This document shows positions 1-64,000 of a stretch of DNA of 64,000 nucleotides, piece after piece. How positions within the stretch are numbered: the first letter of the stretch is position 1; every line of letters starts with the position of its first letter. This stretch comes from Alphaproteobacteria bacterium (GTDB lineage: Bacteria; Pseudomonadota; Alphaproteobacteria; UBA2966): the NCBI GenBank assembly GCA_018654745.1, contig JABILA010000085.1, positions 74,191 to 138,190 of the forward strand. Reading direction: 5' to 3'. The position numbers and the translations under genes are program-made. A model generated the notes under the pieces. That model was not told where the DNA came from. It was given only the letters and a program-made list of their open reading frames with translations, and ran no database searches.

Positions 1-97
1 CGACCAGTTCGACATCCTCCATCGTGCTCCAGGCGTTATGATGAAACTGGCTGAAATAGCCGGTTCCAGCCGTGGCGACCCGCAGTTTTTGTGTCAT
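1..97 (-). CDS. Partial CDS, N-terminus of a Gfo/Idh/MocA-like NAD-binding oxidoreductase; continues beyond window start
   Basis: Reverse complement of 1-97 reads MTQKLRVATAGTGYFSQFHHNAWSTMEDVELV, a Rossmann-type N-terminus typical of Gfo/Idh/MocA. Its ATG at 95-97 overlaps the TGA of the upstream gene (ATGA coupling). Too short for the ORF track. Confidence 0.35.
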   Translation of the reverse strand, partial: MTQKLRVATAGTGYFSQFHHNAWSTMEDVELV

Positions 98-1245
98 GCG
101 GCGGTTTCCTGATTTGCCTGCAATCCGTCAAAGGCGGTGTACACAGCCTTGAAGATTGCATCTGTTCCGGCATCACCACCCAGTTCGAAGGGCACAAGAT
201 CACCACTTTCAAAAGCCCGGTCGACGGCTGTCACGATCAGATCAGCGGCACGTGAGCAGGCTTCATTGCTTTTCACATCGCCCAGCCATTCCAGCATCAT
301 GGCTGCTGACAGGATCATCGCGGTCGGGTTGGCCTTGCCGGTGCCGACGATATCCGGTGCCGTGCCATGGCAAGGCTGGAAAACCGCGTGGTTGTCACCG
401 ATGTCCGCAGAAGGTGCCATGCCCATACCGCCGATCAGGCCGGCACCGAGGTCTGACAGGATATCGCCAAACATATTTTCGGTGACCAGCACATCAAAGG
501 CCCAGGGGCCGCGCACCATATTCAGGGCGGTAGCATCGACATAGGCATAATCCGCACCCAGATCTTTATTCAGGGCAGCGCGTTCATCAAAAATACTGCG
601 GAAGAAAGCAAAGGAGCGAAAGACGTTGGCCTTGTCGACACAGGTAACATTGCCGCGATGTCCCTTGTCCTTGCGCTTCCTTGCAAGATTGAAAGAAAAA
701 TCAAAAAGCTTTTCCGAGATATCACGGGTGATGACCAGGGTGTCTGTCGCAATCTGGTCATCTTCCAGGGTGCCTTTGCCGCGCGATGCAAACAGCCCTT
801 CAACCGATTCGCGGATCAGGACAAAATCCAGTTCTTTCGCCCGTGGATCGGCCAGCGGATAATTCAAGCCAGGGACGGCGCGAACCGGGCGCACGCCTGC
901 ATAAAGTTCGAGATCAAACCGCAGATCAAGCTGTGGTGATATTTCTGTGCCGTCCGCGTAGCGCACATCCGGCAAGCCCATGGCCCCCAATAATATGGCA
1001 TCCGCCCTGGCCGCTGCTTCGCGCGATGAATCGGGATAGGCGACGCCAGTATCGCGATACAGTGCGGCCCCGGCCGGGACCATTTCAAAGTTCAGCGCGA
1101 AGCCGCCAACTTTTGCGGCGACGTGCGAGAGCAGCGCTTCGCAGGGTGTCATGACTTCTGGCCCGATACCGTCACCTGGCATGACAGCAATATTAAATTC
1201 CGTAGGCGTGGGCATGGTGTTCTCCGGTTGTTGAAAGCGCGACAA
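94..1245 (-). CDS. Tartrate dehydrogenase/decarboxylase or D-malate dehydrogenase (decarboxylating); isocitrate/isopropylmalate dehydrogenase family
   Basis: 383 aa. Carries the IAVMPGDGIGPEV nucleotide-binding motif and the NMFGDILSD...GMAPSADIG...CHGTAPDI core typical of TtuC/YeaU/LeuB-type decarboxylating dehydrogenases. Confidence 0.8.
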   Translation of the reverse strand: MSRFQQPENTMPTPTEFNIAVMPGDGIGPEVMTPCEALLSHVAAKVGGFALNFEMVPAGAALYRDTGVAYPDSSREAAARADAILLGAMGLPDVRYADGTEISPQLDLRFDLELYAGVRPVRAVPGLNYPLADPRAKELDFVLIRESVEGLFASRGKGTLEDDQIATDTLVITRDISEKLFDFSFNLARKRKDKGHRGNVTCVDKANVFRSFAFFRSIFDERAALNKDLGADYAYVDATALNMVRGPWAFDVLVTENMFGDILSDLGAGLIGGMGMAPSADIGDNHAVFQPCHGTAPDIVGTGKANPTAMILSAAMMLEWLGDVKSNEACSRAADLIVTAVDRAFESGDLVPFELGGDAGTDAIFKAVYTAFDGLQANQETAA

Positions 1246-1269
1246 TCCGGATTGCGGAATGCCTCAATA

Positions 1270-1298
1270 GTTAATGTATACGTTAATTCATACATTAA
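1270..1298. promoter_or_regulatory. Perfect 9-bp inverted repeat TTAATGTAT-N11-ATACATTAA (contains GTATAC) in a divergent promoter region
   Basis: Read directly from the sequence. It lies between the divergent starts at 1245 and 1331. Confidence 0.45.
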
Positions 1299-1330
1299 AT
1301 CAACAGGGCTCATGACTGGACGAATGCTGT

Positions 1331-2482
1331 TTGACCGTCCATGTTTATGCCTGTCTCGGGGGCTTTTGGAAAATACTTATGCGTTACTTGTTAAACTCGT
1401 ATTTCGGGCACGGCCTGCCGTCTGAAACCGGTCTGGCTGAGGGCGAAATATCCACAGATGCTGAGGCGGCAAAGGCACTGTTCAAACTATGTCCGGCTGC
1501 GCACGTAACGCCGCTGACGGATCATGCCGATCTCGCAAAATCCCTGAATATTGGCCGTCTTTATCTTAAAGATGAACGGTCCCGTATGGGACTTGGCAGT
1601 TTCAAATCCCTGGGCGCAGCTTATGCCATCGCCAAATCCGCGGATAAATGCGTCCGGGATGGCAAGACGGACAGTCACGATGCGGCCTTGCAGGGCGTGA
1701 CCTATGTTTGTGCCAGTGCCGGAAATCATGGATTATCCATGGCTGCCGGTGCGGCGTTGTTTGGTGCCCGGGCTGTTGTCTATTTGTCGGATACAGTCCC
1801 CGAAGCATTTGCCGATCGGCTGAGGGCCAAGGGTGCCGAAGTTGTCCGCGCCGGTCACAATTACGAAGCCAGTATGGCAGCCGCCGTTGATGCCGCCGCT
1901 GCCAATGGATGGAACCTGTTGTCCGACAGCACCTGGCCGGGGTACAGCGACCCGGCACGTGATGTCATGGAAGGGTACCTGATCATGGGCATGGAAGTCG
2001 TTGATCAAATGCCCGAAACCCCGACCCATATTTTCCTGCAAGCTGGTGTCGGTGGCCTTGCTGCTGCCAGCGCCGCCGCTGCCCGTACCAGCTGGGGACC
2101 TGATCCGGTCATCTGTATTGTAGAACCCGACGCAGCCCCTGCCCTGTTGGGTAGTATCGCCGCCGGAAAAGCCGTTGCCTCAGGCGGACCCGTTTCCAAC
2201 ATGGGCCGACTGGATTGCAAGGAGCCGTCACATCTGGCCTTGAAATATCTCGCACGGGAAGCGAACGCTTTTATGGTCGTCAGTGACGCCGAAGCCCTGG
2301 CTGCCGTCGCGACCCTGAAAGAAAATGGTGTGGCCTCTACACCTTCCGGTGTTGCCGGGTTTGCCGGTCTGCAAATCGCTGCAACGGAGAAAATCGATAT
2401 CGGGCTGGATGAAAATTCCCGTGTCCTGATATACATCTCTGAAGGGCCTGAAGATGAAGGGTCTGACGATGTCGGGGACTGA
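1331..2482 (+). CDS. Diaminopropionate ammonia-lyase-like PLP-dependent enzyme (fold type II)
   Basis: Carries the SFKSLGAAYAI lysine motif (compare E. coli DpaL NAFKMLGGAYAI), plus GNHG and QAGVGG...IVEPD motifs. An alternative start at 1379 (MRYLL) has the better RBS. Confidence 0.6.
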   Translation: MTVHVYACLGGFWKILMRYLLNSYFGHGLPSETGLAEGEISTDAEAAKALFKLCPAAHVTPLTDHADLAKSLNIGRLYLKDERSRMGLGSFKSLGAAYAIAKSADKCVRDGKTDSHDAALQGVTYVCASAGNHGLSMAAGAALFGARAVVYLSDTVPEAFADRLRAKGAEVVRAGHNYEASMAAAVDAAAANGWNLLSDSTWPGYSDPARDVMEGYLIMGMEVVDQMPETPTHIFLQAGVGGLAAASAAAARTSWGPDPVICIVEPDAAPALLGSIAAGKAVASGGPVSNMGRLDCKEPSHLALKYLAREANAFMVVSDAEALAAVATLKENGVASTPSGVAGFAGLQIAATEKIDIGLDENSRVLIYISEGPEDEGSDDVGD

Positions 2483-3611
2483 CTTTCCTGACAGCGAATT
2501 TGAGGCCCGGCTGGAAGCTGCCCAAAGTGCCATGCTGAGCGACGGCCTTGATGCGTTGCTTTTCACGACCGAAGCCGAGATGCGATATTTCACCGGCTTT
2601 CGCACTTTGTTCTGGCAAAGCCCGACCCGCCCCTGGTTCCTGATCATTCCCAAAACCGGAAAACCTGTCGCTGTCATACCGGAAATCGGTGCGGCCCTGA
2701 TGGGCCAGACCTGGCTGGATGATATCCGCACCTGGTCGTCCCCCCATGCCGATGATGACGGTGTATCGCTGCTGGTGGATTGTCTGTCGAACGCATCAAA
2801 CATCGGTGTGATGATGGGTCGCGAAAGCTATTTACGCATGCCGCTATCAGATTACCAAAAGCTGGCAGATCGATTGCCGTCAGCTCAATTTGTCAATGCC
2901 AGTGATCTGGTGCAAGCCCTGCGCATGGTAAAATCACCTGCCGAGATAGAAAAAACATTGGCGATTTGCGAGATCGCTTCGCGCAGTTTTGCCAACGCCG
3001 AAGAATTGTTTTTTGAAGGCCAGCCACTGAATGAAGCCTTCCGGGCGTTCAAGATTGATTTGCTGACACAGGGTGCCGAAGACGTGCCCTATCTGGTGGG
3101 TGGCGCCGGACAGGGCGGCTATGGCGATGTTATCTCACCACCCTCCGCCGAGCCGCTGAAAGCAGGCGATGTTCTGATGCTGGATACCGGCGCGACGCTG
3201 GCGGGATACTTCTGTGATTTTGATCGTAACTATGCTTTTGGTCATGCTGATGACGCGGCCAAGTCGGCCTATGACACATTATTCAGGGCCACGGATGCTG
3301 CACTTGAGGTCGCCCGACCGGGCAGCCGTTGCAGTGATCTTTATGCCGCCATGGCCAGGGTGATTGAACAGGACGGCGGCGATGTCGGGCGTTATGGTCA
3401 TGGTCTGGGCATGCAGCTGACCGAATCACCGTCCATCATTTCCTTTGACCAGACCGTGATGAAACCGGGTATGGTGATGACCCTGGAACCTGGCATGAGC
3501 ATCGGAGACGGTAAGATCATGGTCCACGAAGAAAATATTCTGATTTGTGACGGCCCACCAAAATTATTGAGCCAACGGGCAGCGCCCGAGCTGCCGATTT
3601 TCGGAGGGTAA
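2454..3611 (+). CDS. M24 family metallopeptidase (creatinase/prolidase-like)
   Basis: 385 aa. It has a creatinase-type N-domain plus an M24 pita-bread C-domain (GHGLGMQLTE, MVHEENI). Its 5' end overlaps the preceding gene. Confidence 0.7.
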   Translation: MKGLTMSGTDFPDSEFEARLEAAQSAMLSDGLDALLFTTEAEMRYFTGFRTLFWQSPTRPWFLIIPKTGKPVAVIPEIGAALMGQTWLDDIRTWSSPHADDDGVSLLVDCLSNASNIGVMMGRESYLRMPLSDYQKLADRLPSAQFVNASDLVQALRMVKSPAEIEKTLAICEIASRSFANAEELFFEGQPLNEAFRAFKIDLLTQGAEDVPYLVGGAGQGGYGDVISPPSAEPLKAGDVLMLDTGATLAGYFCDFDRNYAFGHADDAAKSAYDTLFRATDAALEVARPGSRCSDLYAAMARVIEQDGGDVGRYGHGLGMQLTESPSIISFDQTVMKPGMVMTLEPGMSIGDGKIMVHEENILICDGPPKLLSQRAAPELPIFGG

Positions 3612-3615
3612 CCGG

Positions 3616-4359
3616 ATGAAACTGTCTTTCGATGTCGACGACGGGGCCGGATCAACAGCCGCACTGGGGCTGATCGTATTGCAGAGCGACGAAAGCATGG
3701 AAGCCGAATTACGGTCCGTGTTTGATCAACCCGGCATTGCCCTTTATCACAGCCGTATCCCCAGCGCGCCGGAAGTCACCGCCGAAACCTTGAAACAAAT
3801 GGAACTGGATTTACCGCTGGCGGCGTCTTTGCTGCCCACGGCCCGGTCGCTTGATGTGGTTGGCTATGGTTGCACATCTGGGGCCACGGTTATTGGTGCT
3901 GACAATGTTGCTGCAGCGATCAACGCCAGCCATGACGGGGCCAAAACAACGGATCCAATAACCGCGGTTATGGCAGCCTGCAGGCACCTCAGTGTCAAGC
4001 GACTGGGTTTTGTCACGCCCTATGTCGCCGAGGTTTCAGAAGCCATGCGGACCTTGCTGGAGAAGAACGGACTGACGGTGGCAGCCTTTGGCTCCTTTGA
4101 GCAAATCGAGGAATCTGTGGTCTCTCGCATTACCGAGCAATCCGTATTGCAAGCTGTTTGCGCCATCGGTGAAAATGAAAATGTCGACGCGGTTTTTGCC
4201 TCCTGCACCAACCTGCGCAGTTTTGATATCATTGACCAGGCAGAAACAGATATTGGCAAACCGGTTATCTCCAGCAACCTGGCCCTGGCCTGGCACATGT
4301 TGACCCTGGCGGGCCTGCCAACTGCGGGCAAAGGTCCCGGAAAATTATTCAACTCATAA
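3616..4359 (+). CDS. Asp/Glu/hydantoin racemase superfamily protein (arylmalonate decarboxylase / maleate isomerase / EutA-like)
   Basis: 247 aa with YGCTSGATVIG and a second Cys-containing half typical of this fold. It sits 4 nt after the preceding gene. Confidence 0.6.
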   Translation: MKLSFDVDDGAGSTAALGLIVLQSDESMEAELRSVFDQPGIALYHSRIPSAPEVTAETLKQMELDLPLAASLLPTARSLDVVGYGCTSGATVIGADNVAAAINASHDGAKTTDPITAVMAACRHLSVKRLGFVTPYVAEVSEAMRTLLEKNGLTVAAFGSFEQIEESVVSRITEQSVLQAVCAIGENENVDAVFASCTNLRSFDIIDQAETDIGKPVISSNLALAWHMLTLAGLPTAGKGPGKLFNS

Positions 4360-4380
4360 TCTCTGACAGCTGAGGGTCCT

Positions 4381-5562
4381 ATGCCTGACGTCGATCTTCC
4401 CTTTTCCCGCAACGAATATGCCGAGCGTCTGACCAGGGTCCGCCGGGCCATGGAGGTCAAAGGCATTGAGCTGCTGATCTCCTCGGACCCCTCCAACATG
4501 GCCTGGCTGACGGGTTATGACGGCTGGTCCTTCTATGTGCATCAGTGCGTGCTGATCCCGATGGAGGGTGAGCCCTTCTGGTTTGGTCGCCTGCAGGATG
4601 GCAACGGTGCCTTACGCACGGTCTATATGAATGAAGCAAACATTCTGTCCTATCCTGACCATTATGTGCAGTCGCCGGATCGCCATCCCATGGATGTGCT
4701 CAGCACCCTGATCACGGACCGGGGTTGGGACAAGCAGCATATCGGCGTGGAAATGGACAACTACTATTTCTCCGCTGCGGCCTTTGCATCTTTATTGAAA
4801 CATCTGCCCAACGCACAATTTCAGGATGCCACGGCCCTGGTGAACTGGTGCCGGGCGGTGAAGTCCGAACAGGAACTGACCTATATGCGCCGCGCCGGAG
4901 CCATCGTCAGCAAGATGCATCAACGCATTTTTGATGTCATTGAACCGGGCATGCGCAAATGCGATCTGGTGGCTGAAATTTATGATGTCGGCATTCGGGG
5001 TACGGATGGTCACGGCGGCGACTACCCGGCCATCGTCCCACTCTTGCCCTCAGGATCAGATGCCGCAGCACCTCACCTGACCTGGGACGACAAGCCCATG
5101 GAATCCGGTGAGGGAACTTTCTTTGAAATCGCTGGTTGTTACCGGCGCTATCATGCACCGCTGTCCCGCACGGTTTTTCTGGGAAAGCCTTCACAGACAT
5201 TTCTGGATGCCGACAAAGCCGTACAGGAAGGCATGGTCGCCGGCCTTGAAAAAGCCAGAGCCGGAAATACCTGCGAAGACATCGCCCATGCCTTTTTTGC
5301 CATCCTTGAGAAGCACAATATCTCCAAAAGCAACCGGGCAGGTTATGCCATCGGTATCAGCTATCCCCCGGACTGGGGCGAGCGCACCATGAGCCTCCGC
5401 TCAGGTGATCAAACCATCCTTGAGGTAGGCATGACTTTCCATTTCATGACCGGCCTGTGGATGGACGACTGGGGCATGGAAACCACCGAAAGCATCGTCA
5501 TCACAGGCGGTGAGCCGGAATGCCTGGCGGACGTACCACGTAAATTGATGGTGAAGGATTAG
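4381..5562 (+). CDS. M24 family hydrolase, ectoine hydrolase (DoeA/EutD)-like or creatinase-like
   Basis: 393 aa. It has a creatinase-type N-domain plus an M24 C-domain. Its context, with a DoeB-like deacylase 1 kb downstream, supports the DoeA-like reading. Confidence 0.65.
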   Translation: MPDVDLPFSRNEYAERLTRVRRAMEVKGIELLISSDPSNMAWLTGYDGWSFYVHQCVLIPMEGEPFWFGRLQDGNGALRTVYMNEANILSYPDHYVQSPDRHPMDVLSTLITDRGWDKQHIGVEMDNYYFSAAAFASLLKHLPNAQFQDATALVNWCRAVKSEQELTYMRRAGAIVSKMHQRIFDVIEPGMRKCDLVAEIYDVGIRGTDGHGGDYPAIVPLLPSGSDAAAPHLTWDDKPMESGEGTFFEIAGCYRRYHAPLSRTVFLGKPSQTFLDADKAVQEGMVAGLEKARAGNTCEDIAHAFFAILEKHNISKSNRAGYAIGISYPPDWGERTMSLRSGDQTILEVGMTFHFMTGLWMDDWGMETTESIVITGGEPECLADVPRKLMVKD

Positions 5563-5572
5563 GAACTTTTAG

Positions 5573-6358
5573 TTGGAAGACATCTACACGCCTCCGGATA
5601 TAGAACGTTCCCGAAAGACTTTTTACCAAGGCTTGATAGGGGTTGCTCTGCTAATATTAGTTACATTAGGCGTCGGCTACGCGGCATACCAATTCAATCC
5701 GTACATCGGCTGTATTGATTTAGCCAGATCAGTCAATTCACGACTGGAATTTTGCTCTACCGTTATTGAGGATCAAACCTCCAGCGCGCTGGATAAGAAA
5801 AATGCCCACTTCAACAGAGGTCAAATCAAACAAAACTCTGGCGATTTTTCCGGTGCCGTTAAAGATTTTTCTTTCGTCATTCAAATCGATCCAGGACGAT
5901 ATGAAGGTCACTTTTTTCGAGGAAAATTGTATTCCCTCACCAAAGAACTCCGGAAAGCCAGGGCAGATCTCAACGAAGCAATCCGAATCAGGCCAGCTGA
6001 AGAAAAAATCCGTATCGCCAGAGCAATGGTGCTAATTGATCTGAAGGAGTTTTCTTCATCGTTGAAAGACCTGGACACCGCTATACGCATGGGCGATCGG
6101 AAGGCAAAAACGTTTTTGGCCCGGGCCTTTGTTCTGTTTCAATTGGGAAAATTCAAGGAATCTCTGTCTGACATCAACAAATTTTTCTCCACGAGCAAAA
6201 GCCAGGACTGGCGCGCCTACGTCTTGCGAAGCGCCATCTATCGCAGGCTAAAAAACGATGCAAATGCAAATGTTGATAGGAAAAAAGCGCTGGAAATCAC
6301 CTCAGACAAAAAGAGAGTTCGCGCATATTTTGGGGAACTTGGCGAAGCTGATCCGTAA
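5573..6358 (+). CDS. TPR-repeat protein with a single N-terminal transmembrane anchor, encoded on a low-GC insertion
   Basis: TTG start 10 nt after the upstream stop, with an AGGAA RBS. It has a hydrophobic segment LIGVALLILVTLGVGYAAY and then about 6 TPR-like 34-aa repeats. The local GC of about 42% contrasts with about 57% in the flanks. Confidence 0.6.
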   Translation: MEDIYTPPDIERSRKTFYQGLIGVALLILVTLGVGYAAYQFNPYIGCIDLARSVNSRLEFCSTVIEDQTSSALDKKNAHFNRGQIKQNSGDFSGAVKDFSFVIQIDPGRYEGHFFRGKLYSLTKELRKARADLNEAIRIRPAEEKIRIARAMVLIDLKEFSSSLKDLDTAIRMGDRKAKTFLARAFVLFQLGKFKESLSDINKFFSTSKSQDWRAYVLRSAIYRRLKNDANANVDRKKALEITSDKKRVRAYFGELGEADP

Positions 6359-6436
6359 TATTTGAGTGGTTCGATTGAGTCCGGCCGAAGACAGTTCTGT
6401 ATCGTCGTCATATTGCCAAAAACTGGCTCACTATGG

Positions 6437-6499
6437 ATACTGGCCTTCGCCAGTATGACGAAAACGAAATAGCCGTGTCATACTGGCGAATGCCAGTAT
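6437..6499. promoter_or_regulatory. Two copies of the 20-bp palindrome ATACTGGC-N4-GCCAGTAT, 43 bp centre to centre, upstream of the DoeB-like gene
   Basis: Sites at 6437-6456 and 6480-6499. Their flanking sequences are inverted relative to each other. Confidence 0.5.
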
Positions 6500-6539
6500 C
6501 CATAGTGCAGTTCCAACCAAAACCAGGACGCCGGACATC

Positions 6540-7529
6540 ATGCAAAATTCCCCCATCACCGCCACAGTTGATTTCGAAGCGGACGGCGTGCAACATGGCT
6601 TTTTTAAATTACCGCATTCCCATGATGGGTCGGCCTGGGGATCGATCATGATTCCGGTGACGGTGGCAAAAAACGGAGACGGCCCGACCGTGTTGCTGAC
6701 CGGCGGCAATCATGGTGATGAATATGAAGGGCCGATTGCGCTGATTGATCTGGCGGCAACGATCAAGGCCAAGAACATCTCGGGCCGGGTGATTATTATT
6801 CCGGGCATGAACTACCCGGCGTTTCAGGCCGGAACCCGAACCTCCCCCATAGACAAGGGAAATTTGAACCGGTTCTTCCCCGGCAACCCGGCAGGCAGCA
6901 TCACTGAAAAAATCGCCGATTATTTCCAGCGCACATTGCTGCCCCTGGCGGACTTTGTCGTCGACATTCATTCCGGTGGCAAGACCCTGGATTTTGTGCC
7001 CTTCTGCGCAGCGCACGTGTTGGAGGACAAGGACCAGCAAGCCAGGTGTGTTGCTGCCATGCAGGCCTTCAATGCGCCCTGGTCCATGATGTTGCTGGAA
7101 ATCGATGCCGTCGGCATGTACGACACAGCCGCAGAAGACATGGGCAAAGTGTTTATTTCTACTGAACTGGGAGGTGGTGGCTCAGCCCGTGCTGAAACTG
7201 TGGCCATCGCCAAAAAAGGTGTGCGCAATGTTCTGAAACATGCCGGTGTCCTGGAAGGCAATCCCGACCTGTCCCCGACCATCAATATCGAGATGCCGGA
7301 CGACCGCTGTTTTGTCACGTCCGAAACCAGCGGTTTGCTGGAAGTCTGCGTTGACCTGGGCGACACCGTCCGTAAAGGCCAAACCCTGGCCCGTGTGCAC
7401 GACATGAAACGCACCGGGTCAGATCCGGTTGTTTACGTCAGCCCCATCGACGGCATCTTCACCGCCAGACACTTCCCCGGCCTGATCGGCATGGGCGATA
7501 TTGTGGCGGTAATCGCAGTGCCCGCTTAA
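6540..7529 (+). CDS. Succinylglutamate desuccinylase/aspartoacylase family deacylase (N-acetyl-diaminobutyrate deacetylase DoeB/EutE-like)
   Basis: 329 aa. Carries the TGGNHGDEYEG and DIHSGG zinc-ligand motifs of the AstE/AspA family. Confidence 0.7.
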   Translation: MQNSPITATVDFEADGVQHGFFKLPHSHDGSAWGSIMIPVTVAKNGDGPTVLLTGGNHGDEYEGPIALIDLAATIKAKNISGRVIIIPGMNYPAFQAGTRTSPIDKGNLNRFFPGNPAGSITEKIADYFQRTLLPLADFVVDIHSGGKTLDFVPFCAAHVLEDKDQQARCVAAMQAFNAPWSMMLLEIDAVGMYDTAAEDMGKVFISTELGGGGSARAETVAIAKKGVRNVLKHAGVLEGNPDLSPTINIEMPDDRCFVTSETSGLLEVCVDLGDTVRKGQTLARVHDMKRTGSDPVVYVSPIDGIFTARHFPGLIGMGDIVAVIAVPA

Positions 7530-8539
7530 CGCCAGTGCACCATGGGTAATCCGGCGACGGGTGAGCGGAAATACGGGATGCGGGTACCGGCCAGTGAGCC
7601 AATATAAACCGTCTTTAAATCCGGTCCGCCAAAGGTTATCGAGGCCATCCATTTAGCAATTGTCCCGCCACACGCCAGCATCAGTTCCGGCGTCACTTCA
7701 TCCCGCTCGAACGCCTGTTCCAGGATTGTCGAAGGACCGGGGACATCATCATCCAGGATGATGCGCAAGTCGCCCTCAGGCGTAATGGCGAAAATCTGGT
7801 CGCGCATAATGTGCGTGCCCCAGAGATTGCCGTAATCATCAAAGGCAATGCCGTCAATGAAATAGCCAGTATTGGAAGGGCCATAAATCTCCCGGTCTGT
7901 CAGCGAACCGTCGGGCTGCACCCGCATGCGACTGATGTGACGACCACTGGTTTCAACGATATAGAGCCATTCTTCCTTTGCATCGAGGCGGATTTCATTG
8001 GTGAAGTGAAAACCATCGGCAACGATGCGAATGCCCTTTTCGTCAACCAGGGCCACATAGCCGTCCTTGATGTCGGGGCTGATGGCCTCCATCCAGTTGT
8101 GGATGCGGGTCGAGACCGTGAGCCAGATGCGGTTTTTGGAATCGCGCAAGACAAAATTTACCTTGCCAATGGGCTGGCCGTCGATGGTGTCGTGCAGCAT
8201 CCGGGTCTCACCGGTGCGGGTCATAACTTCCAGAATATCTGTGCCAAAATTGGAAATCAGAATGTCACCATTTTCCGCGAAGGCAAGGCCATTGGGCAAG
8301 GTGCCATCGACAAATTTATTGGCCACATCAGTCGACGTGGAAAAGTTTGCGGCATAATCCTGAGTGATGATTTCCTGGCTGCCATCGGGTGAGATTTTCA
8401 CCACCCCGCCGCGTGCGTCGGCGGACCACAAGGTGCCATCCGGTTCTGCCAGAATACATTCGGGACGCTGCAGGTCTTCGCCGATATAAGAGATATCAGA
8501 CTTGCTGACGGTGAAGCCGTCGATGGGATTGTTTGTCAT
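7526..8539 (-). CDS. SMP-30/gluconolactonase/LRE-like beta-propeller hydrolase
   Basis: 337 aa with repeated D-G-x-L-W/Y and NGLAF motifs. Its stop overlaps the next gene's start. Confidence 0.55.
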   Translation of the reverse strand: MTNNPIDGFTVSKSDISYIGEDLQRPECILAEPDGTLWSADARGGVVKISPDGSQEIITQDYAANFSTSTDVANKFVDGTLPNGLAFAENGDILISNFGTDILEVMTRTGETRMLHDTIDGQPIGKVNFVLRDSKNRIWLTVSTRIHNWMEAISPDIKDGYVALVDEKGIRIVADGFHFTNEIRLDAKEEWLYIVETSGRHISRMRVQPDGSLTDREIYGPSNTGYFIDGIAFDDYGNLWGTHIMRDQIFAITPEGDLRIILDDDVPGPSTILEQAFERDEVTPELMLACGGTIAKWMASITFGGPDLKTVYIGSLAGTRIPYFRSPVAGLPMVHWR

Positions 8540-8544
8540 GGGTT

Positions 8545-9327
8545 TCAGTCCTGATCTTCGATAATTGCCACAGCTCGGGTCCAGCCTGCGGAAGCCGCCT
8601 TGATTTTGACCGGAAAACAGGAGACCTGGAAACCATCGGCGGGCAGGCTTTCCAGATTGTGCAATTTCTCCAGGTGACAGTAGCCGATTTCCATGCCGGC
8701 CCGGTGCCCTTCCCAGATCAGGCTTTCGTCACCGGTTTCCTCGAACTTGTCCTTGGTGTGAACAAAAGGCGCATCCCAGCTCCAGGCATCTGTGCCGGTT
8801 ACGCGGACACCACGTTCCAGCAAATAGAGTGTTGCTTCCCGCCCCATACCGCAACCGGTAGAGACATAGTGATCTGTGCCATAGGCCCGACCGGCCCCCG
8901 TATTCACCAGAACAATTTCCATGGGCTTGAGGTCATGATCAATGCGTTTCAGTTCGGCCTCAACATCATCGGCGGTCACGACATAACCATCCGCCCGTTC
9001 GCTGAAATCAAGTTTGACGCCTGGGTTAAAGCCCCAGTCCAGCGGCACTTCGTCGATTGTGATCGCGCGCTTGCCCTTGTCCATGGTGGAATGAAAATGA
9101 TACGGCGCATCGAGGTGGGTGCCGTTGTGGGTGGTCAGATTAATACGTTCAATGGCCCAGCCTTCTCCGCCCGGCAATTGATCTGTTTCCAGACCCGGAA
9201 AGAAGCTTTTGACACTCTCCGCCGTATCCGCGTGCTTGAGATATTCGATTTCGGGACTGAAACCGGGCGGGTCCGAGACCACATCATTTTCAAGCGGCAT
9301 TGAAATATCTATTATTTGTCTGCCCAT
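8545..9327 (-). CDS. Cyclase family protein (kynurenine formamidase-like)
   Basis: Carries the HNGTHLDAPYHF motif, which matches the HxGTHxDxPxH signature of this family. Confidence 0.7.
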   Translation of the reverse strand: MGRQIIDISMPLENDVVSDPPGFSPEIEYLKHADTAESVKSFFPGLETDQLPGGEGWAIERINLTTHNGTHLDAPYHFHSTMDKGKRAITIDEVPLDWGFNPGVKLDFSERADGYVVTADDVEAELKRIDHDLKPMEIVLVNTGAGRAYGTDHYVSTGCGMGREATLYLLERGVRVTGTDAWSWDAPFVHTKDKFEETGDESLIWEGHRAGMEIGYCHLEKLHNLESLPADGFQVSCFPVKIKAASAGWTRAVAIIEDQD

Positions 9328-9413
9328 AATTGCCCCTCCCCGGAGCTTGATTGATTTTGCGTTCTCGTCATGCCCGTGCTCAACCCGGCCATGACGGTAT
9401 TTCGGTTCGCCCC

Positions 9414-10358
9414 CTACTTGGCCAGCTTTGACATCATGCCGAACAATTGCACGACATCGGGCGGCGAGGTATCGCCGTTAAATTCCTTGAACAAAGTATC
9501 GACATTGACGGCAATCCGTTCGCCGTCTCCCCACGATGAATAATCGTCCATGGCGATATCCTGTGCGGCTTCCATCACGCTCATACCCGCAGCGTGGCGT
9601 TTGCGGGCTTCGGCTTCGATATAAACAAGATAGCCACGCACGGCTTCGACACCAGCCTTGTCCGTCACGGGACCGTGGCCCGGCACAATGGTTTCGACGT
9701 CCCAGCCCAACATCAGATCACACGCCTTGATCCAGTTGGCCACAGGTCCGGCCCACATGATCGGATGGCCTTCGATGAACAGGATATCGCCGGTGAAAAC
9801 GGTTTTGTCGCCAGGCACATACACCAGCGTATCGCCCTTGGTATGGGCCGGGCCTACTTCGTGCAGTTCAACATTTTTGTCGCCGACCTTGCGTGTTGTC
9901 ATGCCGGAAAAGGTTTCCGTGGGAGCTGCGAGATCGATGCCATCAAATTCAAAAACATCAAAAAGTTTTTTCAGGAATTCACCGGCTTCACCCATGGCAC
10001 CGGCATTGCGCATGATCTCGGCCAGGGCCTGGGGCGGCAGTTCTGCCATTTCTTCCGCACCGGCAGCGGAAGCAACGATCGCAGCGCCTTCGACCAGCTG
10101 GTTCCCAAAAGTGTGATCACCATTGGCGTGGGTGTTTACAAGGGTGCCGATATTTTCAGCCTGGGGCACCGCATCGCGCATCGTCTTCAACATGTCGCGG
10201 GTCAAGTTCAGATCGAACAGGGTGTCCACCAACAAGCTTTCTTCGCCGTCAGTGATCAGTCCGGCGTTTGACCAACCCCAGCCACCGTCCGGTTGAAGAT
10301 AGGCGAAACTGCCCTGCCCCAGATCATGCAGCCCTTTTGTATATTGCCATTTGGACAT
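9414..10358 (-). CDS. MBL-fold metallo-hydrolase
   Basis: Carries a THANGDH (HxHxDH) motif, with a further His and Asp downstream. Confidence 0.7.
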   Translation of the reverse strand: MSKWQYTKGLHDLGQGSFAYLQPDGGWGWSNAGLITDGEESLLVDTLFDLNLTRDMLKTMRDAVPQAENIGTLVNTHANGDHTFGNQLVEGAAIVASAAGAEEMAELPPQALAEIMRNAGAMGEAGEFLKKLFDVFEFDGIDLAAPTETFSGMTTRKVGDKNVELHEVGPAHTKGDTLVYVPGDKTVFTGDILFIEGHPIMWAGPVANWIKACDLMLGWDVETIVPGHGPVTDKAGVEAVRGYLVYIEAEARKRHAAGMSVMEAAQDIAMDDYSSWGDGERIAVNVDTLFKEFNGDTSPPDVVQLFGMMSKLAK

Positions 10359-10386
10359 TCGTTTTTCTCCCCGTTTAATTGCAGCC

Positions 10387-11385
10387 TTAATCGTTGCGCA
10401 ACACGCGATTACGGATCACGCCGATACCGGATACTTCCAGTTCGACAATATCACCGGCGTTCAATGCCCGGCCATGTTCCAGACCGCAGCCATCTCCCAC
10501 CGTGCCGGAACCGATGAATTCACCCGGATGCAGGGTTTCACCTTGCGAAATATGGGCGATGACATCTTCAAACGTCCAGTGCATTTCACTGGAAGACCCG
10601 CGTGACATCTCGACGCCGTTCACGCGCACAATCATTTCGTGATCATAAGGATCGCCAAATTCATCTGCGGTGACGATGCATGGCCCCATCACATTTGCAT
10701 TGTCAAAGTCCTTGCCCTTGGCAGGGCCCAATTGCGCCGCCATTTCCGCCATCTGGGCATCACGTGCCGAAAAGTCGTTGAAAATGGTGTAGCCAAAAAT
10801 ATGCTCTCGCGCCCGTTCTGCCGGAATGTCTTTGCCGCCCTTGCCGATAAAAATGCCAAACTCCATTTCGTAATCCATGAAGTGGGAATAGGACGGCCAG
10901 ACAACATCCGTTCCGGTACCGGTCACAGCAAAGCGATTGGCCTTGTAATAAATCGGCTGGTCATACCATATCTGCGGAATTTTGAAGCGCCCCGAGGCCC
11001 GCAGTTCTTCCGCAGCCCCCACCGGGTCATCGGATGACGCTGCCTGGCGAAGGATGGCCTGGTCCATGGCTTGCTGGAGATGTTTTTCAAAACACATGCA
11101 GTCCCGCATTTGCGGCGGGGCCGGTATGGGTGCCATCAGCGCCACCTGATCCAGCGGCATGAAGGCATCCGGTACCTGGCCTTGATCTGCCCGGCCAAAA
11201 GTATTGCGTAATTTGTCCAGCGCTTCGTCACCATTTTCGATCAGGGCCAACATGGAACGAAAAGGTTGGTAGGGACGACGATTGAAGCTGACTTCTGCCG
11301 CCTGAATGTCGACCACGTGGTTTTCGTCACCTGTCAGGACACCCAGTCGATATTTGCCATCGGCATTAAATGTTACGAGTTTCAT
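10387..11385 (-). CDS. Fumarylacetoacetate hydrolase (FAH) family protein
   Basis: 332 aa. Its C-terminal FAH fold carries the EHGRALNAGDIVELEVSGIG motif. Confidence 0.75.
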   Translation of the reverse strand: MKLVTFNADGKYRLGVLTGDENHVVDIQAAEVSFNRRPYQPFRSMLALIENGDEALDKLRNTFGRADQGQVPDAFMPLDQVALMAPIPAPPQMRDCMCFEKHLQQAMDQAILRQAASSDDPVGAAEELRASGRFKIPQIWYDQPIYYKANRFAVTGTGTDVVWPSYSHFMDYEMEFGIFIGKGGKDIPAERAREHIFGYTIFNDFSARDAQMAEMAAQLGPAKGKDFDNANVMGPCIVTADEFGDPYDHEMIVRVNGVEMSRGSSSEMHWTFEDVIAHISQGETLHPGEFIGSGTVGDGCGLEHGRALNAGDIVELEVSGIGVIRNRVLRND

Positions 11386-11571
11386 CTGGTGTCCGTCCCT
11401 GTGATCGTTAATTGATTCGTTATTTGATTAAAGGGATTATGCAGGTGATTTTTGAAAAAAACATCGATTTTTTTTAATATTGGCGATTTTTTTCTTTTTT
11501 TTACTAATTTTTTTTGCCATCATGCCTCGGAACATAATTTCAAAACCGATCCGAATGGACCAGCACCGATT

Positions 11572-12288
11572 ATGAATTCTGCTGAAATCGACATTGAAGA
11601 GAATGGTCCGGGCGTGACCTTGACCAATGTCGCGTTGGACAGGTTGCGCAACGATATCCTGCGCGGTGCCTTTACGCCCAGCACAAAGTTGCGCATTGAG
11701 GAATTGAAAGAAAGATATGGTGTCGGTGGCAGCCCCATGCGTGAGGCCCTGTCCCGCCTGGTCGCCGAAGGCCTTGTCAAAAGCCTTAATCAGCGCGGCT
11801 TTCGCGTTGCCCCTATCTCGGCAGATGATCTTCTTGATATCACAGAAACCCGCCAATCTATTGAAGGAACCGCTGTGGTCCGGGCGATTGAACGCGGCGA
11901 CGATGCCTGGGAAGGCAGTGTACTGGGGGCGTTCCATCGCCTCGACAAGTTCCTGGCCCGTGGTGTGCCCATCAGCGAAGAAAACGGTGATGACTGGGAA
12001 GTTATTCACAGCAATTTCCATCGCACCCTGATATCTGCTTGCGGTTCCCCCAGGATGATCGGCTTTTGTCACCAGCTTTATGATCAAGCCACCCGGTACC
12101 GTAGTTTACTTGTGGATTACAATTTCGAATCCCGTGATTTGATCGCTGAACATCGCGATCTTCTGGACGCTGTATTGTCACGTGATGCCGACAGGGCGCG
12201 CACTATGTTGGAAAAACACATTGCCCTGACGGCTGATATTATCCTGTCGACTGAGACCGACATTTTTGAAGGCACTTCAGAAAAGTAG
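11572..12288 (+). CDS. GntR-family transcriptional regulator (FadR subfamily, FCD C-domain)
   Basis: Winged HTH with LRNDILRGAFTPSTKLRIEELKERYGVGGSPMREALSRLVAEGLV. The start was taken at the ATG at 11572, because the longer ORF version runs into an AT-rich T-tract region. Confidence 0.8.
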   Translation: MNSAEIDIEENGPGVTLTNVALDRLRNDILRGAFTPSTKLRIEELKERYGVGGSPMREALSRLVAEGLVKSLNQRGFRVAPISADDLLDITETRQSIEGTAVVRAIERGDDAWEGSVLGAFHRLDKFLARGVPISEENGDDWEVIHSNFHRTLISACGSPRMIGFCHQLYDQATRYRSLLVDYNFESRDLIAEHRDLLDAVLSRDADRARTMLEKHIALTADIILSTETDIFEGTSEK

Positions 12289-12337
12289 TGCCTTGTTGAC
12301 ACGCCCTGCGCGTGAAATTCGTTTGGGAGGACGGAAC

Positions 12338-13411
12338 ATGAATAAAGCAATCGTCGCATCGGCCCTGGGTCTGATGGGAGCAGCCGTTATCGCTGTTGCC
12401 AGTCAGTCTGCGCTGGCCAAGGATATCAATGCCACCCTGGCAGCTGGTCATCCACCTGTTTTTCGCTGGGTCAAGCATGCCAGCAAAACCTTCATTCCTG
12501 CCGTAAACAAGGCGCTTGAAGGTTCAGGTCACACGATCAAATGGAAAGAGCAATATGCAGGCTCTCTGGCCAAGGTCGGCAGTGTCCTTGAGGCCGTTGA
12601 AGAAGGCCTGGCAGAAGTAGGCCTGGTTTCCACAGTGTTTGAACCTGCCAAACTGTCGGTGCAAAACGTCACTTACTACACGCCGTTTACATCTACGGAT
12701 GCAACCGCGATTTCGAAGATGATCGATGATCTGCATCGCACCAACAAGGACTTCCAGAAGACCTGGCATGAAAATGACCTGGAATATCTGGGTGCCGGCA
12801 TCGGCATTGATGACTATCTGCTGATGAGCAAGTTCCCGGTCAAGTCCATCGCAGACCTGAAGGGCAAGAAGATCGGTGCCCCCGGACCAGCCGTTAACTG
12901 GTTAAAAGGCACAGGCGCTGTTGGCGTTTCCGGCAACCTCACCACCTATTATAACGAAATCAAGACAGGTGTTTATGACGGCGTCATCGTCTTTGCGTCT
13001 GCTGCCCTGCCTGGCAAACTTTATGAAGTTGCACCTTACATCACCCGCATCGGCTTTGGTGCGCAGTATGCCGGTGGCATCGCTGCCAACAAGGACTGGT
13101 ATGACGCGCAGCCTGCTGTTGTTCAAAAAGCCCTGAAATCTGCCGCTGAAATTGACCGGGTGGCTTATCACAAGGACCTTGAAGCAACGGTTGTCAAATT
13201 CCTCGCGATCATGAAGTCCAAGGGTGCAACGGTTTCTGATGTCGACGAGAACTTCCGCAAGGAATGGGCCGCGGGCATGGATAATGCTGCCAAGGTCTGG
13301 GCCGCAAACCTGGACAAGGCCGGTAAAAACGGTACTGCCGTTCTCAAGAACTATATGAATGCCATGCGCAAAGCCGGTGCCACACCGGTTCGTAACTGGG
13401 ATCAGGAATAG
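12338..13411 (+). CDS. dctP: TRAP transporter substrate-binding protein (DctP-type) with signal peptide
   Basis: GGAGGA RBS ahead of the ATG at 12338. It has a signal peptide (AAVIAVASQSALA), and the DctQ and DctM genes follow. Confidence 0.75.
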   Translation: MNKAIVASALGLMGAAVIAVASQSALAKDINATLAAGHPPVFRWVKHASKTFIPAVNKALEGSGHTIKWKEQYAGSLAKVGSVLEAVEEGLAEVGLVSTVFEPAKLSVQNVTYYTPFTSTDATAISKMIDDLHRTNKDFQKTWHENDLEYLGAGIGIDDYLLMSKFPVKSIADLKGKKIGAPGPAVNWLKGTGAVGVSGNLTTYYNEIKTGVYDGVIVFASAALPGKLYEVAPYITRIGFGAQYAGGIAANKDWYDAQPAVVQKALKSAAEIDRVAYHKDLEATVVKFLAIMKSKGATVSDVDENFRKEWAAGMDNAAKVWAANLDKAGKNGTAVLKNYMNAMRKAGATPVRNWDQE

Positions 13412-13430
13412 ATCTGATTGATCATTACTG

Positions 13431-14009
13431 ATGTCTGATAAACAGGATCAACAGCCGTCCGCCTTGTGGTCACTTTTTGCGATCACAAGGCGGATGATTG
13501 ATGGTGTGACACGGGGCCTGAATATGCTGGGCACCGTGTTGATCCTGTTGCTTGTTGTCCTGATCAATTCCGATGTGGTTGGCCGCAGTTTGTTTGGACA
13601 TCCGGTCTCCGGTGTGCCGGAAATGGTCAGCCTTTCCATTGTCGCCATCGTGTTTTTGCAAATAGGCCAGACCGTTGTTGTCGGCAGGCTCACGCGGTCC
13701 GATGCTTTGCTGACGATTATTGCCCGGAAATGGCCACGTGTGCGCCAGGGCATGGAGCTGGTCTTCAATCTGATGGCAGCTGCATTGCTTGCCATCCTGT
13801 TTTCTTCCAGCCTGTCCTTGTTTGAAAAAAGTTGGCGAAAACAAACATTTATCGGCTCCATCGGCGATTTTACCGCGCCTGTCTGGCCGGTAAAACTCCT
13901 TATTCTGGTGGGCTGTGCGGTGCTTGTATTGCAGTTCCTGCTGTCCGCCATCAAGGTCTTTTTACCTGAAGAGCTTCAGGATAAACCGGTGCAAAATGAC
14001 GACATTTGA
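13431..14009 (+). CDS. dctQ: TRAP transporter small permease
   Basis: 192 aa with 4 predicted TM segments. Its end overlaps the start of dctM. Confidence 0.75.
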   Translation: MSDKQDQQPSALWSLFAITRRMIDGVTRGLNMLGTVLILLLVVLINSDVVGRSLFGHPVSGVPEMVSLSIVAIVFLQIGQTVVVGRLTRSDALLTIIARKWPRVRQGMELVFNLMAAALLAILFSSSLSLFEKSWRKQTFIGSIGDFTAPVWPVKLLILVGCAVLVLQFLLSAIKVFLPEELQDKPVQNDDI

Positions 14010-15303
14010 TATTGGTATTACCTCTTTGATCGTCATGGTGATCCTGGTTTACGCCGGTTTGTTTGTGCCCATCGCGCTGATGTTGTGCTCCTACATTGGT
14101 GTCTGGGCGATCAAGGGATCTCCTTTTCTGGCTGGCAAATTGCTCGCTTTGGCGGCCTATGATTCCATTGCCAGTTATCATTTTGGTGTGGTGCCGGTCT
14201 TTGTGCTTATGGGCTTTATTGTCCAGGTAACCGGGATCGGGCGTGACGCTTTCGATGTGGCCAATTTTATGTTTCGTCACCTGCGCGGTGGTTTAGGCGT
14301 TGGTACCGTTGGTGCCAATGCCATCTTCGCCGCGATCACCGGTATCTCTATTGCCTCTGCCGCAGTCTTCACCCGGCTGGCAGTTCCGGAAATGTTGCGC
14401 CATGGCTACACGGCCCGATTTGCTGTTGGTGTGGTTGCCGGATCGTCCGTGCTTGGCATGCTGATCCCACCAAGTTTGTTGTTGATCCTTTATGGCATTC
14501 TGACGGAACAGTCTGTCGGTGATTTGTTTCTGGCAGGCATTTTGCCCGGCATCCTGCTGGCTTTTCTGTTCGGCCTGACAGTTGTACTGATGGCCTATTT
14601 CATGCCGGGTTTCATTGGCCGCAACCTGTCGCCGTCAAAGGAAGGTGACATGGGCGTCACCGATTTGTTCCGCAAAAGTGCCCCAATCGTCACCCTGATC
14701 GGTCTTGTCCTCGGCGGCATTTATGGTGGCTTGTTTACACCGGTTGAATCCGGTGCTGTAGGCTGCATCGCTGCCATAGCGATTGGTCTGGTACGACGAT
14801 CACTCAGCTGGAACGATTTCTGGTCTGTGCTGACCGACACCGGCATCGTCACCGCCAGCATCTGCTTTTTGATCATCGCGGCGCAAATGTATTCCCGCAT
14901 GCTGGCCATCTCTGGCTTGCCCGCCGAATTTGGCACCTGGATCGCCACCGCAGATATTGGCTTCTGGGGTGTGGTCCTGGCCTATGTTGCCCTTGTAATC
15001 GTCATGGGGACAATTCTGGATTCGTCGTCCATCATGTTGATCCTGGTGCCGATCATCTTGCCGGTCATGGTCTCGTTCAATGCTGACCTGATCTGGTTTG
15101 GCATCGTCACTATCATCGCTGTTGAAATCGGGTTACTGACGCCGCCGTTCGGGATATCGGTCTATGTGATAAAGTCGACACTGGAAGACCAGTCCATCAC
15201 GCTTGGCAGCATCTTTGCCGGCGCGGCCCCCTTTGCCCTGATGATGCTGTTGGCACTGGGTCTGGTTCTGGCCTTCCCGATCCTGACCACAGGCCTGCTA
15301 TAA
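13996..15303 (+). CDS. dctM: TRAP transporter large permease
   Basis: About 435 aa polytopic membrane protein with DctM-like sequence. The start was taken at MTTFDIGITS. Confidence 0.85.
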   Translation: MTTFDIGITSLIVMVILVYAGLFVPIALMLCSYIGVWAIKGSPFLAGKLLALAAYDSIASYHFGVVPVFVLMGFIVQVTGIGRDAFDVANFMFRHLRGGLGVGTVGANAIFAAITGISIASAAVFTRLAVPEMLRHGYTARFAVGVVAGSSVLGMLIPPSLLLILYGILTEQSVGDLFLAGILPGILLAFLFGLTVVLMAYFMPGFIGRNLSPSKEGDMGVTDLFRKSAPIVTLIGLVLGGIYGGLFTPVESGAVGCIAAIAIGLVRRSLSWNDFWSVLTDTGIVTASICFLIIAAQMYSRMLAISGLPAEFGTWIATADIGFWGVVLAYVALVIVMGTILDSSSIMLILVPIILPVMVSFNADLIWFGIVTIIAVEIGLLTPPFGISVYVIKSTLEDQSITLGSIFAGAAPFALMMLLALGLVLAFPILTTGLL

Positions 15304-15340
15304 ATAGCCAGCCGGCCTGATATTTCGGAGAGACTCTTTA

Positions 15341-15937
15341 ATGGCGCGTATCAAAACCATCGCCCGGGAAGACCTGGGCGAATTCACCGAGACATTCGAC
15401 AAGCTGGAAGCAGCCATGGGATTCATCCCCAACAGCCTGCTGACCATGGCACATCGGCCAAAGCTGATGGCGACGTTTCTACCCCTGGCGATGGAGGTCC
15501 TGGCGGGTGAGACTTCCCTGCCCCAAGGTTTGCGAAACCTGATTGCCCATATCGCCAGTCTTGCCGCCGGTTGCCAATATTGCATGGCACACACTGCAGA
15601 CTCGTCTGCCAAAGCAGGCATCGCCGAAGAAAAAATCGCTGCGGCTTTTGAATATGAAAGTAATCCGCTGTTTTCAGATGCTGAACGCGCCGCCCTCGGG
15701 CTCGCGCAATCCGCCGCCAGTGTACCCAACCTGGCAAGCGACGAAGATTTCGCAGAACTGCGCCTTTATTTTTCAGAAGAACAGATCGTCGAAATCGTCG
15801 GCGTCATTTCCCTGTTCGGTTTTCTTAACCGCTGGAACGACACCATCGGCACCGAACTGGAAGATCACCCAACCCAATTCGCACAAAAAACCATCACCGC
15901 CAGCGGCTGGTCGGTTGGCAAACACACCGGAGATTAG
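15341..15937 (+). CDS. Carboxymuconolactone decarboxylase / AhpD-like peroxidase-related family protein
   Basis: 198 aa with the AhpD-like helical core and a CQYC motif. Confidence 0.7.
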   Translation: MARIKTIAREDLGEFTETFDKLEAAMGFIPNSLLTMAHRPKLMATFLPLAMEVLAGETSLPQGLRNLIAHIASLAAGCQYCMAHTADSSAKAGIAEEKIAAAFEYESNPLFSDAERAALGLAQSAASVPNLASDEDFAELRLYFSEEQIVEIVGVISLFGFLNRWNDTIGTELEDHPTQFAQKTITASGWSVGKHTGD

Positions 15938-17839
15938 TTACTCCGCCGCTTCTCGCTGCCCGACATCCTCGCGGCCCATCCATTTCTGGAAGACCGGTGT
16001 GGTTGGTGGCTCCAGATGTGTGTCGGCCATGCAACGCGCTTTCAATTCTTCCATGGTGCCACCACGGTCAAACAACTGGACTTCGCCGCGCTCGGTCTTC
16101 ATGCGTTGACGCAGATCATCCGTGGCACGCTGATCAACGTTGAAGCTGTCATCCAGCACCACGCCATAACGTTTTGCGCCTTCGATGGAGACAAGACCGC
16201 GACTGGTATCCAGCGCCACTTGTGCCGCCTCACGTGTAAGCGGATCACCCCAGCCACCACCGCCCCAGGTGTTGAAATAAAGCGTATCGCCATTGGCAAC
16301 CTTGATGCGGTCACATTTGGAGACCATCCACTCGCGGGTGCCATCGGCCCGGACCATCAGCTTGTCGCTACGTTGTCCCGGCAGGCCACCATTGACGCCC
16401 CACGGGTGGCTTAGCCAGCGATCATCATGGATTGAAATCTCGCCAGGCTCGAGGAATTGATAGCCCATGGACAGGCCATTGCCGCCGCGATGCAGGCCAG
16501 GGCCACCGGAATCGATGATGGTTTCGTAGGTCACAATGCGCAGTGGGAAATAGGCCTCAAGAAATTCGTTGGGCACATTGGTAAAAGCCGGCCACAGAGA
16601 ATGACCGTCGGGGCCATCACCGGCAGGACGGCCTGGCACACCGCCAAAGCCGATCTGATAGAGCTGATACCATTCACCGTTTTTGTCATAGCCCGAATAC
16701 ATAAAGTGCGGACTGTCCGAGAAACCGGCGGCACAGAGCGCATCCGGTGAGCCCTGGCCGAGGACGCCGCTCATGATGTCAAAGATACGCGACAGCAAGT
16801 GTGTGCGTGATGACAGCGCCGCTGGCCGGATCGGTTTCAAAATAGTGCCACGCGGAATGCGCACATCCACCAAATCGTAGAAGCCGTCATTGAACAGGAT
16901 TTGCGGATCAAACAGGTTGATGAAAAATGCCCCGAGGAACATTTTGAACATTTCCTCGTTGAGCAAGAAATTCACCGAACTGATGGACTGCGGATCAGTG
17001 CCGCCGAAATCAAAGATAACGTGGTCGCCCTCGCGCCACAGGGTGCAGGCGATTTTGTACGGGCCCATGCCCATACCGTCATCATCGATATAGTCTTCGA
17101 AATAGACTTTCTTTTCCGGCACCACCATATTCAGGATCGCGCTCATGGCGACGCGGTTGCGGTCCAGCATATTTTCCATGGCCCCAACCAGCTGGTCCGT
17201 GCCAAAGCGATCCGACATTTCCACAACACGCCGTTCGGCCAGACGCAACGCCGCGATGATGGCGTTGAAGTCAGACTTGTTCCATTCCGGCAAACGACAG
17301 TTGCGCAGGATCACACTGAGCAGTTCTTCGTTCAGCTTACCCTTGTGATAAATCTTCACAGGCGGCAACTGAATGCCTTCTTCAAAGATTTGTGCGGCGT
17401 CGGTGGGCAAACTGCCCGGCACCTTGCCGCCGACATCGGTCATGTGACCAAACATGGCAGCCCAGGCGACGATGCGACCATCGATGTAAATCGGCATCAT
17501 GGTCAGCCAGTCATTGAGGTGACTGATGGCACCATTGCAGCTGTAGGGATCGTTGGTCAGGAAGATGTCCCCTTCCTCGATCTCGCCGTCATAGCCTTCC
17601 TTGAAGCCCGAGAAGAACGAGCCGAACTGGCCAACAACCATCTTGCCGTCGGGATTGGCAATCATGGGGAAAGCGTCGTGCTGTTCACGTATACCCGGCG
17701 ACATGGCGGTGCGAAAGAGCACGGCATCCATCTCTGTACGGGCATTTTTCAGGGCGTTCTCAATGATATCAAGCGTAATCGGATCGATATCAACATTGTC
17801 GAACGGCCTGGTGTTGGTCTGGATAATTTTTGCGGGCAT
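15938..17839 (-). CDS. hyuB: Hydantoinase B/oxoprolinase family protein (ATP-dependent hydantoinase/lactamase beta subunit), copy 1
   Basis: 633 aa starting MPAKII...ITLDIIENALKNAR. HyuB-type conservation runs throughout. Confidence 0.85.
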   Translation of the reverse strand: MPAKIIQTNTRPFDNVDIDPITLDIIENALKNARTEMDAVLFRTAMSPGIREQHDAFPMIANPDGKMVVGQFGSFFSGFKEGYDGEIEEGDIFLTNDPYSCNGAISHLNDWLTMMPIYIDGRIVAWAAMFGHMTDVGGKVPGSLPTDAAQIFEEGIQLPPVKIYHKGKLNEELLSVILRNCRLPEWNKSDFNAIIAALRLAERRVVEMSDRFGTDQLVGAMENMLDRNRVAMSAILNMVVPEKKVYFEDYIDDDGMGMGPYKIACTLWREGDHVIFDFGGTDPQSISSVNFLLNEEMFKMFLGAFFINLFDPQILFNDGFYDLVDVRIPRGTILKPIRPAALSSRTHLLSRIFDIMSGVLGQGSPDALCAAGFSDSPHFMYSGYDKNGEWYQLYQIGFGGVPGRPAGDGPDGHSLWPAFTNVPNEFLEAYFPLRIVTYETIIDSGGPGLHRGGNGLSMGYQFLEPGEISIHDDRWLSHPWGVNGGLPGQRSDKLMVRADGTREWMVSKCDRIKVANGDTLYFNTWGGGGWGDPLTREAAQVALDTSRGLVSIEGAKRYGVVLDDSFNVDQRATDDLRQRMKTERGEVQLFDRGGTMEELKARCMADTHLEPPTTPVFQKWMGREDVGQREAAE

Positions 17840-17866
17840 GTGGAAAAGCCTCCTCTTGGTCCGATG

Positions 17867-20332
17867 TTATGCAGGGTTAATGATGATGTTGCCGACATCA
17901 TCAATTTCGCCCACATGGTCGGGCAGGATCAGCGTGGTTGAATCCATTTCAGTGACAACCGCCGGACCGCGGACCTTGTCCCCGGCTTTCAGCAAACTGC
18001 GGTCATAAATTTTTGCCGCATGGTTTTTACCATTGGCGTAAACATTGGTGTCTTCGTAGACGGCTTGTGAACCATCGCCCCCTCCTTGCGGCAGGCGTTC
18101 GGCGGTAGCTGTACTTTCACCGCCCTGAACCATGGCTCGCAGATTATATAATTCGCGCTGGGTATCCAGTTTAAAGGTGAATAGCTGTTCATGCAGGTCA
18201 TCAAACTGGCGACCCAGTTCCTTCAGACCCTGGCTTTTGAATTCTTCCGGTGTCATGTCCACCGTCAGGCGCATACCCTGACCGGCATAGCGCAGATCAA
18301 TCTGATAGAGGGTTGTTTGCTCGTCACGCGGCACGCCTTCGTCGTTGAGGACTTCGGCCGCCTGGGTTGCAAGTTCTTCCAGAACACCAAGCACTTCCTG
18401 ATCCGAGGTTTCGTCAAAGCGACGTACATAGGTGCGCGCCGCTTCGTTTCGCACCCGCGTTGTGGCATCGCCGTAAGCACACAACACGCCAGGTCCTGGT
18501 GGAATGATCACCGGCCACGAATTCATTAATCTACCAAGCGCATTGGCGTGAATGGGGCCTGCACCACCAAAGCCGATCAGGGCAAAGTCGCGCGGATCAA
18601 AACCCTGCTCCACCGACACAAGTCGCAAGGCACCAAACATATTTTCGTTGACGATGTTGACGATGCCTTCTGCGGCTTCCAGCATTGAAAGCCCCATGGC
18701 ATCGGCAACGTTTTTAACCGCCTTTTCCGCCGCCGCCCGATCCAGTGGCATGTCACCGCCCAGTTTGGCAGTTGAGGGCAGATAACCCAGCACAACATTG
18801 GCATCGGTTACGGTTGGTTCGGTTCCGCCCATGCCATAGGCCGCAGGTCCGGGCTCTGCGCCGGCACTTTGTGGTCCCACACGCAAGGCTTTGGTCAGTT
18901 CCGGCACATAGGCAATGGAGCCACCACCTGCACCAACCGTGCGCACATCAACGGAGGATGCCCGTACCGTAATATCCGCCACCCTGGTTTCGCGGCGGGT
19001 TTTGGCCACACCATCCTGGATCAGCGCCACATCGGTTGAGGTTCCGCCCATATCAAAGGTCAGCAAGTCCTTGTAACCGGCCTGTTTTGCCATCCAGATG
19101 GCACCGGAGACACCACCAGCCGGGCCCGACATCAACAGGTTCACCGGCAATTCCTTGGCACCGTCAGCAGAAGACAAACCACCGTCCGAGCGCAGGATAT
19201 GCAATTGCGTGCCACCCGTGCGACGATCCAGTTCCGACATCAGGTTTTCAATATATTTCGAGACAACCGGCCGGATATAGGAGTTCACGACCGTTGTTTC
19301 AGCTCGTTCATATTCATACATTTCCGGCACAATTTCCGACGAAATCGAAATCGGCACGTCCGGCATAACTTCCTGGGCGATCTCGCGAATGCGACGTTCG
19401 TGCGCCCCATTGGTATAGGAATTCATCAGGGAAACGGTCAGTGCTTCAATGCCATGTTTTGACAGGGCTGCCAGATCAGTGCGTAGTTTCTGTTCATTCA
19501 GCGCATCAACTGTTTCACCCTTGGCACTCATGCGCTCGTCAGCTTCAATGGTCAGCTCAAGCGGTGCCAGCGGATCGGTTTTGTTGAAAATCACCCAGCC
19601 GCCAAGGCCACCCGGCACATAGGACCGGGCAATTTGCAGGGTTTGTTTATACCCCTTGGTCATCACCAGCCCCACTTTGGCACCGGAGCCGGTCAGAACT
19701 GTGTTGGTTGCAACCGTTGTGCCGTGCATCACCTGGCCAATGGATGTTGGTTCTATCCCGGCGAGGCCGCATATCTTTTCAACACCGTTCAGGACGCCAA
19801 TGGAAGAATCCTGTGGGGTTGAAGGCACTTTGGCCGTAAAGGTTTGCCCGGATTTTTCCTCGATTAAAAGAAGATCGGTAAAGGTACCGCCAACATCCAC
19901 ACCCAACAGATAATCCCCACCTGATGGCGTACGTCGACGTGGTGCGTCGCGGGTATCGCTGACCGGCTTTGGTGCGACGGGCACAGGTGCTGGCGCCTTG
20001 CGAGCTTCCGGCGCGGGTTGGCGATTTTCTGGTTGCGGCACATATGAAGAAGGCTGGGCCGGTGCCGGAGATGACGCGGCGGCTGACCCGCCACTCATGG
20101 CCGGTGCGACAGTCGGTGTAGGTGCGATGACCGGTGCAGATGACGCAGACCCGTTTGATGTTTGCACAGGTGCAATCGATGGAGCCGCATTCGCTGTCGA
20201 CCGGGCCTCTGCACTGCCAGAGTCGCGACTGCCGCCAGATTTTTTAACGCCGCCCAGTTGGTCAAATTCGTTTTTGAAATCATCCAGCTGTGTGTCGAAC
20301 CAGCCAGTCAGATCTTTATTATCTTTTGTCAT
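17867..20332 (-). CDS. hyuA: Hydantoinase A/oxoprolinase family protein (alpha subunit), copy 1, with an N-terminal extension of about 140 aa (helix plus Pro/Ala/Ser-rich linker)
   Basis: The HyuA core begins at aa 141 (LLGVDVGGTFTD). Residues 1-140 are an amphipathic helix, DLTGWFDTQLDDFKNEFDQLGG, followed by a low-complexity P/A/S-rich segment. Confidence 0.85.
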   Translation of the reverse strand: MTKDNKDLTGWFDTQLDDFKNEFDQLGGVKKSGGSRDSGSAEARSTANAAPSIAPVQTSNGSASSAPVIAPTPTVAPAMSGGSAAASSPAPAQPSSYVPQPENRQPAPEARKAPAPVPVAPKPVSDTRDAPRRRTPSGGDYLLGVDVGGTFTDLLLIEEKSGQTFTAKVPSTPQDSSIGVLNGVEKICGLAGIEPTSIGQVMHGTTVATNTVLTGSGAKVGLVMTKGYKQTLQIARSYVPGGLGGWVIFNKTDPLAPLELTIEADERMSAKGETVDALNEQKLRTDLAALSKHGIEALTVSLMNSYTNGAHERRIREIAQEVMPDVPISISSEIVPEMYEYERAETTVVNSYIRPVVSKYIENLMSELDRRTGGTQLHILRSDGGLSSADGAKELPVNLLMSGPAGGVSGAIWMAKQAGYKDLLTFDMGGTSTDVALIQDGVAKTRRETRVADITVRASSVDVRTVGAGGGSIAYVPELTKALRVGPQSAGAEPGPAAYGMGGTEPTVTDANVVLGYLPSTAKLGGDMPLDRAAAEKAVKNVADAMGLSMLEAAEGIVNIVNENMFGALRLVSVEQGFDPRDFALIGFGGAGPIHANALGRLMNSWPVIIPPGPGVLCAYGDATTRVRNEAARTYVRRFDETSDQEVLGVLEELATQAAEVLNDEGVPRDEQTTLYQIDLRYAGQGMRLTVDMTPEEFKSQGLKELGRQFDDLHEQLFTFKLDTQRELYNLRAMVQGGESTATAERLPQGGGDGSQAVYEDTNVYANGKNHAAKIYDRSLLKAGDKVRGPAVVTEMDSTTLILPDHVGEIDDVGNIIINPA

Positions 20333-20398
20333 ATCTGTTCTTCCACCGTCGCAAGCCTGAGGTCGGGAAAATATCTGGATAATGGTAAGACGGGCAGA

Positions 20399-21046
20399 TC
20401 AGGGCGCATTGCGACCCCGCCAGGCCTCTATCCATTCAATAACGCTGTCGGTATCGGTGATGTCAGCATACCGTCGGCCGACATCCCGCAGATTGTCGTT
20501 GTGGGGTCGCTCGTCATGATCACCGACACCATCTTCCGGTACAATCGTTCGATACCCGAACTGAAAACTGTCGATCACAGATGCCCTGATGCATCCAGAT
20601 GTAACACAGCCCACCAAAATCACCGTATCAACTTTTTGTTTGACCAAAAACGGTACGATGGGTGTCTGGAAAAATATCGATGCCCCGGTCTTGCACATTT
20701 TGACGTCATAGGCGGGATCGTAAATTCTGGAATCCAGTTCCGTGCAAGGGTGGCCGTGGATCAAATCTTCACGAACCGCACGCACTTTCCAGTACGGCAT
20801 ATCCTCAAGAGATTTGTAGGCCGTATAACAAGTAGCGACCGGCACCTCGCAGCGCCGCGCGACGTCCAGCAAGCGCGCAGCGTTGTCGACAGCCCTGTCG
20901 ATCAGGGGCGCGCCCCCCAGCGGATATTTTTCTTCGGTAAAAGCGGTCTGGAAATCAACAACAACAATGGCAGGCCGATCGCCATAGCCAATGGTTTCCG
21001 TGCCATAGGTCCGCTCATGATATGTCGCTTCAGAAACGTCGCTCAT
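20399..21046 (-). CDS. Isochorismatase-family cysteine hydrolase (N-carbamoylsarcosine amidase-like), copy 1
   Basis: Core VDTVILVGCVTSGCIRASVIDSFQFGYR. The start was taken at MSDVSE with a GGGGAGA RBS. The longer ORF version (to 21163) would run through palindromic leader repeats. Confidence 0.75.
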   Translation of the reverse strand: MSDVSEATYHERTYGTETIGYGDRPAIVVVDFQTAFTEEKYPLGGAPLIDRAVDNAARLLDVARRCEVPVATCYTAYKSLEDMPYWKVRAVREDLIHGHPCTELDSRIYDPAYDVKMCKTGASIFFQTPIVPFLVKQKVDTVILVGCVTSGCIRASVIDSFQFGYRTIVPEDGVGDHDERPHNDNLRDVGRRYADITDTDSVIEWIEAWRGRNAP

Positions 21047-21203
21047 GATATCTCCCCTGATCGCGCACTGTGGTACCACAGCAAGATTGTCGTGGCGCCA
21101 CAGCAAAACCTGTCGTGGCGGTTCCACTGCATCGATAATTTCTGCGGCCCCCCGTTTGGGCAAGACAACAGTCTGTTTTCGTTGTGATCGAAAACACGCC
21201 GAT

Positions 21204-21217
21204 TTGTATACTATAAT
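21204..21217. promoter_or_regulatory. TTGTATAC motif immediately followed by TATAAT in a divergent promoter region
   Basis: Reads tTTGTATACTATAATgg. The same TTGTATAC core recurs at 26095, 41144, 37898, 41081 and 1274. Confidence 0.4.
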
Positions 21218-21369
21218 GGCTGAAAGGAATTTGTCGCGAAAGCACTAATACCAGGAAATATTTTATTCCAATCTACCCTTCAGACAATCGACACCCCGCA
21301 ATTCGAATGCTAGCCTTGCCCCGGTACAGTTGACGATAGGCAAATCCAACCCTGCTTGAGGTAATTCTC

Positions 21370-22455
21370 GTGGACAGCAAGTCAATCGCATTCCTGGAAG
21401 TCATGATTGCCCTTGGCGTCATAGGTATTCTGGCGTTTCTGGTATACCTGATTTCCCGTTTTGCCATGCACAACCGTGCCAAAACAGCGGTTGGAAAGAC
21501 CGTTGGCTACACCCCGCAGTGGTATGAATTCCTGTTGGCGGCGATCATAGTTGTCGTCGCAGCCATCTTGTTCCTCTGGCAGTTTCCACCCGGTGGGCGC
21601 GCAGACTGGGGTGAAGATTCACGTTCGATGACGTTCTTTGTCATTATGATGATCATTTGTGCCGTCGGCATTATTGTATTCCTTCTGACCGTCTTCTGGC
21701 GCATCGCCCAGACCCCGAAGGAAGCGCCAGCAGAAATCCTGACCGCCTCTGCTACCCCTTCGCCAGCACCGGCAGAGGAAACCGGGCCCGTCAAAGCCCG
21801 ACACGAATCACCCTCAGCCGTCAGATTGCTGGGTCTTCTGGGCTTTGTTGTCGCCTTTCTGGTTCTGAACTGGACCTGGGTCTCCTACGCTGATCAGTAT
21901 TTCCTGATGTTGAATCTGGTCTATCCGGCCGGCCTGGTCGTGGCCCTGGTGATGTTGTTTGACAAGGCCAACAGGGCCTGGAATGTCAAATTGCCGGGTG
22001 AGACGATCCGCGAATGGTTTTTCCTGGATGCAATACTGTTTCTTTATATCCTGGCGTATCTGAACCTGAGGCAGGCAGGCGGTGGTGAAAATTACACTGC
22101 CCAGTTCTGGGATGTCGTTAATGTTGTCGGCTTTTTGTTTGTCTTCTGGATCATTGATCGCAAGACCACCAGCCTCAGGTTTCTGGTCACACACATATAC
22201 TTCCTGGCCCTGCCGATCTTATTGCTGATCTGGCGTTCGGTTCAAGGCGTCGAAATCGCCGCAGATATTTCCTGGTGGAGTACGATCTGGCCGTTTTTTG
22301 CCCTGGCTGCCGTCTTCCTGGTGCTGGAATTCATTATTCTGATAATCAATCGTGAAAGTGATAATCAGACGGTCGGCACGGTCAAGGACGTCATATTCCT
22401 TATACTTTATGTGATTTTATTACTGGCGGCCCGGCCGGAAGTTGCAGCTTCATGA
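21370..22455 (+). CDS. Polytopic integral membrane protein of unknown function (about 9 TM segments)
   Basis: GTG start with a GAGGT RBS; ATG at 21403 is an alternative. Highly hydrophobic. Its stop overlaps the amidase ATG (ATGA). Confidence 0.55.
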   Translation: MDSKSIAFLEVMIALGVIGILAFLVYLISRFAMHNRAKTAVGKTVGYTPQWYEFLLAAIIVVVAAILFLWQFPPGGRADWGEDSRSMTFFVIMMIICAVGIIVFLLTVFWRIAQTPKEAPAEILTASATPSPAPAEETGPVKARHESPSAVRLLGLLGFVVAFLVLNWTWVSYADQYFLMLNLVYPAGLVVALVMLFDKANRAWNVKLPGETIREWFFLDAILFLYILAYLNLRQAGGGENYTAQFWDVVNVVGFLFVFWIIDRKTTSLRFLVTHIYFLALPILLLIWRSVQGVEIAADISWWSTIWPFFALAAVFLVLEFIILIINRESDNQTVGTVKDVIFLILYVILLLAARPEVAAS

Positions 22456-23864
22456 CAGATCTGGCACGCCTTGGCATTGCCGAACTGGGCGATCTGATCG
22501 CAAAAGGTGAAGCCTCACCTGTTGAAGTGATGCAGTCGACGCTGGCCAGGATCGACCGCCTTGATGGCGGATTAAACGCATTTCTGTCGATCTATCCTGA
22601 CCAGGCACTGGCGGCAGCGGCAAAAGCCGAAAAGGAACTCGCAAATGGTCAGTCTCGTGGGCCTTTGCATGGGGTCCCGCTTGGCATCAAGGATTTGTTT
22701 GAAGTCGAAGGCATGACCCGAACCTGTGGATCAAACCTGATCCAGGAACCGCCAGCAGAAAAAGACGCCACCAGCGTCGCCCGTCTGAAAGATGCCGGTG
22801 CGATTGTGGTTGGTCTTTTGAACCTCAATGAATTCGCCTATGGCCCGACCGGAATCAATATTCATAAAGGCTCCGCCCGCAACCCCTGGGATCGGAGCAA
22901 AACCTGTGGTGGATCAAGTGCCGGTGCTGGATGCGCTGTTGCCGCCGAACTGGTGCCAGGTGCCATGGGCACGGATACGGGTGGCTCGATCCGCATTCCG
23001 GCCTCGGTTTGTGGTGTGGTCGGATTAAAGCAAACCTTTGGCCTCGCCAGTCGACACGGTATTTATCCATTATGTGACAGTTTTGATCATGGCGGTCCCC
23101 TGACCCGCACCGTGCGTGATGCGGCCTTGATGTTACAGGCGTTCGCCGGTGAAGATTTGCATGACTTTACGACACGCGGCGCACGTACAGACAACTATTC
23201 GGCCCGGCTTGGTCAATCTATCAAGGGCCTCAAGGTTGGTGTCCCCACATCATTTTTCTTCGACGATGTACATGCAGACACGGTAGCCGCCGTGCGCGCC
23301 GCGATTCAGGTTTTCAGTGATCTCGGCGCGGACGTTCAGGAAGTGGACGTGCCATTTGGTCAGGATGCTGTCGACAGCTGGAATACCATGGCCATGGCAG
23401 AAGCCTTTGTTGTCCATGAAGACCATATGGCCACCAACAAATATGACCTGGCACCGGATGTCAGCAGCCGTCTTGAGCTTGGCCGTAACATCAGCGCCCG
23501 GGATTATCTGGCATCGCGGGAACATCAAACCCGGGTCAAACAGGAAATGCAGGCCTTTATGGCGGACTATGATGTGCTTGCCATGCCAACTTCACCGATT
23601 CCGGCGATTTCGATTGAGACTGGCACAGCAAACCTGAACGGACGGGAAGTTGATGGCGCACCAATTATGGGGCGGCTGACACGAATGGCTGTGTTTACCG
23701 GCCAACCGGCGATCAGTGTACCTTGCGGGTTTACGAACGAGGGTTTGCCCATTGGCTTGCAACTAATGGGGCACTGGTTTGACGAGGCCGCTTTGCTGGG
23801 GGCTGCCGATGCCTATGAACAGGCAACAAGTTGGCACACGATGGTGCCACCGGAGATTAATTGA
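22452..23864 (+). CDS. Amidase signature (AS) family amidase
   Basis: Carries GGSSAGAGCAVAAELVPGAMGTDTGGSIRIPAS, the AS signature with the Ser-cisSer-Lys triad context. Confidence 0.85.
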   Translation: MTDLARLGIAELGDLIAKGEASPVEVMQSTLARIDRLDGGLNAFLSIYPDQALAAAAKAEKELANGQSRGPLHGVPLGIKDLFEVEGMTRTCGSNLIQEPPAEKDATSVARLKDAGAIVVGLLNLNEFAYGPTGINIHKGSARNPWDRSKTCGGSSAGAGCAVAAELVPGAMGTDTGGSIRIPASVCGVVGLKQTFGLASRHGIYPLCDSFDHGGPLTRTVRDAALMLQAFAGEDLHDFTTRGARTDNYSARLGQSIKGLKVGVPTSFFFDDVHADTVAAVRAAIQVFSDLGADVQEVDVPFGQDAVDSWNTMAMAEAFVVHEDHMATNKYDLAPDVSSRLELGRNISARDYLASREHQTRVKQEMQAFMADYDVLAMPTSPIPAISIETGTANLNGREVDGAPIMGRLTRMAVFTGQPAISVPCGFTNEGLPIGLQLMGHWFDEAALLGAADAYEQATSWHTMVPPEIN

Positions 23865-23953
23865 TCACACGACCTGGTTGCCTGAATATGGAAGCCTGGG
23901 ATAGGATTTATGAAAATGTGTACGAAAAACGGATTTTGCAGGGGGATAAGTGA

Positions 23954-24433
23954 ATGAGTGGCTGGCAATGGTTTTGGACCCTGGTGGGTTTCATTGTTTA
24001 TATTATCGTTCTGATTTTCCTGTATTTCTACGAGCCCTTCAAAGACCTGTTCAATCTGGTTGTCTATGGCCTCAGCTATAGCAATGCCATCTTCTGGGCG
24101 GGTGTAATAATCGGCATTGTCGGATTTTGCACTTTCCACTGGCGCGCCTACCGGCTGCACATCGTCAAACAAAAAAGCGTTGAATCGATGGTCCTGAGTT
24201 CCCTGCGCGGATCAACTTTTGTGGCCATTTTGCTCAGTGCCAGTGCTGCATTGCAGGCCGTACAAATGCTGTGTGTGCATCTGTTGCAACCCGGCTACGC
24301 CATCGATGCCGCCTTTGGCAAACGCCTGACCGCGGTACTCGCCTTGCTGATCCTGACCGGTTTGTTCTGCATCCTGTTCTGGCTGTTGAAAATCATGCGG
24401 TCACCCAAAACGTCGGTACCTTCAACGGTTTGA
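23954..24433 (+). CDS. Small 4-TM membrane protein of unknown function (paralog of 38139-38663)
   Basis: 159 aa with a CAGGGGGA RBS. It shares LIFLYFYxPF, IFW..V.GI, HW and ALQAV.ML..HL blocks with the second copy. Confidence 0.6.
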   Translation: MSGWQWFWTLVGFIVYIIVLIFLYFYEPFKDLFNLVVYGLSYSNAIFWAGVIIGIVGFCTFHWRAYRLHIVKQKSVESMVLSSLRGSTFVAILLSASAALQAVQMLCVHLLQPGYAIDAAFGKRLTAVLALLILTGLFCILFWLLKIMRSPKTSVPSTV

Positions 24434-24460
24434 TTGGAACCTGAGAAATCAAAACACGTC

Positions 24461-24558
24461 GTCACTCCGGGCTTGACCCGGAGTCTCTGTAGCCTATCCA
24501 GTGAAACTTGGGCCTGATTTCAAACGCCGTTGAGACTCCGGGTCAAGCCCGGAGTGAC
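24461..24558. repeat. REP/MITE-like element, copy 1: 27-bp arms GTCACTCCGGGCTTGACCCGGAGTCTC in inverted orientation around a 44-nt spacer
   Basis: Arms at 24461-24487 and 24532-24558. Each arm is itself hairpin-forming (CCGGG...CCCGG). An identical-arm copy lies at 43193-43291. Both sit between convergent gene ends. Confidence 0.7.
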
Positions 24559-24607
24559 GGAGGGTTAAGAGGATACTTTCGTCGTTACAAGCGCAGACCG
24601 TTTACGT

Positions 24608-26059
24608 TTACCCGCCGTTTCGCGAACCCGGGGCCCGTGACGGGATATCGCCGGAACGGCCTGGCGTGTACATGCCGCCATAGGCGCCGCGCTTGACGAA
24701 GTTGCCATCGCCCTTTTGGCCCAGATACTGACCCTTGTCGATGATCATGCGACCTCGGCTGAAGACGGTTTCGGTGAAGCCTTTCACCGGCATGCCTTCA
24801 TAAGCGTTGTAATCGATGTTCATGTGATGGGTATGACCGTTGTAATAGCTGATGATCTCTTCGCGTTCAGGATCGAAGATCACGATGTCGGCGTCACTAC
24901 CCACAGCAATGGTGCCCTTTTTCGGGAACAGGCCAAAGATTTTGGCGGGTGAGGTTGATGTCAGTTCGACAAAACGGTTGATGTCCAGGTATCCCCCGTT
25001 GACGCCATAGTGATAGATCAGGCTCATACGGTTTTCGATGCCGGGGCCGCCATTGGGGATCTTGCTGAAGTCGCTTTTGCCCAGTTCCTTCTGTTCTTTC
25101 ATGCAGAATGGGCAATGATCCGTTGAAATGGCGTTCAGGGCATTGCCGCGCAATCCGCGCCACAGTTCTTCCTGGTTCCACTTTTCCCTGAGCGGCGGTG
25201 TCAGCACATATTTAGCGCCCTCAAAACCTGGCTCATCATATTTGTCGACATCCAGCAGCAGGTATTGCGGGCAGGTTTCAGCATGGGCCATGACGCCACG
25301 GGCCTGGGCCATGCGCAGCTCCTGCAGCGAGTCATAGCTGCTAAGGTGTACAATGTAGACCGGCGACTTCGCCACTTCGGCAATTGCCAATGCACGGTGA
25401 ACGCCCTCTGCTTCGAGGCGTGTGGGCCTGGTCAGGGCATGATATTTGGGTTCAATGTGGCCTTCCGACAGGGCGATCTTGATCAGCTCATCGATCACAA
25501 CACCATTTTCCGCGTGCATGCAAATCAGCGTACCGTCTTCGCCAGCCTGGCGCATGGCCCGGAATATTGTGCCGTCATCAGACATCATGGCCCCTGGATA
25601 GGCCATAAACATTTTGTAACTTGTGACCCCTTCGTCCGCCAGCGCCCGCATTTCCTTTGTGCGCGTTTCCGGCATATCTGTCAGGATCATATGGAAGGCA
25701 TAATCAATCGCTGTTTCCCCGGCAGCCTTGGCATGCCACGTTTCCAGGGCTTCCAGAGACGACTGCCCCTTCATCTGAACGGCGAAATCAATGATGCAAG
25801 TGGTGCCTCCGAATGCGGCGGCACGTGTGCCTGTTTCGAACGTATCCGACGTGGTTGTTCCACCAAAGGGAAGCTCGAGATGCGTGTGCGGATCGATACC
25901 GCCAGGGATCACCAGCTTGCCTGCGGCATCAACCACAACATCGGCTTCCAGTTGCAGATTTTTGCCAATCAGGTCAATCGTGTCGTCATTGACATAGATA
26001 TCTGCGTGATAGTCGTCTGTTGCCGTTACGATCCGGCCATTCTTGATTAATACGCTCAC
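24608..26059 (-). CDS. D-hydantoinase / dihydropyrimidinase (cyclic amidohydrolase)
   Basis: 483 aa from a GTG start with a GGGGAGG RBS. Starts MSVLIKNGRIV...GGIDPHTHL and has a carboxylated-Lys region. It has a C-terminal Gly/Pro-rich tail of about 25 aa. The longer ORF to 27061 is an artefact. Confidence 0.85.
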   Translation of the reverse strand: MSVLIKNGRIVTATDDYHADIYVNDDTIDLIGKNLQLEADVVVDAAGKLVIPGGIDPHTHLELPFGGTTTSDTFETGTRAAAFGGTTCIIDFAVQMKGQSSLEALETWHAKAAGETAIDYAFHMILTDMPETRTKEMRALADEGVTSYKMFMAYPGAMMSDDGTIFRAMRQAGEDGTLICMHAENGVVIDELIKIALSEGHIEPKYHALTRPTRLEAEGVHRALAIAEVAKSPVYIVHLSSYDSLQELRMAQARGVMAHAETCPQYLLLDVDKYDEPGFEGAKYVLTPPLREKWNQEELWRGLRGNALNAISTDHCPFCMKEQKELGKSDFSKIPNGGPGIENRMSLIYHYGVNGGYLDINRFVELTSTSPAKIFGLFPKKGTIAVGSDADIVIFDPEREEIISYYNGHTHHMNIDYNAYEGMPVKGFTETVFSRGRMIIDKGQYLGQKGDGNFVKRGAYGGMYTPGRSGDIPSRAPGSRNGG

Positions 26060-26089
26060 AAAATGCCTCCCCTGATCAATCTGGTTTGC

Positions 26090-26102
26090 TATAATTGTAT
26101 AC
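26090..26102. promoter_or_regulatory. TATAAT-TTGTATAC motif, followed by a TTGTAT repeat, in the divergent promoter between the D-hydantoinase and the ABC transporter
   Basis: Reads gcTATAATTGTATACTGTTGTATca. Confidence 0.4.
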
Positions 26103-26236
26103 TGTTGTATCATCTTGCACACTACGTGATCACAGAAATCATTAATTGGCCTTTGAGAATGACCAGGTAATAGTTTGAGATCGTGTTCATTCGCGTTAAG
26201 GCCGGAAAAATAACAATCGCTCCAGGGAGAACGAAG

Positions 26237-27508
26237 ATGGCCAAAGACAAGAAGAAGACTAGTAGCAAAGTATCGCGTCGCCAGTTTGTTGGCGGTGCCG
26301 CAGGCGCAGTCGCCGCAAGCTCGGTAGTCGGATTTCCGGCAATCGTCTCGGCAGCCGACCCTATTCGCGCCATTGGTCTGGGCGTGAGTATCATCAATGA
26401 AATTCAAAGCCGTGCCGCCAAGGATATTGGCTTTGGTATTCGGGGCCAGGCGCTTGGTTATGGTGCCCTGTTCGGCAAGACTTTGAACCAGAACGACCAG
26501 TATGAAGTGTCGGAATGCTATTTCGACATGTTCGACGCAATGGTGCCGTCCAAGGTATTCCAGCCCATTGATACCAAGCGTATCCGTGACTGGGACAAGG
26601 TCTCGAACCTTGTTAAAACCGGCAAGCTGACACCAGGTTCGCAAATCGGTCAGGGCGATGCACCTGTTACCAAGTTGTGGGTCGACAAGGACGGTAATCC
26701 AACCGATGGTCCGTCGCAATATATCTCGGCTGTTCCAGCTGCGCATAATGCGGACTCGCTGGGCTATAACCCGGACGACACCGGCCGCGCGATTGAAAGC
26801 TGGGCCGAACTCTACAGCCCGGATTTCAAAGGCAAGGTTGCGCTTATCAATGTGCCTCAGGTTGGTGTGATGGATGCTGCCATGGGCATGGAAGCGTTGG
26901 GTCTGGCGAAATTCGGCGACAAGGGTGACATGACCCGCGCTGAAATCGACACCTTGATCGAGTTCCTGATCGTCAAGAAAAAGGAAGGCCACTTCCGCGC
27001 TTTCTGGGAAACCTTCGGCCAGTCCGTGAACCTGATGGTATCCGGTGAAGTCGCCCTGCAAAGCATGTGGTCACCGGCGGTGACGGCTGTAAATGCTGAA
27101 GGTGTTAAGTGCGTCTATGCTTCACCAAAAGAAGGCATGCGTGGCTGGCATGGTGCATTGGCAATTTCCGCCAAGGCATCCGGCAAAAAGCTTGATCAGG
27201 CTTATGAATATATCAACTGGTGGCTGGATGGCTGGGCCGGTGCCTTTGTGGCGCGTCAGGGCTACTATTTCTCGACGCCGGCAAATACCAAAAAGCACCT
27301 GCCAAAAGCAGACTGGGATTTCTGGTATGAAGGCAAGCCTGCTGCCATGGAACTCAATGATCCGTTTGGCTCTCCATTGGTCGAAAAAGGCGCTGTCCGT
27401 GACGGTGGCTCCTATGAACAGCGCTTCAAGAACATCGCTGTCTGGAACTCGATCATGAAAGAAAATGATTATCTGGTGAAACGCTGGACCGAGTTTCTCG
27501 GCTCCTGA
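26237..27508 (+). CDS. ABC transporter periplasmic substrate-binding protein (PotD/PotF-like family) with a Tat signal
   Basis: GGGAGA RBS. Twin-arginine motif SRRQFVGGAAGA, followed by an SBP family-1 fold. Confidence 0.75.
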   Translation: MAKDKKKTSSKVSRRQFVGGAAGAVAASSVVGFPAIVSAADPIRAIGLGVSIINEIQSRAAKDIGFGIRGQALGYGALFGKTLNQNDQYEVSECYFDMFDAMVPSKVFQPIDTKRIRDWDKVSNLVKTGKLTPGSQIGQGDAPVTKLWVDKDGNPTDGPSQYISAVPAAHNADSLGYNPDDTGRAIESWAELYSPDFKGKVALINVPQVGVMDAAMGMEALGLAKFGDKGDMTRAEIDTLIEFLIVKKKEGHFRAFWETFGQSVNLMVSGEVALQSMWSPAVTAVNAEGVKCVYASPKEGMRGWHGALAISAKASGKKLDQAYEYINWWLDGWAGAFVARQGYYFSTPANTKKHLPKADWDFWYEGKPAAMELNDPFGSPLVEKGAVRDGGSYEQRFKNIAVWNSIMKENDYLVKRWTEFLGS

Positions 27509-27664
27509 TAACCGACGTTCCCAAAGCGGAGCGCAGTTGCGACAAGACTGGAGCCGGTGTGGCCTTTGCCGCACCGGCCCCTTTTTCGTCAGGACTGAAT
27601 TATTACGATCAATGTAGAGCGAAGCGGTCTGGACAGGACCCTGGGGAAGCACGAAAATACGGAC

Positions 27665-28645
27665 ATGACTGAGGCAGGCCAAACACATCACCCGGGGCTG
27701 ATCGGCGAACAACCTGTGCCCGACGAAAGTGCCGTGCGGGAAAAAATTATCCGGCCCGTGGAAGGTTTTGCGACGGGCTGGTTGATCGCACCGGCCGCGA
27801 TTTGGTTGTTTCTGATTTTGATCGTGCCCCTGGCCGCCATTATTGTTTTCAGCTTTTTCGAATCAACAGCCCATGGCATGGTCTTCGATCTGACGGTCCA
27901 TTCCTATGCGGAATTTTTCCTCACGGAAGGGTTTTTTGACTCTGAGTCAAATAGTTTCCTGAAGATCAGTGTTTTTATCAAGACGCTGGGATCAACCATA
28001 TATTTCACGTTGTTGACGATGCTGTTTTGTCTGATCGTCGGCTACCCCATTGCCTATTTCCTGGCCATGCAAGTTCAGGAATTCAAATGGCAACTGGCTC
28101 TGTTCCTGCTGTGCATGGTGCCTTTCTGGACAAGTTATCTGATCCGCGCTGTCGCCTGGCTGCCCATGCTGGGGCGTCGGGGCCTGATCAACCAGGCCTT
28201 GCTGGGTATGGGGATTGTCGACAAACCCGTCAGCTTTTTGTTCTATTCCGAATTTGGCTACATGTTGGCCCTTGTACAAATTTATGTGGTGCTGGGCATT
28301 GGTCCGATTTTCTTCTCGCTGGCCAAAATCGACAAGGCCATCCTGGAAGCCGCCATCGACATGGGGGCAACGCCGTTCCAGATATTCCGCGAGATCATCG
28401 GCCCCATGTCCTTGCCCGGTGTGGCTATTGGCATGATCTTCATTTTTGTGATGATCATGGGCGAGTTTGCCACTGCCGTTGTGGTTTATGGCGGCAAGAC
28501 CAGTACCACCGGCACGGTCATCCTGAATTACTACGGCATCGCAAACTATCCCTTTGCGGCGGTAAATGCCTTGATGCTTATGGTGGCGATGATCATCGGG
28601 ATCGTCATCATCCTGCGCGTCGTCGATATCCGGAAGGAACTGTAA
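27665..28645 (+). CDS. ABC transporter permease (PotB-like)
   Basis: 6-TM BPD transporter permease with the EAA loop (LEAAIDMGATPFQIFREI). Confidence 0.8.
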   Translation: MTEAGQTHHPGLIGEQPVPDESAVREKIIRPVEGFATGWLIAPAAIWLFLILIVPLAAIIVFSFFESTAHGMVFDLTVHSYAEFFLTEGFFDSESNSFLKISVFIKTLGSTIYFTLLTMLFCLIVGYPIAYFLAMQVQEFKWQLALFLLCMVPFWTSYLIRAVAWLPMLGRRGLINQALLGMGIVDKPVSFLFYSEFGYMLALVQIYVVLGIGPIFFSLAKIDKAILEAAIDMGATPFQIFREIIGPMSLPGVAIGMIFIFVMIMGEFATAVVVYGGKTSTTGTVILNYYGIANYPFAAVNALMLMVAMIIGIVIILRVVDIRKEL

Positions 28646-28646
28646 A

Positions 28647-29474
28647 TTGGCTCGCTGGACACCAGAACGAAAACGAAAGCTGCGGGTCAAATCCGGCTTT
28701 AGTTTATATTACATCGTCTTCCTGATTTTCATTTATGGTCCCATGATCGCCATGTTCATCCTGTCGTTTCAGGGACGTCGCGGTGGCACCAGTTTTCCCA
28801 TGCGCGGCTGGAGCCTTCATTGGTGGAAAAAACTGTTTGAACCGTCCCTGGTCGGTGACATGCAAGGCGCCATGGGCCGGTCGATCATCCTGGCGATTAT
28901 GGTGATGATCGTCATCGCCCTGTTTTCGACCATGCTGGCCATGGCCTTTCGCAAGAAGTTCCGCTTTTCCAATGTGCTTTTTTACACCATCCTGGCAGGC
29001 CTGATGGTGCCGGGCGTCTTGCTCAGCCTTGGTCTGGCGATGGTCTTACGCCAGTTAGGCATTTCACCGAGTTGGTACACATCCGCCTTTGCCGTGCACG
29101 TGGTCTGGGCCCTGCCCTTCGGGTTCCTCGTGATGATGGCGGTGTTTAACCGCTTTGATTCCAGTCTAGAGGAGGCGGCCCGCGATATGGGGGCCAGTGA
29201 ATGGGTCGTGTTCAAGGAGGTGACCCTGCCCCTGATCACGCCGGGCATTGTCGCCGCCGGTTTGTTCGGCTTCACTTTGTCCTACGATGAATTTGCCCGA
29301 ACGACCTTGCTGTCCGGCGAGTTCAATACCTTGCCGCTGGATATTAACGCCTCGATGACCCAGCGCATCCGACCGACCCTGTTTGCGCTTGGCACGGTGT
29401 CGACCCTGTTCTCACTGGTCATGATCGGATTGTTCCTGGGGATTTACACGATCCTGTACCGAAGATCGCATTAA
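28647..29474 (+). CDS. ABC transporter permease (PotC-like)
   Basis: TTG start 2 nt after the upstream stop, with a GGAAGGA RBS. EAA loop (LEEAARDMGASEWVVFKEV). Confidence 0.8.
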   Translation: MARWTPERKRKLRVKSGFSLYYIVFLIFIYGPMIAMFILSFQGRRGGTSFPMRGWSLHWWKKLFEPSLVGDMQGAMGRSIILAIMVMIVIALFSTMLAMAFRKKFRFSNVLFYTILAGLMVPGVLLSLGLAMVLRQLGISPSWYTSAFAVHVVWALPFGFLVMMAVFNRFDSSLEEAARDMGASEWVVFKEVTLPLITPGIVAAGLFGFTLSYDEFARTTLLSGEFNTLPLDINASMTQRIRPTLFALGTVSTLFSLVMIGLFLGIYTILYRRSH

Positions 29475-29480
29475 GACGTT

Positions 29481-30581
29481 TCAGCGGTTCGCCGTCACGA
29501 CGTCCAGCAAAATTCCGGCTTCGGCGCCCCAGCTGATGGTTTCGCGGTCGCCGTAGTTACGTATGGAATCAGATAGTTTCCGGTGTTGCTCCACCTTGAC
29601 ATAATGTTGCGGCGCAATCTCAAAAACATCGGTTTCCAGGGTGCCGAGATATTCCGTGTTGACATAGGCACCTTCAATTGAATTCGCCATGTCGCCATTT
29701 TCGCCCGTATGCATCAGGTCAGCCCGGACAGAAAAAGTGACTTCCTGGCCGACGGCGACGTCCGCGATATAGTCTGGCTTTCGCACGTAATAGAGTTTTT
29801 CACCGGATTCAACGAAAACGATGGAACCGCTGCGCGACTTGATCACACCGTCAAAGAGATTGTTCGTGCCGATGAAGTCAGCAACAAAGCGGGTGCGTGG
29901 CGATTCGGCGATTTCCCGGGAGGTGCCGATTTGTTGCACCAGACTGTCACTCATAACGATGACCTTGTCGGCCATGGCCATGGCTTCCGCCTGTGAGTGC
30001 GTGACCATGATAAAGGTCATCTCAAGATCACGCTGAATGCGCTTTAACTCAATCATCATGGTCTGGCGCAGCGAATAGTCCAGCGCGCCCAATGGTTCAT
30101 CCAGCAATAGCAAAGTCGGGTTGGAAATCAGGGCACGGGCGAGGGCAACACGTTGTTGCTGGCCACCGGATAAATCTGCCGGACGCCGCATGGCAAAATC
30201 ACTCAGGCCCACCATTTCAATCATCTGCCAGGCTTCGCGCGAACGTTTGTCGGGCTCGATACCCTGCATTTTCAGACTGAATTCAACGTTCTGCAAAACA
30301 TTGCGGTGGGGAAACAGCGCGAAGCTCTGGAACATCATCGCTGTGTCGCGCTGCGACGGAGGCAGGTCTGTGACGTCCTCCCCCTGTATCTCGATAGATC
30401 CGGAGGTGACTTCCTCGAGACCGCCGATCATGCGCAGGGTCGTGGTCTTGCCACAGCCCGACGGCCCCAGCATGGCAACAAACTCACCCCGTTCAATCTC
30501 GGCGTTGAAGTCAATTACCGCACGTACACCGCCGGGGTAAGTCTTGTCGACGTTCCGGAGAACGACGTCAATTTCAGCCAT
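29481..30581 (-). CDS. ABC transporter ATP-binding protein (PotA-like, with C-terminal TOBE domain)
   Basis: Walker A GPSGCGKTT, signature LSGGQQQRVALARAL and Walker B LLLDEPLGALD. It is on the opposite strand to its permeases and co-directional with the flotillin gene 12 nt upstream. Confidence 0.85.
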   Translation of the reverse strand: MAEIDVVLRNVDKTYPGGVRAVIDFNAEIERGEFVAMLGPSGCGKTTTLRMIGGLEEVTSGSIEIQGEDVTDLPPSQRDTAMMFQSFALFPHRNVLQNVEFSLKMQGIEPDKRSREAWQMIEMVGLSDFAMRRPADLSGGQQQRVALARALISNPTLLLLDEPLGALDYSLRQTMMIELKRIQRDLEMTFIMVTHSQAEAMAMADKVIVMSDSLVQQIGTSREIAESPRTRFVADFIGTNNLFDGVIKSRSGSIVFVESGEKLYYVRKPDYIADVAVGQEVTFSVRADLMHTGENGDMANSIEGAYVNTEYLGTLETDVFEIAPQHYVKVEQHRKLSDSIRNYGDRETISWGAEAGILLDVVTANR

Positions 30582-30593
30582 ATACCTTACCCG

Positions 30594-33407
30594 TTAATCA
30601 GCTGCCTTCGCAGTCGCCTGGAGGAGCGACCAGACCGTCTCAAATGGCAGGTCATTAAACGCACCACCTTCATTGGCATTTTTCAGCAAGCCAAGCGCCT
30701 GCGTCTGAGCCTCATTATTTCCGGCCTTGTTCTCCAGGACCTTGAGAGCATCGGAGAAGGGAATCTCGCGCTTCTTTTTGGTGCCAAAATTATCACGCAC
30801 CAGATCAGACAGTTGTTCCGCCATCTCGCGGAATTCACCGCCACGACCAGGCTTGCCCCAAATGCCGCGAATGCCGTTGCTGGCAAAGCGCTGTTTCAGG
30901 CCTTCTGGCAGGGATTGGGCGACACCTTCCAGAACTTCACCAAGGGAGAAGCCTGAGGTGAACATGTCGCGGATGGTGTCAACGGTTCCGTCACCGCCGC
31001 CATACATCCGGATCTGGGCCTGGCTTAGGGCGTTACCCATGGCTTTGGCCTGATCAATATGCACATCACGTTCTGCTTCGATTTGCAGTTTGGAGAGTTC
31101 AAGGAAAGCGGCAGCGTCATTATATTTCTTGAGCGCTTCGGCCTTGGCTTCCATGCCATTTGCCTCGGCTTCCAACATACGCTGGGTATTGTTGACGCGT
31201 AGTTCCTCGATCTCGGCTTCGGCCCGACCGCGTGCCGCGGCTTCCTGGGTAATGCCATCGGCCGAGATGACCTGGGCTTCGCTGTTGGCCTTGGCCCGGA
31301 TCAGCGTTGCATCAGATTCTTCGGACGCTGACTTTTTACGGGCAGAGGCCTGACTGATCATATGCATGGAATTCACCGCTGCATCAGCTTCCTCGGCAAT
31401 GGTTTTGGTTTCCGCGGCCTGTTCAGCAGAAATCCGTTCCACTTCTTTCGACTGTTCGGCATCCGCAACCACACGGGCAGTCTCAACACCTTTTTCTGCT
31501 TTGGCTTTTTCAGCTGTGGTCTTCAGACGTTTGACTTCAGCATCTTCCAGTTCACGGGTCTTGTTAACGAGGACGATTTCACGATCACGCTCTTCCTTTT
31601 CACGGGCGAGGAAGCGCAGTATGTCAGCTTTTTCGCGTTCCTGCTCCTTGGCGATGATCTTGATTTCATCTTCCTTGGTTGCCAAGGCCTGGGCCGTGCG
31701 TGATACGCGGGCCGCTGCGTAATATTCGCCTTCCTTGTTGACCAGGGCGATTTCGCGATCCTTTTCCTCGGCTTCACGAGCCAGCTGGCGGCGAATTTCA
31801 GCGCGCTCCAGTTCTTCGGCTTTGCCAACAAGGGCAATATCACGATCCCGCTCTTCAGCTTCACGAGCCAATGAACGACGGATTTCGGCGGCTTCGCGGG
31901 CCTTGCTTTCGTCGATGACAGTTGCGTCGCGCTTTATCCGGGCCTGTTCGATGGTCAGCTCAGTGGCGATTTCTTCCTGCTCTACCTCCAGACGGCGTTC
32001 AAGAATAATGCGCTGCTTCTCGCTCAGGACACGCGCCTTCTCTTCGGCGATCTGCTTTTCCTGTTCGGCAACAGCGAGGGCTTCGTCCTTGTCAATATTC
32101 AGCACATTCAGCTTCGTATCCAGGGCCCGTTTGCGCATGGTCAAAGATGTGGCTTCCGTCACTTTGTGACGGGCATCCCGCGCAGCTTCTTCGGCTTTCA
32201 TGACCTCAGTTGTCTGGGCGATGTCTGCTTCCTGGCGTTCACGCTCCTTGGCAGATAACTGGATTGCCCTGTCTTTTTCAGCCGCTTCACGAGCCAGCGA
32301 GCGATCAATTTCGGCCAACTCATTTTGTTTGGCCTTTTCGACCAGGGCGATCTGGCGATCTTTTTCTGCCTGTTCCAGCGCCAGGTTACGCTCGATATTC
32401 GAGAGCTCTTCTTCCTTGGCTTTGCCGATCAGGGCGATTTCCTTGTCGCGGCGTTCTTTCTCCAGAGTCAAAGTGCGGTCAATTTCCGACAGCTCACGTT
32501 TCTTGGCTTCTTCGGTAATCGCGACTTCACGGTCTGTGCGCTGACGCTCCAGTTCAACTTCGTTGGAGATTTCGCGTTCTTCGACAGCCTTGCGCTGGTC
32601 CAGCATATAGACTTGCTTCTGACCCAGTTGCAGTGCCTGTTCGTTGGAAATGTCCTTGTCCTGACTGGCGTTCGCGAAGGCTTCTTTTCTTTCGATCTCC
32701 AGCAGTTCCAGCTGTGTATCGAGATCCTTCTGGCGAATGGCAACAGTTGTGCGCTTTTCGGTTTCGTGCACCTTGCGCTTGGCGTTGGAGGTAATCTCGG
32801 TGATGATCTTCAAACCTTCAGCATCAAAGATGTTGTTGGAATTGAAGTATTCCTTACCGGCCTGTTCCAGGGTCACAATGGTAACTTCTTCCAACAGCAA
32901 ACCGTTGACCTGGAAACTCGCAATAACGTTTTCCTTGACGGCCTGGGCAAACTCTTCGCGGTTCTCATGCAATTCGCTCAGGGTCTTGGTCGCGGCATAA
33001 CTGCGCAGGGCACTTACAACCTTGGCTTCCAGCAAGTTGCGAACTTTTTCAGCATCGAAGGTTTTGTCACCCAGACTGCGACTGGCGGTCAGCAGGTCAT
33101 CTTCCGTGCGCCCGACATGGGCATACAGTTCTGTGACAATATCAATCCTGATTTTGTCCGACGTCAAAACGGCCTGCTCGCGTGAGCGGCTGACGATCAG
33201 CTTGATGGTTTCCAGGGAAATCCACGATACCTCGTGGAAAACAGGCAGGACTATCGCACCACGCCCCAGGCACACCTTGGTGCCCAGAAAACCGGTTCGG
33301 ATAAAGCCCATGTTGGCTGGCGCTCTTTTGTACACCCAGATCGAGATGACATAAAGAATGGCCAGGACAACAATTGCCGAGAAGAAAGTTCCAATCCAAA
33401 GTTCCAT
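30594..33407 (-). CDS. Flotillin-like SPFH/Band-7 protein (YqiK family) with a greatly expanded coiled-coil repeat region (937 aa)
   Basis: N-terminal TM helix plus an SPFH domain (GFIRTGFLGTKVCLGRGAIVLPVFHEV...). It has at least six 29-31-aa repeats of consensus AEI-R-LAREAEEKDR-IALV-KA-E, and a YqiK-like C-terminus. Confidence 0.75.
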   Translation of the reverse strand: MELWIGTFFSAIVVLAILYVISIWVYKRAPANMGFIRTGFLGTKVCLGRGAIVLPVFHEVSWISLETIKLIVSRSREQAVLTSDKIRIDIVTELYAHVGRTEDDLLTASRSLGDKTFDAEKVRNLLEAKVVSALRSYAATKTLSELHENREEFAQAVKENVIASFQVNGLLLEEVTIVTLEQAGKEYFNSNNIFDAEGLKIITEITSNAKRKVHETEKRTTVAIRQKDLDTQLELLEIERKEAFANASQDKDISNEQALQLGQKQVYMLDQRKAVEEREISNEVELERQRTDREVAITEEAKKRELSEIDRTLTLEKERRDKEIALIGKAKEEELSNIERNLALEQAEKDRQIALVEKAKQNELAEIDRSLAREAAEKDRAIQLSAKERERQEADIAQTTEVMKAEEAARDARHKVTEATSLTMRKRALDTKLNVLNIDKDEALAVAEQEKQIAEEKARVLSEKQRIILERRLEVEQEEIATELTIEQARIKRDATVIDESKAREAAEIRRSLAREAEERDRDIALVGKAEELERAEIRRQLAREAEEKDREIALVNKEGEYYAAARVSRTAQALATKEDEIKIIAKEQEREKADILRFLAREKEERDREIVLVNKTRELEDAEVKRLKTTAEKAKAEKGVETARVVADAEQSKEVERISAEQAAETKTIAEEADAAVNSMHMISQASARKKSASEESDATLIRAKANSEAQVISADGITQEAAARGRAEAEIEELRVNNTQRMLEAEANGMEAKAEALKKYNDAAAFLELSKLQIEAERDVHIDQAKAMGNALSQAQIRMYGGGDGTVDTIRDMFTSGFSLGEVLEGVAQSLPEGLKQRFASNGIRGIWGKPGRGGEFREMAEQLSDLVRDNFGTKKKREIPFSDALKVLENKAGNNEAQTQALGLLKNANEGGAFNDLPFETVWSLLQATAKAAD
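31538..32498 (-). repeat. In-frame tandem repeat region, about 90-nt period, encoding the flotillin coiled-coil repeats
   Basis: Protein residues about 304-624 show repeated ELSEIDRTL / LAREAAEKDR / IALVxKA blocks. The corresponding DNA shows repeated gcgatttc...cttgtcgcg-type segments. Confidence 0.5.
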
Positions 33408-33469
33408 AATCGTCCCTACACTTGCTTTTTAGATTTGAGTTTCGGAAACATAACCAAGCGAGCTTTCAC

Positions 33470-35743
33470 TCATGATACACCTGTTTTTCGCTCACCGAAA
33501 TCGAACAATTCCAGTGCTTTTCGACCGTGTTTCAAAGCCTCGCGTAAATCTGTTGTGGCTCTGAGATCAAGTTCATGCCGTCGCCCACCAATGACAACGC
33601 CATAGGCTTCGCGGGCTTTGTCCAGGGTCGTCAACTTGCGGGCGACATCATTTCTGACACGCTGTGGATCACGCTCAAGCGGATCACCCCAGCCTCCACC
33701 GCCAGCCGTTCGAAAGACAATTCTATCGCCTTCTTCGACCCGCACGTTATCAATTTTTGAGGGCAAGGGTTCGGGTTCAGCGTTGCCACGAATAATCCAT
33801 TTTGCCGAGCAAGCACCGGGTTGTCCGCCAAGAATACCCCAGGGCTGTGATTCATGACGATCGTCATGAATAGAGACGTCGCCCGGTTCCAGCAATCGAT
33901 AGACTTTTTCTATACCATTGCCGCCGCGATGTTTACCGGCACCACCGGTATCCGCAACGGAGCCATAACGCTCGATGACCATGGGATAGAAATTTTCGAG
34001 ATATTCCGTGGGAATGTTTTCAAACAAAGGCCACCAGGAATGGCCGTCCATGCCGTCACCGACCGGACGTCCCGGAATACCACCATAGAGAATTTCCATG
34101 AGCTGGAACGGTCGTTTATGACTGTCCGTGCCGGAAAACAGGAAATGTGGACTGGAGCCATAACCCGCAGCCGTTGCCATCTCGGGTGCGTGACGACTGA
34201 GGGCACCGCCCATAACATCAAACTGGCGCGACAGGGCATGGGTGCGACAACCCAGCGCTGCCGGGAATTCAGGATTAACCAGCGACCCCTTGGGCAGGGT
34301 CACATGAATCAGATCATAAAAGCCGTCATTAAACAAAATCTGCGGATCAAAAACCATGATCATGTAGACGCCAATGAACATCTTGAACATGCCGTCATGC
34401 AGATAGAAATTAATCGGACCCGGTGCCTGGGCCGACGTTCCGGTCCAGTCAAAATAAGCGTGATCCCCTTCGCGCCAGACCGTCAGCTTCATTTTGAAGG
34501 GACCGTTACCGCAACCATCGTCATCCACAAAGTCTTCGAAATATTGGGGCTCTTCCGGCAGGTTTTGTACGATCAACTTGCGCATGGCCCGGTTGGTGCG
34601 TTCCAGCAAGGCTTCGCAGGCCTGCTTATAGGTCCCGGTGCCAAAGCGATCACAGATTTCGATCACCCGACGTTCACCGGCACGACACCCGGCAACAATG
34701 GCCATCAGGTCACTGTAATTCATTTCCGGGGTGCGGGTGTTGTTCATCAGGATATCAAGGGCGGCTTCGTTCAGGACCCCGGCGTCATAAATCTTGATCG
34801 GCGGGATGCGCATACCTTCGCCAAAGATCGAGGTCGCTGCCGTCGGCATGCTGCCCGGCACGGGGCCACCAACATCCATCATGTGGCCAAACATCGACGC
34901 AAAACCAACCAGTTCCGGATTTGATTTCGCGCCCACAAAGACCGGGATCAAAACCATCCAGTCATTGATATGGCTGATGGCACCGCCGCACTTATAGGGA
35001 TCACTTTGCAGGATCACGTCACCTGGTTTGAGATCAAAATCCTGCTGCTTCAGCATCTCGGAAATATAAGAGCCGAACTGGCCGACGATCATGCGCCCGT
35101 CGGCATCTGTGATCATGGGAAATTCGTCATGCTGTTCACGGATTACCGGCGACATGGCCGACCGGAACAACAAGGCATCCATTTCGTGGCGCGCATTGCG
35201 CAAGGCATTTTCGATCAGGTCCAGGGTCACAACGTCCAGAGGACCTGCAACTGCCACTGCACCTTTGCCAGCACGGGCAGCAGGTGATTTGGGTGACTGA
35301 TCCTCTTCCACCGACGGGGCCGGCGCACGTCCGGTGAACTGATCCGCACATCGTAGGGCTGCTTCGGTCGCAGCCTGCTCAAAAGCCAGTGCCCAGTTGC
35401 CGTCCAGCGAGGCTGAGCCCTGATCTGCCTTGGATTGCCCCTCTACCGTCAACTTGATGCGGACAATCGCTTTATCATTGTCGGATTTGACATCAATGAT
35501 GTCGTGCGACCAGTCAAAATCAAATCGCCTGTTCAAGGCGACGACCGCTGCCGTGGCCAGTTTCAGATTGCCTGGCACCTGATTGTCTGATTGTGACCCG
35601 GCCTGACTGGCCGGTCGGGCGCTGGGGCTGAGCAAACTGGCATCGTCCATCTGGCGACTGAACAGCTGGTCAAACTGGTCCTTGTTGGCGGTCAACAAGT
35701 CGTCCAGCGAAATGGGAGTGCGCGTGCGGGTTTCTTCAGACAT
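33470..35743 (-). CDS. hyuB: Hydantoinase B/oxoprolinase family protein, copy 2, with an N-terminal extension of about 170 aa (helix, linker, small beta-rich module, P/A-rich linker)
   Basis: The HyuB core begins at about aa 170 (VVTLDLIENALRNAR). The ATG lies 2 nt after the hyuA-2 stop. The extension opens with ISLDDLLTANKDQFDQLFSR. Confidence 0.8.
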   Translation of the reverse strand: MSEETRTRTPISLDDLLTANKDQFDQLFSRQMDDASLLSPSARPASQAGSQSDNQVPGNLKLATAAVVALNRRFDFDWSHDIIDVKSDNDKAIVRIKLTVEGQSKADQGSASLDGNWALAFEQAATEAALRCADQFTGRAPAPSVEEDQSPKSPAARAGKGAVAVAGPLDVVTLDLIENALRNARHEMDALLFRSAMSPVIREQHDEFPMITDADGRMIVGQFGSYISEMLKQQDFDLKPGDVILQSDPYKCGGAISHINDWMVLIPVFVGAKSNPELVGFASMFGHMMDVGGPVPGSMPTAATSIFGEGMRIPPIKIYDAGVLNEAALDILMNNTRTPEMNYSDLMAIVAGCRAGERRVIEICDRFGTGTYKQACEALLERTNRAMRKLIVQNLPEEPQYFEDFVDDDGCGNGPFKMKLTVWREGDHAYFDWTGTSAQAPGPINFYLHDGMFKMFIGVYMIMVFDPQILFNDGFYDLIHVTLPKGSLVNPEFPAALGCRTHALSRQFDVMGGALSRHAPEMATAAGYGSSPHFLFSGTDSHKRPFQLMEILYGGIPGRPVGDGMDGHSWWPLFENIPTEYLENFYPMVIERYGSVADTGGAGKHRGGNGIEKVYRLLEPGDVSIHDDRHESQPWGILGGQPGACSAKWIIRGNAEPEPLPSKIDNVRVEEGDRIVFRTAGGGGWGDPLERDPQRVRNDVARKLTTLDKAREAYGVVIGGRRHELDLRATTDLREALKHGRKALELFDFGERKTGVS

Positions 35744-35745
35744 AT

Positions 35746-37845
35746 CTAGTTCTGCCCCGCCGCTGATTGACCCGCAACTGATTGTGTCACCAAAGCCTGC
35801 CCTTCGGGATGGATCAGGATATTCAGATATTCATCGACATCACCGGCATAACCCGGATGGATGACACAGGTCGAATCTTTTTGAACCACAATGGCCGGGC
35901 CTGAGATATGGTTTCCGGCCTCCAGCTTGTTGCGGTCGTAAACGCCGGTGTTCACAAAGCTGCCGTCAAAATACACCTGGTCCTGACGCAACAAGGCGGA
36001 AGACGCATCGGGTCCGGCTTTTTCAAACTTTGGAAACGCAACCTTGTCCACCTGGCCTGTACCGATCACACGCAAATTGACGATCTCAACCGGTTGATCA
36101 AGTTTGAAGCCATATTGGCGTTCATGGGCGGCACCAAAATCGGCGGCCAGACCAGCAAGACCTGATCCTTGCAGCTTTTCCGGATCGACATCCAGGCTGA
36201 ATTCATAACCCTGACGGAAATAGCGCACATCAGCCTGATAGCGCACTTCACGTCCGGTCTGGCCCAGGCCTTCTTCCTGCAGCCAGGCGTTGGCTTCGGC
36301 CCCTAGGCCGTTCAGAATATCGACGACCTCGGACACTTCTATATCGTCGATGGTCCGGGCAAAGGTACGGGCAAATTCGTTTTTGATATCGGAATACAGG
36401 AAACCCAGCGCCGATAATACGCCAGGCGTTGGCGGCACAATGACCGGGAAACAACCAGCCAGAATACCCATGGCGTTGCCATGCAAAGGCCCGGCACCAC
36501 CAAAAGCCACCAGCGCAAAGTCCCGTGGATCAAGGCCTTTTTGCACAGAGACCAGACGCAAGGCACCAAACATGTTTTCGTTGACGATATTAAGAATGCC
36601 TTCCGCCGTCTGGTGCAAATCAAGCCCCAGCGCACCGCCCAGTTTAGAGACGGCATCCTTGGCGGCCTGAACATCCAGGGACATGCTGCCGCCCAACAGG
36701 CTGGGAGGCAGGCGACCCAGAACAACGTTGGCATCCGTAACAGTTGGCGCATCACCGCCATGGCCGTAACAAGCCGGTCCAGGCCGGGCACCAGCGCTGT
36801 CGGGACCCACGCGCAAGGCACCGGTCATCGGTACATGGGCAATGGAGCCACCGCCTGCACCGACGGAATGAACTTCGACAGACGGCACCTTGATCGGATA
36901 GTAACCCAGCTGGGTTTGACGCGACAAATTGGGCGTTCCGTTCTGGATCATCGACACATCGGTTGAGGTGCCGCCCATATCGAAACCCAGGGCGTTTGGA
37001 TACCCGGCCAATGTGGCCAGGTAAGCGGCACCGGATACACCACCGGCGGGGCCGGACAACATGGTATGAACCGGAGATTCGGTTGCCCGTGCAACACTCA
37101 TCAAGCCGCCGTCGGAACGGACAATATTAACCTTGGGACTGAACTGGATACCGCGCAGTTTTTCTTCGAAGCCTTTCAGATAGCGCCCCATGCTGGGTCG
37201 CACATAGGCGTTCATCACTGTCACCAGTGTGCGCTCATATTCACGGAACTCCGGCAGCAATTCTGACGACAGGGAAATGGGAATATTGGCATCCATTTCC
37301 TGGATCATGGCCTTGAGGCGTTTTTCGTGTGACGGGTCCGCATAGGAATGCATCAATGAGATGGTAATCGACTCGACACCTGAATCCAGGAGCTCACGGA
37401 TACTCTCACGGGCCAGGGTCTCTTCCATGGGGGTGATGATATCGCCGCGCGCAGAAATGCGTTCCTGTATGCCGCGGGTAAATTCCAGATCCGCCAGCGG
37501 GTCCGGCTTTATCATGATCATCCAGCCAGCCAGAGGGCCGGGCGTCTGTGATCGTGCCAGATGCAGGACTTGCTCAAATCCTTCGGAGACCAGTAAACCA
37601 ACCCTGGCACCTTTTTCCTCGAGCACGATATTTGTAGATACTGTGGTGCCATGCAGCAGGGCTTCGATGCTCGACGGCGACACGCCGGTTTCACGCACCA
37701 ATTCTTCAATACCATTGTGAATGCCGACGGATTGGTCAGCCGGAGTCGAGGGCGTCTTTAACAGATGCATGGCACCTGTTTCGCCGTCAAATAGCAGGAG
37801 ATCGGTAAACGTCCCCCCTACATCAATGCCAAGTCGACTTGACAT
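35746..37845 (-). CDS. hyuA: Hydantoinase A/oxoprolinase family protein, copy 2
   Basis: 699 aa starting MSSRLGIDVGGTFTDLLLF. GGAGG RBS. Confidence 0.85.
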   Translation of the reverse strand: MSSRLGIDVGGTFTDLLLFDGETGAMHLLKTPSTPADQSVGIHNGIEELVRETGVSPSSIEALLHGTTVSTNIVLEEKGARVGLLVSEGFEQVLHLARSQTPGPLAGWMIMIKPDPLADLEFTRGIQERISARGDIITPMEETLARESIRELLDSGVESITISLMHSYADPSHEKRLKAMIQEMDANIPISLSSELLPEFREYERTLVTVMNAYVRPSMGRYLKGFEEKLRGIQFSPKVNIVRSDGGLMSVARATESPVHTMLSGPAGGVSGAAYLATLAGYPNALGFDMGGTSTDVSMIQNGTPNLSRQTQLGYYPIKVPSVEVHSVGAGGGSIAHVPMTGALRVGPDSAGARPGPACYGHGGDAPTVTDANVVLGRLPPSLLGGSMSLDVQAAKDAVSKLGGALGLDLHQTAEGILNIVNENMFGALRLVSVQKGLDPRDFALVAFGGAGPLHGNAMGILAGCFPVIVPPTPGVLSALGFLYSDIKNEFARTFARTIDDIEVSEVVDILNGLGAEANAWLQEEGLGQTGREVRYQADVRYFRQGYEFSLDVDPEKLQGSGLAGLAADFGAAHERQYGFKLDQPVEIVNLRVIGTGQVDKVAFPKFEKAGPDASSALLRQDQVYFDGSFVNTGVYDRNKLEAGNHISGPAIVVQKDSTCVIHPGYAGDVDEYLNILIHPEGQALVTQSVAGQSAAGQN

Positions 37846-38138
37846 TGCACCTCCCTGTTTTTCAGCCTCGTTAAGACTTGATGGCCAAATACGTCAAACC
37901 CCGAAAATGTATACAACATTTACAGGGTTATTATTCAGCCCCTACCCCGGATACTTGATTGTAGCCTTATTATCGTCGATTGGGCCCTTGTATGATTCTC
38001 TAACCAGCGTCCCGGGTCAACGCCCGAATAGACTTTGTATGCAAAATAACCACATCAGTTTGACAGAAACGCAATTACATGTACCATTCGGCCAGTGAGG
38101 TACGCCCACATCTCGAACTTCAATGGATAATAAGAACG

Positions 38139-38663
38139 ATGTCAGATGAAATAGCAGATCGCCGTCGGCCCCGTTTCTGGATTGGCCTGCTCGCCTTCAT
38201 TATTCTGCTGATATTTCTGTACTTCTATACGCCGTTTGAGACGTTGGTGAAGGACAGTATTCCAAATATCCATTTCAACAATGTAATCTTCTGGTTTGCC
38301 TCGGTCGTGGGCATCATTGCCTATGCCGTGTCGCACTGGCAGTCCTTCCGCAACAATCTCTCCAGCCATGTTTCTGATCTGAACGTGCCGGTCCTGGTCT
38401 TCGATACCCTGCAGGTTTCGATCCTGATCGCCGTGATCTTCTGCGCCGGTGCAACCTTGCAGGCGGTAGCCATGCTGGCGGAACATCTCATGAGCAGTGC
38501 GCCGATTATTGGCTCAGGGCTTGGTGAAAACCTGTTGGCGATTGTGTTGCTGGTGGTGATGGCGGTGTTGTTCTACCTGCTGCACCATGTCGTCCGCGCC
38601 TTCCGCGACGGCTGGCAAACACGCAGGCCACCCCGGTTTGGATCATCTTCGTCTGACGGCTGA
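38139..38663 (+). CDS. Small 4-TM membrane protein of unknown function (paralog of 23954-24433)
   Basis: The start was chosen by alignment with its paralog (MSDEIADRRRPRFWIGLLAFIILLIFLYFYTPFE). It is divergent from hyuA-2. Confidence 0.55.
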   Translation: MSDEIADRRRPRFWIGLLAFIILLIFLYFYTPFETLVKDSIPNIHFNNVIFWFASVVGIIAYAVSHWQSFRNNLSSHVSDLNVPVLVFDTLQVSILIAVIFCAGATLQAVAMLAEHLMSSAPIIGSGLGENLLAIVLLVVMAVLFYLLHHVVRAFRDGWQTRRPPRFGSSSSDG

Positions 38664-38666
38664 TAA

Positions 38667-39722
38667 TCAGGCGGATAGCTGCTGAATATCCGAATTCGCA
38701 AGGCCGTTGAAGGCCGCCAGTGAGGCTTCAATCCGGGCCTGATCCATATCGCGCACTATAAAGACCAGCCTTGATCTCTTGTCTTCATCCGGCCAGTTTT
38801 CGAGATGCACCGGTGGGTGCACGACATGCTGCACACCGTTGATCAGCACCGGCGTGCCAACCCCCAGTACATTTAGCATCCCTTTGATTCTTAACACTTT
38901 ATCGCCGTAATGATTGAGCAACATGGTCATCCAGATGCCATAGGCTGTCCAGTCCAGGGGGGCATCAAAAGTCAGGGCAAAGGACGTGACACCGGAGGTA
39001 TGAAGGTGATCGCCCGCGTTATCATGATCATGCCCCGCATGTGAGGCGGTCGTTGCCGTCGACATCAGGTGGTTGATTTCCTGGCGCTTGCCTTTTGGGT
39101 CATGAATATCTTCCGTGATCAAACGCCGGGGACCAAGATCATCAACGGCTGCATCAAATAAAGGTGCCGAAATATTCAGGCGCTGCAGGGCGAGGCGCAA
39201 GGCTGCCGTGTCGCCCGGGTCCGCAATATCCGTTTTGGTGATAATCAGGCGGTCGGCAACAGCGACTTGTTTAACAGGCTCTTCAAATTCCGCCAGCTGT
39301 TTCAAGCCGTTGACGGCATCGACCGTAGTGATCACATTGCCAAGGCGGAAATGATGCTGCAACACAGGTTCCGCCAATACCGTATAGGCGATAGGCACGG
39401 GGTCAGCGAGACCGGATGTTTCGATAATCACGCGTTTAAAAGCCGGTATTTCACCGCGTTCCCGACGGTCGAACAAATCCCGCAAACTGTCCTTGAGATC
39501 ACCGCGAATGGCACAGCAGATACAGCCATTGTCCATCAACAAAGTGCTCTCGGTGGCGGTCTCCAGCAGGTGATGATCGAGACCAACTTCGCCAAATTCA
39601 TTGACCAGCACCGCCGTGTCATCGAGCAAAGGCGAATGTAATAACTGCTGCAGCAAGGTCGTTTTACCGCTGCCGAGGAAGCCGGTCACGACATTGACGG
39701 GAATGAAAGAATTGTATGCCAT
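38667..39722 (-). CDS. COG0523 (CobW/ZigA/Zng1-like) G3E-family GTPase metallochaperone
   Basis: P-loop GFLGSGKTT and the GCICC metal-binding motif. It has a C-terminal CobW_C-like domain with His-rich stretches (HAGHDHDNAGDHLH). Confidence 0.8.
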   Translation of the reverse strand: MAYNSFIPVNVVTGFLGSGKTTLLQQLLHSPLLDDTAVLVNEFGEVGLDHHLLETATESTLLMDNGCICCAIRGDLKDSLRDLFDRRERGEIPAFKRVIIETSGLADPVPIAYTVLAEPVLQHHFRLGNVITTVDAVNGLKQLAEFEEPVKQVAVADRLIITKTDIADPGDTAALRLALQRLNISAPLFDAAVDDLGPRRLITEDIHDPKGKRQEINHLMSTATTASHAGHDHDNAGDHLHTSGVTSFALTFDAPLDWTAYGIWMTMLLNHYGDKVLRIKGMLNVLGVGTPVLINGVQHVVHPPVHLENWPDEDKRSRLVFIVRDMDQARIEASLAAFNGLANSDIQQLSA

Positions 39723-40046
39723 CTAGTCCGCCGTCAGGTCGGCAATCAAGTCATCAGCCAGCGGATCAAAGGACCGCCCGGTCAGGGTTTCCGCCTGGGC
39801 CCACATTTGCGCCAGATTATCGACAATGGCCGTTTTGCCGGTATTGCCCTTGAGGATATAGGCATTGCCTGACCAATCCTTGAGGCCGAGACCATAATGC
39901 CCAAGAACGCGGTTAACGATGCGGGTGCGTTGCTGGCGTTCCCGAAGGGATGTCCCCGGATCTGATTGTGCGGCAAAGGCATCCGGGTTTGTTGACTGGT
40001 CCGTCCAGTGACCCCGCCCGCCAAGGACACCACACAGGCCACACAT
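39723..40046 (-). CDS. Hypothetical small protein (107 aa) beginning MCGLCG, translationally coupled to the COG0523 GTPase
   Basis: Its stop abuts the GTPase ATG, and its ATG lies 6 nt after the deacetylase stop. No family recognised. Confidence 0.45.
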   Translation of the reverse strand: MCGLCGVLGGRGHWTDQSTNPDAFAAQSDPGTSLRERQQRTRIVNRVLGHYGLGLKDWSGNAYILKGNTGKTAIVDNLAQMWAQAETLTGRSFDPLADDLIADLTAD

Positions 40047-40051
40047 ATCCG

Positions 40052-41065
40052 TTACCTCGGGTTTCGGGCGGCAAAGTCATCGGCAATTTCATCAAATGTG
40101 CAGAACCGCACACCCGTATGGGCGCTGATATGATCAAAGACCCGTTGCAGCATCATCTGAACCTGCGGTCGCCCGGACACATCCGGATGGATCGTCAAGG
40201 TGAAGACAGCATAATCATATTCGTTATAAACCCAGTCGAACTGATCAATCCACAATTGTTCGATATCGCGCGGATTAACAAAACCATGACTGTTTGGAGC
40301 GCCCTTGATGAACATCATCGGTGGCAAATCATCGAGATACCAGCTGCCGGGAATATCAATCAGATCCGTTTCCTGACCACGAACCAGCGGTTTCATCCAT
40401 TCGTCCGGGTGCTTGGAATAATCGATCTTGGTCCAGCTGTCGCCAACGCGCGCATAAAACGGGTGGAAGTCGTCGTTCATCAAACTGTGGTCGTACTTGA
40501 TGCCCTTGGCCAACAACAGTTCGTTGGTAATGGGACTGAATTCCCACCACGGCGCTACATAGCCGGTGGGTCGCCTGCCGGAAACCTCTTCAATCAGCTC
40601 GATACATTTGTCCATCACCGCTTCTTCCTGAACCGGTGTCATGGCGATGGGATTTTCATGACTGTAGCCATGCATGCCAATTTCATGTCCGGCATCAACC
40701 ACCATCTGGGTTTCTTTCGGAAAAGTCTCGATGGAGTGGCCGGGGATAAACCAGGTGGTGGGGATTTGCCATTTGTCGAACAAGCGCACCAAACGCGGCA
40801 CCCCCACTTCACCGGCAAACAAACCACGGGAAATATCACAAGGCGAATCTTCGCCACCGTATGACCCCAACCAACCGGCAACAGCATCCACATCAACACC
40901 CACGGCACAAAGGATTTCCTTGCGTCCGCCACTGGCCGCAGACCGGCTGGCGATGGAACTGGAGGCTGAGCTGGAAGAAAAGGCCGGGCGAGGCTGATAT
41001 CGCCCACCTGACACACCGCCGCGAATACCCTGTGTTGGTCGACCAGACCCGGAACTGTCACTCAT
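40052..41065 (-). CDS. Polysaccharide deacetylase (CE4) family protein, PuuE/allantoinase-like, with an N-terminal Ser/Gly-rich disordered segment of about 50 aa
   Basis: Catalytic region ...[13 protein letters not shown]...[13 protein letters not shown]...HPDVSGRP. The N-terminus reads [47 protein letters not shown]. Confidence 0.75.
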
Positions 41066-41143
41066 CCCAAAAAATCCCCCTGTATACTTTGTTGTGATTA
41101 TTTTTAATCCTGGCCTTGTTATTCTGCAATCAGATCATGTTTA

Positions 41144-41151
41144 TTGTATAC
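41144..41151. promoter_or_regulatory. TTGTATAC motif (aTTGTATACTAagg) in the divergent promoter between the deacetylase and the isochorismatase copy 2
   Basis: Same 10-nt core, TTGTATACTA, as at 21204. A further GTATAC lies at 41081-41087. Confidence 0.4.
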
Positions 41152-41156
41152 TAAGG

Positions 41157-41248
41157 CGGTTCCAGTTTGAACGGAACCGCAATAATTCGAATGTTGCCTC
41201 ATACTTTGGGGTTTGAGGCAACGCTGCGTTTCCGTGAAACCCGGAAAC
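41157..41248 (+). promoter_or_regulatory. Structured 5' leader: three consecutive hairpins upstream of the isochorismatase copy 2 gene
   Basis: Hairpin A 41157-41179: 7-bp stem CGGTTCC/GGAACCG. Hairpin B 41194-41221: 8-bp stem TTGCCTCA/TGAGGCAA. Hairpin C 41228-41248: 7-bp stem GTTTCCG/CGGAAAC. Confidence 0.35.
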
Positions 41249-41312
41249 GCTCTAGGGCGTCTTCAATGAAACCTGTTTCTCAGAAAATGCGACGGGACAA
41301 CCAGGGAGAAAG

Positions 41313-42041
41313 TTGTTGAGCGATTGGCAAGACGAAACACTGCAGAGTTATCAGAACAAGGGCCTGGGCTCTCGTGCCGGGTTCGGCAAACGTCCGGCAT
41401 TGTTAATAGTGGATTTCATTAACGGATTTACCGACCCGTCTTCGCCGCTGGGTGGTGATTTTTCGAGCCAGTTGGCCGTGACCGGTCAATTGCTGGAAGT
41501 TTTCCGCCGCGAACGGCTGCCCATCGCATATACCACTATTGAATATGACGCCGATTATCGCGATGCCGGTGTCTTTATCAAAAAGGTCCCATCGCTTTCG
41601 GTGCTGCTGCGGGGCTCTCCCATGTGCAATATCGATGATCGTATCCGCCCCGAAACCGGCGAATATATTGTCTCCAAAAAATACGCCAGCAGCTTCTTCG
41701 GCACCAATCTGGATACCTGGTTGCGCAACAATGACGCCGACACCGTTGTCATTGTCGGCTGCACCACAAGCGGATGCGTCCGCGCTTCTGCCGTTGATTC
41801 GCTGCAATACGGTTATTACACCATCGTTGTCCGGGAAGGCTGCGGTGACCGGGCAGATGGCCCCCACGAAGCCAATCTTTTTGATATGGACGCCAAATAT
41901 GCTGACGTTGTCTCGACTGCAGAAGCCCTGGACTATGCCAACGGCCTGACCCGCAAACCTGATTCTCATGCAGCGCGTGTAGCTGGCCGCAACTTCAAAA
42001 GCTGGTGGGCCGAAGGCAACACAGACAAGCAGGAAGGATAG
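41313..42041 (+). CDS. Isochorismatase-family cysteine hydrolase (N-carbamoylsarcosine amidase-like), copy 2
   Basis: TTG start with an AGGGAGA RBS. Carries VVIVGCTTSGCVRASAVDSLQYGYY. It is a paralog of 20399-21046. Confidence 0.75.
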   Translation: MLSDWQDETLQSYQNKGLGSRAGFGKRPALLIVDFINGFTDPSSPLGGDFSSQLAVTGQLLEVFRRERLPIAYTTIEYDADYRDAGVFIKKVPSLSVLLRGSPMCNIDDRIRPETGEYIVSKKYASSFFGTNLDTWLRNNDADTVVIVGCTTSGCVRASAVDSLQYGYYTIVVREGCGDRADGPHEANLFDMDAKYADVVSTAEALDYANGLTRKPDSHAARVAGRNFKSWWAEGNTDKQEG

Positions 42042-42045
42042 ACCG

Positions 42046-42255
42046 ATGTCCGGAAAATACACCTCTGCCTTTGATGACATGCTGGCCAGTAATGAAAAGC
42101 AGATGAACGATGTCCTGGGTGTATCACCGGCATCCCGGCACCAGAGCAAACCCGTCGCAGCAGAGCAAGCACCTGTCCCGGACACGTCCCGGGCAGCGAC
42201 CAGTGATACGGTGTCGGGCACGGCCAATGGCATCCCTTTTACCCTGAAAACCTGA
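42046..42255 (+). CDS. Small protein (69 aa): N-terminal helix homologous to the HyuA-1 and HyuB-2 N-terminal peptides, followed by a Pro/Ala/Ser-rich disordered tail
   Basis: AGGAAGGA RBS. AFDDMLASNEKQMNDVLG aligns with LDDLLTANKDQFDQLFS (HyuB-2) and FDTQLDDFKNEFDQLGG (HyuA-1). Confidence 0.45.
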   Translation: MSGKYTSAFDDMLASNEKQMNDVLGVSPASRHQSKPVAAEQAPVPDTSRAATSDTVSGTANGIPFTLKT

Positions 42256-42290
42256 CGACAAACCAAGAACCATAAATCGGAGTTAACCGT

Positions 42291-43160
42291 GTGAGTAATT
42301 CAATCATCCGCGACAAACTGGATCGTGGCGAATTTTTTCTGGCGCCTGGCATCCACGATATGATGGCCGCCGTGATTGCCAACAAGGTTGGATTTGAAAT
42401 TGTCTATGGCACAGGCTACTGGATGACCGCTTCGGCTTATGGTCTGCCGGATGCCGGTATTGCAACCTATTCCCAAATGCTGGACCGGGTTTCTACCCTG
42501 GCCAGAACTTCGGACGCGGCGGTGATTGCGGATGCGGATACCGGTTACGGCGGCTTGTTGAATGTGCACCACACCGTGCAAGGATATGAAGAGGCCGGGA
42601 TCACGGCCATTCAGATTGAAGACCAGGAATTCCCTAAAAAATGCGGCCACACACCCGGCAAAAAATGTGTGCCGCTGGAAATCATGACTGACAAGATCAA
42701 GGTCGCCTGCGATGCCCGCAAGGACAAGAAGAATACCCTGATCGTGGCCCGGACAGATATTTACCAGGCCGAAGGGTTTGATGCCTCCATCCGCCGTGGC
42801 GCTGCCTTTGCCGAAGCCGGCGCTGACATTATCTTTGTCGAAGCCCTGACCAGCGAAGACGAAATGCGCCGGGCCTGCGATGAAATCGACGCCCCGATGA
42901 TTTCCAATATGGCCCAGGGTGGTGATACCCCCATGCGCACAGGCGAAGAACTGGCGGATATTGGCTATGCCTGCGCCATCTATCCGGCAACGACAGCCCT
43001 GTCCGCGGCCTATGCCACCGAACAGGCCCTGCTGCATTTGAAACACCAGGGCACCAACGAAAGCCCGGATGTGCCGATGTTTGATTTCCAGGAGTTTAAT
43101 CGCCTGATCGGCTTCGAAGAAGTCTGGGCCTTCGACAAAAAATGGGCCCGCGACGACTGA
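42291..43160 (+). CDS. Isocitrate lyase/PEP mutase superfamily enzyme (2-methylisocitrate lyase / carboxyvinyl-carboxyphosphonate phosphorylmutase-like)
   Basis: GTG start with a GGAG RBS. Carries ADADTGYGG...IQIEDQEFPKKCGHTPGK...ARTD, close to PrpB. Confidence 0.8.
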   Translation: MSNSIIRDKLDRGEFFLAPGIHDMMAAVIANKVGFEIVYGTGYWMTASAYGLPDAGIATYSQMLDRVSTLARTSDAAVIADADTGYGGLLNVHHTVQGYEEAGITAIQIEDQEFPKKCGHTPGKKCVPLEIMTDKIKVACDARKDKKNTLIVARTDIYQAEGFDASIRRGAAFAEAGADIIFVEALTSEDEMRRACDEIDAPMISNMAQGGDTPMRTGEELADIGYACAIYPATTALSAAYATEQALLHLKHQGTNESPDVPMFDFQEFNRLIGFEEVWAFDKKWARDD

Positions 43161-43192
43161 GGGGAAGGCCTATATCGTTCCCTCAGCACCCC

Positions 43193-43291
43193 GTCACTCC
43201 GGGCTTGACCCGGAGTCTCTGGTGAAGCTGGATTAAGGGATGTGGTGCAGGTTGAGACAATGCTGAGACTCCGGGTCAAGCCCGGAGTGAC
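43193..43291. repeat. REP/MITE-like element, copy 2 (same 27-bp arms as 24461-24558, different 45-nt spacer)
   Basis: Arms at 43193-43219 and 43265-43291. It lies between convergent gene ends. Confidence 0.7.
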
Positions 43292-43348
43292 GCTGGTCTG
43301 GAATGCATCATCAGAGTTGATGACGGCTTAAACAAGGCCCGGACGCCC

Positions 43349-44326
43349 CTACCAGTTCATCGACAGCAACAGCTTCCCGGCGATCTGGCGGCTTTCCATC
43401 TGGCGGTGCATGTCGCGCACGTTATCCAGGGGAATGGCGTTGACGATGGGGATGTTAAGCCAGCCTTCCTGGATGCCCTGCACGGTATAATCCAGCCCCC
43501 GCTTCCACAATCGCGCATCCGGTATGACATGGGTGATGGAAAAACGGGTGAAGGAGATGGACCTTGGCAAAATACGGTCGCGCAGATTATCGAAGGGTTT
43601 GCCTTCGGCTTCGCCAATATTGATCACGTGGCCCAACAGGCGCACGGCATCGAAGGTCCGGTCCAGCATCGTTGCACCGATTGAATCGAGCGCCAGATCA
43701 GCCCCCCTGCCATCGGTGCGTTCCATCACAACCTCGACGAAGTCTTCGTCCTTATTGTTGACCACAACTTCCGCCCCATAGGCCAGGGCCTTTTGTTCCT
43801 TGCCGCGCGTCCCCACAGTGCCGATGACCCGCGCCCCGGCCTTGACCGCAAGCTGGATCGCCAGCAAGCCGACACCACCACCTGCCGCATGAACCAAAAC
43901 AACATCGTCTTTTTTCAGACGGTAAACTGTGTGCAGCATATGGTAGGCGGTCAAAGCCTGTATCTGGAACGCCGCACCAACATCCATCGCTATATCGTCG
44001 GGTAGTTTGTAGACCGTGGCGGCGGGTGCCAGGCACTTTTGCGCGTAACCACCAAGCGGCGGAATCGCCACAACCCGGTCTCCGGCGGAAAGGCCGGACA
44101 CAGCGTCTCCGGTGGCCAGAACCTTACCGGAAACTTCAAATCCGGGGACGCAAGGATATTCCGGCGGATGGGGATAAATACCGCTGCGCACCTGGGTATC
44201 GGCCCAGTTGCAACCGGCATAGGCAACTTCGATCAGGACATCTTCCGGTCCGGGCTGTGGGTCAGGCACATCCTTTATGACCAAGGCATCAAGATCACCT
44301 GGTGCATCAACAAAAACAGCGCGCAT
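43349..44326 (-). CDS. NADPH:quinone oxidoreductase / zinc-type medium-chain dehydrogenase family
   Basis: 325 aa with GGVGLLAIQLAVKAGARVIGT Rossmann motif on an MDR fold. Confidence 0.8.
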   Translation of the reverse strand: MRAVFVDAPGDLDALVIKDVPDPQPGPEDVLIEVAYAGCNWADTQVRSGIYPHPPEYPCVPGFEVSGKVLATGDAVSGLSAGDRVVAIPPLGGYAQKCLAPAATVYKLPDDIAMDVGAAFQIQALTAYHMLHTVYRLKKDDVVLVHAAGGGVGLLAIQLAVKAGARVIGTVGTRGKEQKALAYGAEVVVNNKDEDFVEVVMERTDGRGADLALDSIGATMLDRTFDAVRLLGHVINIGEAEGKPFDNLRDRILPRSISFTRFSITHVIPDARLWKRGLDYTVQGIQEGWLNIPIVNAIPLDNVRDMHRQMESRQIAGKLLLSMNW

Positions 44327-44494
44327 GTTTCATTTCCCCCTGTAGCGATATCGGTTTTAACCGATTCGCATCGTCTCATATCTTCATTGCATTGCAACCT
44401 GGCACAGTCCTCAGGTGTTTCAACTAAAGTTGAGAACACCCTGGTGTATCTTTACATCATAAGCTCACAACCAGGCTTCAACCAAACAACACTT

Positions 44495-45322
44495 TCAGGC
44501 TGACAGACTTTGGCGGATATTATCCAGCACGCCTTCCTCGTCCGAGGCGATAACGGTTTCACCGATCAAACGGTTCCAGTAGGTTTCCGAACCAAAGGCT
44601 GTTCGCCCTTGTTGAATGCGACGGGTGAACAATTGCAGATCATATTCTTCCGTCGCCCCGATGGCCCCGTGCACCGCATGGGCATGGGCACTGACCAAAG
44701 CCGCTGCATCACTGGTCCTTGATTTGGCCAGCGCTGCCAGCAATGGATCAGGCATCCAGCCATCAGAGGCAAAGCCGATTTCCGCCGCCATTTTCGCGGC
44801 GAAGGTTTGTTCCGCCATAATGCTGAGCAATTGTTGAACGGCCTGAAACTTGCCAATCGGACGCCCGAACTGGGTTCTGTCATTGGCGAATTCGACGGTG
44901 ATTTCAAATGCCCGTTCCAGGGCACCGACCAACAAACCTGCTGCGACCAGGGCACCTGTTGAACGTCTGACTTCCGGTGTTTCAAAGGGAATATCATCGG
45001 ACCACAGGATCGGGCCTTTGGGTGCCTCTTGCCCGGCGGCGGCATAGGCTGCCCTGGCCACCATGGTTTCCGCCATGGGGACCGGCAAGGCGTAGCGGCC
45101 ACATAGAAGCACAAGGGGAAAGACATCCCTTAAAGCCAGGTCTGCACCACCCTTGTCTTCAGAAATCAGGGCATCCGCAAATCCGGACTGTTCAATTTCT
45201 TCCCACAAGCTATCGGGGCTGGCACCATTTTCGATTTCGCGTACATGGGCCGGTGTGCAATGCGTTTGCAAAAGCCGTTCGAAGGCATTGGCGAGCAAAT
45301 CATCTGTCATCATCTGTTCCAT
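44495..45322 (-). CDS. Acyl-CoA dehydrogenase-like protein lacking the middle beta-domain (beta subunit of a heteromeric ACAD)
   Basis: 275 aa. It has only the ACAD N- and C-terminal helical domains. It sits 11 nt downstream of a full-length ACAD. Confidence 0.6.
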   Translation of the reverse strand: MEQMMTDDLLANAFERLLQTHCTPAHVREIENGASPDSLWEEIEQSGFADALISEDKGGADLALRDVFPLVLLCGRYALPVPMAETMVARAAYAAAGQEAPKGPILWSDDIPFETPEVRRSTGALVAAGLLVGALERAFEITVEFANDRTQFGRPIGKFQAVQQLLSIMAEQTFAAKMAAEIGFASDGWMPDPLLAALAKSRTSDAAALVSAHAHAVHGAIGATEEYDLQLFTRRIQQGRTAFGSETYWNRLIGETVIASDEEGVLDNIRQSLSA

Positions 45323-45333
45323 ATTTCCAGGCC

Positions 45334-46485
45334 TTACCTTAACCCTAAGCCACGGGCGATGATGCCGCGCAGGATTTCACGGGTGCCGCCACGCAAGGAA
45401 AATGTCGGCGACATCAGGGTCACATATTCCAGGGTCCTCAATAATTCATCCGGCACAGGCGCATCCGGCTCACTTGCCAGGGCATCTGCGATCAGGGTGG
45501 GTATAGCCTGTTCAACTTCCGTCCCCATATCCTTGACCAAAGCGGCTTCTGTGGCTGGACTTAAGCCTTTTGTCAGTTGGTCGGTGATGGCCAGCGACAT
45601 GGCCCGCAGCACCGCCAGATGGGTGGCGAATTTGCCGATCAGAACTGTTGAGGCCTCACTGATCACGGGTCTGGATTTAAGGTAGTCCAGCCAGCCATCG
45701 AGCAACTGAATGCTGGAATATATGCGTTCAGGCCCACTGCGTTCGAACGCCAGTTCCGAGGTAACCTGTTGCCAACCCTGACCTTCGGTTCCGACCAGGG
45801 CATCTTCGGCCAAAACAACATCATCAAAGAAGACTTCGTTGAAATGACTGTCGCCACTCATATCCTTGATGGGTCGCACATCGATGCCCGGCAAGGACAT
45901 ATCAATAATGATCTGGGACAACCCTTTGTTGCGATCTTCCGGCTCCCCCGAGGTGCGCACAAGGGCCACCATATATTGGGAAATATTTGCGCCGGACGTC
46001 CAGATTTTCTGACCGTTCAGCAACCAGCCGTTATCGGTTTTGACAGCGCGCGTGCGCACACTGGCGAGATCCGATCCGGCAGTAGGCTCACTCATGCCAA
46101 TGCAGAAAAAGGCTTCGCCCTTGCAGATTTTGGGCAAATAGAAATCCTTCTGCGCATCCGTGCCATATTTCAGGATCAAGGGGCCGCTTTGGCGATCGGC
46201 AATCCAGTGGGCATAAACCGGCGCACCGGCATTCAGCAATTCCTCAACCAGCACAAACCTTGCATAGGGGCTGCGCCCGCCGCCGCCATATTCTTCCGGG
46301 AAGGTAATTCCAACCCAGCCTTTGGCCGCCAGCTTTCGGCTGAAATCAGCATCGAGGCCGACCCACGACCGGGCCAGCACATCGCGTGGCCGCCCTTTCA
46401 GGGCATCCTTGAGGAATGCCCGAACAGCCGGACGAAGGGCTTCGTCTTCAGGCGGGATCGAAACGAGGGGGAGAGAACCAAGCAT
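45334..46485 (-). CDS. Acyl-CoA dehydrogenase (alpha subunit)
   Basis: Full three-domain ACAD (CIGMSEPTAGSDLASV ...). The start was taken at MLGSLPL; an upstream ATG at 46548 is possible. Confidence 0.75.
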   Translation of the reverse strand: MLGSLPLVSIPPEDEALRPAVRAFLKDALKGRPRDVLARSWVGLDADFSRKLAAKGWVGITFPEEYGGGGRSPYARFVLVEELLNAGAPVYAHWIADRQSGPLILKYGTDAQKDFYLPKICKGEAFFCIGMSEPTAGSDLASVRTRAVKTDNGWLLNGQKIWTSGANISQYMVALVRTSGEPEDRNKGLSQIIIDMSLPGIDVRPIKDMSGDSHFNEVFFDDVVLAEDALVGTEGQGWQQVTSELAFERSGPERIYSSIQLLDGWLDYLKSRPVISEASTVLIGKFATHLAVLRAMSLAITDQLTKGLSPATEAALVKDMGTEVEQAIPTLIADALASEPDAPVPDELLRTLEYVTLMSPTFSLRGGTREILRGIIARGLGLR

Positions 46486-46653
46486 AAGGAAATCCGGTTG
46501 GGAAAGGGATGATAACTCAGGATAAATGATCAAACCTCGGGAGTGCAATGGGTGCAGTGCAATGCCTTGAATGCGTCAGCGTGATCACAGGAACCGGAAT
46601 GCGGGGATCAATCCAATTTCGTAACATACTATTTTTCAAGGACGGATAACTCA

Positions 46654-47361
46654 ATGACCCTCAAAGCCCCCATCGAGAAACTTGACTGGCCTGCCCTGAC
46701 AGAGGAACTGGTTACCTCAGGGTTTGCCAGCGCTGGTAAATTACTGGACACGCAGCAATGCACTGACCTGATCGAAGGTTATGACAGCGGCACCTATCGC
46801 AGCCACATACACATGGCGCGCTATAATTTTGGCCGGGGTGAATACAAGTATTTTGCCCGGCCCCTGCCTGACCTGGTGCAGAACCTGCGCCGCAATCTTT
46901 ATGAAAAACTGGTCCCGGCAGCGAACCTCTGGGCCCAACGGCTGAACATGCCGCGCCAGAATTACCCGGACAGCCATGAAGCCTGGTTGCAGCAATGTCA
47001 CGACGCCGGGCAGACCCGGCCCACGCCCCTAGTCCTGAGATACGAGGCCGGAGATTACAATTGCCTGCATCAGGATTTGTACGGCGATATCTGGTTTCCC
47101 TTCCAGGTCGTGTTTATGTTGAATACACCGGGTAAGGATTTTACCGGCGGTGAATTTGTTCTCACGGAAACCCGGCCCCGCATGCAATCCATCGCAAATG
47201 TGATCCCCCTTCAACTGGGCGAAGCGGCCATATTTGCCGTAAACTATTGTCCAGGGAAATCAGTTCGAGGATACAGCCGCACAAGTTTGCGCCACGGCGT
47301 CAGCAAGGTCAGAAGCGGCCACCGTCACACTATGGGACTGATTTTCCACGACGCTAAATAG
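46654..47361 (+). CDS. 2OG-Fe(II) oxygenase superfamily protein (putative)
   Basis: 235 aa. LHQD (HxD) and a distal His in a predicted jelly-roll region (FTGGEFVLTE). Family-level call only. Confidence 0.5.
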   Translation: MTLKAPIEKLDWPALTEELVTSGFASAGKLLDTQQCTDLIEGYDSGTYRSHIHMARYNFGRGEYKYFARPLPDLVQNLRRNLYEKLVPAANLWAQRLNMPRQNYPDSHEAWLQQCHDAGQTRPTPLVLRYEAGDYNCLHQDLYGDIWFPFQVVFMLNTPGKDFTGGEFVLTETRPRMQSIANVIPLQLGEAAIFAVNYCPGKSVRGYSRTSLRHGVSKVRSGHRHTMGLIFHDAK

Positions 47362-47454
47362 GCCCCTATCAAGACCAGGCAGGGAAAACCCTGGCCTGAG
47401 TTACAGTTGATCAATGACGTGCTAAAATGGGTCAACCCGAACCGGAGACCTTTC

Positions 47455-48714
47455 ATGTCTGACGCCTATATCATTGCTGCTTTCTCGACACCCTTTGCCA
47501 AAATGCCGGATACATCTTTCAAGGACCTGACCCGTCAGGCCTATATGGGATTGCTGGCGGATGCCGAACTGACCGACGGTCGGGACATCGAACAGGCCTG
47601 GTTTGGCAATTGCGGCATGGGCACATTTGGCCAGGCCTGCATCCGGGGTCAGGTTTGTTTCACGCCGCTGGTACAGGAGGGCCTGTTCCCGGAACGCGTG
47701 CCGGTGATCAATGTGGAAGGCGGTTGTGCCACAGCCTCCATGGCTTTTCACGGTGCGTGGAAGGATGTGATATCGGGGCAATCAGAATTGTCGCTGGCCA
47801 TCGGCGTTGAAAAAACCTTCATCCGGGATGACCCGGCGAAGATCCAGGAAATCTTCGATGGTGGCATCGACCAGCTCGACCCACAGGAATGGAAAGACTA
47901 TTACACTGCCGCCGGCGAAAAATCGGGCAAGCCATTTGATATGGAAAATAAAAAGGGCACCGTCTTCATGGATACCTATGCCATGCAGGCGGCCTACCAT
48001 ATGAAAAAATATGGCACCACCCAGGCCCAGATCGCTGCCGGGGCATCCAAAAACCATTATCACGGCAGTCTCAACCCAAAAGCCCAATATCGCTTTGAAG
48101 TCAGTGAAGAAGAAGTCTTGAAGGACCGGGAAATCAGTTATCCCCTGACCCGCTCCATGTGTGCGCCCATCGGTGATGGCGCTGCAGCGGCCCTGATTTG
48201 TTCCGAGGCCTATCTGGCAACCTTGGCGGAAAGCGTGCGCGCCCGTGCCATCAAAATCCGGGCCAGCGTTTTATCCGGCGGTAAATATCGTGACCTCGAT
48301 GAACCTGGCCTCAGTTCCGTTGCCGTGCAAAAAGCCTATGCACGATCTGGCTTGTCGCCCGACGATATTGATGTTGTTGAATTGCATGACGCCACGTCAT
48401 TTTGCGAAATCTACCAGGTTGAAATGCTGGGATTTTGCCCCGAAGGAGAAGGCGGAAAATATGTAGCCTCCGGGGCCACCAAACTGGGCGGCGAACGACC
48501 GGTTAACCTGTCCGGCGGCCTGGTCTCCAAGGGACATCCGGTTGGTGCCACCGGATTGTCGATGATCGACGAACTTGTCTCTCAGTTACGAGGTGAAGCC
48601 GGTGATCGCCAGGCGAAAGGTGCGAAAATTGCGCTGGCCGAAAATGGTGGTGGGGTGATCGGTTTTGATGAAGCTGCCTGTTCGATCATTATTCTCGAAG
48701 GACAGGCCAGCTGA
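47455..48714 (+). CDS. Thiolase-like protein (SCP-x / nonspecific lipid-transfer thiolase family)
   Basis: GGAGA RBS. Thiolase fold with Cys in NVEGGCATASMAF, and a C-terminal GHPVGATG motif. Confidence 0.7.
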   Translation: MSDAYIIAAFSTPFAKMPDTSFKDLTRQAYMGLLADAELTDGRDIEQAWFGNCGMGTFGQACIRGQVCFTPLVQEGLFPERVPVINVEGGCATASMAFHGAWKDVISGQSELSLAIGVEKTFIRDDPAKIQEIFDGGIDQLDPQEWKDYYTAAGEKSGKPFDMENKKGTVFMDTYAMQAAYHMKKYGTTQAQIAAGASKNHYHGSLNPKAQYRFEVSEEEVLKDREISYPLTRSMCAPIGDGAAAALICSEAYLATLAESVRARAIKIRASVLSGGKYRDLDEPGLSSVAVQKAYARSGLSPDDIDVVELHDATSFCEIYQVEMLGFCPEGEGGKYVASGATKLGGERPVNLSGGLVSKGHPVGATGLSMIDELVSQLRGEAGDRQAKGAKIALAENGGGVIGFDEAACSIIILEGQAS

Positions 48715-48818
48715 CCGGTTTTTTGCCTGGATAATCGCGTTAAAAGACCCGGAATGCGAACAAATGTCCGCCAAATGAGAAGAAATGTCCGCTAAATGCC
48801 CCTCATTTTAGGGACTGA

Positions 48819-49541
48819 TCAGTCCTGAAATTCTGCCGCCAAAGCTGCGACAGCGGCATCAATAATTTCCTGCCCTACCCCCGCACTGGCCAGTGCCGAA
48901 TGTGATCCGACCCGACCATCCGGGAATTGTGCCCGGTGTTCGTCTGGTGGTCCATGGCGATCACCTGAGTGCTTCTTGATGTAGTCCGCCGTCAGTTTTT
49001 CCGGCGGTTGTTCCGCGTCCCCCGCTGGTAAAGTCCGGTGCGTTGCCTGGGTTATCGCAACCTCGGACGGCGTTGCATGCATGCCTTCCCAGTCACCGTA
49101 ATTTTCATCACGTAACACATTCACCGCATCAAAATCCCACCAGCTTTTGATACGAATTTTCACCTCAGGAAAGCCTGTGGCAACGCGTTTCAAAGGTTCC
49201 AGATTGGCCCCGTGACCGTTCAGAAAATAGATATTCCCAAATCCGTGATGCACCAGCCCGGCCACGATTTCCGTGACCAGAGATTCAAATACAGATACCG
49301 AAATCGAGACCGTTCCCGGGAACGACATATTGAACGGCGCTGGCGTATAAGCCAGTACAGGTGCCACATAAACGCCAGCCACATCACCAGCCTGACGGGC
49401 GATTTCCTCGGCGCAAAGTGCGTCCGTGCCGATCAGTCCCATGGGGCCGTGCTGTTCCGTTGAACCGGTGGGAATGATGATGTGATCTGACTGTTTCAGA
49501 TAAGCATCGACCTCCTGCCAGGTTGCAAGATCAAGCCTCAT
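48819..49541 (-). CDS. Creatininase (creatinine amidohydrolase) family protein
   Basis: 240 aa with IIPTGSTEQHGPMGLIGTDALCAEEIAR and a GHGAN motif. Its start overlaps the GST stop. Confidence 0.8.
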   Translation of the reverse strand: MRLDLATWQEVDAYLKQSDHIIIPTGSTEQHGPMGLIGTDALCAEEIARQAGDVAGVYVAPVLAYTPAPFNMSFPGTVSISVSVFESLVTEIVAGLVHHGFGNIYFLNGHGANLEPLKRVATGFPEVKIRIKSWWDFDAVNVLRDENYGDWEGMHATPSEVAITQATHRTLPAGDAEQPPEKLTADYIKKHSGDRHGPPDEHRAQFPDGRVGSHSALASAGVGQEIIDAAVAALAAEFQD

Positions 49542-50188
49542 AACGAAGCCAGATATGCGGCAAGCTTTGGTTGGTAATCGTCAAGCTCGGCGGCGACAGC
49601 GGGAAAAGTTTCAATGATCCCGCGATAAGCCAGCACAGCATCCGGCCACGTAACCTGCAATCCCATAACCGGTGTCAAAGCATCTATCCAGGCAAAGGTT
49701 ATGGGAAAGCCACAATCCGCCAGGGTCAGATCGCTGTGTGGCCAGTCAGGTGCGACGAGATCATCGGCCAGCATGGCGGCAAGTTGTGCCAGACGTGTCG
49801 TCAGTTCCAGCGACTGGGTTTTCGCCAGTTCAACATCACGCAATGCAGGGTTCAATGTCGGGAAAAGCTTGCGCAGCGCCGGTTCCAGGCGGGTGTCATG
49901 AAACCTGCTGCGCTCACGTATCCTGGCCCGATCTGCGATATTGTCGGGCAACATGGCCGGGTCGGGGTGCTTGTCGTTGAGGTATTCTGCGATGGCCTCA
50001 CCGTCTGCCAGAAGCAAATCACCGTCACGCAAGGCCGGAAGATTTCCGGATGCCACGGTCTGTTTATATTCGTCAGAACCATAACCACCGGGCGGTGGTT
50101 GCTCCTGCCAGGCAAGGCCTTTATGGCGCAACAAGATGCGCAGCTTTGCGCAATAGAGACTGACGGGGATGGCGTAAATTTCAAGCAT
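49538..50188 (-). CDS. Glutathione S-transferase family protein
   Basis: GST N-terminal thioredoxin-like domain (EIYAIPVSLYCAKLRILL) plus a C-terminal helical domain. Confidence 0.75.
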   Translation of the reverse strand: MLEIYAIPVSLYCAKLRILLRHKGLAWQEQPPPGGYGSDEYKQTVASGNLPALRDGDLLLADGEAIAEYLNDKHPDPAMLPDNIADRARIRERSRFHDTRLEPALRKLFPTLNPALRDVELAKTQSLELTTRLAQLAAMLADDLVAPDWPHSDLTLADCGFPITFAWIDALTPVMGLQVTWPDAVLAYRGIIETFPAVAAELDDYQPKLAAYLASL

Positions 50189-50189
50189 C

Positions 50190-50217
50190 AAAAAAGCGGG
50201 GCATCGAAATGCCCCGC
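50190..50217 (-). terminator. Rho-independent terminator (9-bp GC-rich stem GCGGGGCAU, 4-nt loop, U6) downstream of the amino-acid-binding protein gene
   Basis: Plus strand reads AAAAAAGCGGGGCATCGAAATGCCCCGC. On the minus transcript the hairpin is followed by UUUUUU. It lies immediately upstream of the GST start. Confidence 0.6.
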
Positions 50218-50265
50218 CCTCTCTGAAATCAGGGACAATATGACTTCGATTATACCGAAATCACT

Positions 50266-51054
50266 CTAGTTCTGTAACTTCCACTTGCGGCCAAGTTTGG
50301 CAAAGAAACCACGCTCGGTTTTCAGGCCAATCCAGGTGTTGACGTAGTTGATCCAGACCTGATCAGACTGAGGCAACAACATCGCAATTGGTGTCCGGGC
50401 CTTGGGTGCCGATACCGGCACAACCATCATCTGGGGGTATTTTTCCACCAGCTTGTAAGCTTCAACATTTGAAGTGATGTGGGCATCTGCGCGACCTGCC
50501 AAAACTTCCTGGAAGTCACGAGCCGGGGCTTCAACGATTTTGTGGGATGCGTTGGGGAAAAACAATTTAACCTGTTTTTCCTGGGTCGTACCCAGTGTGG
50601 CAGCAACGGTAACGCCTGCCTTGTTCAGGTCTGCCCAGTCTTTGTATTTGTCGGCGTTTTTGGCCAATGTCAGTGGCACAGTTGCCAGTGAGAAATAGCT
50701 GACAGAATAACCGGTCGCCTTGGCACGTGCCGGTGACACAGAAGCCGAACCTGTCATGTGGTACTTGCCGGATGTCACGCCACTGACCAGGGTTTTCCAG
50801 TCCGTCGGCACGAATTCGACCTTGACCCCAAGGTCCTTCGCCAGTTCGGTCATGACATCAATATCGTAACCGGTATAGGAATTTGTGGCCGGATTTTTCA
50901 TGGTCATCGGGTTCCAGTCACCCGTCGTTCCGACCTTGAGAGTGCCGCCATTCAGAATATCCTGCAGCGCAGATGCAGCCAGCGTTTGGGTTGCAGTTGC
51001 CAGCATCAAGCCTGCCGCTGCTACGGAAACTGCTGCGATTTTGGTAAATTTCAT
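50266..51054 (-). CDS. Polar amino acid ABC transporter substrate-binding protein (family 3)
   Basis: Signal peptide ending ...ATQTLAASA, followed by an SBP_bac_3 fold. Confidence 0.8.
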   Translation of the reverse strand: MKFTKIAAVSVAAAGLMLATATQTLAASALQDILNGGTLKVGTTGDWNPMTMKNPATNSYTGYDIDVMTELAKDLGVKVEFVPTDWKTLVSGVTSGKYHMTGSASVSPARAKATGYSVSYFSLATVPLTLAKNADKYKDWADLNKAGVTVAATLGTTQEKQVKLFFPNASHKIVEAPARDFQEVLAGRADAHITSNVEAYKLVEKYPQMMVVPVSAPKARTPIAMLLPQSDQVWINYVNTWIGLKTERGFFAKLGRKWKLQN

Positions 51055-51186
51055 TATTTTGCCTCCCTTTAATTTTTCTAATTCTTATCATTACTTGCAA
51101 ATCGATGAATTGCAACACATTATATATGTTGCATGGCATGCAACATTGTATCCGAAACCTGCGCGAGCGAGATATCAGGGGGAATT

Positions 51187-51939
51187 ATGCAGTCGAGTGA
51201 AGCGGAAACGATTATCCGGGTTGAGAACGTCTCCAAGAATTTTGGTGACTTTCAGGCGCTGAAAAGCGTTTCCCTGGATGTATCCCTGGGCGAGCGGGTT
51301 GTTATCTGCGGCCCTTCGGGTTCAGGAAAATCGACCTTGATCCGATGTATCAACGGTCTGGAAGAACACGAATCTGGCGATATTGTTGTCGATGGCGTGA
51401 CCCTGAGCCAGAGCGCTACCAGCCTCAGGGATATCAAGGCCCGTGTGGGTATGGTGTTCCAGCAGTTTAACCTGTTTCCGCATTTGACCGTTCTTGAAAA
51501 TCTGACCCTTGGTCCGATCCGGGCCCGGAAAATGTCAAAACCCGATGCTGACGCCCTGGCCATGAAATATCTCGAGCGCGTGCGTATTCCGGAACAAGCC
51601 GCAAAATATCCACCGCAGTTATCGGGCGGTCAACAACAGCGCGTTGCCATCGCCCGGTCCTTGTGCATGGAACCAAAGATCATGCTGTTTGACGAGCCTA
51701 CATCTGCCCTGGATCCGGAAATGATCAACGAAGTTCTGGAGGTCATGGCGGAACTGGCAACCAGCGGGATGACAATGATTTGCGTTACCCATGAGACCGG
51801 ATTTGCCCGCAGGGTTGCCGATAAAATGGTTTTTATGGATTACGGCGAAATCGTTGAAATGGCTGAGCCGGAAAAGTTCTTCACGTCGCCGGACAGTCAA
51901 CGCTGTCGTGACTTCCTCGACAAAATCTTACATCACTAG
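51187..51939 (+). CDS. Polar amino acid ABC transporter ATP-binding protein
   Basis: Walker A GPSGSGKST, signature LSGGQQQRVAIARSL and Walker B MLFDEPTSALD. GGGGGA RBS. Confidence 0.85.
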   Translation: MQSSEAETIIRVENVSKNFGDFQALKSVSLDVSLGERVVICGPSGSGKSTLIRCINGLEEHESGDIVVDGVTLSQSATSLRDIKARVGMVFQQFNLFPHLTVLENLTLGPIRARKMSKPDADALAMKYLERVRIPEQAAKYPPQLSGGQQQRVAIARSLCMEPKIMLFDEPTSALDPEMINEVLEVMAELATSGMTMICVTHETGFARRVADKMVFMDYGEIVEMAEPEKFFTSPDSQRCRDFLDKILHH

Positions 51940-51948
51940 GGGGTGGGT

Positions 51949-52689
51949 ATGAACAAATTAATCATAAGCGCCGCCCTTGTCCTGCTACTTGCCGGCTGCT
52001 CCGGTAACTGGGGCTGGTATGTGGTCAATCCCACCACCGAAGGCGGCATGATCAATCTGAAGTTTCTGATTAGCGGCCTTTATTATACGATACTGTTATC
52101 TGTGACGGCGATTTCAATCTCGATCGTTGTCGGCCTGATCATCGCCCTGCCCGCCCTGTCCAAAAATCGCTATATGCGCGGCATCAACAGATTTTATGTC
52201 GAGATCGTGCGCGCCGTGCCGATCCTGGTGCTGATCCTTTGGGTCTATTACGGCATGCCGCAGCTTGCGGGTATTGCGATCAATGTTTTCTGGGCCGGTG
52301 TCATTGCCCTGGCCCTGTCTGACAGCGCCTTTGAAGCAGAAATCTTCAGGGCCGGCATTCAGTCGGTGAACAAAGGCCAGTATGAGGCGGCCCACACGAT
52401 TTCGCTCAATTACCCGGACACCATGCGCTTTGTTATCTTGCCGCAAGCCATCCGCCGGGTGTTACCTGCTCTGGGAAACCAGCTGGTCTATATGTTGAAA
52501 ATGTCATCCCTGGTTTCGGTCATCGGCATGCAGGAATTAACCCGTAAAGCCAACGAATTGGTGGTCACAGAATACAGGCCGCTGGAGGTCTATACAATTC
52601 TGGTTCTTGAATATCTGGTTTTGATTTTGGTTGTTTCTGCCGGTGTTCGCTGGCTTGAGAATCGTATGAAGACCGACGAGCGCGGTTGA
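51949..52689 (+). CDS. Polar amino acid ABC transporter permease (His/Glu/Gln/Arg/opine family)
   Basis: 5-TM permease with an EAA-type loop (EAEIFRAGIQSV). Confidence 0.75.
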   Translation: MNKLIISAALVLLLAGCSGNWGWYVVNPTTEGGMINLKFLISGLYYTILLSVTAISISIVVGLIIALPALSKNRYMRGINRFYVEIVRAVPILVLILWVYYGMPQLAGIAINVFWAGVIALALSDSAFEAEIFRAGIQSVNKGQYEAAHTISLNYPDTMRFVILPQAIRRVLPALGNQLVYMLKMSSLVSVIGMQELTRKANELVVTEYRPLEVYTILVLEYLVLILVVSAGVRWLENRMKTDERG

Positions 52690-52702
52690 GGGAGTAGTCG
52701 TT

Positions 52703-53281
52703 ATGTCAGCCTGGATCAAAATGATTTCTGATGAGGACGCGAGCGAAGAATTGCTCGATGTGCTCAAGCTTTCGCGCACGCCACACGGCACCGTCGACAA
52801 TGTCATGCGGGTGCACTCCCTGCGTCCAAGCACTTTGCGCGGTCATGTTGTGTTGTATCGTGCGGCCCTGCATGACGAAGCCAATACGCTGCCAACATGG
52901 TTGCAGGAAACCATCAGCTCCTATGTGTCTATCCTCAATAACTGCGCCTATTCGCTTGCCAATCACTGGGCCAATGCGAGACATCTGATCGGCGACGAAG
53001 AACGTGCCGATAAAATTGAAAAAGCGCTGAACGACAGAAAACCTCAGGATGCTTTTGATGGAGCTGAACTTGGGTTGCTGCAATATACCGAAAAACTGAC
53101 GCTGAGCCCCGGCACCATGGTCGAAGCCGATGTTGAACAGTTGAAAGCCACAGGACTGGACGACGGCCAGATCCTCGAAGCCAACCAGATTATTTGTTAT
53201 TTCAACTATGTTAATCGCAGCCTGAATGGATTGGGCGTGTCGACGGATGGCGATATCGTCGGATACTACGCCAAAACTTGA
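52703..53281 (+). CDS. Carboxymuconolactone decarboxylase / AhpD-like peroxidase-related family protein (second copy)
   Basis: 192 aa. It shares the CxY-containing core region with 15341-15937. Confidence 0.7.
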   Translation: MSAWIKMISDEDASEELLDVLKLSRTPHGTVDNVMRVHSLRPSTLRGHVVLYRAALHDEANTLPTWLQETISSYVSILNNCAYSLANHWANARHLIGDEERADKIEKALNDRKPQDAFDGAELGLLQYTEKLTLSPGTMVEADVEQLKATGLDDGQILEANQIICYFNYVNRSLNGLGVSTDGDIVGYYAKT

Positions 53282-53304
53282 TATATTGCGTTACATGCAT
53301 TATT

Positions 53305-53319
53305 TTGCATTTAATGCAA
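53305..53319. promoter_or_regulatory. Palindrome TTGCATT-T-AATGCAA (with an adjacent ATGCAT) upstream of the 2OG-oxygenase/regulator putative operon
   Basis: Read from the sequence. It lies 30 bp upstream of the ATG at 53349. Confidence 0.35.
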
Positions 53320-53348
53320 TTTTTCTTGAGTGAACGGAGTTGATAAAT

Positions 53349-54308
53349 ATGGCTTACGCGCAGGCAAAACAGTTCGACGCCAGCTTGATTCCGGTGATCG
53401 ATATCACGCCCCTACGTGATGGCACAGACCCGGTTGGCGTCGCCAAAGCCTTGCACGCGGCCAGTCAGGACCTGGGCTTCATTTACATTCAGGGCCACGG
53501 TATCCCGGAAGAAACAATTGAAGCCGCCAGAGCCAGCGCCATGGATTTCTTTCGCGCATCCGAGGCTGACAAATCATCGGTTGCCGTTTCAACCAAACAC
53601 CGTGGCTGGCTGGGCCAGAACGGTGCCAAGATGCAGGACGATGCCAAGGCCGATCTGAAAGAAAGTTATATCTGGGGCTGTCAGGATGATGACGGCAAGG
53701 CCCCGGACGACCACCATTTGCGGGGTGCCAACAAGTGGCCTGAATTTGCCCCGGCCATGGAAAAACAGGCCATGGCGTATTTTGACAGCGTTCACGAGGT
53801 TGCCCATCATTTAATGCGCGGCTTCGCACTGGGCCTGGACCTGGAAGAAGATTTTTTTCTGCGCACAGCCTCAAAACCGCTGAGCCGGGCGTCTTACGTA
53901 TATTACCCACAACAACCGGAAGATTTGGGCGAAGAACAATTCGGGGTCGGACCCCATACCGACTTTGGTGTGCTGACAGTTCTGTGTCAGGATTCGGTCG
54001 GCGGCTTGCAGGTTGAAGATATCAATGGCGACTGGGTTCATGCACCACCGATTGAGGGAACATTGATTGTTAATGTCGGTGATCTGCTGTCGCGCTGGAC
54101 GGATGGTGCCTACAAATCAACTGTTCACCGGGTGGTCAACACGTCGGGCCGTGAGCGTTTGTCTCTGGTGCTGGCCTTCGATCCTGACCCCGATACGCAG
54201 ATCGATGCGCGTGAAGTTTTTGGCGAAGATTACAAGCCGGCGGAAGAAGCTATAAGCTGCGGTGATTATCTTGTCTGGCGCTTCAAACGGGCGTTCTCTT
54301 ATCGTTAG
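53349..54308 (+). CDS. 2OG-Fe(II) oxygenase, isopenicillin-N-synthase-like family
   Basis: GGAG RBS. HTDFGVLTVL (HxD) ... VHRVVN, a distal His, and the RxS motif context. Confidence 0.75.
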   Translation: MAYAQAKQFDASLIPVIDITPLRDGTDPVGVAKALHAASQDLGFIYIQGHGIPEETIEAARASAMDFFRASEADKSSVAVSTKHRGWLGQNGAKMQDDAKADLKESYIWGCQDDDGKAPDDHHLRGANKWPEFAPAMEKQAMAYFDSVHEVAHHLMRGFALGLDLEEDFFLRTASKPLSRASYVYYPQQPEDLGEEQFGVGPHTDFGVLTVLCQDSVGGLQVEDINGDWVHAPPIEGTLIVNVGDLLSRWTDGAYKSTVHRVVNTSGRERLSLVLAFDPDPDTQIDAREVFGEDYKPAEEAISCGDYLVWRFKRAFSYR

Positions 54309-54317
54309 GTACAGATC

Positions 54318-54914
54318 ATGACCGAGGTATCACCTCCACCGCAAAACAATACGATTGACCTGGCCATCGGATCGGCCTTGCGCGATATACGCCAGGCCCG
54401 GGACCTGACAGCACGACAACTTGCGACAGAATCTGCTGTCTCGGCGGCAATGATCAGCCGGATCGAAAATGGCCAGGTTTCGCCTTCGATATCGACCCTG
54501 AATGCCCTGAGCAAAGCGCTTGATGTGCCGTTGGTGAGTTTGTTTCGGGAAACCAGTTCACACCATTCAGACTTTACCCATGTCAAACAGGGTGAAGGTC
54601 TGGCATCGACACGCATAATTGACGATCACACGCACGACTTCATCAATCTGGCATTTCACACCAGACGCGATTTGCAGTTTGAGGCACGTATGGTGACACT
54701 GGTCCGCCAGGATGCGCGCCCGCCCGTCTATATCGGTCACGGTGTTGTCTTTGTTTATGCGGTCGAAGGCGAAGCAATTTACGATTATGGCCAAAGGGAA
54801 ATCACCCTGAAAGCCGGAGACAGTTTGAGCCTGGATGCCGAGCTTCGGCACGGCTTTAAGCGGGTGATCACCGATGAGTTCAAGTTCCTGACAGTTCAGG
54901 CAGAGAGACGATAA
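54318..54914 (+). CDS. XRE-family HTH transcriptional regulator with a C-terminal cupin domain
   Basis: HTH LTARQLATESAVSAAMISRIENGQ, followed by a cupin beta-barrel. Confidence 0.75.
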   Translation: MTEVSPPPQNNTIDLAIGSALRDIRQARDLTARQLATESAVSAAMISRIENGQVSPSISTLNALSKALDVPLVSLFRETSSHHSDFTHVKQGEGLASTRIIDDHTHDFINLAFHTRRDLQFEARMVTLVRQDARPPVYIGHGVVFVYAVEGEAIYDYGQREITLKAGDSLSLDAELRHGFKRVITDEFKFLTVQAERR

Positions 54915-54916
54915 AT

Positions 54917-56038
54917 ATGACGACGATATCTTCAAAAGACGATCTGATCACTTCGGAAAAAGATCTGATCACGGGTGCCCGCAATCTACTGATCAACTGC
55001 GCCGAACTGACGCCTGAACAAACCCTGGTCATCATCTGCGAAGACCCGGCACTGGGCTGGTATGACCAGAATGTCGCCGAAGCACTTGAAAATGAAGCCC
55101 GCGACATGGGAATCACGCCAACCGTTTTGCATGTGGGTGCCCCCGGAAACGACAAGAACCCGGAAGTCGTCGATGCCGTTGGCAACCATGATTGCGCCCT
55201 GTTTCTGGCCCGGATCGGGGATCAGGACCGGTTCGCTGATCCCGTGCCCGGCAAAAAGACGATTATGTGCTATGCCCGGAATGCGGCCATGTTGGCATCG
55301 ACCTATGGCCGCGCTGACCACCGGGCATTTTTGCAACTGAAGCAGGCGGTGAACGATATCCTGTTGGCTGCAACCAATATCCGCATGACCTGTGCAAAAG
55401 GAACCGACATTTCCGGCAGCGTATCAAAGAGTGATCGGGAAGAGCCCGGCGATGTATCCGTTCGACGTTTTCCCCTGGGGGTGCCCCAGCCGCTGGATGC
55501 GTCTGAGATGTCGGGTCGGGTCGCCCTGGCAAACTTCCTGACGCCCACCGGGTCAAAAATGTACGAACCGGCTTCTGTGCAGATTGAGGAAGTTGTCTTT
55601 GCCGAGGTTCAGGAAGGCCGGATTGCTGATCTGACCGGCAACATCAATATCGTCGGTGACATCAGAGACCATTACCAGATGGTGTCGAAGAAATTCGGCA
55701 TCCAGGATGACAATGTTCATTCCTTTCACGCAGGCATTCATCCGGGCTGCAGTTACGATACAACTGCACAAGCCGACCCGGATCGCTGGTCAAATACGGT
55801 CTTTACCAACCCCCGTGTGTTGCATTTTCACACCTGTGGAGATTACGCACCTGGCGAAATCTGCTGGATGGTTATCGACCACACTTTGTCGGTCGATGGC
55901 AAGAACTTGTGGCAGGATGGCCGTATGTGCCTGGACGATTTTAACGCCACGCGCCAATGTCTCGAAGACTGGCCGGAACTGAAAGCAATGTTCGCAGAAC
56001 CGGCCCAGGCTATTGGTCTGGGAAACGAGGCAATTTAA
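54917..56038 (+). CDS. Hypothetical protein, distantly M29-aminopeptidase (AmpS) / NicX-like
   Basis: Starts 3 nt after the regulator stop. The C-terminal region HFHTCGD...ICWMVIDHTLSVDGKNLWQDG resembles the AmpS metal-site region. Low-confidence family call. Confidence 0.4.
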   Translation: MTTISSKDDLITSEKDLITGARNLLINCAELTPEQTLVIICEDPALGWYDQNVAEALENEARDMGITPTVLHVGAPGNDKNPEVVDAVGNHDCALFLARIGDQDRFADPVPGKKTIMCYARNAAMLASTYGRADHRAFLQLKQAVNDILLAATNIRMTCAKGTDISGSVSKSDREEPGDVSVRRFPLGVPQPLDASEMSGRVALANFLTPTGSKMYEPASVQIEEVVFAEVQEGRIADLTGNINIVGDIRDHYQMVSKKFGIQDDNVHSFHAGIHPGCSYDTTAQADPDRWSNTVFTNPRVLHFHTCGDYAPGEICWMVIDHTLSVDGKNLWQDGRMCLDDFNATRQCLEDWPELKAMFAEPAQAIGLGNEAI

Positions 56039-56062
56039 CTCTCGCCCGTTAACTCTCTCCTG

Positions 56063-56374
56063 TTAACTCTCGCCAGGTTGTGGTCCGTCATAGCCTTCAA
56101 CGATGACCAGATCGCCAATCGATACGGCCTCGCGTAATTTGATGGCGGCCTGGTATTCCGGCGAATTGTAGCAAGCCATGGCCGTTGCATAATCTGCAAA
56201 TTCCAGCACGACCTGCTTTTGCCTCGCCGAGCCTTCTACCTCTTCGAAATCGCCGCCCCGGACCAGAAAGCGTGCGCCATATTTTGCAAAAGGTTCCGCA
56301 TTCGCCGCGATATATTTTCCGTAGGCGTCAGCGTCTGAAATATCGACACGCGCAACCCAATATGCCTTGGCCAT
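56063..56374 (-). CDS. DUF1330-family small protein
   Basis: 103 aa; AYWVARVDISDADAYGKYIA...FLVRGG is typical of DUF1330. Confidence 0.55.
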   Translation of the reverse strand: MAKAYWVARVDISDADAYGKYIAANAEPFAKYGARFLVRGGDFEEVEGSARQKQVVLEFADYATAMACYNSPEYQAAIKLREAVSIGDLVIVEGYDGPQPGES

Positions 56375-56442
56375 TCAATCTTCTTTCAAGTGATTTTTGT
56401 TCGCCCTAATATACACAGCTGAGCTGGATTTACAGCAGCGGA

Positions 56443-57987
56443 TCAAGCCTGCAATTGAGGAAAAATGTCGACCCCCGCCGCATCAATGATGGCGCCGGAA
56501 CGGATCAAGGCTGTGCTTGCTTCAATGTCCGGGCTGAGAAACCGGTCATCCCCCATGGTTTCGACATCCTGTCGCAGACACAACAAGGCTTGTCGCAAGG
56601 CAGGACTGGTGGACAGAGGACTTCTGAATTCCACGCCCTGGCAGGCCGTCAGATATTCAACACCAATGATCGCGGACAAATTATCCACCATTTCCAGCAG
56701 TCGCCGGGCTGCATGTGCGGCCATGGAAACATGATCTTCCTGATTGGCGCTGGTCGGTGTCGAATCCACAGAACAAGGCGAGGCCTTTTGTTTGTTTTCC
56801 GACATCAAGGCAGCTGTTGTAACCTCGGCAATCATAAAACCGGAATTCACACCGGGGTTCGGGGACAAGAAGGCCGGCAAACCAAAATTCATGGCTGGGT
56901 CGACCATCAAAGCGACACGGCGCTGGGCGATGGCACCAATTTCTGCAATGGCAAGTGCGGTATGATCGGCGGCGAGGGCCACGGGTTCTGCATGAAAGTT
57001 ACCACCGGACACGATGGAACCGTCTTCAACAAAAACCAGGGGATTATCGGTGACGGCGTTGGCTTCAATTTGCAGGGTCTTGCCCACGGCGCGAAGCGAA
57101 TCCAGACAGGCCCCCAGCACCTGTGGTTGGCAGCGAATGCAGTAGGGATCCTGCACGCGTTCATCATCATCGCGGTGGGAATCGCGGATTTTCGATCCGG
57201 ACATCAGGGAACGCAAAGCTTCGCCCACGTCGATCTGGCCCTGGTGCCCCCTGAGGGCGTGGATTTCGGGTCGGAACGGTGCGGCGGAACCCATGATAGC
57301 ATCCGTCGACATGGCACCGGTGACCAGCGATGCCATGGCGCAGCGCCAGGCCTCAAACAATCCGGCCAATGCCAAAGCCGTTGACACCTGGGTGCCGTTG
57401 ATCAAGCCGAGACCCTCTTTGGGACCAAGCACAACAGGTGACAAACCGGCGGCTTCCAGTGCTGCCTGACCAGACATCCTGCGACCTTCAAACAGTGCTT
57501 CACCCTCGCCGATCATGGTAGCCGTCATATGTGCCAGTGGGGCCAGATCACCAGAGGCACCAACGGACCCTTGACCAGGTATAACCGGAGAGACACCTTT
57601 GGCCAGCATGGCTTCCATCAATTTTATGACTTCCAGACGCACGCCGGAAGCACCGCGTCCCAGTGACATCAGCTTTAACATCATGATCAAACGGACGACC
57701 GGTTCCGACAAGGGTTCGCCAACGCCACAGCAATGGGAAAGGATCAGGTTGCGTTGCAGGCGTTCAGTATCCTGGGCCGGAATCTGGGTGTTGGCCAGTT
57801 TGCCAAAGCCGGTGTTCACGCCATAAACCGCTTCAGTTCCCTGCGCAGCCCTGGCCAGTACGGCGGCGGCGGCGTTGATCTTTTCATGCGTATCGGGATG
57901 CAACTGAACGGCGGGACTTTGGCGATACAGCACTTCCAGGTCATTCAGTGACACCTGGCTGGGAACAAGGATCATGGGTTCAGTCAT
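56443..57987 (-). CDS. hutH: Histidine ammonia-lyase
   Basis: 514 aa with the [18 protein letters not shown]-forming Ala-Ser-Gly motif. Confidence 0.9.
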
Positions 57988-58007
57988 TTGCTGCTCTCAT
58001 TTGATTT

Positions 58008-58763
58008 TCATTGACCGGTGCTGAACCGGCCGACAAGTCTGTGGCGATCACCAGGATAGGTAAGTTGTACGAAAGTCAGGCCCTGCCCTGTCATCCAGGT
58101 CGTACGCTCGACCCGCAGACAGGCATCGCCCGTGTCGATTTGCAAAAGTGAGGACTGTTCTTCCGATGCATTGACCGCAAGGATCGTGTGTTCAACCCGG
58201 CTCCAGGGCACGTTGCCGAGAAGCCAGCGGTTTGGAGGAACTTCGTCAAAAGGTGCGTCTCGTGCACCCGGTACCGCTGCCAGATTGATATAGCGTTCTT
58301 CGATTAGCACAGCCTCACCGTCGCTGAGATGACGACACTTCAGGAACAACCCGGTTTCACCGGCGTCACAATCAAGGCGCTCTGCAACGTGGCTGCCAGC
58401 CGGCTTTTCCTGACGCTCAAGCAGTTCGTAGGCATAGACGGCACCCGTTTCTTCGATTTCGTCTGCGATGTCGCGCAATTCCATGACCGCATGTTCAACT
58501 ACTGCCGGGGCAACAAATGTACCGTTGCGGCGGTGGCGGACGATCAGGTTTTCATCCGCCAGCATTTGCAGTGCACGGTTCACCGTCATGCGGGAAGTGT
58601 TAAATATTTGCAAGAACTCATGCTCGGACGGCAGGCGATCTCCGGGTGCCTTGAGACCGCTGTGAATAGCCGAGGCGATGGACCGTTTGATCTGCCGATA
58701 AAGCGCCCCCCGGCCATCCAGCGTGAATACGGGTTTTTCTGTCGTGTGTGTTTCAGTCATCAC
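58008..58763 (-). CDS. hutC: Histidine utilisation repressor (GntR/HutC subfamily, UTRA domain)
   Basis: Carries LPSEHEFLQIFNTSRMTVNRALQMLADENLIVRHRRNGTFV. It sits between hutH and hutF. Confidence 0.85.
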   Translation of the reverse strand: MMTETHTTEKPVFTLDGRGALYRQIKRSIASAIHSGLKAPGDRLPSEHEFLQIFNTSRMTVNRALQMLADENLIVRHRRNGTFVAPAVVEHAVMELRDIADEIEETGAVYAYELLERQEKPAGSHVAERLDCDAGETGLFLKCRHLSDGEAVLIEERYINLAAVPGARDAPFDEVPPNRWLLGNVPWSRVEHTILAVNASEEQSSLLQIDTGDACLRVERTTWMTGQGLTFVQLTYPGDRHRLVGRFSTGQ

Positions 58764-60121
58764 GCAGCCACCAGTTTTTTCAAAACATGAGCATAACGCG
58801 CCAGGTTTTGTTCACGGGCCACATGACGACCTTCGTGAACCAGATGTTTTCCGCCAACCCAGACGTCGCGAACAACGGAGTTATCGCCCGCAAAAATCCA
58901 GCCATCCAGTATGTCATCGCCTGATCGCGCCATCAGAGATGGGTGCCGGTCATCCAATGAAACAATGTCTGCCCTTGATCCCGGCGCTATTTTGCCGATT
59001 GCGCGACCACTGGCCTGCGCACCACCTGTCAGCACTGTGTCCAAAAGGTGACGCCCGGTGGAACCACCTGGCTTGGCCAGCACATTTCGGCCCTGACGTT
59101 TGAGCCTTTGGCCATATTCCAGTAGCCGCAATTCTTCGGCGGCACTGATCCTCACGTTGCTGTCGCTACCGATTGCCATGTGACCGTTGAGTTCGAGATA
59201 CATGTCAGCGGCAAATATTCCATCCCCGAGATTGGCTTCGGTGACAGGACAAAGGCCTGCGACGGCACCGCTTTGTGCCAGTGCTTTCATTTCGGCGTCG
59301 GTCATATGGGTAGCATGCACCAGGCACCAACGGTCATCGACGGACGCCTGATCAAACAACCATTCAACCGGTCTGGCACCGGACCACGCAAGGCAGTCTT
59401 CGACCTCTTGTTGTTGTTCGGCAATATGGATATGGACCGGGCCGTCGGGCGACTGGTCCAGAATTTCAGACAGCCCCTGCGGTGTCGCGGCACGCAGGGA
59501 ATGAGGCGCAATACCAACAACTGTATCGGACACAGTTTTCGCCGCGGTTGTTGCGCCTTCGACAAGTTGTGCAAACATTTCAGGTGTATTGGCAAAGCGG
59601 CCCTGGGCTTCACCAGGTTCCGCACCGCCAAAGCCACTGCTTTCGTAAAAGACCGGTAGCAATGTCATGCCAATGCCGGAATCTGTGGCGGCTTCCAGTA
59701 TGGCCAGGGACATCTCGGCAATATTGTCAAAGGGACGACGACCAGGGGCGTGATGCAAATAATGAAATTCGGCCACGGATGTGAACCCGGCTTCCAGCAT
59801 TTCCATGTAGGCAAGAGTGGCAATCGCGGCCAGGTCTTCTGGTGTTACCTGGTCGACAAAGCGATACATCAGATCCCGCCAGGTCCAGAAGCTGTCATCG
59901 CTCTGGCCCCGACGTTCAGTTAATCCCGCCATGGCTCGCTGGAAAGCATGGCTGTGGCAGTTGGGCACCCCAGGGAGTGCGATGGTACCAGAATAATCGA
60001 CATCGGGTCGCGCAATGCCTGTTGTCACAGACGTGATCCAACCCTCGGCATCAGCCTCGATCAGAACGTCCTTGGCCCAGCCGGCAGGCAACAGACAATG
60101 GGTAAAATGGAAGCGCGTCAT
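58760..60121 (-). CDS. hutF: Formiminoglutamate deiminase (amidohydrolase superfamily)
   Basis: Starts MTRFHFTHCLLPAGWAKDV ... HSHAFQRAMAGLTERRG, with an AGGAAAAGAAG RBS. Confidence 0.85.
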   Translation of the reverse strand: MTRFHFTHCLLPAGWAKDVLIEADAEGWITSVTTGIARPDVDYSGTIALPGVPNCHSHAFQRAMAGLTERRGQSDDSFWTWRDLMYRFVDQVTPEDLAAIATLAYMEMLEAGFTSVAEFHYLHHAPGRRPFDNIAEMSLAILEAATDSGIGMTLLPVFYESSGFGGAEPGEAQGRFANTPEMFAQLVEGATTAAKTVSDTVVGIAPHSLRAATPQGLSEILDQSPDGPVHIHIAEQQQEVEDCLAWSGARPVEWLFDQASVDDRWCLVHATHMTDAEMKALAQSGAVAGLCPVTEANLGDGIFAADMYLELNGHMAIGSDSNVRISAAEELRLLEYGQRLKRQGRNVLAKPGGSTGRHLLDTVLTGGAQASGRAIGKIAPGSRADIVSLDDRHPSLMARSGDDILDGWIFAGDNSVVRDVWVGGKHLVHEGRHVAREQNLARYAHVLKKLVAA

Positions 60122-60145
60122 CTTCTTTTCCTGATGTGCATTATA

Positions 60146-60195
60146 TTGTCTATACAAAAAGACTTGCCCCCTGTCCATTCAAATTGTATAGACAA
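60146..60195. promoter_or_regulatory. Two HutC-type operator palindromes, TTGTCTATACAA and TTGTATAGACAA, in the hutF-hutI divergent promoter
   Basis: Sites at 60146-60157 and 60184-60195. They resemble the Pseudomonas hut operator TTGTATGTACAAG. Confidence 0.55.
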
Positions 60196-60226
60196 TTAAT
60201 CCTGACTTCAAAAACGGAGTTCCCTG

Positions 60227-61468
60227 ATGGCTTTTCTGGTCGACACAATCTGGCGAAACGCCCGCATTGCAACGATGTCTGCGGGTTCCAGAAACTATGG
60301 CATTATAGAAGATGGCCTGATCGCGGCACAGGATGGCCGCATTGCCTGGGTCGGGGCAGCCAGCGAAGCACCACAATTTGATGCCATACATTTGCATGAT
60401 TTGCAGGGCCGCTGGATAACGCCGGGTCTGGTGGATTGCCACACACATCTGGTTTACGGCGGCAACCGTGCCCTGGAATTTGAACAGCGTCTGCAAGGGG
60501 CGACGTACGAAGAAATATCCCGTGCCGGGGGCGGTATCGTGTCGACCGTGCGGGAAACGCGCAATGCAACACTTGAGATGCTGATTTACCAAGCCACGCC
60601 ACGTCTTGAAAGTTTGATGGCCGACGGTGTCACGACAATTGAAATCAAATCCGGTTACGGCCTGAACGTTGAAACCGAGATCAAGATGCTGGAGGCAGCA
60701 CGTGCCCTGGCGGAAGATCACAACATCCGGGTGCAGACAACTTTCCTCGGTGCACATGCCCTGCCCCCGGAAGCGGACGGTGATTCTGACGCCTATATCC
60801 AGCAGGTCTGCGAAGAACAATTGCCAGCCGTTGCGGCAGCAGGATTAGCAGACGCCGTCGATGCTTTTTGTGAGGGCATTGGATTTTCCAATGATCAGAC
60901 AAGACGCGTGTTCGAAGCCGCCAGAGTACATGGCTTGCCTGTAAAGCTACACGCAGAACAGCTTTCAAACCTGGGGGGTGCGGCCCTGGCTGCGGAGTTT
61001 GGCGGATTGTCGGCGGATCATCTGGAATATGTTGATGAACCTGGTATCGAAGCCATGGTCAAAGCCGGAACAGTGGCGGTGATCTTGCCTGGCGCTTTCT
61101 ATTTTCTGCGCGATACCCATGTGCCGCCGGTCGATTTGATGCGCAAACATGGTGTGCCCATGGCGCTGGCCAGTGACAGCAACCCGGGCTCTTCCCCCAT
61201 GGGCTCCCTGCTTTTGGCCCTGAACATGGCTTGTACGCTTTTTCATATGACACCGGTCGAAGCACTGGCAAGTGTGACATGCAACGGCGCTGCAGCTCTT
61301 GGGTTGCAAGACGAAACCGGCTCCGTCGAAGTCGGCAAGGCATGTGATCTCGCAGTCTGGGATATCGAACATCCGGCGGAACTGAGCTACACCATCGGCC
61401 TGAACCGACTGCACATGCGGGTCTGGAACGGCCTGGTTGAATACAAAACCAGCGGCCTGACTTCGTGA
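60227..61468 (+). CDS. hutI: Imidazolonepropionase
   Basis: 413 aa with [34 protein letters not shown]. Confidence 0.9.
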
Positions 61469-62277
61469 GTGAGTTTCTCGAAATTCATCAGGGGACGTCT
61501 CCCCTGGTCCTGTCAATGCCGCACAGTGGCCGCGATCTGGTCCTGGAAGTTGAAGCCTGCCTGAATAACGAAGGCCGGGCCCTAGCTGATACGGACTGGT
61601 GGATTGAACGCCTCTATGATTTTCATCCCGCGCTAGGTGCGGGTGTTGTGCGCACAAAACTGTCCCGTTACGTCATCGATCTCAATCGCGATCCTTCCGG
61701 CCAGTCGCTATATCCAGGCCAGGCAACGACAGGATTGTGCCCGACGGAAACTTTTGACGGGGTGCCCATATATCAGCCGGGAAAAGAACCGGACGATGCT
61801 GATGTGGCCAACCGCCTGACCAGGTATTTCCAACCCTACCATGATGCCTTGCAACAAACGCTGGATGCCACAGTTGCCCGGCACGGATTTGCCTTGTTGT
61901 TTGACTGTCATTCCATCCGCTCGGTTGTCCCGCGTTTGTTTGAGGGCTTGTTGCCGGTTTTCAATATTGGCACCAACGACGGCAAAGCCAGCGCACCGGA
62001 CCTCGGGCAAATTCTCGCAGACACCTGTGCCGCCCAAGATGATCTGTCCTTTGTTCTGAACGGACGCTTCAAGGGTGGCTGGATCACCCGCCACTATGGC
62101 GATCCGGCCAACAACATTCATGCGGTGCAGCTGGAGCTGTCACAAGCCGCTTACATGATCGAAAAACCACCCTGGACTTATCTTGAACCTAACGCGGCAG
62201 CCACCGCCAGCATTATCCAATCTGCCTTACAACACATGCTCGCCTGGTCGAGCAATCATCTGGGAGAAACTTCATGA
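61465..62277 (+). CDS. hutG: N-formylglutamate amidohydrolase
   Basis: GTG start overlapping the hutI stop. Carries [12 protein letters not shown] ... FDCHSIRS. Confidence 0.85.
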
Positions 62278-63944
62278 ACCAGCCCACACGCACAGACAAC
62301 AGCCGTCATATTTCGGCCCCGCGCGGTACTGAACTCAACACCCTGAGCTGGCTGACAGAAGCCCCCTTGCGCATGTTGATGAACAATCTGGATGCCGAAG
62401 TTGCAGAAAACCCTCAGGAACTGGTGGTTTATGGCGGCATCGGCCGGGCGGCAAGGAACTGGGAGGCTTTCGACCAGATCGTCGCCAGCCTGAAAACCCT
62501 GAAGGAAGATGAAACCTTACTGGTGCAATCAGGCAAACCGGTGGGTGTCTTTCGCACCCACGCAGACGCCCCCCGAGTGCTGATTGCCAATTCGAACCTC
62601 GTGCCGGAATGGGCCAACTGGGATCATTTCAACGAACTGGATAAGGTGGGTCTGATGATGTACGGCCAGATGACGGCAGGCTCGTGGATCTATATCGGTA
62701 GCCAGGGCATTGTTCAGGGCACCTATGAAACCTTTGTCGAAATGGGTCGCCAGCATTATGGCGGCGATCTTGCCGGTCGCTGGTTCCTGACCGGTGGTCT
62801 GGGCGGTATGGGTGGTGCCCAGCCGCTGGCAGCAACCATGGCCGGTGCTTCGATGCTGGCGGTTGAATGTCAGCCCAGTCGCATCGACTTCCGCCTTGGC
62901 AACGGATACCTCGATAAACGGGCCGACACCATCGACGAAGCCCTGGCAATAATCGAACAATCCTGCGCCGACAAAAAACCGGTTTCCGTTGGCCTCTTGG
63001 GCAATGCCGCAGAGGTTTTCCCGGAGTTGGTGCGCAGAGGTGTGCGACCGGATGGTGTCACCGACCAGACCTCAGCCCATGATCCCTTGAACGGTTATTT
63101 GCCCGCAGGCTGGACCCTGGATCAGTGGCAAACAGCAAAAGAAAAAGATCCCAAGTCCGTGGAAAAGGCCGCCAAGGAATCCATGGCTGTCCAGGTTCGA
63201 GCCATGCTGGATTTTATGCATATGGGTGTGCCGACAGTGGATTACGGCAACAACATTCGCCAGGTCGCCAAGGACATGGGTGTTGCTGATGCATTTGATT
63301 TTCCGGGCTTCGTACCCGCCTATGTGCGGCCCTTGTTCTGTCGCGGTGTTGGCCCCTTCCGCTGGGTGGCCCTGTCCGGTGACCCGGAAGACATCTATCG
63401 CACCGATGCCAAGGTGAAAGAACTGATTCCGGATGATCCGCACCTGCACAACTGGCTGGATATGGCACGTGAGCGCATTCATTTCCAGGGCCTGCCATCG
63501 CGCATCTGCTGGGTGGGTCTGGGCCAACGCCATCGCCTGGGGTTAGCCTTCAATGAGATGGTCAAATCCGGTGAATTGAAAGCGCCCGTTGTCATTGGCC
63601 GCGACCACCTGGATTCTGGCTCAGTTGCCAGCCCCAACCGTGAGACCGAGGCCATGAAAGACGGATCAGACGCTGTCTCCGACTGGCCTTTACTAAACGC
63701 ACTATTGAATACGGCCTCCGGTGCCACCTGGGTATCGATCCATCACGGCGGTGGTGTCGGCATGGGTTATTCGCAGCACGCTGGCATGGTCATTGTCTGT
63801 GACGGCACCGACGATGCAGCCAGACGGATTGAGCGTGTTCTGTGGAACGATCCTGCCTCTGGCGTCATGCGCCACGCCGACGCAGGATACGAAAGCGCCA
63901 TCGACTGCGCGAAGGAGTTTGGTCTGAATTTGCCGTCTTTGTGA
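62274..63944 (+). CDS. hutU: Urocanate hydratase
   Basis: 556 aa with the typical urocanase NAD-binding region. Its start overlaps the hutG stop. Confidence 0.9.
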
Positions 63945-64000
63945 GGAAAGTAATAAATGCTCCAAAATTGATTGGAATCAAACAGAGATTTTCTATTTCG

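Follow-up and report, generated by a model that had tools for sequence, protein, structure and literature searches.

A conserved gene island links two ATP-dependent hydantoinase-type modules with orphan four-helix membrane proteins and a flotillin-like SPFH protein in uncultured Proteobacteria

ATP-dependent hydantoinases and lactamases are regarded as soluble enzymes. In the 64,000-nucleotide stretch of alphaproteobacterial DNA analysed here (the window), two sets of genes for enzymes of this kind are interspersed with genes for small membrane proteins, which raises the question of whether the two modules are parallel pathways, as the initial annotation proposed, or parts of a single unit. 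The genes of both modules were all recovered at or near the positions first given for them (Table 1), and their paralogy is far beyond chance, with identities of 51% over 582 aa between HyuB1 and HyuB2, 48% over 678 aa between HyuA1 and HyuA2, 36% (E 4e-40) between the two isochorismatase-like hydrolases, and 33% (E 4e-29) between the four-helix membrane proteins 4TM-1 and 4TM-2.

Table 1. Features of the island and its surroundings, with positions counted from the first letter of the window.
Feature	Position	Strand	Basis or remark
hyuB1, hydantoinase B subunit, 633 aa	15938..17839	-	PF02538, E 9e-146
hyuA1, hydantoinase A subunit, 821 aa	17867..20332	-	PF05378, PF01968, PF19278
Isochorismatase-family cysteine hydrolase 1	20399..21163	-	PF00857, E 2e-27
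mem361, polytopic membrane protein, ~9 predicted TM	21370..22455	+	Hydropathy analysis
Amidase-signature amidase, accessory	22452..23864	+	PF01425, E 1.5e-115
4TM-1, small orphan 4-helix membrane protein, 159 aa	23954..24433	+	
D-hydantoinase / dihydropyrimidinase	24608..26113	-	TIGR02033
PotD/PotF-like substrate-binding protein	26237..27508	+	PF13416; twin-arginine SRRQFV
ABC permeases, PotB- and PotC-like	27665-28645, 28647-29474	+	PF00528, NCBIfam
ABC transporter ATPase	29481..30581	-	PF00005; last gene of the hyuA2-hyuB2-SPFH operon
Flotillin-like SPFH/Band 7 protein, 937 aa	30594..33407	-	PF01145, E 2e-13
hyuB2, hydantoinase B subunit, 757 aa	33470..35743	-	PF02538 over residues 170-688
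hyuA2, hydantoinase A subunit, 699 aa	35746..37845	-	PF05378, PF01968, PF19278
4TM-2, small orphan 4-helix membrane protein, 174 aa	38139..38663	+	Divergent from hyuA2
COG0523/CobW-family GTPase, putative metallochaperone	38667..39722	-	PF02492, PF07683
p107, small Cys/His-rich protein, 107 aa	39723..40046	-	Between the GTPase and deacetylase-fold genes
HP0310 / HxnM / CIH-family enzyme, putative cyclic imide hydrolase	40052..41065	-	PF01522
Isochorismatase-family cysteine hydrolase 2	41313..42041	+	PF00857, E 3.5e-33
p69, small ORF	42046..42255	+	4 nt after isochorismatase-2; gene call in three assemblies
PEP mutase / isocitrate lyase superfamily protein	42291..43160	+	PF13714
Creatininase-family gene	48819-49541		

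In both HyuAB pairs, the Hydant_A_N, Hydantoinase_A and Hydant_A_C domains of the A subunit and the Hydantoinase_B domain of the B subunit score above the Pfam cut-offs. The ATP-binding motifs of the HyuA family, DxGGTxTD, DxGGT and GxxPGP (PMC8453981), correspond in pairwise alignments to GVDVGGTFTD, FDMGGTSTD and GAEPGP in HyuA1 and to GIDVGGTFTD, FDMGGTSTD and GARPGP in HyuA2. The residues D55, H107, D110 and H132 of HyuB1 align with the CapB metal site D41, H99, D102 and H124 in the numbering of the alignment (D41, H99, D101 and H124 in PMC8453981), and the pairwise alignment gave identical metal-site residues in HyuB2. By domains, ATP motifs and metal site, the two pairs belong to the ATP-dependent cyclic-amide hydrolase family, with the activity itself, cleavage of a cyclic amide by an (alpha-beta)2 heterotetramer at the expense of ATP, a prediction. 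They resemble caprolactamase CapAB and lactamase OplBA (Pseudomonas, 6yra) as heteromeric ATP-dependent ring openers with these ATP motifs and this B-subunit metal site (PMC8453981), yet the gene context of the island is different and the equivalog cut-offs are missed widely: the caprolactamase models NF050156 and NF050157 returned 534 and 521 bits for the A subunits and 205 and 240 bits for the B subunits against a cut-off of 1000, so that a CapA/CapB identity was rejected.

The solved N-methylhydantoinase was the top PDB match for all four subunits, above caprolactamase and the carboxylases (7hk5 with 226 bits against 206 bits for caprolactamase 6yra_B in HyuB1, and with 478 bits against 392 bits for 6yra in HyuA2). 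A housekeeping 5-oxoprolinase identity for both modules, which the initial annotation had named as fatal to its proposal, was not borne out in the PDB ranking. Instead of hydrolases, both pairs could also be ATP-dependent carboxylases of the kind known for acetone and acetophenone, given the common superfamily and the significant matches to these enzymes; this is very improbable, since the carboxylase matches rank far under N-methylhydantoinase and caprolactamase (53 against 226 bits for HyuB1), no gene for a carboxylase-type third small subunit was found in the cluster, and the neighbouring genes encode amidohydrolases.

The two isochorismatase-like proteins both exceed the PF00857 cut-off and contain the motifs VDF, K(K/T)xAS(S/I)FF and GCxTSGC(V/I)RAS, which we take to hold the Asp-Lys-Cys triad corresponding to D51/K144/C177 of the Arthrobacter CSHase. 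For isochorismatase-1, which probably begins with the Met codon at 21046 (a 215-aa product that is also called in other assemblies), the N-carbamoylsarcosine amidohydrolase 26st scored 135 bits, followed by 4l07 (118 bits) and 1nba (98 bits); for isochorismatase-2, 26st scored 221 bits, followed by NicF 3ot4 (160 bits), 4l07 (146 bits) and 1nba (129 bits), 3ot4 and 4l07 being maleamate amidases. By these matches, the nearest solved relatives of both proteins fall in the N-carbamoylsarcosine/maleamate amidase subgroup. Based on the HyuAB motifs and the PDB rankings of both enzyme types, the proposed sequence of ATP-dependent ring opening and then carbamoyl or amide hydrolysis appears to be the best enzymatic reading and is partly supported; the modest identity to the solved N-methylhydantoinase, roughly 30-40% as judged by eye on the alignments, counts against it.

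The creatinine/N-methylhydantoin pathway has been described in Pseudomonas putida 77 and in Arthrobacter, with structures 7hk5/9h03, 26st and 1nba. As in that pathway, N-methylhydantoinase and N-carbamoylsarcosine amidohydrolase families are paired in each module, a gene of the latter kind adjoining the N-methylhydantoinase-like hyuAB. Unlike that pathway, the identity is moderate and the island block encodes neither creatinine deaminase nor a sarcosine-oxidising enzyme; the lack in the block of creatinine deaminase, cytosine deaminase and sarcosine oxidase likewise counts against the best reading. The creatininase-family gene pointed out in the initial annotation does exist, but lies outside the block conserved in other genomes. 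No membrane or SPFH partners of the creatinine/N-methylhydantoin pathway are described in the literature searched.

Several other enzymes named at the outset held up. The D-hydantoinase scored 598 bits with TIGR02033 against a cut-off of 393, its gene keeping its position in another locus (L008); the amidase of module 1 is confirmed by PF01425, with all NCBIfam equivalogs below their cut-offs and no amidase gene between mem361 and 4TM-1 in L008; and the Tat-exported binding protein of the ABC transporter carries its twin-arginine motif. Cyclic imide catabolism combines an imidase with a half-amidase, as in P. putida YZ-26 (CIH) and Aspergillus nidulans (HxnM/HxnN), HP0310 serving as the structural representative. 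The gene formerly described as a PuuE-like deacetylase does have the CE4-like deacetylase fold, but a PuuE allantoinase identity was rejected on a TIGR03212 score of 78 bits against a cut-off of 425 and on 71% identity over 290 aa (507 bits) to H. pylori HP0310 (HpPgdA; PDB 3qbu). Among the relatives of HP0310 are HxnM and CIH, whose activity as cyclic imidases is known (PMC9304392), whereas the substrate of HP0310 itself is disputed (PMC3084791, PMC3688963); the assignment of the island enzyme, which bears a Ser/Gly-rich N-terminal extension of 47 aa, to the cyclic-imidase family follows PMC9304392 and PMC3084791.

The setting of this putative imidase also recalls cyclic imide catabolism in that a maleamate-amidase-like hydrolase is encoded divergently beside it, and HP0310 homologues were earlier reported beside polyamine-type importers (PMC3084791), as in the island. 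Unlike the known systems, the imidase forms a set with the GTPase and p107 within a larger HyuAB/SPFH/4-TM island. p107 has no family match, and its motifs MCxLCGxLGGxGHWT and cDPLd are kept in 61 sequences. The GTPase-p107-imidase set was also found on a Rhizobium plasmid, there without the HyuAB, SPFH and 4-TM genes, and no plasmid copies of the 4-TM family were found.

The gene island extends over ~27 kb and is conserved in more than 200 genome loci, of which 80 species-level loci, all from MAGs, were examined closely; the hosts so far are uncultured marine and soil Proteobacteria only. The core order is ABC-ATPase, 937-aa SPFH protein, hyuB2 and hyuA2, then 4TM-2, then CobW GTPase, p107 and deacetylase-fold enzyme, then isochorismatase-2 and the small ORF, and the whole block is present again in distant genomes. 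Among the 80 loci, counting those with enough flank, 4TM-2 is accompanied by hyuA2 in 67/71, hyuB2 in 59/63, the SPFH gene in 57/59, the ATPase in 54/57, CobW in 66/77, p107 in 63/76, the imidase in 65/73 and isochorismatase-2 in 47/72. The PEP mutase-like gene is accessory, being present in L001/L016 and L015, missing from most loci and kept in close relatives only.

Both modules are equipped with a HyuA, a HyuB, an isochorismatase-like gene and a 4-TM protein of their own, and the second module is exchangeable, with at least two forms (hyuB1-hyuA1-iso1 / mem361-4TM1 in the window and a 'type 3' hyuA3-hyuB3-mem361-4TM1 in soil genomes). Such an arrangement might reflect two independent parallel pathways for two substrates that are neighbours by chance, each small membrane protein being specific to its module. 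This explanation is quite unlikely, because modules 1 and 2 travel together across many genomes and contigs, module 2 alone includes the SPFH protein, the ATPase of the importer and the three-gene imidase set, and an X domain and a peptide (described below) are common to both modules, observations which together suggest one functional unit. Modules 1 and 2 are co-inherited parts of one conserved island rather than free-standing duplicates; of the two parallel ring-opening pathways proposed initially, the enzyme types stood and the independence of the modules did not.

The initial annotation had not weighed the SPFH gene in the hyuA2-hyuB2 operon, the imidase with its COG0523 GTPase and Cys-rich partner, or the N-terminal peptides. 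The operon of hyuA2, hyuB2 and the ATPase gene also contains the SPFH gene, whose product consists of an N-terminal TM segment (residues 5-23), the SPFH domain, a repetitive charged segment of ~500 aa rich in Glu, Arg and Ala, and a conserved C-proximal region, with conservation highest at residues 31-240 and 720-840. The N-terminal anchor, SPFH domain, long charged repeats and conserved C-proximal segment are shared with the flotillin/SPFH scaffolds FloT, YqiK and HflK/C, whereas the island protein is much longer than these and is encoded in a catabolic enzyme operon. A FloT equivalog assignment was rejected (32 bits against a cut-off of 700), and no NfeD partner was detected. The literature searched contains no link between SPFH or flotillin proteins and a catabolic enzyme of the ATP-dependent hydantoinase/lactamase type.

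Characterised HyuA and HyuB subunits comprise 690-707 and 564-594 aa, respectively (PMC8453981), whereas the island subunits carry extensions of 140-165 aa that have no counterpart in them. The N-terminal extension of HyuB2 (~165 aa, 35240-35743) contains the peptide ISLDDLLTANKDQFDQLF at about 35654-35716, kept in nearly all orthologues, after which come a disordered linker and, at about 35324-35554, the X domain (X-domain HMM, E 4e-27). The extension of HyuA1 (~140 aa) contains the peptide WFDxQLDDxKxEFDxLGG (about 20249-20332) and a Pro/Ala-rich linker (about 19913-20248); L008 and L011 retain the peptide, with a divergent linker. p69 joins a HyuB2-like N-terminal peptide, SAFDDMLASNEKQMNDVLG, through a linker to a C-terminal GIPFTLKT; its orthologues measure 68-78 aa in L001 and L003 and ~150 aa (p150), with an X domain, in soil genomes. 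An HMM built from the HyuB2 peptides alone retrieved the p69/p150 N-termini in ~30 loci and almost nothing else, matching the window's own p69 weakly (E 2.6) and not retrieving the HyuA1 peptide, two results that count against the reading preferred below. A single-sequence model of the HyuB2 extension predicted the peptide to be helical at low confidence (pLDDT 48). The ~80-aa X domain is attached N-terminally to HyuB2 and C-terminally to HyuB3, and p150 carries it as a separate protein. A Rad52-like fold for the X domain was rejected in a test for profile or structural similarity to the Rad52 N-terminal domain.

The NCBI gene caller starts hyuB2 31 codons later (726 aa) and the linkers are of low complexity, as would suit extensions that are wrong-start artefacts and a p69 that is a spurious ORF. 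Such an origin is barely credible: Alpha- and Gammaproteobacteria alike preserve the protein sequence of the HyuB2 peptide, next to a variable linker, the hyuB2 ORF begins 2 nt past the hyuA2 stop codon, the X domain is matched across loci at E 1e-20 to 1e-36, and p69/p150 is found again in the corresponding place, bearing that peptide. What is new here is a conserved N-terminal peptide with a disordered linker on HyuB2, on p69 and, in variant form, on HyuA1. A short terminal peptide plus linker on several enzymes of a locus is reminiscent of microcompartment encapsulation and encapsulin cargo-loading peptides, a likeness of architecture only, and no shell or encapsulin domain was found among the island products.

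The small membrane proteins form the other peculiar part of the island. The 4TM-2 ORF opens at 38079, and the Met at 38139 is the start in all homologues and gene callers. There are 425 homologues of 4TM-1 and at least 633 of 4TM-2, and a family HMM run against 1.84 billion representatives returned 87 clusters containing only the family itself. Neither protein has a Pfam or NCBIfam match below E 0.001, the AF2 model of 4TM-2 is a four-helix bundle (pLDDT 71), and a Foldseek comparison of this model with the PDB gave nothing below E 0.8. As a caveat, four homologues of 4TM-2 bear the precomputed tag PF28548.1, an entry that the Pfam copy used here lacks. The three sequence blocks quoted for the pair in the initial annotation are real, several of their residues being invariant in 26 family members, and a known family of unrelated function did not emerge, the pair lacking a Pfam, NCBIfam or PDB fold match (PF28548.1 aside). 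By these searches, the 4-TM proteins appear as an isolated orphan family specific to this hyuA-bearing cluster. mem361, which has no Pfam or NCBIfam match, always accompanies 4TM-1, the genes lying side by side in L008, L024, L027, L067, L082 and L085.

The polar residues N48, H66 and Q108 are invariant and lie within or beside the predicted helices of the 4-TM proteins, where a channel or binding role would be as compatible with them as an anchor role. Together with the permease-like character of mem361 (~9 TM segments), they lend weight to a doubtful but serious contender, in which the 4-TM proteins and mem361 are not anchors but transport parts, either forming a channel for substrate or product or exporting ammonium, bicarbonate or a product of ring opening, and the N-terminal peptides serve, for instance, regulation or oligomerisation. 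Against this stand the complete ABC importer already encoded in the island and the lack of a match to a transporter family or fold for a four-helix protein of 160-175 aa, and the peptide-plus-linker common to three different soluble island proteins would stay unexplained.

The broader reading preferred here, in which one conserved island serves the membrane-assembled catabolism of small cyclic amides (hydantoins, cyclic imides and dihydropyrimidines), seems to us evenly poised between right and wrong, the assembly being the part that we infer. The role of the island is likely nitrogen scavenging. In the proposed pathway, the enzyme families are those assigned above, and we infer the order of the steps and the substrate. 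The substrate would be imported by the PotABCD-like ABC system with its Tat-exported binding protein; stable rings would be phosphorylated and opened at the expense of ATP by the two N-methylhydantoinase-like HyuAB enzymes; the exposed carbamoyl or amide group would be removed by the two cysteine hydrolases of the N-carbamoylsarcosine/maleamate amidase type; and further ring types would be opened by the dihydropyrimidinase and the HP0310-type cyclic imidase, whose metallation is probably aided by its neighbours, the Cys-rich p107 and the COG0523 GTPase.

As for assembly, the soluble enzymes may be gathered on a membrane platform made up of the 4-TM proteins, mem361 with its 9 TM segments and the SPFH protein. 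They could be recruited to it through the tethered X domain and through the peptide-plus-linker that HyuB2 and p69 carry and that HyuA1 has as a variant, placing ring opening beside the importer. In its most specific form, a novel type of membrane metabolon in which a giant SPFH assembly facing the cytoplasm, with 4TM-1, 4TM-2 and mem361, recruits the hydantoinases and an amidase adaptor by peptide and X domain, with import and ATP-dependent ring opening physically coupled or even enclosed at the membrane, the proposal is tentative and on balance rather unlikely.

The enzymes of the island are candidate biocatalysts for ring opening in stable lactams, hydantoins and imides. The HP0310 family, long disputed as an 'atypical peptidoglycan deacetylase', is here placed among cyclic-amide catabolic genes, with a GTPase and a Cys-rich protein encoded next to it, a setting that supports its role as an imidase acting on small molecules. 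If the peptide and the membrane proteins do assemble the enzymes, the island would represent a genetically compact flotillin-organised pathway and would offer a testable function for an orphan 4-TM family widely distributed among uncultured Proteobacteria of marine and soil origin.

All genes named in the initial annotation were present in the window, as shown by ORF listing and profile scans, and they are arranged in two modules with a set of intervening genes. Paralogy of the gene pairs in modules 1 and 2 is unambiguous at the sequence level, with pairwise identities of 51% for HyuB, 48% for HyuA, 36% for the isochorismatase-like proteins (E 4e-40) and 33% for the small four-helix (4-TM) membrane proteins (E 4e-29). 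An Rfam scan of 15000-44000 found no riboswitch or other Rfam family, and comparison of the three divergent promoter regions gave no convincing operator repeat in common.

Genes of the two modules and of the segment between and beside them
Feature	Coordinates	Strand	Location and remarks
hyuB1	15938-17839	-	module 1
hyuA1	17867-20332	-	module 1
isochorismatase-1	20399-21163 (likely start 21046)	-	module 1; isochorismatase family
mem361	21370-22455	+	module 1, divergent; ~9-TM protein without family
amidase	22452-23864	+	module 1; amidase-signature
4TM-1	23954-24433	+	module 1; 159-aa four-helix membrane protein
D-hydantoinase/dihydropyrimidinase			between modules; TIGR02033 598 bits vs cut-off 393
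PotD/F-like binding protein			between modules; twin-arginine motif
two permease genes			between modules
hyuA2	37845-35746	-	first gene of module 2 operon
hyuB2	35743-33470	-	module 2 operon
Band 7/SPFH protein	33407-30594	-	module 2 operon; 937 aa
transporter ATPase	30581-29481	-	module 2 operon
4TM-2	38139-38663		divergent from hyuA2; 174 aa
CobW/COG0523 GTPase		-	beyond 4TM-2
p107	39723-40046	-	after GTPase; 107-aa protein
polysaccharide-deacetylase-fold enzyme	40052-41065	-	after p107
isochorismatase-2		+	after deacetylase-fold gene
p69		+	after isochorismatase-2; 69-aa ORF
PEP-mutase/ICL-family gene		+	after p69

Both A subunits carry the ATP motifs of the family (DVGGTFTD, DMGGTSTD and GxxPGP), and both B subunits retain the Asp/His/Asp/His metal site known from caprolactamase (PMC8453981). 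When ranked against the PDB, all four subunits placed the fused 1288-aa N-methylhydantoinase (7hk5/9h03) first and caprolactamase (6yra) second, followed by acetophenone and acetone carboxylases, and they fell far under the caprolactamase equivalog cut-offs. For both isochorismatase-like proteins the top entry was N-carbamoylsarcosine amidohydrolase (26st), ahead of 3ot4 and 4l07, which we take to be maleamate amidases, and the Arthrobacter CSHase 1nba. Alignment showed that both proteins also keep the motifs holding the Asp-Lys-Cys triad in characterised relatives, the triad being presumably placed as in the Arthrobacter enzyme. Based on these motifs and rankings, the best-supported chemistry would be ring opening followed by loss of a terminal carbamoyl or amide group. 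Neither a creatinine deaminase nor a sarcosine-oxidising enzyme was found in the island block.

The island, which spans both modules and the intervening genes (~27 kb), occurs with identical genes in contig JABHDP010000149.1 of the MAG GCA_018672995.1, and a 4TM-2 copy at 93% identity was found in the Alphaproteobacteria bacterium MAG of isolate SI053_bin31. A pattern scan with one genome per species located the 4-TM family at 217 loci. The best 80 of these 217 were all from MAGs, with no cultured strain among them, and belonged to Alphaproteobacteria (labelled Rhodospirillaceae, Rhodobiaceae, Rhizobiaceae, Xanthobacteraceae and Limibaculum), Gammaproteobacteria and Burkholderiales; no plasmid copy of the family was present in PLSDB. 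The window proteins were then searched by tblastn on those 80 loci, counting only loci with sufficient flank and requiring 40% identity for HyuA. The partners of 4TM-2, with the number of loci that have them, were hyuA2 (67 of 71), hyuB2 (59 of 63), the SPFH protein (57 of 59), the ATPase (54 of 57), CobW (66 of 77), p107 (63 of 76), the deacetylase-fold enzyme (65 of 73) and isochorismatase-2 (47 of 72). HyuA matches were also present in L015, L062 and L068, under the identity threshold.

A distant 4.28-Mb genome shows the full two-module layout again but lacks the amidase. In many MAGs with isolate names starting MFD the second module takes another form, in which a third pair, hyuA3 and hyuB3, lies downstream of isochorismatase-2 and is followed by mem361 and 4TM-1; this pair is more divergent (36% and 31% identity to the window pairs). 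A 4-TM gene regularly stands beside a HyuAB pair in the loci compared, and mem361 always accompanies 4TM-1. The census, the two-module recurrence and the MFD form thus indicate that the modules are co-inherited and that each 4-TM gene is tied to a HyuAB pair. The earlier proposal of two parallel pathways of ring opening followed by carbamoyl or amide hydrolysis is partly supported: motifs and PDB ranks favour the enzyme families, but the modules are not independent and form one island. In a 5.25-Mb genome labelled Rhodobiaceae (L009 3400-10477), a homologue of 4TM-1 is separated from hyuAB and directly follows a PspA, YqiJ (NfeD-like) and Band7/Flot cluster with IS elements near, and D-hydantoinase and binding-protein genes follow 8 kb beyond it. 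Either the locus has been rearranged, or it gives a second hint that the 4-TM family is linked to SPFH proteins.

The deacetylase-fold enzyme was at first described as PuuE-like, yet it missed the PuuE equivalog cut-off widely and instead shares 71% identity over 290 residues with H. pylori HP0310/HpPgdA (PDB 3qbu). HP0310 was characterised as an 'atypical peptidoglycan deacetylase'; its active-site pocket is small and it lacks a signal peptide, and its homologues were earlier noted adjoining polyamine-type importers (PMC3084791). That assignment is disputed. Among known structures, HP0310 is also the nearest to the fungal cyclic imidase HxnM, whose identity to the Pseudomonas putida imidase is 64% (PMC9304392). 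The first 47 codons of the window gene (40925-41065, - strand) encode a Ser/Gly-rich low-complexity N-terminal extension beyond the part aligned with HP0310. The adjacent p107 is Cys/His-rich and matched no known family; among 61 orthologues its N-terminal motif MCxLCGxLGGxGHWT is invariant and a cDPLd motif is conserved. It has the look of a small protein that binds metal and partners the GTPase and the imidase. The trio of deacetylase-fold enzyme, p107 and GTPase was also found on a Rhizobium sp. CIAT894 plasmid (L090 8109-10375), flanked by genes for an ABC importer, two short-chain dehydrogenases, an amidase and an NADH:flavin oxidoreductase, and without HyuAB, SPFH or 4-TM genes. The plasmid set recalls the late steps of the hxn nicotinate pathway (HxnT/W/M/N). 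The trio may represent an imidase with metallation helpers, a portable unit recruited into the island.

The island flanks vary among genomes. The creatininase-family gene (48819-49541) has no counterpart at this position in other genomes and was set aside as a pathway member since it lies outside the block conserved elsewhere; its neighbours are a GST gene and genes for an ABC transporter of the amino-acid type (SBP_bac_3, ATPase and permease; 48819-52689). Between them and the island, an acyl-CoA dehydrogenase (44495-46548, - strand) is called identically in three independent assemblies as two adjacent ORFs, one with the N-terminal and middle domains (383 aa) and one with the C-terminal domain (275 aa). 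Upstream of the island, 6540-15937 encodes an AstE/AspA-like desuccinylase, SMP-30/gluconolactonase, a cyclase, a metallo-beta-lactamase-fold protein, an FAA hydrolase, a GntR regulator, the TRAP transporter DctPQM and a CMD-family protein, and is probably a separate, unrelated catabolic operon.

The small membrane proteins could not be placed in a known family at first, and they remain orphans: 4TM-1 and 4TM-2 matched no model in NCBIfam or in a Pfam copy without PF28548, and Foldseek of the model against the PDB returned nothing below E 0.8. Four 4TM-2 homologues (P0023, P0028, P0032 and P0084) carry the precomputed tag PF28548.1, which may be a recent DUF-type entry. A 26-member profile searched against 1.84 billion cluster representatives gave only 87 matches, each a member of this family or a fragment of one, with no fusion to another domain. 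The AF2 model is a four-helix bundle (pLDDT 71), and positive-inside reasoning suggests that both termini are cytoplasmic. Invariant residues include N48, W52, H66 and Q108, and the 4TM-2 clade has a conserved basic C-terminal tail, RAFRxGWxxRRPPPR.

Additional conserved elements were observed at the termini of the soluble enzymes. Characterised subunits measure 564-594 aa for HyuB and 690-707 aa for HyuA (PMC8453981); HyuB2 has 757 aa and HyuA1 821 aa. The hyuB2 ORF starts 2 nt past the hyuA2 stop codon, and the first ~30 residues of HyuB2 contain the peptide (V/I)S(L/F)DDLLxANKxQFDx(L/I/V)F, which is kept in Alpha- and Gammaproteobacteria orthologues, whereas the downstream linker is not. 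After the linker, most alphaproteobacterial HyuB2 proteins have a predicted ~80-aa folded 'X domain'. The X domain also occurs at the C-terminus of HyuB3 (L030 17008-19233; also L027, L033, L050, L060 and others), past a Pro-rich linker, in an extension of ~140 aa that mirrors its N-terminal position in HyuB2, and in a free-standing ~150-aa ORF directly after isochorismatase-2. This relationship was visible only in multiple alignment and HMM; BLASTP of the HyuB2 against the HyuB3 X domain gave no match, and a homology search with HyuB2 residues 1-168 returned no relatives of the extension. Relationship of p107 to the X domain was rejected after BLASTP gave nothing, and a Rad52-like X domain was not supported.

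The window p69 is the short form of the ~150-aa ORF, carrying SAFDDMLASNEKQMNDVLG in its N-terminal part and GIPFTLKT in its C-terminal part, with a linker between them. At ~30 loci, an HMM built from the HyuB2 peptides alone recovered the N-termini of ORFs of this family, and unrelated matches were almost absent among 21,978 ORF fragments; individual E-values were weak (2e-5 to about 10; 2.6 for the window p69). In HyuA1 a conserved peptide that is related yet distinct, WFDxQLDDxKxEFDxLGG, precedes a Pro/Ala-rich linker. In the SPFH protein, a single TM segment at the N-terminus is followed by an SPFH domain that is predicted to lie on the cytoplasmic side, a repetitive, charged stretch of ~500 residues and a conserved segment near the C-terminus.

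Sequence comparison establishes which families the enzymes belong to, that synteny is conserved, that the 4-TM family is an orphan, and that the terminal peptide, linker and X-domain elements are conserved. We propose that the peptides and X domains would gather the soluble enzymes on a membrane platform. This would be built of the flotillin-like protein together with mem361 and the 4-TM proteins, and would adjoin the importer, its ATPase being presumably co-transcribed. In the main rival reading, the membrane proteins form a channel or exporter and the peptides have a different role. Literature searches found no paper combining a hydantoinase with SPFH, CobW or a polysaccharide deacetylase. 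The accessory layer, made up of the 4-TM orphans, the docking-like peptides, the X domain and the giant SPFH protein encoded in the operon, is undescribed in the literature searched and is worth follow-up.

Follow-up and report, generated by a model that had tools for sequence, protein, structure and literature searches.

A conserved N-terminal helix shared by two hydantoinase/oxoprolinase-type subunits and a small protein, and its possible place in a flotillin-based enzyme assembly

Two paralogous, predicted ATP-dependent cyclic-amide hydrolase complexes, HyuA-1/B-1 and HyuA-2/B-2, are encoded in the window, a stretch of 64,000 nucleotides from an alphaproteobacterial contig, together with a giant flotillin, an ABC transporter ATPase, an isochorismatase-family hydrolase and a 69-aa small protein (Table 1). 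The closest NCBIfam model to HyuA-1 is that of caprolactamase alpha, with a score well under the cut-off. The first-pass annotation had noticed that HyuA-1, HyuB-2 and the small protein start with a common motif, and all three sequences were located where it had placed them. It had also held that a single subunit of each pair bears the motif, A in copy 1 and B in copy 2, and that the partner subunits begin at the catalytic core, with which the sequences and the positions of the Pfam matches agree.

Table 1 Features of the hyu loci and their surroundings, in window coordinates
Feature	Coordinates	Strand	Evidence or remark
hyuB-1, partner subunit without extension	15938..17839	-	Pfam Hydantoinase_B from residue 19
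hyuA-1, hydantoinase/oxoprolinase A-type subunit, 142-residue N-terminal extension	17867..20332	-	Pfam Hydant_A_N, Hydantoinase_A, Hydant_A_C from residue 143 onward
HyuA-1 Pro/Ala-rich flexible linker, residues 29-142	19907..20248	-	Composition; no Pfam match
HyuA-1 docking-type helix, DLTGWFDTQLDDFKNEFDQLGG, residues 7-28	20249..20314	-	Conserved in >100 orthologues
ABC transporter ATPase gene directly after flotillin gene	29481..30581	-	Pfam ABC_tran
Giant flotillin, 937 aa	30594..33407	-	Pfam Band_7, E = 2.3e-13
hyuB-2, B-type subunit, 169-residue N-terminal extension	33470..35743	-	Pfam Hydantoinase_B from residue 170
HyuB-2 linker 2, residues 138-169	35237..35332	-	pLDDT <50 at residues 147-170; length varies
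Rad52-like domain within HyuB-2 extension, residues 64-137	35333..35554	-	AlphaFold2, Foldseek, Pfam PF04098
HyuB-2 linker 1, P/A/S-rich, residues 35-63	35555..35641	-	pLDDT <50 at residues 37-53; little conserved, length varies
HyuB-2 docking-type helix, ISLDDLLTANKDQFDQLFSR, residues 11-30	35654..35713	-	Conservation, codon drift, AlphaFold2
hyuA-2, partner subunit without extension	35746..37845	-	Pfam Hydant_A_N from residue 4
mem194, membrane protein without Pfam or NCBIfam match	38079..38663	+	Divergent from hyuA-2; paralogue of 23954-24433
isoC2, isochorismatase-family hydrolase, 4 nt upstream of small gene	41313..42041	+	Pfam Isochorismatase
69-aa small protein: helix, linker, C-terminal strand	42046..42255	+	phmmer family, 67-82 aa
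Small-protein docking-type helix, SAFDDMLASNEKQMNDVLG, residues 7-25	42064..42120	+	Family consensus; hhalign to HyuB-2 motif
Small-protein C-terminal strand, TVSGTANGIPFTLKT, residues 55-69	42208..42252	+	Kept as SGTANGVPF[RK]L in family

The motif follows the pattern phi-D-x-x-L-x-x-x-[KR]-x-x-phi-D-x-[LI] and corresponds to an acidic amphipathic helix of about 17-20 residues at the extreme N-terminus. Low-complexity sequence comes after it in each of the three carriers, and 30-140 flexible residues join the helix to the remainder of the protein. The heptad-like spacing of its hydrophobic residues and a moderate computed hydrophobic moment bear out the earlier description of an amphipathic segment with hydrophobic residues 3-4 positions apart. 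Net charge is -3 to -4 in the three window helices and 0 (HyuB-2) to -4 in the family consensus sequences, the hydrophobic moment is 0.37-0.52, mean hydrophobicity is near zero, and Asp is invariant at three positions. The charge and the moderate moment suit a helix that contacts another protein better than one that binds lipid. The motif has no match in Pfam or NCBIfam, so it is not a known ubiquitous linker or domain.

The resemblance between the three motifs is real and beyond chance. When HMMs of orthologue N-termini were searched against the 893 reading frames of the window, each other was the best non-self match (HyuB-2 profile to small protein, E = 0.13; small-protein profile to HyuB-2, E = 0.027). 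Profile-profile alignment with hhalign recovered the register of the first-pass annotation for HyuB-2 and the small protein (P = 7e-10), for HyuA-1 and the small protein (P = 1e-5) and for HyuB-2 and HyuA-1 (P = 1.6e-3, probability 15.8%), the last link being weak by itself. The small-protein motif of distant genomes, YTSGFDEMLRQTRSRLADLGGG, is matched by the small-protein and HyuA-1 profiles alike and thus bridges these two motif types.

Alignment of orthologues showed that, for each enzyme, more than 100 of them keep motif and extension, as does the small-protein family, while the linkers drift. The motif is found as SLDDLLKANKxQFDx[IVL]F in more than 120 HyuB-2 orthologues (750-784 aa, coverage 97-100%), as [ST]xWFDxQLxxLKxEFDxLGG in more than 100 HyuA-1 orthologues, at least eight of which contain a second, tandem copy, and with the consensus S.FDDLLA.N.KQMD.vLGG in the small protein and its 11 relatives. 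The linker of the HyuA-1 family has a median length of 101 aa and is composed largely of Pro (21%), Ala (18%) and Arg (12%). The motif is translated, because at the invariant residues D4, D14 and F17 the third codon position drifts (variation 0.26-0.48) with positions 1-2 fixed (0.00-0.04). In addition, the ATG of hyuB-2 lies 2 nt past the stop of hyuA-2, to which its start is coupled.

A chance resemblance, or extensions left untranslated by internal starts, can be dismissed with near certainty. The NCBI annotation does put the hyuB-2 start past the motif, giving 726 aa, and a database query with the fragment alone gave no match. However, hyuB-2 is 757 aa long in both the JGI and ENA gene calls, and the later orthologue matches identify the empty query as a word-index false negative. 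Conservation in hundreds of orthologues, synonymous codon drift and the profile statistics refute this reading.

The extension of HyuB-2 is more elaborate than a helix and a tail. A P/A/S-rich low-complexity segment after the motif, as described in the first-pass annotation, is present in linker 1, but it is followed by a folded Rad52-like domain and then by a second linker. This domain, which that annotation had missed, is predicted by AlphaFold2 as a helix, three strands and a helix (pLDDT >90), and its top PDB matches in Foldseek are human RAD52 (E = 4e-4). Pfam PF04098 was matched in 8 of 31 orthologue N-termini (best E = 8.6e-7). The docking-type helix itself is predicted at residues 13-34 with pLDDT 61-70. 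It is independent of the Rad52-like domain: every full-length HyuB-2 encoded beside a flotillin gene has the helix, and about a dozen full-length orthologues keep it without the domain, which was undetected in 16 of the 64 HyuB-2 reading frames beside a flotillin gene (four of the 16 are cut off or frameshifted).

The 69-aa protein had been taken for a cargo-less copy consisting of helix and tail. It indeed has no enzyme attached, but its relatives give it a different character. Long forms of the protein (136-165 aa) bear a Rad52-like domain in a helix-linker-Rad52-like arrangement, and the C-terminal strand of the short form, with the conserved core SGTANG[IV]PF, corresponds to the GASGGVRFKVG element inside this domain. 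Judged by these alignments, the 69-aa protein is a reduced form of a helix-linker-Rad52-like protein; both this origin and the conserved strand had gone unnoticed in the first pass. Its gene follows isoC2 in nearly all loci with room for it, so the pairing is conserved.

The giant flotillin has an N-terminal membrane anchor, an SPFH domain, a long coiled coil of seven 29-residue repeats and a conserved C-terminal domain, and its orthologues in 80 genome loci are 54-78% identical. Its gene starts 62 nt past the hyuB-2 stop, as noted earlier. It directly follows hyuB-2 in 72 of the 80 loci, and seven of the other eight contigs end just upstream of the flotillin gene. Metagenome loci were also collected with the HyuB-2 N-terminus as query. 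Of the 58 that extend more than 600 bp beyond hyuB-2, 54 have flotillin next (49 by a strict positional script test and five from gene tables), and the other four have less than 800 bp left. The ABC ATPase gene comes after flotillin in 75 of 80 loci, and mem194 is present in 64 of 80. The order hyuA2-hyuB2 (with helix)-giant flotillin-ABC ATPase is seen in 72 of the 80 loci retrieved with flotillin and is common to about 130 loci of uncultured Proteobacteria, a conservation that had not been seen in the first pass. Since it holds in essentially every informative locus, the link to flotillin is far stronger than the single window suggested. The synteny of mem194, the ABC ATPase, CobW and HyuA-2 equals that of flotillin. 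HyuA-1-type genes are also found in loci without a flotillin gene within 10 kb; one such gene shares a 7.33-Mb contig with a flotillin gene 5.9 Mb away, and of the 14 contigs exceeding 1 Mb, only six were confirmed to show co-occurrence in the same genome.

Taken together, the helix is probably some trans-acting assembly or docking element. More tentatively, and at somewhat less than even probability, it may be a docking peptide by which the enzymes are brought to one common partner, with the giant flotillin (SPFH) scaffold as the likeliest candidate. Here both the binding in trans and the partner are inferred, the partner from synteny, because its gene is flanked by hyuB-2 and the gene of the transporter ATPase in practically all loci inspected. 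One subunit of each cyclic-amide hydrolase and a small adaptor-like protein encoded beside the isochorismatase-family hydrolase would bind the scaffold through their helices, with the long tether leaving the enzyme free to work. The enzymes of a single catabolic pathway would thus be collected at the inner membrane face, beside their ABC importer. Conservation of the helix over drifting linkers supports docking, as does its modularity, seen in HyuB-2 proteins lacking the Rad52-like domain and in the tandem helices of HyuA-1 orthologues. So does the interlocking of the two gene modules, in which the module 1 permease genes (L176, L177) have no adjoining ATPase gene and module 2 has an ATPase gene after flotillin, and by which a HyuA-1-type gene can lie on the 7.33-Mb contig of a flotillin gene. 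Counting against the proposal, a search for further carriers within 10 kb of flotillin genes or hyuB-2 starts found only the three families. Had the motif been a general targeting signal, one would expect it on a wider range of cargo, so it is not a general-purpose tag. Also against the proposal are the equal synteny of mem194, the ABC ATPase, CobW and HyuA-2, the HyuA-1-type genes with no flotillin gene within 10 kb, and the weak profile link between HyuB-2 and HyuA-1.

The main alternative, unlikely but deserving serious weight, is that the helices bind each other in a short homo- or hetero-oligomeric coiled coil rather than a scaffold, tying HyuA-1/B-1, HyuA-2/B-2, the small protein and any binder of its C-terminal strand into a multi-enzyme complex, with flotillin acting separately, for example in transporter organisation. 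Hydrophobic positions 2, 6, 9, 13 and 16 form an a/d heptad pattern, and at position 9 the HyuA-1 type has Leu where the other two types have a conserved Asn, as is typical of short register-setting coiled coils; the flexible tethers on all carriers and the confinement to three families within 10 kb of the flotillin and hyuB-2 genes would also suit it. However, coiled coils that are stable in isolation are usually longer than some 2.5 heptads, and the invariant hyuB2-flot adjacency is left unexplained. Moreover, four gammaproteobacterial loci (L055, L058, L059 and L066) keep the helix with HyuB-2 as the only carrier within 10 kb of flotillin, so there a coiled coil need not have three partners. 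Alternatively, the helix could be an integral ring-assembly or lid part of an oligomerising Rad52-like module, with the HyuA-1 copy derived or a remnant. RAD52 N-terminal domains, among them the PDB entries matched by Foldseek, form rings, and the helix-linker-Rad52-like arrangement is seen in two settings, as a fusion to HyuB-2 and as the free-standing long form of the small protein. This is nevertheless distinctly improbable, given the helix without the domain in the HyuB-2 orthologues described above and in all short-form small proteins, the absence of the domain from both HyuB-2 and the small protein of locus L068 and from every HyuA-1 orthologue among the matches listed, and the lack of confident packing of the helix on the domain in AlphaFold2 (pLDDT about 70 vs >90).

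Folding back in cis onto the carrier's own HyuAB complex, for regulation or for pairing of A-1 with B-1 and A-2 with B-2, would account for there being exactly one carrier subunit per paralogous pair. We give it only a slight chance, as the small protein has an equivalent helix with no enzyme attached, linkers of at least 100 residues are needless for a cis contact, and the pLDDT of the HyuB-2 helix is not raised in the full-length model (61-65, vs 69-70 in the isolated N-terminus). Its persistence at 61-70 in both models suggests a helix not docked in cis, although the test is weak because the full-length model is mediocre (mean pLDDT 67). Still less credible is direct lipid binding by a membrane-targeting helix like those of MinD and FtsA. 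The motif is terminal and amphipathic, and the gene cluster is membrane-centred. Bacterial membranes are anionic, however, and known bacterial membrane-targeting helices are cationic, whereas these helices are neutral to acidic, with their invariant Asp residues and near-zero mean hydrophobicity.

Our literature search found no paper on the helix or the flotillin-linked arrangement, and the docking of enzymes at flotillin would possibly constitute a new kind of flotillin-based assembly. The first-pass annotation had compared the motif to docking or encapsulation peptides and had seen no BMC shell or encapsulin gene in the window; none was found in the follow-up either. The layout fits that comparison and the flotillin synteny is strong, but the partner is drawn from synteny, the 10-kb search added no cargo, and the supposed cargo-less copy is better described as a reduced Rad52-like module. 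The resemblance to docking and encapsulation peptides lies in a helix, terminal and amphipathic, that is tethered flexibly to an enzyme and borne by one subunit of each complex.

A shared N-terminal helix is present on three otherwise dissimilar proteins. All three helix sequences quoted in the first-pass annotation were located in the window, in HyuA-1 and HyuB-2, which belong to two paralogous pairs of hydantoinase/oxoprolinase-type A and B subunits, and in a 69-aa protein whose gene lies 4 nt downstream of isoC2, encoding an isochorismatase-family hydrolase. The paralogous subunits HyuA-2 and HyuB-1 lack the extension, as had been claimed, and match the catalytic core from the start (Pfam). 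Coordinates of all features are collected in the table.

Features of the window discussed in the text (positions within the 64,000-nt stretch)
Feature	Positions	Strand	Remarks
hyuA-1, helix carrier	17867-20332	-	Helix residues 7-28; core from residue 143 (Pfam)
hyuB-2, helix carrier	33470-35743	-	Helix residues 11-30; core from residue 170 (Pfam)
hyuB-2, part omitted by the NCBI call	35651-35743	-	Contains the helix
hyuB-2, stretch resembling PDB 1zhc	~35660-35698		Residues 16-28
hyuB-2, folded domain	35333-35554	-	Residues 64-137
69-aa small protein, helix carrier	42046-42255	+	Helix residues 7-25
isoC2	41313-42041	+	Isochorismatase-family hydrolase
Flotillin gene	30594-33407	-	937-aa SPFH protein
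mem159	23954-24433	+	159-aa four-helix membrane protein
mem194	38079-38663	+	194-aa four-helix membrane protein
mem361	21370-22455	+	361-aa polytopic membrane protein
p107	39723-40046	-	107-aa protein
817-aa reading frame	24608-27061	-	Over-long
Module 1	15938-29474		
Island flanks	2454-5562; 48819-49541		Two M24 genes and a creatininase gene

Comparison with orthologues, which the annotation had put forward as a check, found the motif kept in all three families. A search with full-length HyuB-2 returned more than 120 proteins of 750-784 aa (97-100% query cover) that retain both motif and extension, and every relative inspected has the N-terminus vSLDDLLKANKxQFDx[IVL]F. The N-terminal fragment of HyuB-2 as sole query gave 0 matches, a false negative of the word index. 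More than 100 HyuA-1 orthologues (~780-850 aa) have the N-terminus [ST]xWFDxQLxxLKxEFDxLGG and after it a linker rich in Pro and Ala, with a family median of 101 aa (P 21%, A 18%). With the 69-aa protein as query, exhaustive phmmer searching recovered a family of 67-82 aa with the N-terminus S.FDDLLA.N.KQMD.vLGG and a shared C-terminus, SGTANGVPF[RK]L.

The claim was to fail if the true starts were internal and the extensions untranslated. Across 54 orthologous hyuB-2 genes, codon variation at positions 1, 2 and 3 was 0.00/0.04/0.43 for D4, 0/0/0.26 for D14 and 0/0/0.26 for F17. Third-position drift combined with near-invariant first and second positions at fixed motif residues indicates selection on the protein, so this objection does not apply. 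The hyuB-2 ATG lies 2 nt downstream of the hyuA-2 stop, and the small gene is preceded by the ribosome-binding site AGGAAGGA. Judged from sequence, the extensions of HyuA-1, HyuB-2 and the small protein are evidently translated and conserved. The NCBI call for HyuB-2 (726 aa) starts past the motif and omits the helix, whereas the JGI and ENA call is 757 aa. Extension conservation, codon evidence and start coupling all argue that the NCBI call is wrong; the public hyuB-2 start in GCA_018672995.1 is 31 codons too late, and we offer a correction.

The three families share one motif. Hidden Markov models built from the N-termini of each family were mutual best non-self matches among 893 window reading frames, and hhalign paired HyuB-2 with the small protein (P=7e-10, 96.5% probability), HyuA-1 with the small protein (P=1e-5, 82.6%) and HyuB-2 with HyuA-1 (P=1.6e-3, 15.8%), all in the register first proposed. 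Their shared core reads phi-D-x-x-L-x-x-x-[KR]-x-x-phi-D-x-[LI]. Small-protein helix variants from distant genomes, YTSGFDEMLRQTRSRLADLGGG at locus L012 and YSSDFDNMLQRSRNRMDELGG at locus L011, bridge the small-protein and HyuA-1 types, since the former was matched at E<0.01 by both profiles; the latter was clearly matched by the small-protein profile only. A motif search of the window, 80 genome loci and 80 metagenome loci identified no carriers beyond HyuB-2, HyuA-1 and the small protein. The helix is duplicated in at least eight HyuA-1 orthologues, the second copy (pattern LDxQLDxLxxRVxxLGNGG) lying ~35 residues downstream, as expected of a modular peptide. Tandem copies were seen in P0129, P0132, P0134, P0135, P0139, P0140, P0142, P0154 and P0156, the last with back-to-back copies (WFDDQL...WFDSQL).

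The HyuB-2 family profile also matched PDB entry 1zhc, the small helical protein HP1242 of H. pylori, over 13 residues (LLKANxxxFDKIF, E=0.053). This stretch is a marginal lead that may be due to chance. A DUF465/YdcH-like identity of the helix is not supported, as this 13-residue likeness is its sole basis and no Pfam model matched at E<=1.

The extension of HyuB-2 is more elaborate than a helix and a tether. AlphaFold2 divided it into four parts: the helix (residues 13-34), a folded domain (64-137) and two disordered linkers, one between helix and domain (~35-63) and one after the domain (138-169). The linkers are P/A-rich, variable in length and low in pLDDT, in keeping with the low-complexity segment said to follow the motif, but that description missed the folded domain between them, which consists of a helix, three strands and a helix predicted at pLDDT >90. 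In a Foldseek search with this domain the top nine PDB matches were human RAD52 (E=4e-4 to 1.3e-3, probability 0.99-1.00), with dsRBD folds next, and the model places residues 64-137 within the RAD52 N-terminal fold. The Pfam model PF04098 (Rad52_Rad22) did not match HyuB-2 of the window; among 31 orthologue N-termini it matched eight, the best at E=8.6e-7, and one HyuB-2 orthologue carries a precomputed match to it. The domain has the same helix, three-strand, helix fold as RAD52/Rad22, but its setting differs: in HyuB-2 it forms part of a metabolic enzyme, in other genomes a free-standing paralogue is encoded beside an isochorismatase gene, and no recombination genes were found nearby. A metabolic enzyme is an odd setting for a recombination-type domain, for which a ring-forming hub or a strand acceptor are candidate roles.

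Two forms of the small protein occur. In the longer one (136-165 aa), helix and linker are followed by a Rad52-like domain with an internal GASGGVRFKVG element, and the short form (66-96 aa), to which the window version belongs, has only helix, linker and a strand matching that element. The first-pass annotation was thus right that no enzyme is attached, but what it regarded as a cargo-less copy is really a reduced paralogue of the HyuB-2 N-terminal module. The Rad52-like domain went undetected in 16 of 64 flotillin-adjacent HyuB-2 reading frames, four of them cut off or frameshifted. The ~12 full-length orthologues that keep the helix without the domain, for example ISLDEMLRSSRDQFDRLF, are mostly gammaproteobacterial and show that the helix is the universal element and the Rad52-like domain optional.

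A giant flotillin gene adjoins hyuB-2. As had been noted, this gene for a Band_7/SPFH protein starts 62 nt past the hyuB-2 stop. Its product has a hydrophobic segment (residues 3-25, followed by YKR) and a match to PF01145 at residues 46-181 (E=2.3e-13), and it is predicted from sequence to contain an SPFH domain behind an N-terminal membrane anchor. The NCBIfam FloT equivalog scored 31.6 bits against a cut-off of 700, which excludes the protein from the FloT family. Among plasmids (tblastn, PLSDB) it was matched by YqiK-type proteins only, at 32-36% identity over the first 39-47% of its length; together, the equivalog score and these partial matches rule out a FloT or YqiK equivalent. The cluster as a whole is absent from PLSDB plasmids. 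The protein contains seven 29-residue repeats in two blocks, with the pattern E-x-x-E-I-x-R-x-L-A-x-E-x-x-E-K-D-R-x-I-A-L. An orthologue at locus L015 lacks exactly 29 and 58 residues in the repeat region, implying that the length of the coiled-coil wall varies by whole units.

Gene order around the flotillin is conserved in ~130 loci from alpha-, beta- and gammaproteobacteria and SAR324, all of them metagenome-assembled genomes or metagenome contigs. A scan with the flotillin, limited to one genome per species, recovered 80 loci (L016-L095) from these four groups; all 80 genomes are metagenome-assembled and none is from a cultured isolate. The near-invariant order is isoC2, deacetylase, p107, cobW, mem194, hyuA2, hyuB2, flotillin and ABC ATPase. 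In 72 of the 80 loci hyuB2 directly precedes the flotillin gene; seven of the other eight are contigs ending just upstream of flotillin, leaving L048 as the sole rearranged locus. Every full-length HyuB-2 at these loci carries the helix. A reverse scan, in which metagenomes were searched with the HyuB-2 N-terminus, yielded 80 more loci, 58 of them with >600 bp downstream of hyuB2. A flotillin gene followed in 49 of these 58 by a strict positional test and in five more according to gene tables; the other four have <800 bp downstream, not enough to decide. Nearly all loci with room for the small gene have it after isoC2. Between the deacetylase and cobW genes, 44 of 80 loci encode the 107-aa protein, which starts MCGLCG, has no family match and may be an accessory of the metallochaperone.

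The island is composed of two modules. Module 1 contains solute-binding protein and permease genes, mem159, an amidase, mem361, isoC1 and hyuA1 (with helix)-hyuB1, and module 2 is the gene set from isoC2 to the ABC ATPase, including mem194, hyuA2, hyuB2 and flotillin. The two lie side by side in the window and in many other loci, and module 1 is also found alone. When alone (L176 and L177), it has no ATPase gene beside its permease genes; the ATPase gene is always found in module 2, after flotillin (75 of 80 loci), implying that the modules depend on each other. In one genome an isolated hyuA1 locus and the flotillin module share a 7.33-Mb contig, 5.9 Mb apart, and same-contig co-occurrence of the HyuA-1 type and the flotillin module was verified for 6 of 14 contigs >1 Mb. 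Two paralogous four-helix membrane proteins (mem159 and mem194) and the polytopic mem361 have no Pfam or NCBIfam match, and all three are conserved as part of the modules. In place of the 817-aa reading frame, which is over-long, gene callers predict a dihydropyrimidinase-like amidohydrolase of 483-501 aa; the upstream part of the frame overlaps a solute-binding-protein gene on the opposite strand.

The catalytic domains of HyuAB match Pfam Hydantoinase_A (E=3e-90) and Hydantoinase_B (E=9e-150), placing them in the same family as caprolactamase, N-methylhydantoinase and 5-oxoprolinase. The nearest NCBIfam models are caprolactamase alpha and beta, whose scores (CapA 533.8 bits, CapB 239.6 bits) fall far under the curated equivalog cut-off of 1000. 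Alignment to these models is limited to the cores (from residue 141 of HyuA-1 and 170 of HyuB-2), and helix and linker are uncovered. The island is flanked by two creatinase/prolidase-like M24 genes and a creatininase gene. These flanks, together with N-methylhydantoinase-like HyuAB and isochorismatase-type amidases, hint that the substrates may be cyclic amides resembling creatinine or hydantoin.

The proposal that the helix is a docking or targeting peptide is partly supported: the motif is shared, conserved, tethered and arranged like known docking peptides, and its partner is putative. The three window helices are acidic, with net charges of -3 to -4 (family consensus 0 for HyuB-2 to -4), a moderate hydrophobic moment (0.37-0.52) and a mean hydrophobicity near zero, which argues against binding to anionic lipids and for a protein-protein interface. 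For the HyuB-2 helix, AlphaFold2 gave pLDDT 69-70 when the N-terminus was modelled alone and 61-65 within the full-length protein, a mediocre model and hence a weak test of docking in cis; this weakly suggests that the helix is not confidently packed on its own protein. The same helix on three unlike carriers, the long tethers and its persistence with or without the Rad52-like domain are best explained by a common external partner, which would bind it on an A subunit, a B subunit and an enzyme-free protein. Conserved synteny offers flotillin, mem194, the ABC ATPase, CobW and HyuA-2 as candidates. The main rival is that the helices pair among themselves as a coiled coil instead of binding flotillin. 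The hydrophobic positions of the motif (2, 6, 9, 13 and 16) follow heptad a/d spacing; at position 9 the HyuA-1 type has Leu, and the other two types have Asn or Ser.

Of these candidates we favour flotillin as the likeliest partner, for three reasons. SPFH proteins build domes that organise clients (PMC11348225, PMC13041759), the flotillin gene is wedged between those for a helix-bearing enzyme and a transporter ATPase, and its product offers a large cytoplasmic surface with seven repeats whose number varies by whole units between orthologues. In the fullest form of the flotillin reading, a tall SPFH dome would cover the cluster's ABC importer from the cytoplasmic side of the inner membrane, and the helix would serve as a cargo-loading peptide. 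Two ATP-dependent cyclic-amide hydrolase complexes (HyuAB) would be held directly, on or inside the dome, and the isochorismatase-family hydrolase via the small adaptor, forming a flotillin-based enzyme compartment attached to the membrane, or a transport metabolon. We offer this complete picture tentatively and consider it rather unlikely to hold in every part.

The clients of bacterial flotillins and their recognition are largely open questions, and this cluster is a defined candidate system, with one giant flotillin and three proposed clients united by a 17-residue helix. It also includes orthologues that naturally have or lack the Rad52-like domain and others in which the helix is duplicated. 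Binding of the helix to flotillin would make it the first signal of a cargo type for an SPFH assembly and a portable tag with which membrane-proximal metabolons could be engineered; binding of the helices to one another would represent a new wiring of paralogous HyuAB enzymes into one complex. The dome, if real, would be an undescribed type of bacterial compartmentalisation.

The layout resembles that of several known systems. In bacterial microcompartments such as Pdu, Eut and the carboxysome, encapsulation peptides likewise consist of a terminal amphipathic helix of ~18 residues and a poorly conserved flexible linker, on some subunits only, and the predicted helices and linkers here fit that pattern of a helix of ~15-20 residues set apart from its enzyme. 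Unlike those peptides, however, the motif is strongly sequence-conserved and acidic, and the only scaffold-like gene encodes an SPFH/flotillin membrane protein rather than a shell. The earlier statement that no shell gene is visible was borne out: BMC-H (PF00936) and BMC-P (PF03319) are absent from the window genes, and tblastn with approximate PduA-like and EutN-like queries gave nothing significant in the window and 95 related loci (1.9 Mb). Encapsulin genes are similarly missing, with no Linocin_M18/HK97-fold Pfam match among ~60 window genes and the precomputed tables of related loci. Encapsulin cargo loading, including the N-terminal disordered domains of family 2, shares the combination of a short conserved peptide, a long disordered tether and an adjacent assembly gene; to our knowledge, the helix motif is unrelated to encapsulin loading peptides. 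As no defining shell gene was found in the window or these related loci, the cluster is not placed in either system and the likeness is one of layout.

The SPFH cages are the other point of comparison. In HflK/C-FtsH, stomatin with its channels, flotillin domes and the vault with the PARP4 INT domain, a long-coiled-coil SPFH protein is likewise encoded with specific client proteins, which it presumably organises. The SPFH clients we know of are membrane proteins or bind via folded domains; we know of no short recognition peptide among them, nor of soluble metabolic enzymes recruited to an SPFH protein by a shared N-terminal helix. Literature searches gave no published link of flotillin with hydantoinases or oxoprolinase or of Rad52-like domains with hydantoinases, and broader SPFH queries gave no account of this system. 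At 937 aa with its seven 29-residue repeats, the flotillin described here is much larger than YqiK or FloT. Domed cages of the SPFH family with clients have been described (PMC11348225, PMC13041759, PMC12280208). In the flotillin-associated rhodopsin cluster of SAR11, HIMB59 and Pseudothioglobus, a flotillin also belongs to a conserved cluster, of ~26 kb; there, the partner is a rhodopsin, the flotillin is ~659 aa (a 1,977-bp gene), and neither HyuAB nor a shared peptide is reported (PMC10308929). What the two clusters have in common is a flotillin gene set amid membrane and metabolic genes in uncultured marine bacteria (PMC10308929).

Follow-up and report, generated by a model that had tools for sequence, protein, structure and literature searches.

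The GntR operator of the gnt operon of Bacillus subtilis contains the stretch ...TTGTATACAA.... Operators of the GntR family in general follow the rule NyGTNxACNy, and those of the FadR subfamily are described by GTM-N0-1-KAC, as against GTMTAKAC for HutC (PMC4494728). The HutC-subfamily consensus also has the spacing GT-N4-AC (PMC4494728, PMC12977541), and the HutC operator Phut reads TGTA-N2-TACA (PMC12977541). Atu1419 of Agrobacterium fabrum, which belongs to the FCD/VanR group, is an alphaproteobacterial repressor that binds ATGTATACAT at or between the -10 and -35 elements; its only base-specific contacts, to G3 through Arg45 and to A5 through Thr46, are both within GTATAC, and it tolerates sites that agree at 8 of 10 positions (PMC7797058).

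Here we analyzed a 64-kb stretch of alphaproteobacterial DNA (the window), in which a 20-kb set of amide- and hydantoin-degradation genes (the island) carries a motif with the core GTATAC at its divergent promoters. One GntR-family repressor most likely binds the motif, though probably not the one first named, and as a gene switch the motif is of a kind that is ordinary in bacteria.

A recurring motif at divergent promoters

A search of the window for TGTATAC gave seven matches at six positions (1275, 21205, 26096, 37908 on both strands, 41081 and 41145); shuffling gave an expectation of 1.76, and none of 100 shuffles reached seven. All six places are divergent intergenic regions, where intergenic-only shuffles give 0.2. 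The recurrence reported by the first-pass annotation is real. Its count of four for the octamer TTGTATAC also stands (21204+, 26095+, 37909- and 41144+), provided that one copy is read on the minus strand, but the expectation is 0.66 and not about two per 64 kb as it had assumed; one of 100 shuffles reached four. Since TGTATAC was chosen post hoc, significance must be corrected for motif choice: a non-trivial 7-mer was found in five intergenic regions in 139 of 400 shuffles, and an 8-mer in four intergenic regions in 69 of 400. With this correction the enrichment within the window is not significant, as 17-35% of shuffles contain some k-mer that recurs as often, and the motif count within the window alone is suggestive and not proof.

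The gene labels proposed earlier for the island were borne out by Pfam: isochorismatase/HyuAB, membrane protein and amidase, amidohydrolase (D-hydantoinase-like), ABC transporter, second HyuAB, membrane paralogue, polysaccharide deacetylase and second isochorismatase. The island includes paralogous operons. A 24-nt box is common to the spacers IG-A and IG-E, placed elsewhere in them than the motif sites.

Site A is a conserved block, ATTTGTATACTATAATG, at 21202-21218 (core TTGTATAC at 21204-21211) that overlaps the -10/+1 region of the predicted minus-strand promoter of isochorismatase-1/hyuA1/hyuB1 (GCGACA-16-TATAGT), and a plus-strand TATAAT adjoins it. At site B, TTGTATAC occupies 26095-26102, between the -35 (TTGCTA, 26086-26091) and the -10 (TATCAT, 26108-26113), 16 nt apart, of the widely conserved promoter that serves the ABC-transporter operon on the plus strand; on the opposite strand, the D-hydantoinase-like gene has its start codon 36 nt from the site. 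The flanking TATAAT hexamers noticed earlier at sites A and B were confirmed. Site C (AAAATGTATACAACA, 37904-37918) contains the perfect 8-bp palindrome TGTATACA at 37908-37915, 10 nt from the position 37898 first given for it. This places it inside what is predicted to be the 5' leader of hyuA2-hyuB2-SPFH-ATPase, with the conserved promoter of that operon (TTGACC at 38020-38015, 17 nt, AATCAT at 37997-37992) ~75 nt further upstream. The hyuA2 and membrane-paralogue promoters diverge, and between their -35 boxes there is a near-site, TTGTATGCAA (38035-38044), which reads TTGCATGCAA in L082 and L152; it is possibly a separate, older element, and whether it belongs to the motif family is uncertain. 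Site D (TGTATAC, 41081-41087) lies beside the deacetylase gene's Shine-Dalgarno sequence, at a distance of 63 bp from site E. The conserved block of site E, GTTTATTGTATACTA at 41139-41153 (core TTGTATAC at 41144-41151), overlaps both the minus-strand TACAAT of the predicted promoter of the deacetylase-unk107-CobW operon (TTCAAA-17-TACAAT) and a plus-strand -10-like TATACT on the isochorismatase-2 side. The 9-mer TTGTATACT is identical among sites A, B and E.

Outside the island, site F (1272-1297) consists of two overlapping 14-bp boxes, TAATGTATACGTTA (1272-1285) and TAATTCATACATTA (1284-1297), and separates a plus-strand PALP/creatinase-like operon from a minus-strand operon, Iso_dh-MocA-GntR2, that extends past the left edge of the window. 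The first-pass annotation had listed the palindrome at 1270-1298 as merely related to the motif; a site is indeed present there, but it holds a GTATAC-core box of its own, TAATGTATACGTTA, in the promoter of the GntR2 operon.

Because -10-like hexamers occur within the motif on both strands and at sites A, B and E lie on or touch predicted -10 boxes, one possible interpretation is that the motif is a lineage-specific AT-rich -10-like sequence (TATACT, TACAAT or TATAGT) read by RNA polymerase, and not an operator. The same promoters in relatives have similar -10 regions (TGTATCAT, TGTATGAT and TATGATAC). In a scan for the sigma-70 consensus (a TAnnnT hexamer 16-18 nt downstream of a -35 box) hexamers overlapped sites A and E, B fell in a spacer, and C and F had no such promoter. 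However, site B is in the spacer of a conserved promoter with its own -35 and -10, site C is a perfect palindrome ~75 nt downstream of a conserved promoter, and the 14-bp palindrome that includes site F is kept in six genomes; moreover, the exact G and C of GTATAC, present at every site, would be superfluous in a -10 box. We therefore consider the promoter-element interpretation improbable.

An operator agrees better with the form of the sites. GTATAC, with GT and AC 2 nt apart, is contained in all of them (F, A, B, C, D and E), and each half-site has G at position 3 in the arrangement GTM-N0-KAC. The palindromic GT...AC core has A/T-rich flanks at F, A, B, C and E; the exception is the C-rich left flank (CCCCC) of site D. 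The sites overlap predicted promoter elements, and F is upstream of an operon ending in a GntR/FCD gene. In contrast, the two half-sites of a HutC operator at GT-N4-AC spacing were not found at the island sites, in which position 10 is never C. The GTATAC core fits FadR/FCD-type GntR operators and not the HutC type.

Footprints in related genomes

For footprinting, the spacers were compared with those of the closest species, whose proteins are ~90% identical. There, sites A, B, C and E and the palindrome at 1272 persist within diverged spacers. In alignments of the window with L047, no identical run in IG-A exceeded the motif block (17 nt; 60% identity over the spacer), none in IG-DE exceeded the site E block (15 nt; 31%), and in IG-C the site C block ranked second (15 nt; 73%). 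At site F, 16 consecutive nt are identical in the sister species, in a spacer that has diverged. Both the existence of the sites and their conservation as footprints are shown. Site D was not retained in the closest species in this spacer comparison, and its function is doubtful for that reason.

If the recurrence were chance in AT-rich spacers, it would agree with the frequency of equally recurrent k-mers in the shuffles corrected for motif choice, and if it were a relic of duplicated promoter DNA, it would agree with the paralogous operons and the 24-nt box of IG-A and IG-E; in either case the motif would be functionless. However, the motif was kept exactly where its flanks diverged, in four spacers, the flanks of the different sites have no similarity to each other, and the 24-nt box is elsewhere in the spacers. 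We give hardly any credence to a functionless origin.

Among more distant relatives the picture is different. GTATAC occurs 6-7 times per ~22 kb in the islands of the window, L047 and L081, and 0-3 times in each of 158 other island copies. The -35 and -10 of the ABC-transporter promoter are kept in distant relatives, and the motif is inside its spacer only in the window and L047/L081. The leader segment carrying site C is missing in L082, L152, L001 and L010. Because the motif is missing from the island in ~160 copies of more distant origin, it is, as judged from these sequences, specific to the lineage of the window, and this distribution shows an apparently recent acquisition of the motif by the island. 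The first-pass annotation had pointed to absence at orthologous promoters as evidence against a shared regulator; the motif is absent in all but the closest relatives, but we take this as recent recruitment and not as non-function.

Candidate regulators

The proposal of one shared regulator held in part. One type of regulatory site at divergent promoters, the overlap with promoters and the sister-species footprints support it, and the guess of a GntR-family protein fits the GT-N2-AC core, but the regulators named as candidates are not supported.

The first of these was GntR1 (11572-12288, plus strand; Pfam GntR and FCD), an FCD-type GntR encoded just 9 kb from site A. The ~8-kb block that contains its gene was not found in the sister species, although the sites are kept there: the block 7526-15937 is missing between hyuB1 and an AstE-like gene in three related species, and a GntR1 orthologue was not found in L166, L167, L081 and L047, where the sites are conserved. 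TGTATAC is absent upstream of GntR1's own gene, and its recognition helix, G-G-S-P, has Gly in place of the guanine-contacting Arg45 of FadR and Atu1419. Control of the island by GntR1 is accordingly most improbable.

The second was HutC or a HutC-like paralogue, which would act through TTGTATA half-sites. HutC of the hut operon (58008-58763, minus strand; GntR and UTRA domains) has two 12-bp operators, TTGTATAGACAA, at 60146-60157 (minus) and 60184-60195 (plus), whose first seven bases equal the island motif, and Pseudomonas HutC has low-affinity, non-canonical targets (PMC12977541). However, these true HutC operators have the expected GT-N4-AC arrangement, no island site has a second half-site at that spacing, and the conserved feature is a 6-bp palindrome with N2 spacing, which is of the FadR-subfamily type (PMC4494728). 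Control by HutC thus seems very improbable.

A better candidate than GntR1 for the island operators is GntR2, a 220-aa FCD-type GntR (PF00392 and PF07729) encoded 0.9 kb past the left edge of the window (L164:5944-6606, minus strand, 942-1604 nt beyond window position 1). L164 matches positions 1-13611 of the window at 99.99% identity. GntR2 is the last gene of an operon that begins with Iso_dh (94-1215, minus strand; isocitrate/isopropylmalate-dehydrogenase family), followed by a MocA-type oxidoreductase. The box TAATGTAT(A/G)C(A/G)TTA was found in the promoter of (SGL)-Iso_dh-MocA-GntR2 in the window, L166, L169, L170, L171 and L173, six genomes whose proteins are 60-100% identical, and site F is proposed to be the autoregulatory operator of GntR2. 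GntR2 adjoins the island in four species by synteny; in distant genomes its operon is beside sugar-acid genes, not hydantoin genes. When aligned to Atu1419 (...E...SRTP...), GntR2 keeps Glu34, Ser44, Arg45 and Thr46, base-reading residues that are common to most GntR proteins, and has His at the position of Arg49; Atu1419 is only its fifth PDB match (E = 6e-11).

A 14-bp weight matrix was built only from GntR2 operators outside the window (L166, L169, L170, L171 and L173; operator TAATGTATRCRTTA). F1 (23.4 bits) and F2 (18.4 bits) were its top two matches, site C scored 11.4 bits, equal to the best coding-region match, and sites A, B and E were outside the top 25 of the scan. The assignment of A, B and E to GntR2 is tentative because they have only the 7-bp core in common with the GntR2 box, and for the same reason they could belong to a paralogous regulator. 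They have T before TGTATAC, as against A in the GntR2 boxes, and lack the TAA/TTA flanks. These differences, together with the low scores of three sites identical over 9 nt, would be explained if another transcription factor, an FCD/GntR paralogue or a member of another family encoded outside the ~84 kb examined, bound the sites of the TTGTATACT type, A, B and E (and D, G), with GntR2 limited to the 1272 box and perhaps site C. However, the GTATAC palindrome is invariant in both site classes, the same two species conserve both, GntR2 shows synteny with the island, and flanks contact only phosphates in the Atu1419 complex. We regard a separate factor as unlikely, though worth keeping in mind.

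We give about even chances to the interpretation that the GTATAC-core sites are operators of a FadR/FCD-subfamily GntR repressor, with GntR2 as the best candidate, recruited to the island in this lineage. The repressor would be dimeric, possibly tetrameric. Without its small-molecule effector, which we infer to exist, GntR2 would sit on its own double box at 1272-1297 and repress its own operon, and in this lineage only it would also occupy minimal GTATAC sites, presumably A, B, C and E, within pre-existing promoters of the neighboring 20-kb island. At site A the bound repressor would cover the -10/+1 of isochorismatase-1/hyuAB-1, at site B it would lie between the -35 and -10 of the ABC-transporter promoter, and at site E it would cover -10-like hexamers in the promoters of deacetylase and isochorismatase-2, while site C would be a roadblock within the hyuAB-2 leader; the regulatory effect would thus presumably be repression. 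Effector binding to the FCD domain would release the DNA and turn on all the divergent operons together.

Comparison with described operators

The island sites follow the FadR-subfamily rule in that the GT-AT-AC core fits with N0, the flanks are A/T-rich, and the center is conserved and the periphery variable. They differ in having 2 nt between GT and AC, where most of the subfamily have 3, and in the asymmetry of sites A, B and E beyond the core. With the HutC operator they share the half-site TTGTA(T), a winged helix of the GntR family and a context of nitrogen-compound catabolism, but HutC half-sites are 2 bp further apart (GT-N4-AC), and the island sites have no second half-site there. In B. 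subtilis the word TTGTATAC is bound by an FCD-type GntR repressor at the promoter of its own operon, although this host is a firmicute and the pathway is gluconate catabolism.

The Atu1419 operator, also from an alphaproteobacterial host, is a 10-bp palindrome, ATGTATACAT, with the identical GTATAC core. Against this palindrome, A-T-GTATAC-A-T, site C agrees at 9 of 10 positions, site F (ATGTATACGT) also at 9 of 10, and A, B and E at 8 of 10, asymmetrically (TTGTATACT.), a degree of match at which Atu1419, a different protein, still binds. GntR2 is not an orthologue of Atu1419, which is its fifth-best PDB match, has Arg49 where GntR2 has His and serves another pathway, and GntR2's own putative box is a longer 14-bp palindrome with TAA/TTA flanks. 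In both systems, the sites lie over the -10 or between the -10 and -35, with several per region at distances of 60-190 bp, and Atu1419 represses its own operon and neighboring catabolic genes, as we likewise propose for GntR2.

The GTATAC motif in the divergent spacers of the island

The first-pass annotation had reported a recurring motif at the divergent promoters of a catabolic island, and both the counts and the intergenic placement bore this out. TTGTATAC is present in four copies in the window (21204, 26095 and 41144 on the plus strand, 37909 on the minus strand), against 0.66 expected from dinucleotide-preserving shuffles, and TGTATAC is found at six positions (1275, 21205, 26096, 37908, 41081 and 41145), against 1.76 expected by shuffling, a count that no shuffle reached. 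Every TGTATAC match lies in divergent intergenic DNA, and shuffling the intergenic sequence by itself gave an expectation of 0.2. The palindrome TGTATACA is at 37908, 10 bases off the annotated 37898; the remaining coordinates and the adjoining TATAAT hexamers (21212 and 26090) were correct, and the gene labels were upheld by Pfam.

Because the motif had been picked after inspection, we ran the shuffle test over any recurrent 7-mer or 8-mer: at least one non-trivial 7-mer was shared by at least five spacers in 139/400 shuffles, and at least one 8-mer by at least four spacers in 69/400. Strong as it is, the enrichment of the named motif thus loses significance once the choice of motif is corrected for, so we do not use it as proof, and the function of the motif is not established from the window alone. 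A repeat search detected no similarity around the sites that would point to spacer duplication as the origin of the recurrence, and Rfam gave no RNA family match anywhere in the window. Literature searches with the raw sequence TTGTATACAA returned mostly Gateway att sites, and TGTATAC appeared in two GntR papers, there only within primers.

The island (20399–42041) comprises two HyuA/HyuB pairs of the ATP-dependent hydantoinase/oxoprolinase type, a D-hydantoinase-like amidohydrolase, an amidase, two isochorismatase-like hydrolases, a polysaccharide deacetylase with unk107 and CobW (a chaperone, paired with the deacetylase), an ABC transporter, small membrane paralogues and a 937-aa SPFH/Band-7 protein. 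By Pfam, isochorismatase-1/hyuA1/hyuB1 on the minus strand faces the genes for a membrane protein, the amidase and a small membrane protein on the plus strand (spacer IG-A, site A at 21204); the D-hydantoinase-like amidohydrolase is divergent from the ABC transporter (IG-B, site B at 26095); hyuA2, hyuB2, the 937-aa protein and an ABC ATPase are divergent from the paralogous small membrane protein (IG-C, site C at 37908); and deacetylase/unk107/CobW are divergent from isochorismatase-2 (IG-DE, sites D and E at 41081 and 41144). The 937-aa protein has at least five diverged, tandem-like repeats of 87 nt (29 aa) at 31567–32403, and its gene shares a transcript with hyuA2/hyuB2 and the ABC ATPase gene in almost every related locus.

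Related islands were retrieved with this central protein from 80 genome loci and 80 metagenome loci. The island occurs in at least 160 loci, mostly of Alphaproteobacteria with some Beta- and Gammaproteobacteria and SAR324, and its gene order is strikingly conserved among the Alphaproteobacteria and some of the Beta- and Gammaproteobacteria. Among the 80 genome loci there was no conserved regulator gene in or beside the island, and the small, conserved, uncharacterised proteins of the island are membrane proteins or carry no helix-turn-helix signature.

Conservation and promoter context of the sites

Across the 160 related loci, the motif was absent from orthologous promoters outside L047 and L081, which belong to one species, the closest relative (proteins 77–98% identical to the window's). 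Per ~22 kb there are 6–7 copies of TGTATAC in this species, all of them in spacers, and each of the remaining 158 loci has 0–3 GTATAC. No alternative common motif was found within the island spacers of any other genome, where the RBS alone recurs.

Footprinting in the sister species also agreed with the first-pass annotation, as the motif blocks were kept in its diverged spacers at IG-A, IG-C and IG-DE. Between the window and L047, ATTTGTATACTATAATG is the longest identical run of IG-A (spacer 60% identical) and GTTTATTGTATACTA that of IG-DE (31% identical), and in IG-C AAAATGTATACAACA is the second-longest run, behind the core double promoter. Site B is uninformative as a footprint because the surrounding stretch is near-identical in L047 anyway, and site D is not conserved there. 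In L083, the next relative (island proteins 84–95% identical), and in all more distant ones, different sequence occupies the site positions. Retention of the motif in the diverged spacers of the sister species and its replacement in L083 and beyond point to a motif that is under selection in the window's lineage and was recently acquired. If the sites are confirmed as operators, their presence in two sister species but not in the next relative would mean that a minimal GntR operator can arise quickly inside existing promoters.

Promoters were predicted by consensus, and ancestral core promoters were read from alignments with distant relatives. The IG-B promoter (TTGCTA, 16 nt, TATCAT; 26086–26113) is kept in all relatives aligned, and its spacer is filled by the motif only in the window and L047/L081. 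IG-C has back-to-back promoters, TTGACC-17-AATCAT (minus, hyuA2) and TTGACA-16-TACCAT (plus), kept in almost every one of seven aligned relatives; site C is ~75 nt downstream, within a stretch of leader missing from L082, L152, L001 and L010. Site A overlaps the -10/+1 region of GCGACA-16-TATAGT (minus, isochorismatase-1), both hexamers of which are kept in L047, and the conserved membrane-operon promoter TCGACA-17-TAGCCT is 80 nt beyond the motif. Site E overlaps both the TACAAT of TTCAAA-17-TACAAT (minus) and TATACT (plus). The motif itself contains -10-like hexamers, and at sites A and E it may alternatively act directly as promoter. Read as operators, the sites have a predicted layout that is repressor-like, over or inside core promoters or as a leader roadblock, and it is highly probable that they are functional protein-binding sites.

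Further elements were observed in the spacers. A 24-nt box away from the motif sites is common to IG-A and IG-E (AATTCGAATG core at 21300 and 41184); the shared part (21295–21313 and 41177–41197) reads CCGCAAT(AA)TTCGAATG(C/T)T with the 8-bp palindrome ATTCGAAT. Its IG-A copy is the spacer of TCGACA-17-TAGCCT; the presence of a second copy in IG-E suggests that promoter DNA was duplicated or converted locally. Two palindromes 24 nt apart were seen in the isochorismatase-1 leader (21068–21104): CTGTGGTACCACAG, which is perfect over 14 bp and of the TGGT-ACCA (FadR-like) type, and TGTGGCGCCACG. They could serve a further regulator as paired operators. The correct start of isochorismatase-1 is 21046 (ATG after AGGGGAG) rather than 21163. 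On the 3' side of the ABC-transporter promoter, GTGATCACAGAAATCATTAATTGG (26127–26150) is kept as far as L001 and L003, with AATCATTGATT as its core palindrome in L082, and could represent an operator or leader element that is ancestral to the island; AATCATTGATT, the second candidate palindrome at site B, was rejected as a shared motif because it is not enriched in the window. Between the divergent -35 boxes of IG-C, TTGTATGCAA (38035–38044), which is the perfect palindrome TTGCATGCAA in L082 and L152, may be a conserved site for an activator, separate from the GTATAC motif. The isochorismatase-2 leader (41152–41312) is predicted to fold into three strong hairpins (-57.7 kcal/mol, z = -3.8), with no Rfam match; the segment bearing them is wholly missing in the sister species, where the motif is ~30 nt from the start codon. 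Two convergent intergenic regions (24453–24566 and 43185–43300) carry REP/BIME-like inverted-repeat pairs on ACTCCGGG...CCCGGAGT, the 8-mer of which has 9 copies in the window against 1.9 expected.

Candidate regulators

The invariant part of the sites is the 6-bp palindrome GTATAC, with GT and AC 2 nt apart. By the published operator rules (PMC4494728), GntR proteins recognise NyGTNxACNy, the FadR/FCD subfamily GTM-N0-1-KAC and the HutC subfamily GTMTAKAC; of these types, the island core matches the FadR one, with N0. The binding protein is probably a GntR regulator of this FadR/FCD type. The window encodes three helix-turn-helix regulators: GntR/FCD at 11572, HutC at 58008 and XRE-cupin at 54318.

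The first-pass annotation had proposed one GntR-type switch for the island, an idea that is supported in general, and had named the GntR at 11572 or a HutC-like protein, neither of which was supported. The former (GntR1) is unlikely because its own upstream region has no TGTATAC, because its recognition helix GVGGSPMREAL has Gly where FadR and Atu1419, an FCD repressor of Agrobacterium fabrum, have Arg45, and because the block containing it (7526–15937) is absent from the sister species, which retains the sites. A HutC-like protein is disfavoured since every island site lacks a second half-site when HutC spacing is applied. The 12-bp hut operators TTGTATAGACAA at 60146–60157 and 60184–60195 match the HutC rule and the Pseudomonas Phut consensus TGTA-N2-TACA; the two copies, opposite in orientation and 38 bp apart, belong to a classic hut locus and lie between its hutH-hutC-hutF and hutI-hutG-hutU (60122–60226), and hutF probably starts at 60121, not 60178.

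The 7526–15937 block encodes SGL, cyclase, metallo-beta-lactamase and FAA hydrolase, then GntR-FCD, TRAP transporter and CMD. It is found only in the window's species and is missing from the sister species and two further relatives, where hyuB1 abuts the AstE-like gene, so that it looks like an inserted module. Upstream of GntR1, TAATTGATTCGTTA (11409) has flanks as in the GntR2 box described below and no G/C core.

The window was extended by exact-protein look-up with two overlapping contigs, L164 (window 1–13611, 99.99% identity) and L161 (52274–64000, 100%). On L164, the gene at 94–1215 opens an operon for Iso_dh, a MocA-type oxidoreductase and GntR2, a 220-aa GntR/FCD protein encoded 0.9–1.6 kb left of the window. 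The palindrome at 1270–1298, annotated as related to the motif, lies in the promoter of this operon and comprises two overlapping 14-bp boxes, TAATGTATACGTTA and TAATTCATACATTA, the former kept as a 16-nt run in a sister-species spacer that is otherwise diverged. Four more distant genomes, with proteins 60–63% identical to GntR2, have the box at the operon promoter: TTAATGTATACGTT in Pelagibius litoralis, the perfect palindrome ATAATGTATACATTAT in a Sneathiellales MAG, and TAATGTATGCATTA and TAATGTATGCGTTA in the other two; one GntR2 orthologue in another gene context has no box. Such a box at the promoter of the regulator's own operon is a classic sign of autoregulation. GntR2 retains Glu34, Ser44, Arg45 and Thr46 (Atu1419 numbering), which most GntR proteins share. 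Four species show synteny between GntR2 and the island; for two intermediate relatives (P0007 and P0009) the comparison covered gene order. The Sneathiellales genome has GntR2 and the box (L170), yet its island (L001) lacks GTATAC, so membership of the island in the regulon would be lineage-specific.

With a weight matrix built from out-of-window GntR2 boxes only, the boxes at 1272–1297 were far ahead (23.4 and 18.4 bits), site C scored 11.4 bits, level with the best coding-region match, and sites A, B and E were outside the top 25. These three sites have TTGTATACT in common but not the TAA/TTA flanks. Should GntR2 depend on the flanks, sites A, B and E belong to another protein; if the core alone is read, as in Atu1419, they would be weaker GntR2 sites. 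We give GntR2 an even chance of being the binding protein.

A tentative regulon and its known counterparts

A tentative reading, to which we attach a smaller chance, is regulon capture, in which an autoregulating FCD repressor was recently rewired onto the neighbouring island via de novo GTATAC operators. The ancestral job of the repressor would be autoregulation of a small dehydrogenase/oxidoreductase operon; in distant genomes the GntR2-type operon adjoins sugar-acid genes. Within one genus-level lineage, minimal 6–8-bp GTATAC operators would have evolved de novo inside pre-existing promoter spacers and leaders of the widely conserved 20-kb cyclic-amide (hydantoin/N-methylhydantoin-like) island, and perhaps a sarcosine oxidase operon was captured too. 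If true, this would be a dated, sequence-resolved example of a whole island brought under one switch. If confirmed, the sites would give a handle on an uncharacterised island; the effector of the repressor would indicate the substrate or a pathway intermediate.

L161 has an extra TTGTATAC at 21017–21024, about 9.3 kb beyond the right end of the window. It occupies the divergent spacer that separates an acetyltransferase gene from an operon for Asp-dehydrogenase and heterotetrameric sarcosine oxidase (soxBDAG-like), and hints that the regulon reaches further. The window also has a creatininase gene at 48819–49541. Together with the sarcosine oxidase operon and the HyuAB/isochorismatase pairs, this gene suggests, speculatively, that creatinine or N-methylhydantoin might be converted to sarcosine.

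The closest characterised case is Atu1419, a VanR-group repressor, to which GntR2 itself is not specifically close. Its operator ATGTATACAT overlaps -10 boxes or sits between -10 and -35, and the protein, a looping tetramer, tolerates degenerate operator copies (8/10) and makes base-specific contacts only with G3 (Arg45) and A5 (Thr46), both within GTATAC (PMC7797058). The mechanism proposed here, a GntR-type repressor with palindromic operators, would be ordinary, and the sites would form an FCD-type GntR operator set of a known kind, with the added interest of a recent installation on a widely conserved island.
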